From contig JBBIQV010000001.1 of the NCBI GenBank assembly GCA_037442105.1, positions 124,001 through 172,358 on the forward strand: a stretch of 48,358 nucleotides of DNA, given 5' to 3'. Positions 1 to 48,358 of the stretch are shown here, piece by piece; position 1 is the first letter of the stretch, and each line of letters opens with the position of its first letter. The stretch is from Nitrospiraceae bacterium (GTDB taxonomy: Bacteria > Nitrospirota > Nitrospiria > Nitrospirales > Nitrospiraceae). The notes beneath the pieces are model-generated. The model ran no database searches. It worked only from the letters and a program-made list of their open reading frames with translations, and had not been told where the DNA came from. Position numbers and translations under genes: made by a program.

Positions 1-360
1 GTGGTCCTGTGGAGAGAATTGGTTGCCGACTTGGTACACGTATCCAGGAGTGAATCCGCCCGCTTGCCTGTCCGAGGTACGACATAGGACGGCCGCACAC
101 TTCAAACAATGCTGAATCCCTTCCCACGAGACCTCCCCCGCCAGGTGTTGGATCACCCGAGTCGGCGTCTCGCACTGTTCCGGCATGAGAACTTTCCGTA
201 CTTCTGACACCAGTCGGTTCGCGTGGTCCGAGCGGGTCAGCTCCGACCCATCCAGCACCAGCACCAGAAGACCCAATGCCCGGACCGGATCTCCCTGCGC
301 CTCCTCCAACAGTCGTTGAGCGAAGGCTTGCACCTTGCTCTGAATATGTTGTTGGTCCAT
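1..360 (-). CDS. Hypothetical protein, partial (runs off window start)
   Basis: Hand-translated: ATG at 360 after AAGGA, open to position 1 (MDQQHIQSKVQAFAQRLLEEAQGDPVRALG...HCLKCAAVLC...). Absent from the ORF track because there is no stop in the window. Confidence 0.6.
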   Translation of the reverse strand, partial: MDQQHIQSKVQAFAQRLLEEAQGDPVRALGLLVLVLDGSELTRSDHANRLVSEVRKVLMPEQCETPTRVIQHLAGEVSWEGIQHCLKCAAVLCRTSDRQAGGFTPGYVYQVGNQFSPQDH

Positions 361-1337
361 CAGCAGAATCCTTTCGTCAGACTCCTCCTCACTACTTGCC
401 ATTGATGAGACGTGAAGCTGGCTGCCACCAGAGACGTTCCATCAAGTCTATCGGCTCTATTCTCCGAAACGTGAGCCGGACATCTATGAAAGTATAGCTC
501 ATACGAGAGAGAGGGAACCCGGAGGTCCTCCCGAAGAGAAAGTTGCACCATGTACAAGCAGGGTTTGGCCGGCAAAGCCTACGCTGGCAGTGTGTGAATC
601 AGGGCCATTTGGACAGTGCAAACTAGAGCCATAAGAATGGGATATATCATTCTTGACAATCATCAGCATCCTGTGGCATTGATGCCAGTACCCTACCATT
701 AATTGTAGGTTGAAGATCGGCTTATATCATCGTAATCGAGCGTATTGACCTATTATACATACCGTGCACCACATTTATTCTCGCAGTTCACGCACGCCGA
801 GCTTTTTCTTTCTGAGCACGGGTGCGTGTGTCCTCACAGCGTGGGCTCCACAATGTAACAAGGAGTAATTCTAACCCCACCACGGTCGAGATCTACGCGG
901 GAGGTGTCGTTACGGAGCGTGTAAACCTCACCTCGATGAAGACCCAACCTGGCCGTCCGGCGACGCAGGCGCTGGCAAAGTCGGTCACGACGCGGTCTCG
1001 CGTTCGTTTGGTCACTACCCCCTCCCCTTCTCGTAAAAAAGCTTGGATCAACCCACAAGCTGACCGGCAACGACGACTGAAGACACACCTCATTATTCTC
1101 CAATCATATGCAGGGCGGATCATGTAGCGACCGAGGAGAACGGCACATGTGCGGGCGCGGTTCGAGTCGACCATGCCAATTCCATAGGACCTACGCCGGA
1201 TCCCTACAGTTCGGAACGGCAATCTCTTCATCCTCTTCATCGTCACGCGCCCCGCCCAGGCTCTATAAGTTGCCCTGATTTGCTAAGCATTAACCACGTT
1301 GACCATCGAGCGCAGACTCGTGAGATGAGAGGAGCCT

Positions 1338-2102
1338 ATGGACACGACGCCCACTGATCTGATGAAGGATCTCGATAGCATCACGCAAACGTTCTCGCAG
1401 CTCAGTCAACGCCTCTCCGAAGTCGCTGACCAGGTTCGCACCCAAGGGATACCGCCCACTGAGGGGTTACTGGAAGAACTCGCCACCTCGCGGCGAAATT
1501 TTGCGGAACTCCGCGATCGGGCCATTGAGCTCGCCGGGTTGCTTACTGCGGCCCCCGCCAAGACACCGGAAGAAATCGGCTCCATCAAGGAACTCGAAGC
1601 CCTCCTCCAATCCGTCACAGAGGCGCAAGCGAAAAAGGCGACAGACGACAAGCTTCGCGAACGAGCCCTCACGGTCCTCGATCGCATCCTTTCACTCACG
1701 CATCGCGATCTGCCTGAATTTGCCCCATTGCTCGAATGCCAAGTGAAAGCCGAAGAGCTGCGGAACGCTGTCATGGCAACCGCCTGGCCTGACACTCACC
1801 CTGATACCTCTGCGCTCGCCCACGGGCGGCATCCGCTTGCCGAGCTGTTGACGCTGGTCGAAGGACACGACGATCTGGACGACGATCTGTGGCTTTTGTT
1901 GAAACACGCGGTGGCGGAAGGATTTGGAAAATCTCTGGCGTTGAGCGCAGCCCGCGGGAAGCTTCTCTTCGGAAGCCGACCGAACGGCCAAATGAATAGA
2001 CAAGTCCCAGCCCTGTTGGATGAGGAAGAGATCCCGCCGCTCGCTTTCACGGACGGCGAAGTCGCTGGTACGACCGCTGACGCGGCCAGCACGGCGGCCT
2101 AA
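1338..2102 (+). CDS. Hypothetical helical/coiled-coil protein
   Basis: 254-aa ORF with GAGGAG RBS and normal composition; no family recognised. Confidence 0.75.
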   Translation: MDTTPTDLMKDLDSITQTFSQLSQRLSEVADQVRTQGIPPTEGLLEELATSRRNFAELRDRAIELAGLLTAAPAKTPEEIGSIKELEALLQSVTEAQAKKATDDKLRERALTVLDRILSLTHRDLPEFAPLLECQVKAEELRNAVMATAWPDTHPDTSALAHGRHPLAELLTLVEGHDDLDDDLWLLLKHAVAEGFGKSLALSAARGKLLFGSRPNGQMNRQVPALLDEEEIPPLAFTDGEVAGTTADAASTAA

Positions 2103-2157
2103 CGGAGGCTTCGCGGCATCAGGTAAGTCTGAAGCGGTGGCAGGCTGTGCGGAAAGT

Positions 2158-2234
2158 TGGGGTGAGTGACGGGTTTCGAACCCGCAACCTCTGGAGCCAC
2201 AGTCCAGCGCTCTAACCGTTGAGCTACACCCACC
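2158..2234 (-). tRNA. tRNA-His (GUG)
   Basis: Reverse complement GGTGGGTGTAGCTCAACGGTTAGAGCGCTGGACTGTGGCTCCAGAGGTTGCGGGTTCGAAACCCGTCACTCACCCCA: cloverleaf, GTG anticodon, G-1:C73, encoded CCA. Confidence 0.97.
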
Positions 2235-2260
2235 ACTCGGCTTTGATCAGGCAGGTAGCC

Positions 2261-2290
2261 ATCTTAACAAAGCGGCGGGAAGGGTCGCAA
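2261..2290 (-). promoter_or_regulatory. Putative sigma70 promoter of tRNA-His
   Basis: TTGCGA-18 nt-TAAGAT with extended TG, ~26 nt upstream of the tRNA. Confidence 0.5.
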
Positions 2291-2304
2291 CCGGACACGT
2301 TTCT

Positions 2305-3021
2305 CTAGTTACCTCGGGCATCGAAAGCCACTTGCATTTCTGCGAGAATTGACTCCACAGCCTGAGCAGGATGACCGGCATCGCGAATCGGACGGCCGAT
2401 TACCAAATAATCCGAGCCTGCGGCGATCGCCTGTGTCGGCGTCGTAACACGGGCATGATCATGCACTCCTTGACCGACCGGTCGCACACCGGGCGTCACG
2501 ATGACGAGTTGCGTTCCCACCTTCTGACGAATCGCCGCCGGCTCTTCGCCCGACGCCACCACCCCGTCACAGCCCATGGTCGCAGCCAAGGTTGCTCGGG
2601 CCGTGACCAACTCCACAACGCTTAGTTGTATCCCCATATCCCGCAGGTCGTTGCCGTCAAAGTTCGTGAGCACCGTCACGGCAAGCAGACGTAAGGACGA
2701 ATCCCCGCGCCCCTGCACGGCGGCAGCCAACGCCTTTCGATTGGCATGAATGGTCAGAAAGTCGACGCCCATCGAGGCGACGCGCTCCGTCGCTCGTCTA
2801 ACGGTTTCTTCGATATCCAAGAATTTCAGATCCAGAAACACTTGGAGTCCACGCGCGCGCAAGCGCTGCACGAGCTCGGGACCAGCCGCAGTATAGAGTT
2901 CAAGCCCCACCTTTACGAATTGAACCTGCCCATCCAATCGATCGAGTAGTCGCTCGGCGTCCGATGCCGACGGCACATCCAAGGCCAGGATCAGCCGGTC
3001 ACGCGCGTTGATTCGAGCCAT
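2305..3021 (-). CDS. pyrF: Orotidine-5'-phosphate decarboxylase
   Basis: LILALD, VKVG, FLDLKFLDI (DxKxxDI), VTPGVR and VIGRPI motifs. Confidence 0.96.
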   Translation of the reverse strand: MARINARDRLILALDVPSASDAERLLDRLDGQVQFVKVGLELYTAAGPELVQRLRARGLQVFLDLKFLDIEETVRRATERVASMGVDFLTIHANRKALAAAVQGRGDSSLRLLAVTVLTNFDGNDLRDMGIQLSVVELVTARATLAATMGCDGVVASGEEPAAIRQKVGTQLVIVTPGVRPVGQGVHDHARVTTPTQAIAAGSDYLVIGRPIRDAGHPAQAVESILAEMQVAFDARGN

Positions 3022-3110
3022 CTTGTCTCTCCTGCTGAGGCGCCGTTCGTCTTGACCAACTCAGGAGTCCTATGTTAGAAAACTTACCTTTCTTAGGAAG
3101 GAGAAGGACG

Positions 3111-3389
3111 ATGCCTGTTGTTCACAAATCCACGATTCGTCGGGCGCGACAATCCGAGAAACGCCGCCTACTCAATCGAGGTACGTTGAGTGCCGTGAAA
3201 AATCTCGTCAAGAAAGTCGAGACCGCCCTTGACGCGAAAAATGCGGACAGCGCGAAAGCCTCGTTCCGTGAGGCCGTATCGGCGCTGGGCAAGGCCGTCA
3301 CCAAGGGGGTGCTCAAGCGGAACACGGCCTCCCGGCGGATCTCTCGACTGGCCCTCAAGGTGAACGCGCTCACCGCTTCACGCTCCTAA
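3111..3389 (+). CDS. rpsT: 30S ribosomal protein S20
   Basis: MPVVHKSTIRRARQSEKRR...KAVTKGVLKRNTASRRISRL; start moved to ATG 3111 after AGGAG/AAGGA. Confidence 0.95.
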   Translation: MPVVHKSTIRRARQSEKRRLLNRGTLSAVKNLVKKVETALDAKNADSAKASFREAVSALGKAVTKGVLKRNTASRRISRLALKVNALTASRS

Positions 3390-4461
3390 TCGTTCTCACG
3401 TTCGAAACCGGGCGCCCGGCAGACGGTCGAGACACACGGCCTGCTGGGACAGGCGGCACGACCGTATCCCGGTGACGCTCGCAGAGCGTCAGCAGGAGCG
3501 ATTCCAGAATCAGCGATCCCGACCCGCCACTACCCCCTTTCAATTTGGAATCCGTTTCCAGAAACAGCCGGAAAGCTTCCTTCAAGTGACTGTCCGTGAA
3601 GGAGCCTACGAATGATCGGACATGAACGGGATCCATTCGAAGTGTGCGGGCCGCTTCACCTTCCCGGCCTCCTTGCCGGACCAGGTCTTTCACTTTCCAA
3701 AGACGCCGGTACTGCCAGACCAGCGCACCGAGAATACGCAGCGGGGCTTCACCGGCTTCCAGGTTACGCGCGAGAATCCACACCGCTCGTCCTCGGTCCC
3801 GCGCCGCGATGGCTTCCGTGAGATCGAAGACTGACGCGCCCGGCTCGGTTCCCCGGAGCAGTTCCACATCGGCGGCGCGCGCGACTTGACCGGTAGGCAG
3901 ATACGCCGCCAGCTTTTCCAGCTCACGTCGCAGAGCATACAAGGATTCCCCACTCCCGTCCTTGAGAGCAGCAGCCGCCTGCTCGTCGAGACCGACGTCG
4001 AGAGACCTCGCTTCCTGGTAGATCCAAGTTGTCAGTTGCGGGCCTTTGAGCGGGGAGCACTCAACGATCACCGCAGACTGCGACAGCCGTTGGGCAAACT
4101 TGAGCCGTCCGTCCAACTTGGATGCGACGAAGCAGAGCGTGGTCGAGTCGCAAGGCGCGGCAAGATACGCCAGGAAACTCTCGCCCTCACGGGCCGGCAC
4201 TTTGTCGGCAGACTTAAGCACAACAAGACGGCGCGCGGCGAACACGGGGATTTCTGATGCGCACGAAATCACGTCGGAGGCCGCCGCCTCGTCTCCGTGA
4301 AAAACATCGTGGGTGAATTCGTCTCCGCCCCCGTCGCCCAAGACCGCGCTTCTGATAATCGTCAAGGCCCGGTCGCGAAGATAGTCTTCCTCCCCCAGCA
4401 CCAGATACACTGGGGCTGGGGGCGCGTGGCGGAGCGACGCTTCCAGCTCATGGCATTTCAT
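3370..4461 (-). CDS. holA: DNA polymerase III delta subunit
   Basis: PVYLVLGEEDYL, ELEKL and SVFDLTEAI motifs; lies in the conserved leuS-lptE-holA order. Start MKCHELE at 4461; 3' end overlaps convergent rpsT by 20 nt. Confidence 0.92.
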   Translation of the reverse strand: MKCHELEASLRHAPPAPVYLVLGEEDYLRDRALTIIRSAVLGDGGGDEFTHDVFHGDEAAASDVISCASEIPVFAARRLVVLKSADKVPAREGESFLAYLAAPCDSTTLCFVASKLDGRLKFAQRLSQSAVIVECSPLKGPQLTTWIYQEARSLDVGLDEQAAAALKDGSGESLYALRRELEKLAAYLPTGQVARAADVELLRGTEPGASVFDLTEAIAARDRGRAVWILARNLEAGEAPLRILGALVWQYRRLWKVKDLVRQGGREGEAARTLRMDPVHVRSFVGSFTDSHLKEAFRLFLETDSKLKGGSGGSGSLILESLLLTLCERHRDTVVPPVPAGRVSRPSAGRPVSNVRTIRSVKR

Positions 4462-4495
4462 GCGTCTGCCCTCACACCGAGATGTCGCACAATAC

Positions 4496-5113
4496 TCACC
4501 GAGGGATTGTCCCACTTGGTCCGACGGCAGGTGACACGGATGAGCCGGTGGCCGCCACAGCGGCCTGCTTCGACTCCAGATAAAGCAGGAAGCGTGACGC
4601 CAGATCTTCAGCGACCAACCGACCGGCTTGCTCCATCGCGCGATTCTGCAGCACCCGATTGAACTGCAAGTCCGCCGTGAGGAAAAATTCCGCTGCACCT
4701 TTCGCCGTTTGCGTCCAGACGACCTTCTTGGTCCGCATTTCTTCAACCTTCACGACCACGGTCACCTCGGCCCGGCTTTCAAAGGTCGCCGTCTGGTTGA
4801 AACTGAGCGTGGGGATACCCACGGACACGATCTGTCCCGTCATCACGAGATCCGCAGACTCCGAGTCGGAGACCACCTGCGCGCCGCTACCGGCTGAGAA
4901 TTCATGGCGCACGTAGTTGGTGAACCGCGCCTCAAGATTGGGCTCAAAGCTCTTATTTTCCAGCACGCGAATCAGCAAGCGAGGCGGCGGTTCTTGCGGC
5001 GCGGCCGTCATAGGCCCCCCGATGGTCGGCCCAGCGCCTTCGACACGGAACTGGTAACCGCAGCCGACAGAGACCAGCAGCGCACAGCCAATAGCTAACA
5101 GCAGACCACGCAT
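4496..5113 (-). CDS. lptE: LPS assembly lipoprotein LptE
   Basis: Lipobox VG-CGYQF after a signal peptide; lies between leuS and holA. Confidence 0.85.
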   Translation of the reverse strand: MRGLLLAIGCALLVSVGCGYQFRVEGAGPTIGGPMTAAPQEPPPRLLIRVLENKSFEPNLEARFTNYVRHEFSAGSGAQVVSDSESADLVMTGQIVSVGIPTLSFNQTATFESRAEVTVVVKVEEMRTKKVVWTQTAKGAAEFFLTADLQFNRVLQNRAMEQAGRLVAEDLASRFLLYLESKQAAVAATGSSVSPAVGPSGTIPR

Positions 5114-5188
5114 GGCACTCAGACAAGCGAACAACCAACGACGGAGACTTGATGCTACTCGCTGCAAGCTGCTCGCTATTCGCTTCCC

Positions 5189-7624
5189 CTAGACTACAAA
5201 GTTGATCAGTTTCTTATCGACGTAGATCACTTTCTTCGGTTCTTTGCCTTGAAGCCATTCGGCAATCTGTCGCCTGGACAGCGCCTCGACCTGTTCGCGC
5301 GGCGTGGCAATCCCGACCTCGATCTTCCCCCGCAACTTCCCGTTCACCTGAATCGGAATCTCGAGCCGGTCGCTGATGACCAAGGCCGGATCGAAGCTGG
5401 GCCAGGGCTGCTGCGAGACACTCGGTTGACGACCAAGCCGTTCCCAGAGTTCTTCCGAGAGATGCGGGGCAAAGGGGCTCAGCAACAGAACGAAGGGCTC
5501 CAGAAGCGCGCGCGGCCGTTGGTCCGACTTGGTCAGCTCATTGGTAAACACCATCATCTGAGCGATCGCCGTGTTGAACCGCAAACCCTCGATGTCCTCC
5601 GTCACCTTTTTGATCGTCTGGTGCAGGAGCCGCTGTTGCTCCAGCGTCGGTTCCATCCCGCTCACCGCGCCCGTCATCTCACCATCTTCGGTCAGCATGA
5701 GGCGCCAGACCCGTTCGAGAAACCGGGTCACCCCTTCGACCCCTCTTGTGCTCCAGGGTTTCATGGCCTCCAGCGGACCCATAAACATTTCATAGAGACG
5801 CACGGCATCAGCGCCGAACTGGTCCATCATCTCGTCTGGATTGACGACGTTGCCGCGGGATTTGGACATCTTCTGGTTGTCTTCGCCGAGCACGATGCCC
5901 TGATGGACTAACTTCCGGAACGGTTCAGGCGTACTCACCACGCCGACGTCGTACAGCACCTTGTGCCAGAAACGCGAATAGAGGAGGTGTAGCACGGCAT
6001 GTTCGCTGCCGCCGACGTACAAATCCACCGGCATCCAATAGCGTTCCTTGGCGGGATCGACGAGCTGTGCCTGGTTTTTGGGATCGATGAAGCGGAGGTA
6101 GTACCAACAGGAGCCGGCCCACTGCGGCATGGTGTTCGTTTCACGGCGCGCCGGCTTGCCGGTTGCAGGGTCTGTCGTGCGCAACCAGTCCTCTAGATTT
6201 GCGAGCGGGCTCTCACCGGTTCCAGACGGCTTGAAGTTGTTCGTCTCCGGCAAGCGCAACGGCAACTGCTCTTCCGGCAGCGGGCGCGGTTCGCCATCCA
6301 CCCACACGATCGGAAAGGGCTCGCCCCAGTAGCGTTGCCGCGCGAACAGCCAGTCGCGCAGTTTGTAATTGACCGCTTTCGTCCCCCGGCCCTTGCTCTC
6401 CAGCCAGGCCGTGATCTTGGGAATCGCGTCAGCCGGGGTCAATCCGTTGATCGAGAAGGAGCCATCGGGCGTGGTGGAATTTACTACCACTCCCCGTTCC
6501 GTCTCGACATAGGCTTCCTGCTCGACGTTCCCACCCGCGATGACTTCCCTGATCGGCAATTGGTATGCGCGGGCGAAGGCCCAGTCTCGCTCGTCATGCG
6601 CGGGGACCGCCATGATGGCGCCCGTCCCGTAACTCATCAACACATAGTCGGCGATCCAAATCGGCAGCCGCTCGCCGTTGACAGGATTGATCGCATAGCC
6701 GCCCGTGAACACGCCGGTCTTTTCTTTTTCCAACTCCTGTCGCTGCAACTCGCTCTTGCGCGCGGTGGTCTCCCGGTAGGCGATCACTTCGGCCCAGCGG
6801 TCAGCCGTTGTTACCACATCGACCAACGGATGCTCCGGCGCCATCACCATATAGGTGGCGCCGAACAAGGTATCAGGCCTGGTTGTGAAGACCCGGATCG
6901 TTCCGTTCTTGTCGGCGAGCGCGAAGTCCACTTCCGCGCCGATCGAGCGCCCGATCCAATTTTTCTGCATCTCAAGCGTGCTCGCCGGCCAGTCCACCAG
7001 CTTGAGGTCTTCCAGCAGGCGCTCCGCATAAGCCGTGATCTTCAACACCCACTGCCGCATCGGCTTCCGGACGACTTCGAAGCCCCCGACCTCGCTCTTG
7101 CCGTCGATGATCTCTTCGTTGGCCAGCACGGTCCCCAGCGCGGGACACCAATTGACCGGCACCTCGGCCACATAGGCCAGTCCCCGTTCATAGAGTTTCA
7201 AAAAAATCCATTGCGTCCAGCGATAGTAGTCGGGATCGGTGGTGCTGAGTTCGCGCTCCCAATCGTAGGACAGCCCGACCCGCTTCATCTGCCGTTTGAA
7301 CGTGGCGATGTTTTGCGCGGTGGTGATCGCGGGATGCACGCCGGTCTTCACGGCATACTGTTCTGCGGGCAACCCAAAGGCATCCCACCCCATCGGATGC
7401 AAGACATTGAATCCGCACATGCGTTTGTAGCGGGAGACGATGTCGGTCGCGGTGTACCCCTCCAGGTGTCCGACGTGCAGGCCCGACCCCGAGGGGTAGG
7501 GAAACATGTCAAGACAGTAAAACTTGGGCTTCGTGGGATCGTCCGTAACGCGAAACGTCCGGTGTTGTTCCCAATAGGCCTGCCACTTCGCCTCGATGGC
7601 GTGATGATCGTAGGTCTTACTCAT
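5189..7624 (-). CDS. leuS: Leucine--tRNA ligase
   Basis: [14 protein letters not shown] (HIGH), [27 protein letters not shown] and QVNGKLRG motifs. Confidence 0.98.
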
Positions 7625-7716
7625 GGGAACCAAGAATGGTCAGAAAGTGATCAAGTCGGAAAGTCATCAAGTCTGAGACGTTCGACTTTCGGACTTTCAG
7701 ACTGAGATCGCAAGCG

Positions 7717-7745
7717 AATCTAACATAGCGCGGAAGGGGTCACAA
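7717..7745 (-). promoter_or_regulatory. Putative sigma70 promoter of the leuS operon
   Basis: TTGTGA-17 nt-TAGATT with extended TG. Confidence 0.5.
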
Positions 7746-7793
7746 GATTAGGCGCATCGTGACCGGTTCGGTTTGCTATACTGACGCAGAACG

Positions 7794-8408
7794 ATGGGAT
7801 TTTACGGCGAGCAGATCTTCCCGCGCCTCATGGACTGGATCATGGGTGGGGAAGAATTTCAACACGAGCGGCGGCGCCTGCTCGCTCAAACGCACGGTGA
7901 GGTGCTGGAGATCGGGCTCGGCACAGGGCTCAATCTTCCCTACTACCCCAAGAACCTCTCCTGGCTCCACGCCGTCGATCCTGCCAACCTTCTTCCGGAG
8001 CGAATCGTGGAGCGCAGCGCCGGAGCCTCGTTCCCCATTCGCATCCGGCGGGTCAGCGCCGAAACCCTTCCATTCAACGACCACGCCTTCGATTGCGTCG
8101 TCAGCACCTGGACCCTCTGCACAATTCCCGATCCCGTCAAAGCGCTACGAGAAGTCCGCCGCGTGCTGAAACCGGACGGGACCTTTCTCTTTCTCGAACA
8201 TGGCCGGAGCGAGGACGGAAAAATCGCGACGTGGCAGGATCGCCTCAATCCGATCCAGCGCATCATCGCCTGCGGGTGCAACCTGAACCGGCCGATCGAT
8301 CGGTTGATCGCGCAGGCAGGCCTCAAGATCGCCACCCTCGACCGCTTTGTCATGCCGAGAGTGCCACGTCTCGGCGCGGAGATGTACCGAGGCGCCGCCA
8401 AACCATAA
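7794..8408 (+). CDS. Class I SAM-dependent methyltransferase
   Basis: VLEIGLGTG, AETLPF..FDCVV and RVLKPDG motifs. Confidence 0.9.
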   Translation: MGFYGEQIFPRLMDWIMGGEEFQHERRRLLAQTHGEVLEIGLGTGLNLPYYPKNLSWLHAVDPANLLPERIVERSAGASFPIRIRRVSAETLPFNDHAFDCVVSTWTLCTIPDPVKALREVRRVLKPDGTFLFLEHGRSEDGKIATWQDRLNPIQRIIACGCNLNRPIDRLIAQAGLKIATLDRFVMPRVPRLGAEMYRGAAKP

Positions 8409-8557
8409 CCGCCGCGGCGCTCACAGCGCCGATCCGCCACCCAGCACAGAGCCACGCTTAGGAATAGGACTTATAAGTATCTGTCCGTTCAGCGCGGCGC
8501 AGCTTTTCGTCTGTGGATTGGTCGGTTGATTTTCCACACAATGCCTCCGTGAGCGAA

Positions 8558-8992
8558 ATGGAGAACATCGTTCCCAGACTCGGTCGGAGAATTCGTGAGT
8601 TGCGAAAGAACATCGGGTTCACACAGGAGGAGCTTGGCGAACGAGCCAATCTTCATCAGACCTATATCGGCGGGGTGGAGCGAGGAGAACGGAATGTCTC
8701 TCTGACGACGCTCATCAAGCTGGCTGAAGCGTTGCACATCTCCCTCGCCGACCTCTTCATCGACCACAAAAAAACCGGCCAACCTTTGGGGGATCTGAAG
8801 GCCCTCATCATGGACAAAGACCACCGCTTGGAGACGTTCTTCAATGCTTGCTGCGCCTCCTGTAAGCACCTCAACAGTTTTCTTCGCCTTGACGAGAACG
8901 TCGACGCCTCAACCTTTTTCGCGATCTGCTGCAAGAACTGCGAACCCTATCGGAAGTTCCGCCGGCATGTGACGACGCGGCCGGCGCCGTAA
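8558..8992 (+). CDS. XRE-family HTH regulator with duplicated Cys-rich C-terminal motif
   Basis: LGRRIRELRK...TQEELGERANLHQTYIGGVERGERNVSL; C-terminal FFNACCASC and FFAICCKNC. Confidence 0.85.
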   Translation: MENIVPRLGRRIRELRKNIGFTQEELGERANLHQTYIGGVERGERNVSLTTLIKLAEALHISLADLFIDHKKTGQPLGDLKALIMDKDHRLETFFNACCASCKHLNSFLRLDENVDASTFFAICCKNCEPYRKFRRHVTTRPAP

Positions 8993-9011
8993 ACCTACGG
9001 CTGACAGGACC

Positions 9012-9035
9012 GGCCTGTCTGCCGGACAGGCAGGC
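9012..9035. repeat. Short GC-rich palindrome (REP-like or terminator-like)
   Basis: GCCTGTCTG-CCGGA-CAGGCAGGC hairpin between the XRE gene and the kinase. Confidence 0.35.
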
Positions 9036-9071
9036 TCGTGCACGGCACATCCGCCGGAAGGAGAGACGTCG

Positions 9072-12155
<3,084 letters not shown>

Positions 12156-12240
12156 CAGCCAACGCACTGGCTTGAACCCCGCAAGTGGGCGAGGCCCCCG
12201 ACATCCCGCCGCCTCTCGCCGAGGAGCAGGGCCCGAGCGA

Positions 12241-12927
12241 TCAGGGCTTCATGAGGGAGCGGAAATTCTCGATGGATGCGTAGCGGGACGACGGTTCCGG
12301 CGGAAGCCGCGAGCTCGACTTCGCACTATGGTAAAGGTGGCCGATCCCGAACTGCTGCGCCGCAGTCAGACACCCTTCGTCATCGTCGATGTAGAGAGAC
12401 CGCTTCGGATTGAAACCGACGAGCCGCTGACAGCTCGGCCAGTATTCATGCCGCATTTTCAGATAGCCGACCTCGAAGGCGTTGACGATTCGATCCACCT
12501 GCCGATCCACGCCGGTTTTGGCCACCTTGATGTCCACCCCCGATTGATGGGCGTTGGTGAGGATCGTGATACGTTTGCCAAGCCGGCGCAGGTACCGGAG
12601 AAACTCCTCCGCGCCGGGCAGGTAGTCGATCATGCCGTCCAGTTCTTTCGTCATCGCGACCACGTCGATGCCGATCCGTGTTGTCCAATAGTGCAAGTCG
12701 GTCCATTGGAGTTCTTGCTCGACCGACCGGTACATGCTCATGAGGCGGTCACGGGCCTCTTCAAACGCCAACCCGCGCATGGCAGCGTACCGCCGCGGCA
12801 GTTCTTCTTCAAAAAAGAAATTGTCGAAGTGGCGGTCGAGGAGCGTCCCGTCCATGTCGAGCAACACGTTGTCGATTTGAGACCAATCGAAGTCGTGATG
12901 GCTGATGGGTGATGGGTGATGGGTCAT
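12241..12927 (-). CDS. HAD-superfamily hydrolase, YrfG-like GMP/IMP nucleotidase
   Basis: VLLDMDGTLLDRHFDNFF, LTNAH and YIDD motifs. Confidence 0.85.
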   Translation of the reverse strand: MTHHPSPISHHDFDWSQIDNVLLDMDGTLLDRHFDNFFFEEELPRRYAAMRGLAFEEARDRLMSMYRSVEQELQWTDLHYWTTRIGIDVVAMTKELDGMIDYLPGAEEFLRYLRRLGKRITILTNAHQSGVDIKVAKTGVDRQVDRIVNAFEVGYLKMRHEYWPSCQRLVGFNPKRSLYIDDDEGCLTAAQQFGIGHLYHSAKSSSRLPPEPSSRYASIENFRSLMKP

Positions 12928-13082
12928 CGGATGCTCAGTATACCTCAGCCGGCCGGGAGCGGCGAGGGCCTGTTGTGCTCATGAAAACCGGTGTGATACG
13001 GTCCATGGGGCTTCTGGATATCCAACGAATGTTCCGCTGATCATGGCATCTCACTCATCACCCATCACCCATCACCCATTAC
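12896..13082. repeat. Inverted pair of heptamer tracts (TGATGGG)n / (CCCATCA)n
   Basis: Tracts flank the divergent HAD/der promoter region and encode the His/Pro-rich N-termini MTHHPSPISHH and MASHSSPITHHP. Confidence 0.8.
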
Positions 13083-14398
13083 ACGTTCCGCTCGTCGCCA
13101 TCATCGGGCGGCCCAACGTCGGCAAATCGACGCTGTTCAACCGTATCCTGGGATCGAGGACGGCGATCGTGGACGACGTGCCGGGCGTGACGCGCGACCG
13201 GAACTACGCGGACGCGACCTATCGCGGCCGTCACTTTCGCTTGGTCGACACCGGCGGCCTCGACCCATCGGCCACGGAGGGAATGCTCGCGTTGATCCGC
13301 CATCAGTCGCAGATGGCCATGGCCGAGGCGGATATCCTCATCTTCGTAATGGACGGTCGCACCGGCCTGATGCCGCCCGACGACGAGATCGTTCGACTGC
13401 TGCGGGGCACGAACAAGCCGGTCTTCTTCGCCATCAATAAGATCGATACGCCGAAGGCGGAGTCGCTGCTCGCCGACTTCTATCGACTCGGGCAGGATCA
13501 GCTCTACCCGATCTCCGCTGAGCACGGCCTCGGCGTTGCCGAGTTGCTCGATGCCATCTTCCCCTTGTTGCCGGACACCGATGAGCCCGGCAATTTGTCG
13601 GACGTGCCGCGCGTCGCGATTGTGGGCCGCCCCAACGTCGGCAAGTCGACGTTGGTGAACACAATCCTCGGAGAAGACCGCGTCGTGGTGAGCGCTGTGC
13701 CCGGCACCACGCGGGACCCGATCGACTCGCTGGCGACCTACCAGGGTCGTCGCTACATCTTCACCGACACGGCCGGCATCCGGCGGCGCGGGCGGATCGA
13801 TCGCGGCATCGAAGGCTACAGCGTCGCCCGTTCCCTGCGCGCCATCGGCCGCTCGGACATCGCCGTCCTGCTGCTCGATGCCGCTGAAGGCGTGACCGAA
13901 CAGGACACGAAGGTCGCCGGCGTGGCCCTTAAGCAGGGACGAGCTTGCATCCTCCTGGTGAACAAATGGGACCTCCGCGAGGGCGACCCCGAGGCGCGTA
14001 CCGCTTACGAGGCCGATTTGCGCCGCCGCTTTCCGTTTCTTCCATGGGCGCCGGTCCTCTTCGTCTCCGCCATGAAGCGCGATTCGCTGCGAGGCCTCTT
14101 CCCCCAGATCGATCAGGTGATCACAGCATTTACCACACGCATTCCGACCGGCACGTTGAACAAACTCCTGCAACAGATTCTGGAAGAGCATCCCCTCCCC
14201 GTCCGCAAGGGAAAGCCCACGAAACCGGTCAAGTCCGCCTACATCACGCAGGTCGCGACTAAACCCCCGGCATTTGCTCTCTTTGTCGGACACCCGGAAG
14301 ACATCACGCCGGCATATCTCCGTTACCTTGAAAATCGACTCCGCCAGGAGCACCGATTCCCCGGCTCGCCCATCCGTATTCTCCTCAGGAAAAAATAG
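13043..14398 (+). CDS. der: Ribosome biogenesis GTPase Der (EngA)
   Basis: Two GRPNVGKST P-loops, DTGG/DTAG, NKxD, KH-like C-terminus (YLRYLENRLR). Confidence 0.97.
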   Translation: MASHSSPITHHPLHVPLVAIIGRPNVGKSTLFNRILGSRTAIVDDVPGVTRDRNYADATYRGRHFRLVDTGGLDPSATEGMLALIRHQSQMAMAEADILIFVMDGRTGLMPPDDEIVRLLRGTNKPVFFAINKIDTPKAESLLADFYRLGQDQLYPISAEHGLGVAELLDAIFPLLPDTDEPGNLSDVPRVAIVGRPNVGKSTLVNTILGEDRVVVSAVPGTTRDPIDSLATYQGRRYIFTDTAGIRRRGRIDRGIEGYSVARSLRAIGRSDIAVLLLDAAEGVTEQDTKVAGVALKQGRACILLVNKWDLREGDPEARTAYEADLRRRFPFLPWAPVLFVSAMKRDSLRGLFPQIDQVITAFTTRIPTGTLNKLLQQILEEHPLPVRKGKPTKPVKSAYITQVATKPPAFALFVGHPEDITPAYLRYLENRLRQEHRFPGSPIRILLRKK

Positions 14399-14572
14399 CC
14401 TCCGCGAGAAGCTCGTGCGGACTTTCAAAAAAAGCTGGGACTTTCTGTCTTTCTTGTCCAAGATACTCTCAGTCCAAACAGCGCGAGCCAACAGCCGCTA
14501 TGCCGCCTCTCTCCCGTCATCACATTCAGCAAAGGGTCTCTTCTCTCGAACCAACCAGGCAGGAGCAACACG

Positions 14573-15007
14573 ATGAACGATCGGCACTCAATCACTGATG
14601 GGTCGAGGGTTGGGCCACCGAGCGCGTCGACGCCAGGAGTCGTCGTGTTCTCTTCAGCCGGCCGGCTCTTGCACATCAACGAGCAGGCCTTGAACATCGT
14701 GAAGGAAGCCGCCGGAGGAGAGTCGTTGCCTGAAGGACCGATCGAGGCATCCTCATTACCTTCCGCATTGATCGATCTCCACCGAGAGATCGTGACGCGA
14801 ATCGAACAGCGAGCGGAGGCAGGAGACTGGGCACTTTTCGAAGTAAAACGAATCGTCCGGCTGGCAGGACGTAAAGTGACCCTCCGCGGGTTCGGCGTGC
14901 CCGACCACCGATCGCCTCGACAATCCCGTGTCATTGTGACCATCCAAGACGCAGTGGAGGTCTATCAGCCCGTCGTGGTCCAGCCGCTTGCTCCGACCGG
15001 CACCTGA
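14573..15007 (+). CDS. Hypothetical protein, PAS-like start
   Basis: AGGAG RBS; PGVVVFSSAGRLLHINEQA resembles a PAS N-terminus. Confidence 0.65.
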   Translation: MNDRHSITDGSRVGPPSASTPGVVVFSSAGRLLHINEQALNIVKEAAGGESLPEGPIEASSLPSALIDLHREIVTRIEQRAEAGDWALFEVKRIVRLAGRKVTLRGFGVPDHRSPRQSRVIVTIQDAVEVYQPVVVQPLAPTGT

Positions 15008-15180
15008 ACGACCATCGTCATCTCTCCGGCTGGTTGCGGCTTGACTCCTCCACTACGTCATGTTATTCGCTCCGGGGCGCCAAGCGCCGCGATACATGCA
15101 GGCGGGCAAGGGCCCTGAACAATACCCGCGCGTCATTGGTGAACCGGATTTTCCAATCCAGCGTGATGGGGTATACCAGC

Positions 15181-16179
15181 ATGAAGACCGCCTTCAGCAA
15201 GTCTCGACTTACGGCATGCGTTTCGCTCATGGGCCTGTTGGCCCTGCTCTTGGCAAGCACTCCTGCCAGGACTGAAGAGCCGCCTGCTGCTCCATCGACG
15301 CCCGCCATAGATCAGTCGGCTTCGGCATCGGCGAGCCGTCAAAGCGAAGAGCCGACGATCCCGTCGATTCGGCTCCGAGGCTCCGTCTGGCGGATGAAGG
15401 CCGGCATCGTCTTTCTCCGGACCCCCATCGGCATGCTGACTTTGAGCTCGAAGACCTGTCTGCGGGATGTGCGGGGGTCCCAAGATATTCTGTTCTGGGT
15501 CCATGGCCAGAACGTCGTCGTGGAGATCAGGAAGAAGGCCGACAACACGCTTGTCCATCGCTACCTATCCGGTCCTCTGAAGTTCCAGTCACCGGAAAAG
15601 AAGGAGATTGTGCTATGGACGCCGGATGGCGAGAAGACCGTTCCGGTTGGACTACACGAAAGCGCCGTCGCCGCCCGCCAGGATCTCTCCCCGATCACAG
15701 TCGAAGTCGACGAGCAGGGGACGCTACTCGGCTTGCACGATCTACAGTTCGATCTCCAGATCGGGAACGCGCCTCTGCAGCCGGCTGACATTCATCTTGC
15801 GCTGAAGGGAGCCGTATCGAAGCTCAAATCGAATTTTATTTTCTTCCGCACCCCCCTCGGCGTCGTGACCGTCAGTTCAAAGACCGGTGTGCGTCATGCC
15901 AAGGTCGGTCAGGAGATGACGATGTGGATTCACCGCAACCATGTCGCGATCGATCTCTCCCAGGCGGGCCACTCGACGGCGAGTTATCGGTTCTTGACCG
16001 GTCCCCTCACCTATGCCTCTCCGGACCATACCGCCATTACTCTCTGGACACCCAACGGCGAGCAGACTTTCCCCGCCGACCGCGGCAAAACGATTCTATC
16101 CTCGGTCAAGGAAGGCGCCCCCATCACCCTCGAACTCAACCAGCAGGGCACAGTGGTCGACATCCGGAGACCCAACTAG
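15181..16179 (+). CDS. Exported hypothetical protein with two tandem ~125-aa repeats
   Basis: Signal peptide; FLRTPIG/FFRTPLG, RYLSGPL/RFLTGPL, LWTPDGEKT/LWTPNGEQT and PITVEVDEQG/PITLELNQQG pairs. Confidence 0.8.
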   Translation: MKTAFSKSRLTACVSLMGLLALLLASTPARTEEPPAAPSTPAIDQSASASASRQSEEPTIPSIRLRGSVWRMKAGIVFLRTPIGMLTLSSKTCLRDVRGSQDILFWVHGQNVVVEIRKKADNTLVHRYLSGPLKFQSPEKKEIVLWTPDGEKTVPVGLHESAVAARQDLSPITVEVDEQGTLLGLHDLQFDLQIGNAPLQPADIHLALKGAVSKLKSNFIFFRTPLGVVTVSSKTGVRHAKVGQEMTMWIHRNHVAIDLSQAGHSTASYRFLTGPLTYASPDHTAITLWTPNGEQTFPADRGKTILSSVKEGAPITLELNQQGTVVDIRRPN

Positions 16180-16203
16180 CCTTCGTGCGCGCCTCCAGGC
16201 GGC

Positions 16204-16232
16204 TTGACAGCCTTGGACCGGCCTCGTAGACT
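16204..16232 (+). promoter_or_regulatory. sigma70 promoter of the ECF sigma operon
   Basis: TTGACA-17 nt-TAGACT, ~37 nt upstream of the GTG start. Confidence 0.65.
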
Positions 16233-16269
16233 CCGCCTTACTCAATGAATTAGCGGCTCCAGGAGCGAT

Positions 16270-16857
16270 GTGAAGCCCTCTAACGGTTCAGCTTTCGACA
16301 AGATCTACCGGGACAATGTGGACCTGATCTATCGGTTCGCGAATCGGCTGTGCGGCGAAACGGAAGCCGCCAAAGACCTCGTCCAAGAAACCTTCCTCAA
16401 CGCCTACCGAGGGTACAAGGAGTTCCGGGGCGACGCGCAAGTTTCAACCTGGCTCTATGCCATTGCCGCCCGCGCGTGTCTGCGGATGCGGCGCAAGCGC
16501 AAGGGCGAGCCGGAGCGCGAGCTGTCGCTTGACGAATTCATTCCGACTTCCGAAGGGGAACTCCGGTTGCAGATTCCGATGGACGGGCAGACTCCCGAAG
16601 AGGCCCTGCAAAACAAGGAACTCCGACGCGCTCTCGATCACGCCATCGCCGCCCTTCCTAAGAAGTACCGGATGGTCCTGATCTTGCGGGACATGGAAGG
16701 ACTGAGCGCCAAAGAAGCGGGCACGATCATGGGGCTGAACGAACGGGCGGTAAAATCGCGCCTCCACCGAGCGAGACTGTTTGTCCGCCGTGAACTCAGC
16801 GCGCGGGGCATCACGCAGGTCCACGCGCAGAAATCTGCCGGCGCGGCCGGCTCGTGA
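16270..16857 (+). CDS. ECF RNA polymerase sigma factor
   Basis: AKDLVQETFLNAY, STWLYAIA and region 4 GLSAKE...AVKSRLHRAR. Confidence 0.93.
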   Translation: MKPSNGSAFDKIYRDNVDLIYRFANRLCGETEAAKDLVQETFLNAYRGYKEFRGDAQVSTWLYAIAARACLRMRRKRKGEPERELSLDEFIPTSEGELRLQIPMDGQTPEEALQNKELRRALDHAIAALPKKYRMVLILRDMEGLSAKEAGTIMGLNERAVKSRLHRARLFVRRELSARGITQVHAQKSAGAAGS

Positions 16858-16873
16858 AGCAAGGAACCAAGCC

Positions 16874-17173
16874 ATGAAGAAACCACAACTGCGCGTACGA
16901 CAACGAGAGGTCTCGCACGAGGAGCACCGGCACGGCAAGGGCCGCTGCCTGAACATTCTGAAACAGTTGTCCGCCTACTTGGACAACGACCTGTCGGACG
17001 ATGTATGCGCAGAAATCCGAAAGCACATCGGCGCCTGTCCCAACTGCGAAGTCTTTGTGGCATCCCTCCGACACACCATCCACCTCTGTCAGCACCATCC
17101 CACCCACCCGCTCACCGCCGCCGAGCGAGCCGCACTTCGCCGTCAGATCCTGAAAGCGGCCGCTTCCGCGTGA
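16874..17173 (+). CDS. Zinc-binding (ZAS / zf-HC2) anti-sigma factor
   Basis: C..ILKQLSAYLD...KHIGACPNC (HxxxCxxC), directly after the ECF sigma; no TM segment. Confidence 0.88.
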   Translation: MKKPQLRVRQREVSHEEHRHGKGRCLNILKQLSAYLDNDLSDDVCAEIRKHIGACPNCEVFVASLRHTIHLCQHHPTHPLTAAERAALRRQILKAAASA

Positions 17174-17282
17174 GTGCCGATCAACGATTCCTTGAGAAAC
17201 GGCATCTCCCCGGACTCATCCGGAGCCACCAGGCTGGCACGCTCACACCGGCGTACGATATGATGAGTCACGAGGCGTCCTT

Positions 17283-17702
17283 GTGGCGTACCAGAAGCGT
17301 GTGTGGCCATCGGTAGGATTTACAGCAGCGTGTCTGCTCCTCTTCTTCCCGGTGACGGCCGGTGCGGAATCCGTGGGTGAAGAATCCATCACGATCGACA
17401 TCCTGGCCCGGCAGTTTCGCCCGGATCCGGTGGAATTGCGCCGTGGGCAGAAAATTGCGTTGATCTTCGAAAACCATGATTCCGAGCTGCACGCCTTTGT
17501 GCCCGGCGATCTGTTGGCCGGCGTCAACGTGAACATCGGCGGCAACGGGGCGCCGGAGTTCGGCCCACAGGGATTGAAGCGCATCATCATTCCACCGGAA
17601 GGCCGCGCCGAGATCCGCTTCGCGCCGGAGCGCCCCGGCGAGTTCAGGTACTTCTGCGACATGCCAGGACACGAAATGCGCGCGATGCTCGTCGTGCGGT
17701 GA
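17283..17702 (+). CDS. Exported cupredoxin-domain protein
   Basis: Signal peptide; FRPDPVEL, ENHDSELH and PGEFRYFCDMPGHEM (type-1 Cu H/C/H/M ligands). Confidence 0.88.
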   Translation: MAYQKRVWPSVGFTAACLLLFFPVTAGAESVGEESITIDILARQFRPDPVELRRGQKIALIFENHDSELHAFVPGDLLAGVNVNIGGNGAPEFGPQGLKRIIIPPEGRAEIRFAPERPGEFRYFCDMPGHEMRAMLVVR

Positions 17703-17838
17703 CCTGGCCTGCCTGTAGACTTGGCCACAAGGAAACGGATGTGACGATCGAGCCACCCATTGTCCATGGCCGGCCTCTTTCGTCTGGCTTTCCTTGCATG
17801 ATACAGTGCATTCCTTCTTGTAACCGGAGGACAGGTGT

Positions 17839-19548
17839 ATGCAGTACCAGATGTTCCAGCGGATGACCCGGGTGTCTCTCATGTGCGTGGTGTTGGCGCT
17901 GTCCGTTCTCGTTGTGGATGCCGGCACCACCGTTCTCGCTGCATCTTCCCCCAAAGGCACAAAAGGGAAATCGGGTGCAGCCCGGGTATCAGCCGTGGCG
18001 CAGGCTGCGCTGGACTATGCCTTGGCGCTCTCGAAAGGAGATCGGGTCGCGACCGGCCACCTCGACTTTGCATGTCAATACCGATTTGTCTCCGCTGCCA
18101 GTGCGGGGCTCAAAACGTTCGCAGCGGACAGCGACCCGACCTATGAGGCCTGCTGGAAGGACTTGGAGAACGCGCACGCGCCCGCACTCGAACGGCGCGA
18201 CCGCGGGATGGACATCATCTGGCCGAGCAACGGCGATCTCGTGTTTCTCGGCGAGGACTTGGCCCGCTATCCGGCCTCGACCTTTGTCATGGACTCATTG
18301 GGCCTCTCTCCTCCGGGCAGCGGCCTTCACCTCGACCTGCAGGGAACGAGTCCTCTTCCTTCCGGTTCCTTTCGTCTGCATCCCAGCGGGGTGGTCATCG
18401 CAACACCGGCCACACTGGTCAAGATGAAAGTCACGTATCAGGACCTGCTCACGTCCCCGGTCACTTATGCACCCGAAGCCTATAAATGGACGAACACGGT
18501 CAAGCGGCCGCGGCGGGCGCTGAAATCCGTCACGGTACAATGGGTTGTTCTTTCAGGCCTACGCAAACACGGGTTCCCAGGCGATGCTGCGGTGGTCAAC
18601 CTGCCCGCTGTTCCGCCTCCACAGGGACCCGGTGAGCTGCGCGAGGTAGTCCCCTTCGTCACGACCACAAGCCAAGCCGTGGCAGACTCACTCATCTGGT
18701 GGGAGCCGAGCGATGCACCGGGACTGCTGCTCGCTGCAACCGCACGAGCCGCGCAGTTTCCCGAACTCCGTGATCGGGTGGCACTGCTGAACCGCGTCCT
18801 CATTATCGACCCCTTCCAGCCGGACGCGCTCGCCGTGCTCTCCCGGCATCTGTATGCCCTGCTGCTGCGCGAAGGGGCAGCCATGCACAAATTGACGATC
18901 AAGGATCCGTCGCTCGCGATCGTCGTGAACGAACTCTACTGGAACACTTACGCCCAAACGACGCGGATGGACCTGTCGCTTGGGATGGAGATGGGCGGGC
19001 GGACTAATCCTACGCCGGCCGATTACCTGTATCGGATGATTCCCGCGATGGAGGCGCTGGCCAAGGTGCACCCCGAGCAGTTGGACAACCGGTTCCGGCT
19101 GGGAGTGGCCTATCGCTGGAACAACGACCAGCTCGTTGCGATCGCCACGCATGAAGCTCTCGTCAACGACATTCCACCCGAACGGCGTGCCGCTCGCACG
19201 GAGGCGCTCATCCAACTGGCCTGGTCACGGATCGCCAAGGTCGCCTGGAACCGAAGGTTCGATGATCCGGAAATTCAGCAGGCATATAAGGAAGCGGAGG
19301 AGGCCTTCACGGTCGCCGATTTGCCGCTCGACAAGTTCATGGCCGAGTACACGATGGCCTACAGCATGCTTTTCATGCCGAAGCGCGACAACGCCGGCAT
19401 TCTGCAGCATCTTAATGAGGCCAAGAAGTGGTACGCCGAAGTGCCGGGCCACACGCCTGAAGTCTGGCAGTATTTCCTGGGGAACGATTCCCTGCGATCG
19501 GTGCTGGAAGCCGACCCCAGCTTCAAGCCGCTCCTGGCGGCGTCGTGA
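17839..19548 (+). CDS. Exported hypothetical protein with TPR-like C-terminal half
   Basis: GGAGG RBS, signal peptide, helical repeats (RFRLGVAYRW, ALIQLAW). Confidence 0.75.
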   Translation: MQYQMFQRMTRVSLMCVVLALSVLVVDAGTTVLAASSPKGTKGKSGAARVSAVAQAALDYALALSKGDRVATGHLDFACQYRFVSAASAGLKTFAADSDPTYEACWKDLENAHAPALERRDRGMDIIWPSNGDLVFLGEDLARYPASTFVMDSLGLSPPGSGLHLDLQGTSPLPSGSFRLHPSGVVIATPATLVKMKVTYQDLLTSPVTYAPEAYKWTNTVKRPRRALKSVTVQWVVLSGLRKHGFPGDAAVVNLPAVPPPQGPGELREVVPFVTTTSQAVADSLIWWEPSDAPGLLLAATARAAQFPELRDRVALLNRVLIIDPFQPDALAVLSRHLYALLLREGAAMHKLTIKDPSLAIVVNELYWNTYAQTTRMDLSLGMEMGGRTNPTPADYLYRMIPAMEALAKVHPEQLDNRFRLGVAYRWNNDQLVAIATHEALVNDIPPERRAARTEALIQLAWSRIAKVAWNRRFDDPEIQQAYKEAEEAFTVADLPLDKFMAEYTMAYSMLFMPKRDNAGILQHLNEAKKWYAEVPGHTPEVWQYFLGNDSLRSVLEADPSFKPLLAAS

Positions 19549-19851
19549 GGAGCTATCAGCTTTCAGCGGTCAGCAAAACAACGTGCCCGTGGCCTGATTC
19601 CTGAACGCTGAGAGCTGAAAGCTATTTCCAATATTGCCGATCCCGCCACATCGAACAGCTACCGGGACCTCGCCGGGCATCTCGTTGATCACTGGGTTGC
19701 ACACCACAAAATCCCGATAGATAATGATTCTGATCAAGACCACGCGCGCGTGCATTGCTGTGACCGCTTCACTTTACGCGACGCGGGCACGATTTGTCGC
19801 GCTTACATGACCCATCTGAGTCACGGCGCATTGGGATAAGGGAGGAACACC

Positions 19852-20898
19852 ATGCTACAGACACATGGATACGCTGCCATGAAAGCCGGCGCCCCCCTGG
19901 AGCCCTTCACGTTTACCAGACGGGAGGTTGGTCCCCATGATCTCCTAATCACCATCCGCTATTGCGGCATCTGCCATTCCGACCTGCACCAGGCGCGAGA
20001 CGAATGGGGCGGCTCACTGTTCCCCATGGTGCCAGGGCATGAAATCGTGGGCACCGTGGCGAAGGTCGGTTCGGCTGTGAAGAAATTCAAGACGGGCGAC
20101 ACCGCCGGGGTGGGATGCTTCGTGGATTCCTGCCGAATTTGCGAGCAATGCAAGAAAGGCCTGGAGCAATATTGTGAAGGCCATCTCGTGCTGACCTACA
20201 ACGGGACGGAACGGGACGGTCGCACGCCGACCTACGGCGGCTATTCCACCCAGATCGTGGTCGACGAGAAGTACGTCTTGCGCATTCCCAAACGCCTGGC
20301 CCCGGAGCGGGCGGCACCGCTGCTCTGCGCCGGGATTACGACCTATTCGCCGCTCAAACACTGGCGCGTCGGGAAGAAACACACACTGGCCGTGGTGGGG
20401 CTTGGTGGGCTGGGCCACATGGCCATCAAGATCGGAGCGGCGCTGGGCGCGGAGGTATCGGTCTTGAGTCACTCCAACAAGAAAAAGGATGACGCCAAGC
20501 GGCTGGGTGCGGCCGACTTCTTCGTGACTTCCGAAGTCGACACGTTCAAGAAGCTCAGCAGACGGTTTGATTTCATCCTCGATACGGTCTCAGCTCCGCA
20601 CGACTACAATGCCTACCTGGAATTGCTCAAGACCGACGGTACGATGATCTTAGTGGGGGCACCGGAGAAGCCGACACCGCTCGGCGCCTTTCCGTTGCTG
20701 CTGCGCCGGCGCCGGCTGGTGGGATCGGTCATCGGCGGGATCAAAGAAACCCAGGAGATGCTCGACTTCTGCGCCAAGCATGAGTGCCCGGCGGATATCG
20801 AGGTCATTCCCATCCAACAGGTGAACGAGGCCTACGAGCGCATGCTCCGCAGCGACGTGCGCTACCGGTTCGTCATCGATCTGAATTCACTGAAGTAG
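19852..20898 (+). CDS. Zn-dependent NAD(P) alcohol dehydrogenase (YahK/AdhC/CAD-like)
   Basis: CGICHSD, GHEIVG, structural-Zn CRICEQC..C, APLLCAGITTY, GLGGLG and DVRYRFVID motifs. Confidence 0.95.
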   Translation: MLQTHGYAAMKAGAPLEPFTFTRREVGPHDLLITIRYCGICHSDLHQARDEWGGSLFPMVPGHEIVGTVAKVGSAVKKFKTGDTAGVGCFVDSCRICEQCKKGLEQYCEGHLVLTYNGTERDGRTPTYGGYSTQIVVDEKYVLRIPKRLAPERAAPLLCAGITTYSPLKHWRVGKKHTLAVVGLGGLGHMAIKIGAALGAEVSVLSHSNKKKDDAKRLGAADFFVTSEVDTFKKLSRRFDFILDTVSAPHDYNAYLELLKTDGTMILVGAPEKPTPLGAFPLLLRRRRLVGSVIGGIKETQEMLDFCAKHECPADIEVIPIQQVNEAYERMLRSDVRYRFVIDLNSLK

Positions 20899-20909
20899 GT
20901 GGTGCTGTT

Positions 20910-21215
20910 TTGGCCGACTCGGCTCAAGATGAGATTCATATCGATACCGCATCTGTGAAAGCCAATGGCCGGCTAGTCATCCCAGCACGGCTTCGCCGCA
21001 AGCTGGGCATCAAGCCAGGAACAAAGGTTCACTTTATCGAGCGCGGGAATGAAATCCTCTTTCAGCCCATCACGAAGGACTACATCCGCAGCATGTGTGG
21101 AATGTTGTGGAGCGCCGATTCCGTCACCCAAGACCTGCTTAATGAACGGAAGAAGGATAGGGAACGAGAAGAAGCAAAACTTGAAAGGTGCCGTGCTGGT
21201 CTTGAGCCAACATAG
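20910..21215 (+). CDS. AbrB/MazE/SpoVT-family DNA-binding protein (antitoxin-like)
   Basis: VKANGRLVIPARLRRKLGIKPGTKVHF; TTG start after AGGTGG. Confidence 0.85.
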   Translation: MADSAQDEIHIDTASVKANGRLVIPARLRRKLGIKPGTKVHFIERGNEILFQPITKDYIRSMCGMLWSADSVTQDLLNERKKDREREEAKLERCRAGLEPT

Positions 21216-21385
21216 CGGTTAACGAGTGGTGTGCGAGTCTTGCCGCTCAGCCACTTCGTCCGAGAGTGTGGAGGGGAAAACTTAGGGACCGAGAGGGGAA
21301 ATGGCTCATTGTCTCGATCCCGGTGGCATCATGATACGGCTCATGTGGCGAAAGGTCGTATGAGGGGATACGCGCATCGCCGGCT

Positions 21386-22102
21386 TCATTGCGGAAAGTG
21401 ATAGGAAAGTCCGACCAGAATCTGATGGGCTTCATAATCTCCTTTCAGGCCACGGCCAAGCCCCAAGGTCGGATCAATCACATTGTCGAAGCTCAAGCGT
21501 GCCCGGTTGTATTTCCACTCAACGAACAGCGCGCAGTTTTTATCTTTCGTGAAGTAAGATCGATAGCCTGCAAGGGCATTGAACCCCGGAGCCCGCCCCC
21601 ACGATGTAGTTCCCCCCTCCCCCTTGGCCTGATACAACATGAGCGCCGGCCCCACCCCGGCATAAGGTTCGAAGGATCCAAGCCGAGCCCGTACCATCAC
21701 GTTGTACGCGATCGTGAGGACTCTGAGATCGGTTTCGCCAAACAGCACTGACCCGTTGACCGCGCCGGTAACCCGGCTCGCTTGCTCTTTGATCGTTGGC
21801 GCAGCATAGAACGACTCGACTTGGAACCCCAGCCAGGGAACAGAGGGGAAATAGAAACCGGCCTTCAGGTTGCCAACGAGAGACTTTGTGAGATTGAGAT
21901 CCGTAAGGTTGTTGCCTGGAGTGGTACCCGTCGTACGGACTTCTCCGAAATTGTTGGCAAGCTGGGGGCCCAGCGCCCCTGCGACATAGAACTCAGCCCG
22001 CGCAGGAAGGGACATGAGGTGGGCGACGATCAGGCCGGGGAAAAGCCAGGCGAGCATCACGACTACCAGCCGCGGTCCGCGCTCCATTTGATGACAACGC
22101 AT
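21386..22102 (-). CDS. Outer-membrane beta-barrel protein (8-stranded OmpW/OmpA-like)
   Basis: GGAGG RBS, signal peptide ending ARA-EFY, EPYAGVG, C-terminal VGLSYHF. Confidence 0.85.
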   Translation of the reverse strand: MRCHQMERGPRLVVVMLAWLFPGLIVAHLMSLPARAEFYVAGALGPQLANNFGEVRTTGTTPGNNLTDLNLTKSLVGNLKAGFYFPSVPWLGFQVESFYAAPTIKEQASRVTGAVNGSVLFGETDLRVLTIAYNVMVRARLGSFEPYAGVGPALMLYQAKGEGGTTSWGRAPGFNALAGYRSYFTKDKNCALFVEWKYNRARLSFDNVIDPTLGLGRGLKGDYEAHQILVGLSYHFPQ

Positions 22103-22139
22103 GTCAGTCCTCCGTTGGATGCGATCAAGCGAACCGAAT

Positions 22140-22556
22140 CTAATCGAGTCTGCTCCTGCCACTCGATGGTTGAGGTGTGTCACAGATCGGAGTCACGTGA
22201 TACACCAACGGATCGGTTTTCCACATGGCTCCGGTTACGCCCCAGTCGATCACCAACATCGACACTAACCCGAAATCGATCAACACCCCGAGTAATGACA
22301 CCGCATCGAAGCCTGTCTGCGTCTGGACCACATGGTCTGAACAGCCCTTCTTCTTCGCAGCGATCGAGTGTGTGGTATTCCGTTTTACCGTCGCCATGCC
22401 GGACCCTTTTCCGATGAGGGCGCCATCCATGTAAACCTTGGCATCCGGATCGGCACTTGAGATCGTGATCTGGTCTGAAGTCCCATGAAACATTGCCGCG
22501 CAGCCGCCCATTTCAACCGACATCGCAAGAATCAACATGCTTGCTAAGAACTTCAT
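22140..22556 (-). CDS. PEGA-domain lipoprotein
   Basis: Lipobox GG-CA, ITISSADPDAKVYMDG..IG, hydrophobic C-terminal hairpin ending VTGAMWK. Confidence 0.82.
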   Translation of the reverse strand: MKFLASMLILAMSVEMGGCAAMFHGTSDQITISSADPDAKVYMDGALIGKGSGMATVKRNTTHSIAAKKKGCSDHVVQTQTGFDAVSLLGVLIDFGLVSMLVIDWGVTGAMWKTDPLVYHVTPICDTPQPSSGRSRLD

Positions 22557-22587
22557 GGCTTTCCCCTCCCTCGAAATGTTGAAATGC

Positions 22588-22683
22588 CACTTATAGTCGT
22601 CACTAAGCGTAGCACCCTGTCCATACATGCCAAATAGAATGCCACTTATAGTATATCCACTTATCTACTGTAGACTGACAGTC
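22588..22683. promoter_or_regulatory. C-box-like operator array
   Basis: 11-mers CACTTATAGTC (22588), CACTTATAGTA (22643), CACTTATCTAC (22658) and GACTGACAGTC (22673). The last three have a 15-bp period with a TGTA spacer, as in PvuII-type C-boxes. Confidence 0.7.
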
Positions 22684-22708
22684 ATCGTTGGCCTAGCTTA
22701 CGCCCCCG

Positions 22709-22957
22709 ATGAAACAGTCGGAGCGGTTGCAGGCAGCGTTCGGGAAGGCGATGCGGGGCGCCCGGATGGCGCTCGGGATTTCCCAGGAGGAATTGGCCGC
22801 AAGGGCTGACCTCCACCGGACCTACGTGGGGGATATCGAGCGGGGCAAGCGGAATCTCAGTCTTGTGAATATGGCCAAGGTGGCAGAGGCCTTGGGCGAG
22901 AAGCTCAGCGATTTACTCCGTGAAATGGAACGGCATTTGAGGAAATCGGGAGGCTAA
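22709..22957 (+). CDS. XRE HTH protein, RM controller (C)-protein-like
   Basis: AFGKAMR..R..LGISQEELAARADLHRTYVGDIERGKRNLSL; no RBS, so probably leaderless. Confidence 0.9.
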   Translation: MKQSERLQAAFGKAMRGARMALGISQEELAARADLHRTYVGDIERGKRNLSLVNMAKVAEALGEKLSDLLREMERHLRKSGG

Positions 22958-22958
22958 C

Positions 22959-23219
22959 CTATCGAATCAGGCCCAGCCGCTTCGCATCAGTATGATCCCA
23001 ACCCACCGCCTCCAACACGCTTTTCAAGGTCTGGCGTGTCAGCGTATCACTGCCGTGGTGATAGTGCACCACCGTGATGCGGCCGTCCGGATGTGCGTAA
23101 ATCCGGCCTCCCGTTTGCGTGGATCGCCGAAGCGTGAAGCCATCACGCTCAAGCGCTTTGATGAGTTGATGAACGGGAAGGTTGCGGAGCAGATGAACGA
23201 GGGAAGCGGCCTCGTTCAT
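22959..23219 (-). CDS. hicA: HicA-family toxin
   Basis: LIKALERDGF..RSTQTGGRIYAHPDGRITVVHYH...TLKSVL; ATGA overlap with hicB. Confidence 0.8.
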   Translation of the reverse strand: MNEAASLVHLLRNLPVHQLIKALERDGFTLRRSTQTGGRIYAHPDGRITVVHYHHGSDTLTRQTLKSVLEAVGWDHTDAKRLGLIR

Positions 23220-23455
23220 ATGACGACGGCGAGAGCGGGAGCTTCGATGATTTCTCCGTTGGCGGGAGGATGAGGGATCGGCTTGCCGATCTCGCGCAGC
23301 GTGGCGATATAGGCATCGATGGCTTCCTGAAGGGCCTTCACTGCCTCTTGCTGTGTGCGGCCCCACGTGGCACAACCGGGCAATGAAGGGACCACAGCAC
23401 TCCAGCGGCCGTCCTCTTCTTGTTCGACTTCAATGGGATAGATATAGGTCTTCAT
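23216..23455 (-). CDS. hicB: HicB-family antitoxin (short, no DNA-binding domain)
   Basis: YPIEVEQEEDGRWSAVVPSLPGCATWGRTQQEAV; extended -10 TGCTATAAT at ~23480-23488. Confidence 0.9.
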   Translation of the reverse strand: MKTYIYPIEVEQEEDGRWSAVVPSLPGCATWGRTQQEAVKALQEAIDAYIATLREIGKPIPHPPANGEIIEAPALAVVI

Positions 23456-23783
23456 CTCAAGATGCTCAAAGGTGGGCCGATTATAGCACATTCTCCCGAG
23501 GCTCGATCGAGCGGCGGCGATCATTTACACATCCCAGCCTTCTCTCTGCTTCCGTCACTACAGGGTATGGCCAGGGTGCACTCCATAGACGATCCGTACT
23601 CCCTTCTCCAAGAAGGACAGTGCACCCAGCGTCGCGAATTGCGTGGAGGCAGCTTTTTGATCATCGCTCACTCTCGGAGGGCGGCATGGTTCATCCCCAA
23701 CTGCGCGCGTCATCGACCCATTGTAGAGGATGGGCAATGGACCCCGGCAACGCCCACTCCCTCTCAGCCTCTTCTCTTTGAGC

Positions 23784-23894
23784 GGCGGTTCGTCTGCCTT
23801 CAACTGCGCGCATCGAGCGAGCACCGCCCATAATGTAGCAATCTGTTTATTCTTGTGTGCGGGCTCTGCGAGCATAGAAGGGAGACGAACCGCC
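23784..23894 (+). repeat. Bulged-hairpin family, copy E
   Basis: Outer stem GGCGGTTCGTCT/AGACGAACCGCC; core TGC-G-CGCA-TC-GAGC-GA-GCAC...GTGC-GG-GCTC-TGCG-A-GCA. Confidence 0.85.
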
Positions 23895-23948
23895 AGGTCA
23901 CTTCTTCTTGTGTGCGCGCTCCGGGAGCACAGGACCAACACGGATGCC

Positions 23949-24062
23949 CTACGGCCTTCCCATCTTCGCCAACTCCTCAAAATAGTGCACGAACGCCTTC
24001 ATCCCGCCGGAGGCTTGCCCCCAGTCGAAGTATTCGTTCGGTGCGTGGTAGCCGTGCTCGGG
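23949..24062 (-). pseudogene. Duplicated 3' end of the M20 dipeptidase gene
   Basis: Encodes [37 protein letters not shown]; 23957-24062 matches 26963-27068 with 10 mismatches in 106 nt. Confidence 0.9.
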
Positions 24063-24073
24063 TTGTGTGGTGT

Positions 24074-24278
24074 GGGGTCTTGCAATCACACATTCACCTC
24101 TTACGCCGATACATCTACAGGTGACTTGAGCGTGAATCTTGCCGGATTCGACACAAAGAATGCACTGAGAACTCAGCGGCGACCTCTCGCAAAGGACAGA
24201 AGACAGCGGAGACGACGGGGCACGGGATAACAAGCTCCGACGGCGACTGCCGAATGTGGGATTACAAGACCTGACCCC
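24074..24278. mobile_element. Small inverted-repeat (MITE/REP-like) element
   Basis: GGTCTTGCAATCACACATTC (24076-24095) and GAATGTGGGATTACAAGACC (24252-24271) are complementary at 18/20; right end continues TGACCCC. Confidence 0.55.
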
Positions 24279-24314
24279 GATCGTCTGACCTCAACCTTCA
24301 TAAAACCATTTCGT

Positions 24315-24356
24315 GACTCATAGTCCGTAGCACTTTACGTCACTTGTTCGTAATAT
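24315..24356 (+). promoter_or_regulatory. C-box operator and leaderless promoter of the C-R operon
   Basis: GACT-CAT-AGTC-CGTA-(G)CACT-TTA-CGTC; TAATAT -10 lies 7 nt before the GTG start. Confidence 0.75.
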
Positions 24357-24363
24357 TGGCCGC

Positions 24364-24579
24364 GTGAAATCGGATGCGACAAAGCATTTCGGCCGGCGGG
24401 TTAGGGAAAGACGAGAGAAGTTGCGTCTCTCGCAGGAAGACTTCGCCGATCAAGTCGGGCTGGATCGCACGTATGTCAGTGGTATTGAGCGGGGAACAAG
24501 AAATCCGACCCTTGCGACAATGAAACGTCTTGCGGAGGGCCTTGGCGTCCCACTCGAAACGCTTCTAAAGGGTCTCTGA
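24364..24579 (+). CDS. Restriction-modification controller (C) protein
   Basis: FGRRVRERR..LSQEDFADQVGLDRTYVSGIERGTRNPTL; C-box upstream and REase 3 nt downstream. Confidence 0.9.
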   Translation: MKSDATKHFGRRVRERREKLRLSQEDFADQVGLDRTYVSGIERGTRNPTLATMKRLAEGLGVPLETLLKGL

Positions 24580-24582
24580 CGA

Positions 24583-25470
24583 ATGGTCCCCAAGCACATT
24601 AAGCGCGCTTCTGATCTTGTAACTTCCCATCAGGCCGTGTGCAGCGGTTTTCTTGATCAAGCCTTAACAAAGACACAAAAGGCGACGCCCTATGTCGAGG
24701 CTGCGTTGTCATTTTGGCGCATGCTCCAAGACGCGGCAGAAATCTCAGAACTTCTACAATCGACTGAGTACCGAGATCACTTGCTGGCGGCAGCCGGATT
24801 TTCGGACAAAGCTATGAATCACCTTTCCCAGCCTGAACTGAGCCAAGCGTTGCAGAAGGTATTCGAGACCTTCTTAAAGAGATCGGGAACGCATTTCCGC
24901 GAAGAAGTTTTCTGCAGGTATCTCCTTACGAGAGGTGATGCTCTCGGAGGTCAGATGCGCAACGTAACCGGGGCTGCCGGCCAAACTCGACTTACTAAGG
25001 CGATCCTGGAAGCGTTGAAGAGAACTGGAACTACACATAACACACTGCTCGCAGTCAACGGGGAAAAGATCCAGCGAATTTCCTGGAGCAGTCGACGATT
25101 GCTTTTTGGCGTGAAGCCCAAACTGATTAACAAGAGTATCGATGTTATTCTGCTGGACACAGCGAGTGGCAACGATAAAGAAACTCTTCTCGAGAGACCC
25201 GCAGCCTATCTTGCCTGCGGCGAACTGAAAAGTGGCATTGTCCCTGCAGGAGCCGACGAACATTGGAAAACGGCTAAGACCGCCTTGAGCAGAATACGCT
25301 CGAAGCTCAAGCGCGCATGCCCATCGCTTTTCTTCGTCGCAGCTGCGATTGAAACGGCTATGGCAAAGGAGATCTTCAGGGACTTGAAGAAGGGGTATCT
25401 CACCCACGCAGCCAATCTCACTGATGACCGGCAAGTTGAAGACTTGGCTTCTTGGCTGATTTCACTTTAG
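24583..25470 (+). CDS. Type II restriction endonuclease, BsoBI/AvaI family
   Basis: RYLLTRGDALGGQMRN and YLACGELKSGIVPAGADEHWKTA resemble the family motif ELKGGIDPAGADEHWKTA. Confidence 0.85.
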   Translation: MVPKHIKRASDLVTSHQAVCSGFLDQALTKTQKATPYVEAALSFWRMLQDAAEISELLQSTEYRDHLLAAAGFSDKAMNHLSQPELSQALQKVFETFLKRSGTHFREEVFCRYLLTRGDALGGQMRNVTGAAGQTRLTKAILEALKRTGTTHNTLLAVNGEKIQRISWSSRRLLFGVKPKLINKSIDVILLDTASGNDKETLLERPAAYLACGELKSGIVPAGADEHWKTAKTALSRIRSKLKRACPSLFFVAAAIETAMAKEIFRDLKKGYLTHAANLTDDRQVEDLASWLISL

Positions 25471-26878
25471 GCGCGCGCCAGACGTACACACATTTTCTCA
25501 ACGATTCACGCCCAAACTCACCCATTTGCTGACTGCTATTTCCTTTGCCATTCGGTAAAACCCATATTTTTTCGACGCGATACCCGGCACTTTCTGCAAG
25601 AGCCGACAGAATCAAATCGACAGAGATGTTTGCGCCTTCATACCTGACATTATCATTGACCATCACAAAGGGAGCACCTGGTTTCAGAGCCCGTGCACAT
25701 TCATAAATTACCAGCGTCATTTCCCAGAAATAGTTGCGCACCATCCTGGGGATGCCATTGTTATTGAGCAACCGCGCAGCCTTACGATCATCGAGATATT
25801 GAAGAATTGCGCTCAAGCATTCTTGGGCCTTAAAGCTTGCAGAGGCGCGAGAATACCTTTTCCCCTCGAACAAGTTTAACAACCCCTGCTTCTCGCGATT
25901 TTCCACAGTACATGACAACATCGTTTGCCGAAGATCCCTTAGTCCATCTTCGCCAATGCCTAGCAGAGCAAGCTCAAGCGCGTATGTACGTGTGTAATCA
26001 TAGCGGTTGCAGTAAGGCGGCGATGTTATCAGCGCATCGAAGCAGTGATCCGGGAGTTTGGGCAATTCCTCCAAACAAGATCCACCGACGATATCAATTC
26101 GACCGTTGTCCGAACCGGTGGGAAAGAGATCAAGGACTCCTACATTGCCCTCAAGATCATCGAGTATTTCACCGAGCTTGATGTCTAATGCTTCGTCAAA
26201 GCCGAAAATCTTCCCTTTGTCGAATGGCTTCAGGCCCTGTTTTCTTCCCGATCGATAGTCCCATCGAAGATATTGTCCATCTTTTCTCGTGAAGCTGATC
26301 TGCTCAAGAACACACAGCGCGGCAAATCGCAGAAGACGACGCGTCACCTCGGATTTCTCTTTGTCAGTTTCGGCCAGGTATCTCCCCAGCAATGTTTCGT
26401 TCTCTTTGGAAAATGCGCCCATTGTAATCCGCAGATGTGGAAAAGGATAACTCTGGCCCGACTTCCTCCAGGGTTTTGCTTTTTGCCATCGCCTGAGATC
26501 ATCGATGTACACACGACTTCTATCCGATACAGTGAGTTTCCGAACTTCAATAATTTCCTGTCCTATCGGCAACAACTCGATGCCGGTTGAGTCGAGACCG
26601 CGATGACTTGCTACAAAGAGAGTCGTACCAGCTCCAGCAAAAGGATCGAGTACCGTTCCCGATTTCATTCCAAGGTAATCCAGCAGATAATGGACAAGGG
26701 CGGCGGAGAAACCTTCCTTGTACTTGAACCAACGAAAGCCTTCTTCTTGTTTGTTGGCCTGAAAACTTACAAGGGCCCTTGTCAAATGCGAGTTAACCTG
26801 CAATTGAGAAGCGAATCGCGCTTCTAACTGCTCATCCATATGGTTGATTGATTTAACCGTTACCATGCCGCGGAACAT
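25418..26878 (-). CDS. Amino (probably N4-cytosine) DNA methyltransferase, convergent with the REase
   Basis: RWFKYKEGFS and VLDPFAGAGTT (motif I) precede ITSPPY (motif IV); KGNSSQQMG. Confidence 0.92.
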   Translation of the reverse strand: MFRGMVTVKSINHMDEQLEARFASQLQVNSHLTRALVSFQANKQEEGFRWFKYKEGFSAALVHYLLDYLGMKSGTVLDPFAGAGTTLFVASHRGLDSTGIELLPIGQEIIEVRKLTVSDRSRVYIDDLRRWQKAKPWRKSGQSYPFPHLRITMGAFSKENETLLGRYLAETDKEKSEVTRRLLRFAALCVLEQISFTRKDGQYLRWDYRSGRKQGLKPFDKGKIFGFDEALDIKLGEILDDLEGNVGVLDLFPTGSDNGRIDIVGGSCLEELPKLPDHCFDALITSPPYCNRYDYTRTYALELALLGIGEDGLRDLRQTMLSCTVENREKQGLLNLFEGKRYSRASASFKAQECLSAILQYLDDRKAARLLNNNGIPRMVRNYFWEMTLVIYECARALKPGAPFVMVNDNVRYEGANISVDLILSALAESAGYRVEKIWVLPNGKGNSSQQMGEFGRESLRKCVYVWRAPKVKSAKKPSLQLAGHQ

Positions 26879-26884
26879 ACGCCA

Positions 26885-26901
26885 TTATGTTACTCATAGT
26901 C
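26885..26901 (-). promoter_or_regulatory. Single C-box at the methyltransferase promoter
   Basis: TACT-CAT-AGTC at 26891-26901 (10/11 identical to the 24315 box), beside a minus-strand CATAAT just upstream of ATG 26878. Confidence 0.6.
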
Positions 26902-26954
26902 AACCATCATTCCAGCACGAATAGCATCAAACAGTTGAGTTGTCTGACCGCTCC

Positions 26955-28331
26955 CTATTTCGTTCCCATCTTCGCCAACTCCTCAAAGTAATGCGCAAAC
27001 GCCTTCATCCCGCCGGAGGCCTGGCCCCAATCGAAATATTCGTTCGGCGCGTGGTAGCCGTGTTCGGGCAGGCTCAAGCCCATGAAGAGGATCGGCACGT
27101 TCCACGCCTTCTGCATCGTGACGACCGCACCGATCGAGCCTCCCTCGCGGATGAAGGCCGGTTCTTTCCCGAAGCCCGCCTTCACGGCCCGTTTTACCGT
27201 CTCGACGTAGGGTCCCTCGAAGCTCCCGCGAAACGGCTGCAACATGTTCTCGCGCTCAACTCTTACCGTAGGATTCACCTTTTTGACGTAGCGTTTGAGC
27301 ACATCGAAGGCCTTCTCCGGCGTTTGATTCGGTACGAGGCGCATGCTGACTTTCAGCTCCCCATAGCCAGGCACGATCGTTTTCACTCCCGGCCCGTGAT
27401 AGCCGCCACTGAGGCCGTGCACCTCGAAGGTCGGCCTGGCCCAGATGCGACTGAGCACCTCCGCAGGCTTCGCGGTTCGCAGGGAGTGAAACCCATAGGC
27501 CTTCATGAACCGCTTCACCTGGAAACCGGATGCGAGGAAACTCTTGATCTCCGCCTTCGTCGGCGCAATCACGTCCTTATAGAATCCCGGAATCTTCACG
27601 CGGCCGGTCTTGGCGTCAAGACAGGCCATCGCCACGTCCATGAGCTCGGCCAGCGGATTCCTCGCGGCGCCGCCGGTCAGTCCGGAATGGGCATCTTTCT
27701 CGCCGGTGCGCAGCACCAAGCGCGCACCGGCAAGACCCCGCAGGCCGTAGGGCATCGCCGGTCGATCCTTAGAGATCCAAATCGTATCGGAGACGACGAC
27801 GGAATCCGGCCGCGGAATGCGCGCACGATCGCGGAGCGCCGCGGCAAAGCTGAGGCTCCCATTCTCTTCTTCCAACTCCCAGAGCAAGCGAATGTTGAGA
27901 GGCACACCCTGGTCGATGGCGTATTTCGCGGCGAACAGAGCGGTGAGCGCAGGGCCTTTGTCATCGGTGGCGCCCCGGCCATGATAGATGCCGTCTTGAT
28001 TGCGAAATGCGAACGGCGCTTGCCGCCACTCCGGCTCCTGCGCCGGCTGGACATCAAGGTGGTTGTAGATGGTCACCGTCGGATGATGCTTGCCGGTCGT
28101 CCACCCACCAGACACTACCGGATAGCCGGGCGTCTCGACGATGTGCGCCTCCGCGCCAAGCTCGCGCAGATACTGAACCGCCAGTTCAGCCGCGCGCCTG
28201 ATATCCGGCGCATGGTGCGGGTCCATGCTGATGGAAGGAATCTCGACCATCTGCCCCAGCAGGTCTTCGAAACGCGGCTTGATCTGTTCGATGTAAGCAC
28301 TCAGGTGCGTGGCGTTGATCGTCATCCTCAT
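26955..28331 (-). CDS. M20-family dipeptidase (M20/M25/M40 metallohydrolase)
   Basis: YNHLDVQP, GRGATDDKGP, EEENGS, HSG, EGGSI and HAPNE motifs. Confidence 0.93.
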   Translation of the reverse strand: MRMTINATHLSAYIEQIKPRFEDLLGQMVEIPSISMDPHHAPDIRRAAELAVQYLRELGAEAHIVETPGYPVVSGGWTTGKHHPTVTIYNHLDVQPAQEPEWRQAPFAFRNQDGIYHGRGATDDKGPALTALFAAKYAIDQGVPLNIRLLWELEEENGSLSFAAALRDRARIPRPDSVVVSDTIWISKDRPAMPYGLRGLAGARLVLRTGEKDAHSGLTGGAARNPLAELMDVAMACLDAKTGRVKIPGFYKDVIAPTKAEIKSFLASGFQVKRFMKAYGFHSLRTAKPAEVLSRIWARPTFEVHGLSGGYHGPGVKTIVPGYGELKVSMRLVPNQTPEKAFDVLKRYVKKVNPTVRVERENMLQPFRGSFEGPYVETVKRAVKAGFGKEPAFIREGGSIGAVVTMQKAWNVPILFMGLSLPEHGYHAPNEYFDWGQASGGMKAFAHYFEELAKMGTK

Positions 28332-28423
28332 GCTCCTCGGTGAGTCGGCGCGGCATTATAGCGCCGTGCTGAAAGGAGAGAAAGCCACGAACCGACTTCT
28401 GAGGCCCACTCGAAGATGCTAGA

Positions 28424-28867
28424 ATGCCGGCCATGCAATGGATCGCCGTGCTGTTTCTGCTTCTTGTCGCTCCTCCTACCATGGCCCAGGAAACGGTCTC
28501 TATTGACGAGATCGTGGCACGACCGGACCTCTACCATCTGCACCAAGTCGTCCTTCGCGGAATCGTCCGAGACCTTCAAGCTCTGCCTCCTTACAAGATT
28601 CCGACAGGGGACTACTGTTATGGCGCGTTTCTCTTCCGGCTGGAGGATGATACGGGATCCATCGCGGTGGCCGTGCTGGGGATGTGCGATAAGCCCATCC
28701 TGAGGGAACTCAACGTGGCAGAAGGCGATCAGGCCGAAGTGCGGGCGGTCATCCATGCTCCCGGACATGGCACACACTACCTCAGTGTGCAAGGCCTCCG
28801 CATTTCGACCGAGGAACGGGGAGAGATCCAGGCGGTCGCTGCGAATATCGTACGGCTCGATCCATAG
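28424..28867 (+). CDS. Exported OB-fold hypothetical protein
   Basis: Signal peptide; VSIDEI..PDLY...VVLRGIV, FRLEDDTGSIAV and EGDQAEV. Confidence 0.7.
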   Translation: MPAMQWIAVLFLLLVAPPTMAQETVSIDEIVARPDLYHLHQVVLRGIVRDLQALPPYKIPTGDYCYGAFLFRLEDDTGSIAVAVLGMCDKPILRELNVAEGDQAEVRAVIHAPGHGTHYLSVQGLRISTEERGEIQAVAANIVRLDP

Positions 28868-28892
28868 CAGAGGATGGAGAAGAAAGAAACTG

Positions 28893-29582
28893 ATGAAGAG
28901 GAGTGGCTGGCTCATTATCGTGCTGGTACTTGCGGGTTGCACCGGCAGCAAGGGCTTCGATCACGCAGCGCTGCGTGAGGCCTTGCGTCAAGATTCCTTC
29001 ACACTGTCCAATTCGCCAAATCAGATCGAGCCCCAGTCCGCCGCGCGACCGGCGCTGCCTGCAAAGTTGGCCCTCTATCTCAAGCCTACCCGTGTCCTGA
29101 ATCGCCGTTTCGAGTGGACCGATGCGGACAAGGATACATTCCGCACCTGGGCGAGCGATCTCAAGAGTCGCGGCCTATTGTCGGACCTGTACGTCGTGGC
29201 GGAATCGTCGGTGACGGGCACACAGAACTCACGCGAGGTGGCTGCCCGCTATGGCGCTGAAGTGCTGTTGATTGTCGAGGGCGCCACCGACCTCGATCGG
29301 TACAACAATTACAAAGGTCCGTTGCTGTACTGGACGATCTTGGGTGCCTATCTCGCAGCCGGCACGCACAGCGACGCCCTCTGCCTGGTCACCGCTTCCT
29401 TGTGGGATGTCCGGGCCGGCGCTCGCTACTTTACCGTAGAATCAGAGGGGCAGGCCAAGGCTGTCGGCCCGGCGGCGTTTCTCGATGACAAGGATGCGAT
29501 CGACCGGGCGAAGCAGGCGGCCATCGGAGACCTTCAACGAAAGCTGAGCGAACGGCTTCGCAGCGCGAGCGAGAATCCCTGA
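28893..29582 (+). CDS. Lipoprotein of unknown function
   Basis: Lipobox LAG-C; AARYGAEVLL, LYWTILGAYL and ASLWDVRAG. Confidence 0.75.
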   Translation: MKRSGWLIIVLVLAGCTGSKGFDHAALREALRQDSFTLSNSPNQIEPQSAARPALPAKLALYLKPTRVLNRRFEWTDADKDTFRTWASDLKSRGLLSDLYVVAESSVTGTQNSREVAARYGAEVLLIVEGATDLDRYNNYKGPLLYWTILGAYLAAGTHSDALCLVTASLWDVRAGARYFTVESEGQAKAVGPAAFLDDKDAIDRAKQAAIGDLQRKLSERLRSASENP

Positions 29583-29588
29583 CCGACT

Positions 29589-30788
29589 TCACGGCGAATC
29601 GTAGGTCCAGAGCGCCGCAAAGATCAGCATATGCTGGCCTTGAGCGAGACCCATCACACCCGGACGAATCTCCCCGCCTTTGAAAAATCCGCCTTGCGCG
29701 CCGGTTGAATCGTCATACCGGTATTCCAACCGAAACGTCGTGTTCGTTGCTGAGTAGGGCACCTTGTATTCGACCGTCGAGGTGACGGCCTTCACCACCT
29801 GCTCGAAACCGGTTTGCCTGCCGTGGCGATCCCAATAGACCTCCGGCCGCAGCGCCACCGCCCACGGTGGCGCGAGCTGCCATCGCGCAAAAAGTGCTGC
29901 CCCGGTCCAGAAGGTGCGGAGACCGTCGGGCCGCTCGGCCATCCGTTCGGTGCCGATGTCATAGGAGAAGGCGATGGTCACAGTCTCGTTCTTCCACTGG
30001 AGGATACTGTCCGAAAAGAACCGCCAGTACCTGATGTCCGTGTTGCGCTGATCAGGCCCGTAGTAAAAGTTCTGGGTGACGGTCAGTTGCTTGGTCGGCG
30101 TCCACAAGAACTGTGTCCCGTAGCTCGGTTGATTGTTAGGATGCGCGAGATGCCAATATCCATTGATGACATACAGCCCCACCGTCAATTGCTCGCGCAC
30201 CGGATATTTCGCTCCCACGCCGAACATCATGTAGGGCGAGTTGTCGGCGATCCAGGAGCGCGTGTAATTGAAATTGTCTTTGGCATAGAGTGACTCGTAG
30301 CCGATGAAGCTGTTGAAGAGGCCGGCCGTCAGGGTCAGCCCGTTGCCCACGGGCGCGAGGTACGACATGTTGGCGCGGGAGAAATGCCGCAACGTATCGG
30401 CGCTCCCGACATGGGGCCGGTCCTGCCCGAACGCAAAGTCCTTCGAGTCGTAGCCGCCTTGCACGGCGAACTCCGCGCCCCAGCGTGAGTCTGCGCTGAT
30501 ATCCTTGCGCACGTAAGCCATCGCCATGTTGGGCGCCGGCTCGTTCGTTCGCGGGGTCGTGGTCCTGGTGCGGAACAGATGATTCTTGGGGAAGTTCAAG
30601 TTGAGGATGTAGCTGAGATCGAGATAGGCGCCGTAATGCCAATCCGCGTTCATGGACTGGGGCTTCTCAGCGGAGGAAACCGTTCGACCTTCTTGCAACG
30701 GATCAGCTAGGCCGATGTCCGCCTCGAAGAACAAGGCCGCCGACAATCCGAGCAGACGCAACAGCCGGAGAGCCTTGTCATCGGTCAT
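29589..30788 (-). CDS. Putative outer-membrane porin (beta-barrel)
   Basis: AGGAG RBS; GLFNSFIGYESLYAKDNFNYTRS, RLEYRYD and alternating aromatic beta-strands. Confidence 0.82.
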   Translation of the reverse strand: MTDDKALRLLRLLGLSAALFFEADIGLADPLQEGRTVSSAEKPQSMNADWHYGAYLDLSYILNLNFPKNHLFRTRTTTPRTNEPAPNMAMAYVRKDISADSRWGAEFAVQGGYDSKDFAFGQDRPHVGSADTLRHFSRANMSYLAPVGNGLTLTAGLFNSFIGYESLYAKDNFNYTRSWIADNSPYMMFGVGAKYPVREQLTVGLYVINGYWHLAHPNNQPSYGTQFLWTPTKQLTVTQNFYYGPDQRNTDIRYWRFFSDSILQWKNETVTIAFSYDIGTERMAERPDGLRTFWTGAALFARWQLAPPWAVALRPEVYWDRHGRQTGFEQVVKAVTSTVEYKVPYSATNTTFRLEYRYDDSTGAQGGFFKGGEIRPGVMGLAQGQHMLIFAALWTYDSP

Positions 30789-30908
30789 GTCGCTCCTGGA
30801 CTCAGTGTGAATGACGGGAATCGGAGGGAGACTGTACACGAACGAGGGCGGAGGAGGAAGGGTAAGAAGGTCGATTTGTCGGAGTGGATTTCGAGGGGCC
30901 GATCTCTC

Positions 30909-31478
30909 TCAGGTGGGCTCCTGCCTCATCGCCTCATGCGACGCGAACCATCGCCACACCAGCCAGCCCCAGATCGCCAGCATGCCGATCCAACCGAGGA
31001 TGGCAACGCGATGGGCAATCACTGTATCGGACGTCAGGACGCCCCAGCGGCTGAAGATCTCCGTCCAATCGTGCTCTCCGCCCCCAACGAGCGGCAAAGC
31101 TTGCGCCCGCGCATCGGCCATGTAGCGGGCGACGTTCAGGAAATTCTCAAAGAACCACCAGCCCGCGACCGAGCAGCCGATCGTATCCCGTTGTCGCCAG
31201 AAAGCCAGCCACACGACCGCAGGCATGGCCAGTTGGGCAAGCGTGCCTCCGTACAGTCCGAGCGTGTCGCCGAAGAGGCCGAAGATCGGATGTCCCGCTT
31301 CGTGGAAAACGAGGTTGACGCGATCCAGGAAAATGAAGCCATCGTCATCGGTCGCGAGCAGATAGAGCAACCAGGCCAGCCCACCGGAGACGGCCACCAT
31401 CTGCCAATTCGCGACGACCTTCCACGGATAACCGTGAATCCGCTTCGTGCATTCGAGAATGTCACGCGGCGTCAACAT
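30909..31478 (-). CDS. Integral membrane protein with HExGH motif (M50-like metalloprotease)
   Basis: NLVFHEAGH, GGTLAQL, YMADA and HDW; several TM segments. Confidence 0.78.
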   Translation of the reverse strand: MLTPRDILECTKRIHGYPWKVVANWQMVAVSGGLAWLLYLLATDDDGFIFLDRVNLVFHEAGHPIFGLFGDTLGLYGGTLAQLAMPAVVWLAFWRQRDTIGCSVAGWWFFENFLNVARYMADARAQALPLVGGGEHDWTEIFSRWGVLTSDTVIAHRVAILGWIGMLAIWGWLVWRWFASHEAMRQEPT

Positions 31479-31531
31479 GACGAACCACCTCTTCCTCTTT
31501 CATTCCTCACACTCTATAGCTCCGGATGGGG

Positions 31532-31683
31532 AGGGCTGCCGAGTAGCCTCCCACTGCGCGCGTCCACCGAGCGCTTTCTTCATTAGGGTCGAGCGATGCT
31601 CGACACGGGAGGGGGCCCGAACCAACTCCCCTCCCGTACCCACAGCGCGGGGTGCGCGAGCAAGGAGGCTACTCGGCAGCCCT
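31532..31683 (+). repeat. Bulged-hairpin family, copy A (branched loop)
   Basis: Perfect 20-bp outer stem AGGGCTGCCGAGTAGCCTCC/GGAGGCTACTCGGCAGCCCT; core TGC-G-CGCG-TC-CACC-GA-GCGC...GCGC-GG-GGTG-CGCG-A-GCA; two extra hairpins in the loop. Confidence 0.9.
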
Positions 31684-31694
31684 TCTCCCACGCC

Positions 31695-32165
31695 TCACCG
31701 CCCGAGCACGCACCACATCCGGCGCGTCCCCGATTTTTGATCGGTGACCGGTTCGCCGCTGAAGAAGCTGACTTGCCAGGCGACGATGTCGTCATTCGGA
31801 TCGGGCGTGGCGGTCCAGTAGATTTCCGACTTGATGTTGGAGAAGGGATGACCCGCCGGGAGCGACGGATCATGCTGGGAGAGATCGATCAGGGTTTTAA
31901 GTTCATCGATAGACGGAGCCCGCCACTCCGATTGGCCGCCGACCGTCTTGGTCGCGCAGCGGGCGACCGAGGCACTCCAGACATCATGCACACGATCCGG
32001 CTCCTGTTCCCAGATCAAGCCGGTCTGATTATCTTTGACTGCCGCTCCATTCATGATCACGGTAAACCGGTCCCCGGCCGATGTGATCGGCGGCACCGCG
32101 AGCAACAGGAGCATCAGGATCCAGGACAGAGAGCTATGGACGCGCAGCCAATGTGTTCGTCTCAT
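31695..32165 (-). CDS. DUF1566 (Lcl C-terminal) domain exported protein
   Basis: VKDNQTGLIWEQ, WRAPSIDELKTL, YWTAT, AWQVSF and WCV. Confidence 0.88.
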   Translation of the reverse strand: MRRTHWLRVHSSLSWILMLLLLAVPPITSAGDRFTVIMNGAAVKDNQTGLIWEQEPDRVHDVWSASVARCATKTVGGQSEWRAPSIDELKTLIDLSQHDPSLPAGHPFSNIKSEIYWTATPDPNDDIVAWQVSFFSGEPVTDQKSGTRRMWCVLGR

Positions 32166-32169
32166 GACG

Positions 32170-33132
32170 CTAGTGAACAGAGAAGGGGACCGGCGCAAAG
32201 GTCAGCACGAAGATGGCCAGCGCAGCCCAGCCGATCCAGACCCTCGTTCGTCCCAGCGCCGCCTCGGGGTCGAGAACCGGCGGATGAGCCAGCCCCCACA
32301 TGCCCGCCATGCCGGCCCAGAGGAACCAGCCGGGCCAGCCGACGAACCCCAGAATGATCAGGACGGGAACGATCGCGAAGGCCATCGTGCGCTGGCGAGT
32401 CCCCCAGAGCGCATAGGCGACGTGGCCGCCGTCGAGCTGCCCGATAGGAATCAGGTTGAGCGACGTCACGAACAGTCCGAACCAGGCGGCAAAGCCGATA
32501 GGATGCAGCACCACGTCGGCAGTGGGCGGAAGGGAGCCGATGACGAGCCACGACATGAACTGCAACAGGAGCGGCTCACCGAGATGCAGGCCATAAGTCG
32601 ATTGCGCCTCGACCACACGAGACAGACGCAAACCGATCACGAGTGCGGCAACGGCCACGACGAAGCCGGCGATCGGCCCGGCCACGCCGATATCGAAGAG
32701 CGCCCTTCTGTTCATGATCGGCCCGCGCAAGCGAATGATCGCCCCGAAGGTCCCGATAAAGTGCGGCGGTCCGGGGATAAACAGCGGCAAGGAGGTCGGC
32801 ACGCGATGGATACGCGACAACACATAGTGGCCGAGTTCATGGGTCACCAGGATGCCGAGCAGCGTCGCTGCGAAGGGCACGCCATCCCATAAGACGCGCG
32901 GATTGTTCGCCAGGAACTGCCAGGCTCCTTGAAACGGACTGGTGTTGGTTTGGTACGCACCGGCCCAGAGGGTGGTGAAGATGGTAATGAGAAAAAGACC
33001 CAGCGGGAGCAACCAGCCTGAACGTACCGGCTGCCTGGGCTCATCCGGCTCATTCTCGAATGGCTGCGCCGCGTTCCGGTCCTCCCGCATCGGAGCGCTG
33101 GTCGGTTCGATCTCGTATTCGCGCTCATCCAT
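32170..33132 (-). CDS. Site-2 protease (M50) family protein
   Basis: THELGHY, DIGVAGP and LNLIPIGQLDGGH. Confidence 0.93.
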   Translation of the reverse strand: MDEREYEIEPTSAPMREDRNAAQPFENEPDEPRQPVRSGWLLPLGLFLITIFTTLWAGAYQTNTSPFQGAWQFLANNPRVLWDGVPFAATLLGILVTHELGHYVLSRIHRVPTSLPLFIPGPPHFIGTFGAIIRLRGPIMNRRALFDIGVAGPIAGFVVAVAALVIGLRLSRVVEAQSTYGLHLGEPLLLQFMSWLVIGSLPPTADVVLHPIGFAAWFGLFVTSLNLIPIGQLDGGHVAYALWGTRQRTMAFAIVPVLIILGFVGWPGWFLWAGMAGMWGLAHPPVLDPEAALGRTRVWIGWAALAIFVLTFAPVPFSVH

Positions 33133-33149
33133 AAAATATGATGCTCACA

Positions 33150-33992
33150 TCAGGCGGTCCCAGCAAAGGGATTGTGGGCTAACTCCTCGCGGACGCTCGT
33201 TGCCGGCCCGTGACCTGGAAGCAAGATGGCGTCCTCAGGTAATTTCAACACACGCTGGCGCACGGATTCCAGATGGAGGGGATAGAGCTTAGCTGGATTT
33301 GACCGGCCGATTGACCCGGCGAACAGCGTGTCGCCGACACAACAAATCGTCCGGCCTTCTCCCTCGACGCGATAACAGGTACCGCCCGGTGTATGGCCTG
33401 GCGTCGCCAGGCACCGAACGGTCAGTCGACCCACCTGGATGGTTTGACCATCCTTTGGTGCCACGAGGAAATCTTCCGGGGGGCGCCAGCTCAGGAGATC
33501 GAGATCATCCGGACCGAGGTATACCGGGACCTCCCGTAGCTTGAGGAGGCGGTCGATGCCGTCCGCATGGTCCGCGTGGCCATGTGTCAGACAGATCCCC
33601 AGCAGGTGGAGGCTGCGCCGCTGCAGCACCTCGATCACCGCCGCCGCATTGTATCCCGTATCGACCAGCAACGCCTCGCCGTCATCGTGTAGCACATAAC
33701 CTTTGACTGCATATCCACCGATATCGCCGTGGATCGTCTCCACGTGGGTGAGCGTGGGTGTCGCGGCCGGCATCCACTTGTCGATGGCGATCTGCTCCAG
33801 CGGATCAGCGCGAAGCCCTAACGCGTTAGCAATCGCCCGCACCTCATCACGATGCCGCGGTTGATCCCCTCGCTCCAACGCCGTAATGTCGGCTCCCGGG
33901 AGTCCAGTGTCGCGCGCGACATCGGCGACCGCCAACCCCTGCCCCACGCGCGCCTTCTTGATGATGTCGCAGAAATCGTCTTCTAAAGGCAT
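33150..33992 (-). CDS. MBL-fold metallohydrolase with N-terminal HTH
   Basis: THGHADH, PGHT, GDTLF and PGHG; XRE-like N-terminus IIKKARVGQGL..ADVARDTG. Confidence 0.88.
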   Translation of the reverse strand: MPLEDDFCDIIKKARVGQGLAVADVARDTGLPGADITALERGDQPRHRDEVRAIANALGLRADPLEQIAIDKWMPAATPTLTHVETIHGDIGGYAVKGYVLHDDGEALLVDTGYNAAAVIEVLQRRSLHLLGICLTHGHADHADGIDRLLKLREVPVYLGPDDLDLLSWRPPEDFLVAPKDGQTIQVGRLTVRCLATPGHTPGGTCYRVEGEGRTICCVGDTLFAGSIGRSNPAKLYPLHLESVRQRVLKLPEDAILLPGHGPATSVREELAHNPFAGTA

Positions 33993-34065
33993 AACAAGCT
34001 CGTAGCAAGCAGCAAATAGCCAGAAAATTAATCCTGATTTCTCGCTCGAAGCTATTCGCTACCTG

Positions 34066-34572
34066 CTATTTGCTATCAGCTAGGCATGCCTGCCACGCTT
34101 CCACCATTGCCGGATCGACATCTACCAACAGCACGGTCTTCAAGTGGCGTGGCGAGAATTGTTGAACTTCACCGACCATCAGTGATGCGGCTTCCTTCGG
34201 GTCAACACCACCGACGCCGGTCCCCATTCCCGGCATCGCCAGAGATTGGAAACCCTTCTCATCGGCCAACACCAACGCCGCCTTCGTCGCAAGCGCGACG
34301 TTCTGAGCAGGAATCCGCATTGCCGGGTCCGGCATCGTCGGCGCATGGATAATGCCTTTGAACCTTGTTTTCCCACCGGAGGTCAGCACCGCTCTTCCCA
34401 CCGCGATCGGCGCCTGCCTCCGTGCCTCCTGCTCCACTTCCTGCCCCGCCGCCCGCTTGATCACCCCTGCCACTCCACCGCCCATGATGCCATGACTATT
34501 CGCGGCGTTCACAATCACGTCGGCTTCAACGTCGAGAATGCTGCCTTGGACGACTGTGATGTGAATAAACAT
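34066..34572 (-). CDS. Macro-domain protein (ADP-ribose binding/hydrolase)
   Basis: DVIVNAANS..MGGGVAG and PGMGTGVGG. Confidence 0.92.
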   Translation of the reverse strand: MFIHITVVQGSILDVEADVIVNAANSHGIMGGGVAGVIKRAAGQEVEQEARRQAPIAVGRAVLTSGGKTRFKGIIHAPTMPDPAMRIPAQNVALATKAALVLADEKGFQSLAMPGMGTGVGGVDPKEAASLMVGEVQQFSPRHLKTVLLVDVDPAMVEAWQACLADSK

Positions 34573-34610
34573 AGTTCAGCGATCCCCGCAGAGAGTTACG
34601 GCTATTGGCG

Positions 34611-34904
34611 TCAGCTCAAGCTGCCGATGATGTGCCGGTACTCATCTTCGGAGTAGGCTTTCAGCGTCGTCGAGCGAACGTTTCCCAACGACCCCAGCTT
34701 GAGCGCGAAACTCGCCAGCTTGTCGTTGTTCGGCATATCCACGATGAGCACGAGGTCATACATCCCTAACGTCATGTAGAACGATTTGACCTCGCCGCCC
34801 ATGTCCTTGGCGAGTTTTTTCACCGCATCCAACCGCTTGGGCGAGTCCTTCACGTTCTTGATGCCCTGATCCGTCCAGTTGAGGAGCATCACACAGGTCA
34901 CCAT
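34611..34904 (-). CDS. GYD-domain protein
   Basis: WTDQG, FYMTLGMYDLV and GNVRSTTLKA; AAGGAGG RBS. Confidence 0.88.
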   Translation of the reverse strand: MVTCVMLLNWTDQGIKNVKDSPKRLDAVKKLAKDMGGEVKSFYMTLGMYDLVLIVDMPNNDKLASFALKLGSLGNVRSTTLKAYSEDEYRHIIGSLS

Positions 34905-35081
34905 GATGGCCTCCTTATCACCGATCCGCCACGCTCGCAATCCGTTGGTTCCACAGTACCTTGTCTCTGGGGGGCAATCAAGGTAGAGAAAGATGGCTCC
35001 GTGAAGCCGGTCACGCAACCTTCCTTGATACCTCATTTGGCTATGGTGTCTACTGCCACCGGCCCAAGGCGAAGTCGGACA

Positions 35082-35456
35082 ATGAAAGTGAAGCGGCTAA
35101 AAGTGGGGGTTCGCCCTTTAGAAGAAGGGTTGCAGGAGTTCGGTGCAACGCTCAAGGCTCTCCAGGCGGGCAAGACCTTGCCCAAGCGAACAGGGGTCTA
35201 CTTCGTCAGTGTCGAAGCGATGCGGCAAGTGCTCACGCCGTCACGCCTGACCTTGCTGCATCTCATTCGGACTCGTCATCCCCGCTCCATTGCCGCGTTG
35301 GCGAAGCTGATGCGTCGGGACTTTAAGAACGTCCATACCGATCTGAAGCTGTTAGCCGATCTCGGACTGGTGCACTTGGAACCCGGAGCGCATCTGCGGG
35401 ACTCCGTCACCCCGACCGTTCCCTATGAACGAATTCAGTTCGAGATCGCTGTGTGA
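35082..35456 (+). CDS. wHTH regulator, HVO_A0114/TumA-like antitoxin
   Basis: QVLTPSRLTLL..PRSIAALAKLMRRDFKNVHTDLKLL..LGLV...PTVPYERI. Confidence 0.75.
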   Translation: MKVKRLKVGVRPLEEGLQEFGATLKALQAGKTLPKRTGVYFVSVEAMRQVLTPSRLTLLHLIRTRHPRSIAALAKLMRRDFKNVHTDLKLLADLGLVHLEPGAHLRDSVTPTVPYERIQFEIAV

Positions 35457-35470
35457 GGGGGATAAGAGGC

Positions 35471-36089
35471 TTAGGATTTCGAGGCAAGACCGCCGAGGAA
35501 TTTCGCCGCGTCTCTTGTAATCTGCTCGGCCGTCCGGCTATTCGGTTGAAGTTTCGCGGCCCAAGGTCGGCCCGGATGGACCGTGTCCCATGATGATCGC
35601 TGCTGGTTGTATCTTCCTTTCCCCGGATCGTGGTTCCCAAAGCCGTCGATCTGCGGGTTCCACAACGGGGAAAACATCGTAATCAGCAGCGACTCGCCCA
35701 GCGGAATCCAGATGTCATCGACGATCAAATACCGGCATCGGAAGTCCGCCAACTCAAGATTCTCCGCTTGCTCGATCGAGTCGGCATGCTCTCGCAGCCG
35801 CCTGTAGAGAACCTCACCGGGGTCCTCTCCAAGGCCATAGCCCCCCCTTGCGAGCGCCGGGAGGAACGGCCTTCCCGACGTAGATCGGAGCAGCCCATCG
35901 ATGATGACGATTGTTCTTCGCAAGCTCATGATAAGCGGAGAACGACCCCGCATAGTAGATCGCATAGATGCCGGCCCCTTCAAACGGCTCAGGCGGAGGA
36001 AGCGAGACGACCGGCCGCTCCAGCAGAGCCTTGGTGACACTTTCGCCAAGATTGGACTTTTCGAGCGGATTGTACGGTTCGTCGGGCAT
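35471..36089 (-). pseudogene. Eco29kI-family GIY-YIG restriction endonuclease, frameshifted
   Basis: N-half (GAGIYAIYY...PIYVGKA.P.GARKG) and C-half (RLREH, IPLGESLLI, PLWN..IDGFGNHDPG.GR, WDTVHPGR.WA) are in different frames, joined at a G7 run (C7 at 35841-35847). Confidence 0.88.
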
Positions 36090-36101
36090 CGAATCCCATC
36101 C

Positions 36102-37520
36102 TCAGGGCTTCCGTATGATGACCGCCGACTCGTACAAGGTGGCCTTCGTTGGAAGTCCCCTGCGGACGGATGACTGTGTGACGCTGGCCCCGACTCTCTT
36201 GTCCCGGATACAGGGAGTTCCCTCCAATTCAAATCCTTGCTGGACGGCAATCTCTCCAAGGATTCGTTCAACCTTGATCTCCAAGCCCTGAATGATTGAA
36301 TTACCGATCACAATCACTCCCACTCCACCTCGCTTCATCACTCTCTTCAAGACCCCGAGGAAGCGATCGCAATCATTGAAGTAGGAGACCACATAATTGG
36401 CCCATCCTGGGCCACCATAGGCCCCGGCACTCTTGCGAATTTCACGGAGTTGTTTAAGAACTTTTTCAAGCTCACGGTGTTGGAAGTTCAGTGTGAGGTC
36501 GTGCCCGTCTCGCACGGTCTGCCAAAACTTCCCTAAGTTGCCCGTTTCCAGCTCCCGTTGCTGTTGCGGCGACGAGATGAAGGAGAGCCAGTACAACTGC
36601 GGCCTGGTATTGCGGACATAGTGATAGTTGTTCATGTACGGAGGCGATGTGACCATCAAGTCCACCGATGCCGCCTCCAGCTCGTCATGGTCGGTCAAAA
36701 AATTCGCATTCAGAACCCGGCCCGCCCCGACGGCCGTTGTCTCGTGTGTCTGTTCCCGAAGCCACGCGATGTCGGCCCGCATGTGGTGTAGCTTATGGAG
36801 TAAGACGGCCAAGACATCGGCATCCTCGACCAACGGTTTTCCTGCTCCGGGTCGAGAGCCCAGACTCGGCTCATAGGTGTAGTTGGAGACGGTCACGATG
36901 ATAGAGCCCAAAGCGATGCGGAACAGGGTTGCAATGCGTTCATCCGGGATCGACGCAAAGAAACCCAGCGCGTGCAGCACCTGTCGCTCCACGCGAGGAC
37001 TCAAGAACGGGATTCGCGTTTTCAGATTCGGCGCACCGATCCCGTTCGGCGGGGGCTCCGAGCGCCAGGTTTTCCCCGCCCGTCTCGCCTCGTCTATCCA
37101 CGCATCAAACTGTTCGAGGTTGATCGTGAAAGTTTGGAGCTTGGCTGTCGCCGCCAGCGCCGGGTAGGGATTGATCTCGAAGCCGATGGCATCGTGGCCA
37201 TTAAGAACAGCCTGCAAGAGTGTCGTGCCAACCCCAGCGAAGGGATCGAGCACAAGCCTTCTTCTAGGCCCGCTGACCGGGCGCAGGTAGGCGGCACACA
37301 CGCTGTCGACGAATGACGCCGAGAATCCGGCAATCCATGGAACCCAACGGTGCACAGGCAGACTCTTGTTCTCTCCGAAGGCCGGGTCTCGAAACACACC
37401 ATTGGCTGGGTCCGCAGATCCAAAGCTGAACAGGGGGAGTTGGTTTCGCGGAGAACGTGGAGAAGCTTCCTGGTAGGTCGCTTCTGTTTCGGCAACTCGG
37501 GAATTGCCTGATTGAAGCAT
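36102..37520 (-). CDS. Amino (N4C/N6A) DNA methyltransferase, partner of the GIY-YIG REase
   Basis: HRWVPWIAGFS, VLDPFAGVGTT and VTSPPY; GAGGT RBS before ATG 37520; ends 12 nt before the REase start. Confidence 0.9.
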   Translation of the reverse strand: MLQSGNSRVAETEATYQEASPRSPRNQLPLFSFGSADPANGVFRDPAFGENKSLPVHRWVPWIAGFSASFVDSVCAAYLRPVSGPRRRLVLDPFAGVGTTLLQAVLNGHDAIGFEINPYPALAATAKLQTFTINLEQFDAWIDEARRAGKTWRSEPPPNGIGAPNLKTRIPFLSPRVERQVLHALGFFASIPDERIATLFRIALGSIIVTVSNYTYEPSLGSRPGAGKPLVEDADVLAVLLHKLHHMRADIAWLREQTHETTAVGAGRVLNANFLTDHDELEAASVDLMVTSPPYMNNYHYVRNTRPQLYWLSFISSPQQQRELETGNLGKFWQTVRDGHDLTLNFQHRELEKVLKQLREIRKSAGAYGGPGWANYVVSYFNDCDRFLGVLKRVMKRGGVGVIVIGNSIIQGLEIKVERILGEIAVQQGFELEGTPCIRDKRVGASVTQSSVRRGLPTKATLYESAVIIRKP

Positions 37521-37815
37521 TCGATGACCTCTGCCAATGAGTTTGTTCTTCGCTAGTCGAGATCGAGTGTTGGTGGCAGGTTGCACGGGCACGGATGCTA
37601 CGCACCCTATTGGCAAGTGTCAATATTCAAGTTTGAGCAACAGTGAGCCTCTAGAATTTTTCTTCCATGCCGCACAAGCTCAATAGGTTGTCTCTTACCT
37701 GTTTCTTTCCGCGGACTCCCTGAGCTTCCTCAATCCCCTTTATGTGCGAAGGGTTCAGAGTCTCCGCTGCTATTGCAGCCGTCGAACAAGCGCTTTCTCC
37801 ACTCACCGCTCTTGG

Positions 37816-37913
37816 GGCTCGGTGGGCCATGAAAGCCTGGCTGCGCGCGTCCAACGAGCACTGCTTCACCGTGCGGGTTGCGCGAGCACGAGGCTTTCAT
37901 GGCCCACCGAGCC
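37816..37913 (+). repeat. Bulged-hairpin family, copy B
   Basis: Perfect 23-bp outer stem GGCTCGGTGGGCCATGAAAGCCT/AGGCTTTCATGGCCCACCGAGCC; core TGC-G-CGCG-TC-CAAC-GA-GCAC...GTGC-GG-GTTG-CGCG-A-GCA. Confidence 0.9.
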
Positions 37914-37920
37914 TTTCCCC

Positions 37921-39396
37921 TCAGCCCTCCGGCGTCAGCCTGATCTCTTTCACTTCTCCGAATCCCGACAAGAGCCGTGGAAGTGCCTCCCCGGGCCCAA
38001 CGGCGAGAATCTTCAACCGATCAGGATGGAGATGCTTCTTGGCGGCGGCCAACAACTCTTCTTTGGTCAGCTTCACCACCTTGTCGCGAAGCTGTTGAAG
38101 AAAATCCTTGGGCAGGCCGTCGTACTCCAACTCCATCAACCGATTGACGATGGCTGAGGGACTCGTGAACGAGAAGACGAACGAATTGACGTAGGCTTCC
38201 TTGGCTTCATCCAGTTCCTCGTCCGTCACCGGTTCGGTCCGGAGCCGTTCGACGTTGGCGACGAAGCGGTTGATCACCTCCTGCGTGGAGGCGAGTTTCG
38301 TCTCCGCCCGCATCAGCCAGATCCCTTGATCGTGCGTGCCGGTGCGAACGGCGCTGCCGACCGAGTAGGCCAGACCTCGCTTCGTCCGCACATCGTTGAA
38401 GAGCCGGCTGCGGAAGGAGCTGCCTCCCAAGATGTCGTTCGCGATGGCCAGGGCGACATAGTCCGGATCGTTTTCCTTGATCGTGAGATGGCCGACGCGC
38501 AGGTGCGTTTGCGTCGTCTCTTTGCTGACAAACCGGACCGTGCTGAGGCTCGCTTCACCCTCCGGCACGTCGGGAATCTTCAGGTCCGGCACCTCGCCCT
38601 TCTGCCAATCGCCGAACACCTCGCGCAACGTAGTGAGCATCGCGCCCTTCTCGAAGTCGCCCGTGACGCCTAAGATCATCCCATTGGGCTGGACCGTATG
38701 TTGATGGAACGCGATGAGATCGTCGCGCGTGAGGCGTTGGATGGATGCGACCGTGCTTTCTCGTGCCGTCGGATGGTCGGAACCATAGAGCAGTTTGACG
38801 AACTCGCGCCCGACGATGGAGCCGGGATTATCCTGGCGCCGGCGGATGCTTTCGATGGCTTGCAGTTTTGCCAGCTCGACACGCGCCGGGTCGAAGGCAG
38901 GCGCCCGCAGCAGGTCTGCGAAGATCTGTATCCCTCGCTTGAGGTCTTTCTTCAACACGTCGAGCGAGGCCGATCCGGATTCCCTTCCGATAGAGATGCT
39001 CAGCGACGCAGCGAGCTGTTCCAGCTCTTCGTCCACCTGATCGGCGGACATCCGCATCGAACCGCCCGTTCGCATGACGGACCCCGCCAGCGCCGCTAGG
39101 CCCACCTTGTCTGCCGGATCGAGCCAACTGCCCGTCTTCAGCATGGCGTTGACGGTGATGAGCGGCAGTTCGTGATCCTCCAGCAAATAGACCACCAGGC
39201 CGTTGTCGAGGACGACACGTTCCGGCTCCGGCGGATTGAACTCGACCGGCGAGAACTTCATCCGCCGGGGATCGTCGAGCGTGAGGTCCCCCGCTGATCC
39301 GACCGTCGCCTGACCCCCCACGATCGCCAGCAGCATGACGGCGATTGCCGGTATCTGTCCCCTCACCCCTACCCCTTCACCCCTAACCAGCCTCAT
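37921..39396 (-). CDS. M16 peptidase, non-catalytic subunit
   Basis: LDNGLVVYLLEDHELP, ILGG..FRSRLF..VRTKRGLAYSV; lacks HxxEH. Confidence 0.9.
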   Translation of the reverse strand: MRLVRGEGVGVRGQIPAIAVMLLAIVGGQATVGSAGDLTLDDPRRMKFSPVEFNPPEPERVVLDNGLVVYLLEDHELPLITVNAMLKTGSWLDPADKVGLAALAGSVMRTGGSMRMSADQVDEELEQLAASLSISIGRESGSASLDVLKKDLKRGIQIFADLLRAPAFDPARVELAKLQAIESIRRRQDNPGSIVGREFVKLLYGSDHPTARESTVASIQRLTRDDLIAFHQHTVQPNGMILGVTGDFEKGAMLTTLREVFGDWQKGEVPDLKIPDVPEGEASLSTVRFVSKETTQTHLRVGHLTIKENDPDYVALAIANDILGGSSFRSRLFNDVRTKRGLAYSVGSAVRTGTHDQGIWLMRAETKLASTQEVINRFVANVERLRTEPVTDEELDEAKEAYVNSFVFSFTSPSAIVNRLMELEYDGLPKDFLQQLRDKVVKLTKEELLAAAKKHLHPDRLKILAVGPGEALPRLLSGFGEVKEIRLTPEG

Positions 39397-41036
39397 TGCG
39401 TCACCTCGCCGCTCGGCAATGCCGTCATTTTCTTATTCTTGTCGTTCCCCTTTTTCACCAGAATGCCGACCGTGCGATTTGATTTGATCAAATACTGCGT
39501 CGCCACCCGCTGAATGTCGGCAGGCGTCACCGCGGCGATGCGATCCCGGGCCTTTAAGACGTAGCGCCATTCGCCTGCGACCGTCTGGTACAGGGCCAAC
39601 TGCGAGGCCAATCCCGCGTTCGACCGGAGAGAGCGGACCAAATCGGCATCCAGGTTGTTCAGCACTTTTTCCAGCTCTTTGGCCGAAACCGGTTCGGTCT
39701 TGAGCCGTTCGAGTTCCTCAAGAATCGCCGCTTCTACCTCGGCTGTCGTGTGCGGTGCCCGAGGCGTCGCCATCACGACAAAGAGGTTCGGCGCGCGCAC
39801 GCCCGGATAATTTGTATCGGACGTGACGGAGGCCGCCAGCCGTTTGTCTCGCACCAACCGGCTATAGAGTCGGGAGGTCACACCATCGGTCAATACCGCA
39901 TCGATCACGTCGAACACATAATCATCCGGATGACCGATACCCGGCTTGTGGTAGCCGATCGCCAGCGACGGTTCCGCATCGAACTCGACCTCGACCCGCC
40001 GTTCACCCCGCTGCAGCGGCTCGACCGTGAGCACCGGAGGGGCGGGCGGCGAGGCGGGAATGTTTCCGAAGGTATTCTCGATCAGCGCGAGGACTTCCTT
40101 CGGATTAATGTCGCCGACGATCGCAATCGTGGCGTTCCCCGGCCCATAGTAAGTCTTGAAGAACTCCTCCGTCGCGGTCGGCGTGAGCGCCTGAATATCG
40201 GACGCCCACCCGATAGTCGGCACGCCGTAGGGATGGGCTTGGAACGCCGCGGCCGTGAACGTCTCGAACAACATGCCGTTGGGGCTGTCCTCTGTCCGCA
40301 GCCGCCGCTCCTCCATCACGACGCCGCGTTCCTTATAAAACTCGCGCAACACAGGATGCGCCATGCGGTCGGCCTCGAGCGCCGCCCAGAGGGGAAGCCG
40401 GTTGGCCGGCAGGCTGATCATGTAGCGTGTCAGGTCCTTGCCGGTGGCCGCATTGAGCCCGACGCCGCCGTGCCGCTGGTACAGCAACGCCATTTCGTTG
40501 CCGACCACGTAGTGCCCCGCCCTTTCTTGCAGCTCCTTGAATCGTTGCTGCAGCGCCTCCAGTGTTGTCTCTGCCGGCGTGTTCGAATTCCCCGCCTGAG
40601 CAGCGGCAGTCATCTCCCGCTGCTTTAGTTCGAGCTCGGTGCCCACGCGGTGCAACTCATCCAACAGCTCCCGTTCTTTCTCGTAATCTCTCGTGCCGAC
40701 CGTGCGCGTTCCCTTGAACGCCATGTGTTCGTACAGATGCGCAATGCCGGTCCGGCTGACTTGCTCATTGATGCCCCCGACGCCAAATGTGAGATTGATC
40801 GAGACGACAGGAGTTTGGTGTCGCTCGACCATAAGCACCGTGAGCCCGTTCGCCAGCTTGTGTTCGATCACGCGGTCGGCCAGACTGGCCGCCTGCGGCG
40901 CGTCCGCCGCAGAAGACAGGTTGAGGTCGAGGCTCAGGCTGAGGGGTGGAGGCAGAAGAAACAGGAGCAAGACAAGCCCGAACGTCAATCCCACCCTCAA
41001 CCTTAACCTCAGCCTCAACCTTGATTTCGTCTTCAT
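39393..41036 (-). CDS. M16 peptidase, catalytic subunit
   Basis: LANGL, GIAHLYEHMAFKGT (HxxEH), ERGVVMEERR and HPYG; ATGA overlaps on both sides. Confidence 0.93.
   Translation of the reverse strand: MKTKSRLRLRLRLRVGLTFGLVLLLFLLPPPLSLSLDLNLSSAADAPQAASLADRVIEHKLANGLTVLMVERHQTPVVSINLTFGVGGINEQVSRTGIAHLYEHMAFKGTRTVGTRDYEKERELLDELHRVGTELELKQREMTAAAQAGNSNTPAETTLEALQQRFKELQERAGHYVVGNEMALLYQRHGGVGLNAATGKDLTRYMISLPANRLPLWAALEADRMAHPVLREFYKERGVVMEERRLRTEDSPNGMLFETFTAAAFQAHPYGVPTIGWASDIQALTPTATEEFFKTYYGPGNATIAIVGDINPKEVLALIENTFGNIPASPPAPPVLTVEPLQRGERRVEVEFDAEPSLAIGYHKPGIGHPDDYVFDVIDAVLTDGVTSRLYSRLVRDKRLAASVTSDTNYPGVRAPNLFVVMATPRAPHTTAEVEAAILEELERLKTEPVSAKELEKVLNNLDADLVRSLRSNAGLASQLALYQTVAGEWRYVLKARDRIAAVTPADIQRVATQYLIKSNRTVGILVKKGNDKNKKMTALPSGEVTQ
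40920..41024. repeat. Inverted hexamer-period tracts within the M16 N-terminus
   Basis: (TTGAGG/CTGAGG)n versus (CCTCAA/CCTCAG)n, encoding RLRLRLRLR and LSLSLDLNL. Confidence 0.7.
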
Positions 41037-41686
41037 ATGAACAGCTCCATCAGATCTTCCGGTCGTTCGATGAACCACTCCGGTTGGCACGCGGCCATCT
41101 TGGCCCGGTTGCCCATGCCGTAACCCACAGCACAGACTCTGACCCCCGCATTGTGGCCTCCGTTGATATCGTTCGTACTGTCGCCGATGAGCACGGTCCG
41201 TTCCTTCGGCACGTTGAGCTGCTCCATCACGTGAAGCAACATCCCGGGTTCCGGCTTGAGGCCGAAACCGTTATCGCCTCCGACCACGCAGGCGAAGTAG
41301 TGGCGCCCCAGGCCGTTCAGAATGACGTTGGTGTACTCGATCGACTTGTTCGTCGCGACGGCCTTCCGCTTGTACGCGAAGTGGGCCAGCACCGGCTCAA
41401 TACCAGGGAAATAGCGGGTGCGGTCCAGACAGTGGGCGAGGTAGTGTCCGCGAAACACGCGCAGCGCCTCTTCGTACCGGGGTTGCGTCTCCTCGCCGAC
41501 GGCCAACCGCAGCAGCCGCTTCACGCCGTCCCCGACAAAGCCGAAGATTTCCGCTAACGGGCGCTGCGGCAACCCCAGTTCAGATAGTGTCAGGTTCACC
41601 GATTCGGCGATGTCCCACTTGGACTCGATCAACGTGCCGTCCAGATCGAAGATCAAAAGATCGACTTCGACTTTTCCCATTTTCAC
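41033..41686 (-). CDS. HAD hydrolase, phosphoglycolate phosphatase-like
   Basis: IFDLDGTLI, FVGDG, ATNK, KPEP, IGDS..DI and VGYG. Confidence 0.88.
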   Translation of the reverse strand: MKMGKVEVDLLIFDLDGTLIESKWDIAESVNLTLSELGLPQRPLAEIFGFVGDGVKRLLRLAVGEETQPRYEEALRVFRGHYLAHCLDRTRYFPGIEPVLAHFAYKRKAVATNKSIEYTNVILNGLGRHYFACVVGGDNGFGLKPEPGMLLHVMEQLNVPKERTVLIGDSTNDINGGHNAGVRVCAVGYGMGNRAKMAACQPEWFIERPEDLMELFI

Positions 41687-42249
41687 TTCACCCTTCGCAA
41701 TTCTTCCTGGAGCGAGGCCAACACGGCGCGACGCTCAGGATCGGCTTCTTGGAGCATGGAATGCCGCACATAATTGATGAGCCGTTTCGGTCCCACGTGC
41801 GGTGGCAGGACCGGCTCGACGATCCGCCACCGGTTCTTGACCGCCTTCACACGAACCCGCACCTGCTCGGTGATCGGTTCCGGACGGAAGCTGCCGGTCG
41901 TCAGGTACACGGACCCCAGCACCTGAAACTCCACCGGGATGACGACCTCCAGCTTGTTGACGACCTCCCATTGCTTGATGTCTTCCGGAACCGTAAAACT
42001 CTCGATCACCACCACGCGCCCCCACACCGGCTCGTCCTTCCAATTAATATACGGGAGCAGGGTGTCGAAACCAGCGGCGTCCAGGCGAACGCCTTTTGCG
42101 TCAAGGGACAGGTAGCGTTTGACGATCTCGGTCGGCGAATGGTCGAGCGCACCGGTTTGAGCCGACACGCCATCTGAAATAGCAAACACCACGAGCGCCA
42201 GACACAGGCACCTGACAACCCTCCGCTTTAGCTCGGTTCTCAAGGTCAT
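41683..42249 (-). CDS. Exported hypothetical protein
   Basis: Signal peptide (VSA-Q); stop overlaps the next start in the operon. Confidence 0.75.
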   Translation of the reverse strand: MTLRTELKRRVVRCLCLALVVFAISDGVSAQTGALDHSPTEIVKRYLSLDAKGVRLDAAGFDTLLPYINWKDEPVWGRVVVIESFTVPEDIKQWEVVNKLEVVIPVEFQVLGSVYLTTGSFRPEPITEQVRVRVKAVKNRWRIVEPVLPPHVGPKRLINYVRHSMLQEADPERRAVLASLQEELRRVK

Positions 42250-42279
42250 CTCTTCCGTCTCACACTTTCGCCTTTAGTC

Positions 42280-42371
42280 GGGGGGCTGAGCGGGNNNNNN
42301 NNNNNNNNNNNNTCCAGCGAGCACTTTCTGAAGTGCGGGCTGCGCGAGCACGGAGCCCCGCTCAGCCCCCC
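42280..42371 (+). repeat. Bulged-hairpin family, copy C (spans assembly gap)
   Basis: Outer stem GGGGGGCTGAGCGGG/CCCGCTCAGCCCCCC; after the Ns, TC-CAGC-GA-GCACTT-TCTG-AAGTGC-GG-GCTG-CGCG-A-GCA. Confidence 0.85.
42295..42312. other. Assembly gap (18 N)
   Basis: Run of n characters. Confidence 1.
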
Positions 42372-42376
42372 AACGC

Positions 42377-43828
42377 TCACCCCACCTCGTGGAGTTTCAT
42401 CACATTGGTTCCGCCGGGCTGCCCGGCGACCGTCCCGGAGAGCAGCACGATCCGTTGCCCGGCATCAGCGAGTTTCTCCTCTTTGAGGCGACGTTCGACC
42501 TCCAGGACCCGTTCATCCGGATTCTGGATGCGGGGCATCGTGTAAGGAATCACTCCCCAATACAGGGCCATGCGCCGTCTCACATCCTCGTGCGGCGTGA
42601 AGGCAACGATCGGCGCAGCGGGGCGCTGTTTCGACACCAGTCGAGCGGTCGTCCCCGATTCGCTGAACGCCACGATCGCCGTGGCACCGATTCCCGCTGC
42701 GGCCGAAGCCCCGGCCTCACACATGGCTTCCGGGATGGAACGGGCTTCCCGCTCCCGCCGCTCCCTGCGTCGAACCCGTGGCACAGCTTCCTCTTCGGCA
42801 GCTCGTACGATCCGATCCATCACGCGCACAGCCTCCACCGGATAACGGCCGGTCGCTGTTTCCGCCGACAACATCACCGCATCCGTGCCGTCGAAGACGG
42901 CGTTGGCCACATCGGACGCTTCAGCCCTCGTCGGGCGAGGATGTTCCGTCATGGACTCCAGCATCTGCGTCGCCGTGATGACGAGGCGGTGCCGGCGGTT
43001 GGCTTCGGTGATGATCCGCTTCTGGAAAATGGGCACACCTTCGGGTCCCATCTCCACGCCGAGATCTCCGCGCGCGATCATCACTCCGTCAGCCTCGGCC
43101 AGCAGATCGGGCAACGAAGCAATGGCTTCGGCCCGTTCGATTTTGGCGATGATGGGCTGATCGCCGCCGCAACCCGCCACCACCTGCCGGGCCGCCGCCA
43201 CATCCTTCGGGCCACGGACAAACGAGAGCGCCATATAGTCCACCCCCTGCACGACACCGAAGCGAATATCGTCGCGATCCTTGTCCGTCAGGGTCGGGGC
43301 GCTGATCGCCGTTCCCGGCAGATTGATCCCTTTATTGGAAGTCACATGCCCGCCGGCAAGCACGCGACACTCAACGGCCCCTCGCACAATGCTGACCACC
43401 GTCAGCTCGATGAGACCGTCGTCGATCAAAATTCGCGCGCCCGGTCTCACATCACGTGCGAGCTGAGGATAGGTCACAGGAATCTCGGTGCCGATGGAGG
43501 GCGTCACCGTCTGCGCGCCGATCTGTCCGCCGGAACGGAGCATGCCGCCGGTCAGCCTGACTCGCTGCTCCGGCACAAGCTCGATGCCGCCTTCCTGCAG
43601 CATCCCCACACGAATCCTGGGCCCCTGCAGGTCCTGAAGGATGGCCACCACCGCCTTCCGGCGCGCGGCCACTTCGCGGATGGTCTGGATCGCCAGCCGA
43701 TGGGTCTCTTGCGTGCCGTGTGAAAAGTTGAGCCGGGCGACATCCATACCCCCTTCGATGAGTTGGTCCACGAGACCGGGGGTACTGCTCGCCGGCCCGA
43801 TGGTACAGACGATCTTGGCTTTGCGCAT
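42377..43828 (-). CDS. pyk: Pyruvate kinase
   Basis: KIVCTIGPAS, RLNFSHG, DLQGPRIR, IAKIE, MIARGDLGVE, TQMLESM, PTRAE and MLSAETA. Confidence 0.97.
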   Translation of the reverse strand: MRKAKIVCTIGPASSTPGLVDQLIEGGMDVARLNFSHGTQETHRLAIQTIREVAARRKAVVAILQDLQGPRIRVGMLQEGGIELVPEQRVRLTGGMLRSGGQIGAQTVTPSIGTEIPVTYPQLARDVRPGARILIDDGLIELTVVSIVRGAVECRVLAGGHVTSNKGINLPGTAISAPTLTDKDRDDIRFGVVQGVDYMALSFVRGPKDVAAARQVVAGCGGDQPIIAKIERAEAIASLPDLLAEADGVMIARGDLGVEMGPEGVPIFQKRIITEANRRHRLVITATQMLESMTEHPRPTRAEASDVANAVFDGTDAVMLSAETATGRYPVEAVRVMDRIVRAAEEEAVPRVRRRERREREARSIPEAMCEAGASAAAGIGATAIVAFSESGTTARLVSKQRPAAPIVAFTPHEDVRRRMALYWGVIPYTMPRIQNPDERVLEVERRLKEEKLADAGQRIVLLSGTVAGQPGGTNVMKLHEVG

Positions 43829-44043
43829 GGAGAGAGTCGCCAGCCGTCAACCGTCATGCGTCAATCGACGAGGCACAGTTTCCTTCTGGATTCACGAGTG
43901 ACGGTTGACGGGTGACCAATGACGGATTTGGGCCTTCAGCGCATTCTAACACCGCCTTTTCGGGCTCGCAAAGATTCTCCGGGAACGATGGAAACCTCGC
44001 GTTGACCTTCCTCAGGATCACATGGTACGGTTCCGCAGGAACA

Positions 44044-44583
44044 ATGCCGAGCAAGAATCCATTGCAGTCCGCCAAATCTCCCTGGGCATACCTTCTCACC
44101 GTAAAAGAAAATCAGAAGTACGACACGGCCCTCACGATCCCCAACGGATTTACCCTTAAAGTTGCCAGAGGCGCGAAATGCAAAACCAAAGACGGCCTGT
44201 TCGCCGAATTTGCCCGCGCTCTTTCCTTTCCGGATTACTTCGGCCACGACTGGGATGCGCTCGAGGAATGCTTGGCCGATCTCGAATGGCTCCCCGCCAA
44301 AGGGTATGTGGTGATCGTAACCGACGCGGAGCAAGTCCTCGCCAAAGACAAAGAGGAATACCCGACCTTCATCGACATCCTCAACGACGCCGGCGAGAGC
44401 TGGAGTAGCCGCCAGGGCAACAGCGCCGCTCAGACCGGGGTTCCCTTTCACATAGTCCTCGTGGTATCGGAACGACACAAGTCCGCGCGGAAGAGCTTGC
44501 TGGTTCCTGCGCTCCAGTGCGAAGATACGCGAGGGCGGGCAACGCGCAACAACGTGTCGAAGATCAGATCCAAGGGGCGCTAA
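44044..44583 (+). CDS. Barstar-family protein
   Basis: LFAEFARALSFPDYFGHDWDALEECLADLEW. Confidence 0.88.
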   Translation: MPSKNPLQSAKSPWAYLLTVKENQKYDTALTIPNGFTLKVARGAKCKTKDGLFAEFARALSFPDYFGHDWDALEECLADLEWLPAKGYVVIVTDAEQVLAKDKEEYPTFIDILNDAGESWSSRQGNSAAQTGVPFHIVLVVSERHKSARKSLLVPALQCEDTRGRATRNNVSKIRSKGR

Positions 44584-44888
44584 TCAAAGGGGTTCTGTGG
44601 CCCTTCGAGCAACGCACGTTCCTCACGCCATCGGGCTTGCAAGACAGTGAAATGCGACGCACAGATGCCGTGCGTTTCGTGGGGATCGTCCATAGGCGCT
44701 TTCACACCAAGGACTGCCGGCTTCCCTTCTCGCTCGCACCAGGCGCAGATAATTGTCACGGCGTTTCACCACAGAATATGATCGGCGAGAGATTTTATGC
44801 AGCAAGAGTCGCGCCACCGCCGGCCCCATGCTCCTTTTCTCGGTTTCTTGACCCCCCCTAGAGGCCCATGTTACGGTTCGCCCCCGTT

Positions 44889-46172
44889 ATGAAGACGAGC
44901 CGATCCCAGCAACTCTTTACCGACGCCCAGCGGTACATTCCCGGCGGCGTCAACAGCCCGGTTCGGGCGTTCCGCTCCGTCGGCGGCCAACCGCTCTTCA
45001 TCAAGCGCGCCAAAGGGTCACGGCTCTATGACGCGGATGGCAACAGCTTCATCGACTATGTCCTATCCTGGGGACCGATGATTCTCGGCCACGCGCCGGC
45101 GCCGGTCATCAAGGCCATCGGTCGCGCAGCCGCCAACGGCACGAGCTACGGAGCACCGACCGAATTGGAAGTGCAGCTTGCCCGGATGATCCGCGAGGCC
45201 CTACCGTCGATGGAGAAGGTCCGGCTGGTCAGTTCCGGCACCGAGGCGGTCATGAGCGCCATCCGTGTGGCCCGTGCCTTCACCAAGCGCGACGCGATTC
45301 TCAAGTTCGAAGGCTGTTACCACGGCCACAGCGACTACCTGCTGGCAAAAGCGGGATCGGGCTTGGCCACGCTCGGCATTCCCGACTCGCCCGGCGTGCC
45401 GGCCGACTTCACCCGCCACACGCTGACAGCTCCCTACAACGACGTCCGCTCGGTGCAGCAACTCGTGAAAGAGCATCATGCGAAACTGGCCTGCATCATC
45501 GTTGAGCCCATCGCCGGCAATATGGGCGTGGTGCCGCCCGCTCCGGATTTTCTCCCCACGTTGAGGCAGCTCACCCAGGAGCACGGCATCCTGTTGATCT
45601 TCGACGAAGTCATCACCGGCTTCCGCGTGCTATATGGCGGGGCGCAGACACTCTATGGAGTCACCCCGGACCTCACCTGCTTGGGGAAAATTATCGGCGG
45701 AGGTTTGCCGGTGGGCGCCTACGGAGGCCGCAAAGAGATCATGGATTTGATCGCGCCGGCTGGTCCCGTGTATCAGGCGGGAACCCTGTCGGGGAATCCG
45801 TTGGCGGTGACCGCCGGCATTGAGACGCTGAAGCGACTGAAGGCACCAGGGGTCTACCGAAAGCTTGAAGAAGGCTCAGCGGCATTGGCGAAAGGGTTGG
45901 GGGAGGCAGCACGCAAAGCAGGGGTGAAGCTGTCGCAAACCAGGGTTGGCTCGATGCTGGGGGCTTTCTTCAAGAAGGGGCCAGTGGTGGACTGGGAATC
46001 GGCGAAACAGTCAGATACGAAAGCCTACGCAACCTTCTTTCACCGCATGCTCGTCAAGGGCGTCTATTTCGCCCCCTCCCAGTTCGAAGCGGCGTTTCTC
46101 TCAACCGCCCACACCCCCACGGACATCGAGCACACGATCCGCGCCGCGCGAGCCGCTTTCAAGAGCTTATAG
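44889..46172 (+). CDS. hemL: Glutamate-1-semialdehyde 2,1-aminomutase
   Basis: [54 protein letters not shown] and PSQFEA. Confidence 0.97.
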
Positions 46173-46196
46173 CAAATACCGGCCATAGGCTCTTGC

Positions 46197-46241
46197 GGCT
46201 GTATCGAAAAGGATTCGGCTCGTATCTGGCTCGATACAGCC
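46197..46241. terminator. Inverted repeat between convergent genes
   Basis: GGCTGTATCGA / TCGATACAGCC 11-bp stem; long loop and no U-tract. Confidence 0.35.
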
Positions 46242-46249
46242 CCTCTTCT

Positions 46250-46480
46250 CTATTCCTCATCCTCGTCATCGGCTTCTAATGCCTCCTGCCGCTTCTGCTC
46301 CTCCATCGCGTTGTTCAGAAGCATCCGGATGAACATCGAATAGAGCGAGCCTTTTTCGATGGTGCCTCCCGGCGGAACTGCGATCTTCCCTTCCTTTATC
46401 ATGCGGTCCATCCACGCCTTCTGATCGGGAGCGATCAGAATCGGGATCTCGACCAATCCAACTCGTCCGAACATATCCAT
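46250..46480 (-). CDS. Small hypothetical protein with acidic tail (possibly RHH-like)
   Basis: Strong GAGGAGG RBS; strand-helix-helix pattern ending SMFIRMLL. Confidence 0.75.
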   Translation of the reverse strand: MDMFGRVGLVEIPILIAPDQKAWMDRMIKEGKIAVPPGGTIEKGSLYSMFIRMLLNNAMEEQKRQEALEADDEDEE

Positions 46481-46527
46481 GGGATAATCCTCCTCTTACA
46501 AGCCTTTTACTTTCCTCATCTCCCCAA

Positions 46528-46631
46528 GTGAGCGGGGTGAGCGGTTTGCCTCTGAATTGCGCCCGTCGAGCGAGCACTTTCTGAAGTGCGGGCTCCGGGA
46601 GCACGGGAGGCGAACTGCTCACCCCGCTCAC
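46528..46631 (+). repeat. Bulged-hairpin family, copy D
   Basis: ~26-bp outer stem with three G-T pairs on the + strand; core TGC-G-CCCG-TC-GAGC-GA-GCACTT-TCTG-AAGTGC-GG-GCTC-CGGG-A-GCA. Confidence 0.9.
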
Positions 46632-46698
46632 CGCCCGTCATTTCAGCACGCGGTTTTTCAGGTTGTCAACGGACCCTTTCAGGAATGAAGAGCGTGGC

Positions 46699-47358
46699 AT
46701 GAACCCTGCGTGGTCGCTTCTCACGATGCAACGGTTCTCTTGCCTGCTATTGGCTGCTCGCTATTCGCTGCTCGCTTGTTTCATCGCAGTGACCACGCCT
46801 TTCCATGCGTCGGCCCAGATTGAACCGGACCGTCGCTCGACGCTGCCGACCTATCAGTTATCGCCCGGCACAACCCCACCAGTGGCCGCTTCTCCCGTTC
46901 CCTGTCAGACGTGTTGGCTTCCCCAACAGCGCGCCACGACCAACCTCCCTTATCACCGACGCCGAGGCCTCAAGGGCACGCACCCGCACAAACGGCCACG
47001 CGCCACGCATCGGCTGTCGCAACGGAGCTGGCGTTCGTTCTTGCCTCGATACGCGACGGAAAGCCTCACGAGACATGCAACCATCCTCGAAAGCCGGCAG
47101 ATTCGAGTCGTGGACGGGGATACGTTTCGCTACGGATTCCAACGCATCCGCATTCGAGGCATCGACGCACCGGAGCTGTCAGAACCGGGAGGCCTGAACG
47201 CAGCCAAGCGGCTGGAAGCACTGCTCACGCAAGGATCCGTGCACATGATCCCTCGCGGCAAGGATGTTTACGATCGCCTGGTGGCGGATGTTTTCATCGA
47301 TGGACAAAATGTCGCGGAGCTACTCGCAAGAGAAGGCTATGCGAAGCCTCGGCAATGA
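46699..47358 (+). CDS. Thermonuclease (SNase) family protein, probably exported
   Basis: RVVDGDTF, RIRIRGIDAPE, DVYDRLVADV and LAREGYA; start codon uncertain. Confidence 0.85.
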   Translation: MNPAWSLLTMQRFSCLLLAARYSLLACFIAVTTPFHASAQIEPDRRSTLPTYQLSPGTTPPVAASPVPCQTCWLPQQRATTNLPYHRRRGLKGTHPHKRPRATHRLSQRSWRSFLPRYATESLTRHATILESRQIRVVDGDTFRYGFQRIRIRGIDAPELSEPGGLNAAKRLEALLTQGSVHMIPRGKDVYDRLVADVFIDGQNVAELLAREGYAKPRQ

Positions 47359-47387
47359 GCGCCAGGGCGATGGGACTTTGTAGGACC

Positions 47388-48358
47388 ATGACACGGGGCC
47401 CCATTGAGATCAAACCAGGCGAGGCGGGACGGCTGATCCTGGTCTTGCCCTATACGCTGGGGCGCGTGGCCAAGATCAAGAGCGTCGATGGTCGCCGCTG
47501 GCATCAGCAAGAGAAGCATTGGACGGTTCCCCACACCGATGGAGCTCTCGCCTACCTGCTGGCCCTCTTTGCCGACGAGCCGGTCAAGGTGGACGCTTCG
47601 CTTCGTCCGCCGAACACCCACGCCGATCGCGAGTCATCCCACGAGCCGGTGAGACCTCACGCCTTGGCGACGAGTCCCGAACTCCTGGACCAGGTACGAC
47701 GCGCCATGCGGACACGGCATTACAGCCCCAGAACTGAGGAAACCTACGCAGGCTGGATCAAGCGATTCATCTTCTTCCACAACAAACGGCATCCGGCGGA
47801 GATGGGCGAGCAAGAGATTGCCCGGTTTCTGTCCAGCCTTGCGACCGAGTCTCACGTTAGCGCGTCAACCCAGAATCAAGCCTTCAACGCGATTCTGTTT
47901 CTTTATCAGGAAGTGCTGCAGAGAAAAATCGGTCTGATTGAAGGTGTCGTTCGCGCCAAAGGACATAGGCGCGTGCCGGTTGTCCTTACAAAAGAAGAAG
48001 TTCAGCGGCTTCTGGCCTCCTTGGAGGGGCCTCCGTGGTTAATGGCCATGCTTCTGTATGGCGCTGGGCTGCGGCTCATGGAGTGTTGTCGTCTGAGAGT
48101 CAAAGATATCGACTTCTCCAAATACCAGATTGTGGTTCGGGCGGGAAAGGGCGACAAAGACCGGCACACGATGCTTCCAGGTGCAGTGACAGAACTCCTC
48201 CTCCGACACTTGCAGGCCATGAAACGCCAGCATGAAGAGGATCTCAAGGCAGGAGTGGGGCGCGTCAGTTTACATAACGCGCTGGAGCGAAAGTACCCGA
48301 GCGCCGGCAGAGAATGGGGATGGCAGTGGGTGTTTCCGGCAACCAGCCATTACACCGA
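47388..48358 (+). CDS. intI: Integron integrase, partial, with ~95-aa N-terminal extension
   Basis: Hand-translated, open to window end: LLDQVR..MRTRHYSPRTEETY..WIKRF, VSASTQNQA, LLYGAGLRLMEC.RLRVKD, GKGDKDR and the IntI-specific insert ALERKYP.AGREWGWQWVFPA. Confidence 0.93.
   Translation, partial: MTRGPIEIKPGEAGRLILVLPYTLGRVAKIKSVDGRRWHQQEKHWTVPHTDGALAYLLALFADEPVKVDASLRPPNTHADRESSHEPVRPHALATSPELLDQVRRAMRTRHYSPRTEETYAGWIKRFIFFHNKRHPAEMGEQEIARFLSSLATESHVSASTQNQAFNAILFLYQEVLQRKIGLIEGVVRAKGHRRVPVVLTKEEVQRLLASLEGPPWLMAMLLYGAGLRLMECCRLRVKDIDFSKYQIVVRAGKGDKDRHTMLPGAVTELLLRHLQAMKRQHEEDLKAGVGRVSLHNALERKYPSAGREWGWQWVFPATSHYT

Follow-up and report, generated by a model that had tools for sequence, protein, structure and literature searches.

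A probably mobile, REP/REPIN-like DNA hairpin family of Nitrospiraceae

REPINs, REPs and BIMEs, which are RAYT-associated (PMC3116915, PMC6006769, PMC3733652), are lineage-restricted extragenic hairpins of about 100 nt, occurring in tens of copies near gene 3′ ends, with compensatory changes, clustering, nesting and a presumed single-stranded mobility in trans; in REPIN spacers compensatory changes are common (PMC3116915). The CGTC-tagged REPs, for which no dedicated transposase is known (PMC3733652), also lie near stops and carry their tag at the free end of 8–9-bp stems starting with AT, with a CCA tail. Prokaryotic MITEs are portrayed (PMC3184786) as non-coding long stem-loops, presumed mobile and often at stop codons, and integron attC sites (PMC9024848) as preserving structure over sequence, following a gene, folding from the antisense strand, carrying extrahelical bases and tolerating changes in the apical loop.

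The hairpin family described here, five copies of which lie in the window (the whole 48,358-nt stretch analysed), shares these traits except the terminal CGTC tag with its stem and tail, and we consider it probable that this is a mobile, non-autonomous DNA hairpin of REP/REPIN-like type in Nitrospiraceae, with arms partly copied from the target. The conservation of REPINs is reversed: in REPINs the outside is conserved, whereas here the core is conserved and the stem free. Also unlike REPINs, there is no GTAG foot (5′ GTAG in 2/277 copies, GTGG in 8/277, and a position profile without a conserved foot) and no flanked RAYT, the orientation is strictly antisense and the arms copy host codons. 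A C(G/A)TC tetranucleotide is present in the core but, in contrast to the CGTC repeats of the cited account, is internal and half-paired, just before the inner hairpin and inside the long outer stem; no terminal unpaired CGTC, 8–9-bp stem or CCA tail was found. A true CGTC repeat, separate from this family, flanks a small GIY-YIG gene (locus L498). The hairpin sometimes rides within a TIR pair of the MITE kind; unlike MITEs it has neither conserved termini nor a target-site duplication and, unlike attC, it has no R-box consensus, forms no cassette arrays, follows housekeeping genes and is independent of IntI. Of the two kinships offered in a preliminary description of this DNA, REP-like fits best: the hairpin is extragenic and multicopy, lies near gene 3′ ends and turns over between relatives. 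The attC-like one agrees with the folding of the antisense (bottom) strand with extrahelical bases but fails on the missing attC boxes and on the independence of copy number from IntI. The family was rightly left unnamed: it corresponds to no Rfam family (tRNA only at E ≤ 1 in the window) and to no REP family so far described, and no description of it turned up in the literature searched, which covered open-access main texts.

Hairpin architecture and copies in the window

The hairpin is about 97 nt long and consists of a 46-nt core, a 3×2 loop and a 20–25-bp outer stem of free sequence; in the covarying core, two inverted TGC(G.A) boxes flank a TC bulge, and in many genomes a pyrimidine-rich leader precedes the element. 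All five hairpins first proposed were recovered with their helices, bulge and outer stems in place (Table 1), part of the left half of copy C being N. A strict descriptor, which copy C is unable to match, gave four matches in the window against none in 200 third-order Markov copies, and DNA folding z-scores on the + strand are −6.0, −10.3 and −9.2 for copies A, D and E. Copies B, C and D do lie 5–11 nt past minus-strand stops. For the fourth, copy A, placed some 55 nt past the duplicated M20 stop, a correction is needed: a right-half fragment, and not copy A, abuts this stop, and copy A lies 5′ of that fragment. A BsoBI-like restriction-modification pair sits between the two M20 3′ ends.

Table 1. 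Hairpin copies, fragments and associated features in the window
Feature	Position	Strand	Details
Left-half fragment of another copy (arm and core start)	23676..23711	+	sequence
Copy A	23784..23894	+	core 23805-23874; long-loop subtype; 71.9 bits
Right-half fragment of another copy	23912..23948	+	ends at stop (23949) of duplicated M20 3′ end
Duplicated 3′ end of M20 peptidase gene	23957..24062	-	91% identical to 26963-27068
Copy B	31532..31683	+	core 31555-31662; 11 nt from stop of minus-strand Lcl-domain gene
Second-repeat-family hairpin within copy B loop	31586..31641	+	4 matches in genome
Block identical in G047 (another genus)	35182..37853		2,672 bp
Degenerate left-half core fragment	37774..37789	+	upstream of copy D
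Copy D	37816..37913	+	core 37842-37888; 90.6 bits; 7 nt from stop of minus-strand M16 peptidase gene
Copy C	42280..42371	+	left half partly unreadable; 5 nt from pyruvate kinase stop
Copy E	46528..46631	+	core 46558-46603; 85.3 bits; between divergent genes
Integron integrase	47388..48356	+	cut by contig end; TIGR02249 over cut-off; ~750 bp from copy E

The covariation of the short helices holds in an alignment of 93 sequences, with 718 two-sided-change cells against 289 after shuffling and a score of 0.47 against 0.12–0.23 in slid registers, both figures being inflated by the relatedness of the sequences. Among 219 matches, collected without fixing any letter at the unpaired places, the G.A mismatch is invariant (219/219), the GA side of the supposed 2×2 loop all but so (218/219), and the TC bulge is present in 206/219. 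The GG side, also thought invariant, is variable and reads GC in 118/219, so that just one A.G mismatch is fixed there. The proposal that shape and unpaired bases are kept while paired bases covary is thereby supported.

So is the proposal that the + (antisense) strand folds better. Interior G.T pairs outnumber A.C on the element strand about 3:1 (24:8, 50:15 and 95:22 in three sets; 47:24 after de-duplication, p=0.009), and a second scoring that includes the stem ends gave a weaker bias (56:37, p=0.06; 36:28, p=0.38); the control of 137 other hairpins (224:237) is uninformative, being dominated by heptamer arrays.

Gene context, turnover and the outer stems

The genome holds 55 copies on both strands (32 + and 23 −), so that the single orientation noted for the five is a property of the window. 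Most of the searched Nitrospiraceae genomes carry the family, with 0–88 copies among 41 relatives; it is rare elsewhere and had no match in the viral contigs, phage and plasmid collections searched. According to gene calls from a hexamer model built for this analysis, not a standard annotator, 39/55 copies have their end no more than 30 nt from an opposite-strand gene's stop and 1/55 from that of a same-strand gene, and 15/55 are not near any called stop. Orientation therefore follows gene direction, and the preceding genes are housekeeping genes, the copies lying mostly inside operons. Replichore also fits 27/36 matches in the complete genome G024 and 12/16 in N. defluvii (origin assumed at base 1). 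It was rejected as the sole cause of orientation, since five of the seven exceptions among 30 G024 loci keep the antisense gene on their 3′ side; an added replichore effect (34/39 versus 65%, p=0.004) is not separated from core-gene co-orientation.

The family behaves as mobile DNA and not as a fixed structured RNA, since gains and losses of copies are seen, one copy can take another's slot, and copies also sit within the loops of others. Of 89 copies of a sister species, 31 correspond to a filled syntenic slot, and for 21 the slot was at first scored as empty; five of the latter were excluded as tandem or ambiguous cases, one holds a decayed copy and 15 were left empty, seven of these containing heptamer-repeat hairpins as judged by eye. 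The sister species has the same element at the copy E site, and 14 of the 28 slots common to both hold a different one; the other half is well conserved, as expected for an RNA element useful to the host, which counts against mobility. At the atpD–atpC junction, sorted by eye in 30 genomes, 13 have the element, about 11 heptamer hairpins, three no gap and three something else. In most of the 18 long-loop examples whose outer arms match, a whole copy is nested within another's loop. No clean empty/filled pair was found in the sister species, because it is about 83% identical and its empty sites have diverged; in a conspecific strain, copy D is replaced along with the adjoining restriction-modification block. 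Nor did flank sharing reveal a target-site duplication, the longest shared word being at or near the null (3.59 versus 3.53 here, 3.86 versus 3.63 in G001 and 3.90 versus 3.83 in the others), so that transposition is inferred from turnover only. Visual inspection showed short duplications in a few of the nested copies.

The outer stems had been called interchangeable; they are indeed selected for pairing but are also partly copied from the target DNA. In 9/19 testable copies the distal arm matches the stop of the host gene together with its last codon (at least 5/6), where 0.65 would be expected and 0/5000 randomisations reach that number. These cases, two of which are the same atpD slot, include guaA, atpD and a trpE-like gene, whose ends are conserved; in L103, L172 and L179 the matched codons may or may not be ancestral. 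The direction of copying is from gene end to distal arm. Both arms change together, with 15 compensated double changes against 3.6 expected in 14 orthologous pairs. Pairwise identity of the arms has a median of 43% in this genome, without a conserved terminus.

Template switching is known to homogenise inverted-repeat arms in bacteria, and such quasi-palindrome correction (PMC5941160) accounts for the concerted change and for the way one arm takes up a copy of the adjacent DNA; unlike the process described there, the invariant mismatched core is spared here and the stem seems to have a near-fixed stopping length, which plain template switching does not obviously yield.

Proposed explanation and its alternatives

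The insertion places are slots just behind stops and the apical loops of older copies, and in nearly all cases the hairpin runs antisense to the preceding gene. In the mobile-hairpin explanation that we favour, the antisense strand would fold as single-stranded DNA, and the two inverted G.A boxes with the bulge may be what a dimeric protein, nicking or recombining in trans, recognises. Once the hairpin is inserted, polymerase template switching would rewrite the distal arm from the proximal side, and the mismatched core would be retained since any copy that loses it ceases to move. Possible side effects are an influence on the 3′-UTR of host mRNAs and a portable patch of homology at which transferred DNA can end.

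The protein partner that the preliminary description supposed remains putative, none having been found among the candidate genes searched. No gene was seen between matching halves 150–2500 nt apart, the layout of an autonomous form, in the genome or the loci, and clustering of 1115 neighbours brought out as recurrent only host genes and toxin-antitoxin genes, no mobile gene. The suggested HUH/RAYT co-occurrence did not emerge: a Y1 transposase is present in 13/25 genomes without tracking the hairpin, none of 24 PF01797 loci checked (25 listed) has one, and PF01797 was not found in G003, G004, G011 and G015, which carry 11–36 copies. The integron integrase fared no better, with an IntI match in 8/41 genomes, unrelated to copy number; the one near copy E is a neighbour and not the cognate enzyme. 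Other candidates were rejected: a reverse transcriptase (1/5 genomes, not tracking the hairpin), IS110 (2/5, low-copy ones only), GxxExxY (3/41), DUF559 (17/41, absent from G000, G001 and G018) and GIY-YIG (41/41 through a housekeeping match of about 600 aa; ten small ones viewed, none flanked by hairpins). The presence of four-helix-bundle genes agrees with that of the hairpin in 39/41 genomes, but there is no accompanying agreement in copy number, and it is heptamer arrays, not the hairpin, that flank the 29 loci viewed; these genes are a weak lead.

The strongest rival, itself unlikely in our judgement, has a dedicated enzyme nick the core and prime fold-back synthesis of about 23 nt on the DNA 3′ of the core at each insertion or repair, so that the stem would be a fixed-length inverted target duplication. 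It would explain why the stem ends near +24–25 whatever the stop distance (r=−0.09, n=99), why host codons appear in the distal arm of 7/8 copies whose core has a stop 19 nt or less away and why 127/277 arms have no close relative. It is also consistent with copy D, which lies at the edge of the block shared with G047. This block comprises the 3′ part of an HVO_A0114 gene, an Eco29kI-like nuclease, a methylase and the left arm of copy D; the identity stops inside the copy D core, leaving G047 with a fresh chimera of unmatched arms while copy D of this genome is perfectly matched. Against fold-back synthesis, families of arms, the largest of 24 members, are found again with the leader at unrelated loci, so that the element carries arms along as well; the ancestrally gap-less atpD–atpC junction has a proximal arm of new sequence; and the searches above yielded no candidate enzyme.

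We give less credence still to a host-selected structured RNA (a 3′-UTR stabiliser, RNase III-type processing stem, Rho-dependent attenuator or antisense RNA) spread by ordinary recombination only, even though the position just behind stops of housekeeping genes, mostly inside operons, the 20–25-bp stem of free sequence, the 14/28 conserved slots and the action of E. coli REPs as 3′-UTR regulators reported in a preprint (bioRxiv 10.64898/2026.03.23.713779) all point that way. The G.T bias towards the antisense strand, the copy number range, the takeover of slots by unrelated hairpins, the nesting and the 15 copies away from called stops speak against it, as does TTTT after the stem in just 4/49 on either strand, which bears out the reported lack of a U-tract and does not fit an intrinsic terminator.

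It is very improbable that the hairpin is a classical TIR MITE which a DDE (IS5-like) transposase inserts at YTAR sites. In formal terms the outer stem is a terminal inverted repeat, and 17/150 copies in other genomes are enclosed by a pair of conserved TIR-like ends, but 0/49 copies here are, stem ends have no conserved sequence, the same YTAR occurs on both sides in 1/46, 0/69 and 0/122 copies (1/237), and flank sharing is at or close to the null; for the hairpin itself this reading is largely refuted. Sites of the attC type carry paired RYYYAAC / GTTRRRY boxes. A dispersed attC-like site recombined by the integrase near copy E is the most improbable of all, since, for all that the hairpin follows genes, folds from the antisense strand with extrahelical bases and has IntI genes or fragments near copies in four places, such boxes occur in 0/277 copies on either strand, the preceding genes are housekeeping genes, and G018 has 88 copies without an IntI match, G002 a full IntI and one copy.

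Implications

The family makes it testable how enzyme-less palindromic repeats such as the CGTC REPs originate and multiply and how their arms stay matched: the hairpin arms record templated copying in a known direction, the core is a precise bait for protein pull-down, and cultured Nitrospira carry the hairpin (N. defluvii, with 17 model matches). If the fixed-length inverted copy is made by an enzyme, it would be a new insertion chemistry; if by plain template switching, a clear natural record of mobile-element ends being rewritten. The boldest version, which we think unlikely, would be a new kind of non-autonomous mobile DNA whose 46-nt mismatched core is read by a dimeric enzyme, which inserts on the template strand behind stops and builds or renews its ~23-bp stem as an inverted target copy instead of a direct duplication, the same nicking providing the crossover point at which defence genes move between genera. 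The crossover in copy D suggests that such repeats help restriction systems to move between nitrifier genera.

Architecture and distribution of the element

The five hairpins of the preliminary description were confirmed in position and fold, and the + strand does appear to be the better folder, with DNA z-scores of -6 to -10 for copies A, D and E and slightly weaker values on the - strand. A strict descriptor matched the window four times and 200 Markov copies of it not once. A search against Rfam gave a tRNA only, in keeping with the earlier failure to recognize a named family; Rfam 15 holds no family for the element, although motif lists in the supplements of the RNA-motif surveys and of a 2026 preprint could still contain it.

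Features of the window and of the genome (window positions unless a contig of the genome is named)
Feature	Position	Strand	Length	Remarks
tRNA gene	2161-2233	minus		
HicAB pair and BsoBI-like restriction-modification (RM) pair	22959-26878			Inserted around duplicated M20 3' end
Hairpin copy A	23784-23894			
Long-loop subtype	23825-23856			Loop about 33 nt, starts CGCCC
Hairpin copy B	31532-31683			
Second hairpin family	31586-31641			In loop of copy B
Block identical in another genus	35182-37853		2,672 bp	Part of HVO_A0114 gene, Eco29kI-like RM pair, copy D left arm
Hairpin copy D	37816-37913			
Hairpin copy C	42280-42371			
Hairpin copy E	46528-46631			
Integron integrase	47388-48356			
Integron integrase	C39:23712-24929			
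PF05635 locus L519	C1:114200-114514			Example, outside window
RAYT-like Y1 gene L001	C8:20357-20683			
RAYT-like Y1 gene L002	C59:812-1135			

Read inwards on the folding strand, the element consists of an outer stem with a median of 22-24 bp, a loop of 3x2 or 3x1, TGC:GCA, a G.A mismatch, four pairs, a TC bulge, four or five pairs, A.G, four pairs and, at the tip, a loop in which insertions are tolerated. Around the bulge, the core has its two TGC(G.A) motifs in inverted order, suggesting a site with two-fold symmetry such as a dimeric protein would read. Covariation in the core persisted cleanly when many copies were aligned (e.g. GC:63/AU:30, GC:53/CG:38, AU:50/GC:28/CG:14; covariance model built from 93 sequences). 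With no letters fixed at the unpaired places, the claimed invariance of these bases held for G.A (219/219 matches) and mostly for the TC bulge (206/219), but not for the GG of the 2x2 loop, which is GC in 118/219. Both flanks are 70-80% pyrimidine. Many copies in other genomes carry a 5' leader of ~24 nt, the end of which can pair with a stretch of the core; of 16 loose matches to the leader in this genome, five were judged by eye to lie 5' of a copy or half-copy. The long-loop subtype is found across genera (L271, L283, L433, L456).

The window closes contig C1 of a 2.81-Mb assembly that is 87% complete and in which the model finds 55 copies (32 +, 23 -). Matches occur in 21 of 24 other genomes of the host family (1-88 copies each), weakly in four of five genomes of one sister family (1-3 each) and in none of 11 from two others. 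A phylum-wide sample gave matches in 16/18 members of this family versus 0/102 others, and the 80 named records listed from a genome scan are all Nitrospira, Nitrospiraceae, Nitrospirales or Nitrospirota save one unclassified 'bacterium'. Given these names, and 17 matches in N. defluvii, we take the family to be Nitrospiraceae, to which the element is mostly restricted. One genome in each of the copy-number, four-helix-bundle, Y1 transposase, GIY-YIG and DUF559 tallies, and one of the 29 four-helix-bundle loci, come from the unpublished G006, on which no other result depends.

Genomic position and turnover

By our own gene calls, an opposite-strand gene has its stop no more than 30 nt, and mostly no more than 12 nt, from the end of 39 of the 55 copies; one copy adjoins a same-strand stop and 15 adjoin neither. 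The host genes are mostly housekeeping genes inside operons; where two genes converge, the element usually lies closer to the one it is antisense to (7/8 loci). Interior G.T exceeds A.C on the element strand (24:8 in this genome, 50:15 in the sister species, 95:22 elsewhere; 47:24 after removal of similar arms), and a cruder count including stem ends shows a weaker bias (56:37 and 36:28). The excess identifies the template strand as the one that folds best and so speaks against selection for a hairpin in the mRNA.

The sister species has 89 copies, 31 of them in syntenic slots occupied here and 15 in slots that are empty here after review, seven of which hold unrelated heptamer-repeat hairpins instead. 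The element is the same in 14 of 28 comparable shared slots and differs in the other 14. Across 30 genomes, the atpD-atpC junction holds the element with varied arms in 13 and heptamer hairpins in about 11, and has no gap in three; the copy D slot holds a full or partial element in 11. The C-terminal residues of AtpD change from genome to genome together with the repeat inserted there (L422-L451), so that insertion at this slot often rewrites the stop codon. In 18 long-loop cases the outer arms still match, and most represent a copy inside the apical loop of an older one; stacked left halves and stacked right halves are common, and stacked or nested halves surround copy A. A search for target-site duplications at the copies found none.

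The hairpin family in the copy B loop has four matches in the genome, all in element loops, and is present in the sister species and in G047, a genome of another genus. At the HicAB/BsoBI-like insertion, the sister species lacks this segment of ~4 kb and its slot holds a different copy of the element.

Origin of the outer stems

Arm families, the largest with 24 members, are found repeatedly at unrelated loci, indicating that arms travel. They are also rewritten: in 14 orthologous pairs we counted 15 compensated double changes, where 3.6 double changes would be expected. The stem ends ~24-25 nt from the core however far away the stop is (r=-0.09). In nine of 19 copies with a stop inside this span, the distal arm repeats the host stop and last codon (at least 5/6 matches; 0.65 expected, nine being reached in 0/5000 draws). 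Two of the nine come from one slot, that of atpD, and for three the matched codons are not proven ancestral. Host codons appear in the distal arm of seven of the eight copies with a stop within 19 nt of the core. The codons that match are the ancestral ones in guaA, atpD, a trpE-like gene and two further cases; at guaA, 10/10 bases match here and the sister slot has a different element.

Copying runs from the gene end into the distal arm, a direction that would fit sense-strand synthesis; in 34/39 cases the sense strand is G-rich and presumably the leading strand. Polymerase template switching is the known process with this effect on imperfect inverted repeats (PMC5941160); alone, it does not explain the near-fixed stem length and the spared core. 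That a dedicated enzyme builds the arms seems unlikely to us; no cognate enzyme was found among the candidate families tried across relatives and loci.

The block ending in copy D is identical in G047, the flanks of which are 67-86% alike. Identity stops 12 nt inside the core, and G047 retains its own right half, leaving its arms unpaired (-20.7 versus -46.3 kcal/mol). Run X1, which may be the source run, has the block at about double depth, with a contig starting 30 nt before the crossover point; runs X2 and X3 contain a near-identical strain with 1,225 other bases in place of the block and copy D. This is a single event, and no special enzyme is needed to account for it if two cores ~85% identical recombined. 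In the sister species the Eco29kI-like RM block is 72% alike, and in the conspecific strain other DNA has taken its place: a fast-turnover defence slot.

Candidate enzymes and relation to known repeats

The check for co-occurring HUH/RAYT or tyrosine recombinase genes that was suggested earlier brought up no companion: Y1 transposase and IntI, like RT, IS110, GxxExxY, DUF559 and small GIY-YIG, either do not track the copies or are not flanked by the element. Four-helix-bundle genes match its presence pattern in 39/41 genomes and use the same kind of slot; they have heptamer arms of their own and are a weak lead. At nearly all of 29 loci viewed, these PF05635 genes lie directly behind a host stop between two inverted short-repeat arrays, mostly of a 7-nt unit that differs per locus (L518-L547). 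Gene-less heptamer hairpins occupy many post-stop slots in this genome, and together the two look like the autonomous and non-autonomous forms of an undescribed mobile element, on which literature searches found no paper. Small GIY-YIG nuclease genes lie between CGTC-type REPs or another hairpin family (L498, L494, L490, L491) and offer a candidate lead to the missing enzyme of CGTC repeats. The two integron integrases have ~90 extra N-terminal residues, the first 71 of which have no NCBIfam match, and the two RAYT-like Y1 genes have TIRYT-type short terminal inverted repeats rather than REPs.

The attC-like substrate proposed in the preliminary description can be set aside: by the tests applied, the element falls outside the attC class (PMC9024848). 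By its own tests it likewise falls outside the GTAG and CGTC REP families (PMC3733652) and the TIR MITEs (PMC3184786). The hairpin lies inside TIR-like pairs in 17/150 copies in other genomes and 0/49 here. Elsewhere in the Nitrospiraceae the hairpin is often part of a TIR-bounded repeat (L318, L319, L329 and others), the end of which has 27 loose matches in this genome; none of these surrounds a copy.

A term look-up found no 'Nitrospir' in the searchable text of PMC3733652, PMC3184786, PMC5737381, PMC8632094 and bioRxiv 10.64898/2026.10.21.760802; for N. moscoviensis, PMC12306157 gives no more than a palindrome count, and PMC9024848 reports two CALINs in N. inopinata. The family is real and undescribed in the literature searched. 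The REP-like reading made at the outset fares best: like REPs and REPINs, as far as the available text of PMC3116915, PMC3733652 and PMC6006769 describes them, the element is extragenic, multicopy, near 3' ends, compensatory and nested. We regard it, with somewhat better than even confidence, as a non-autonomous REP/REPIN-like mobile hairpin, the arms of which are rewritten from local DNA.
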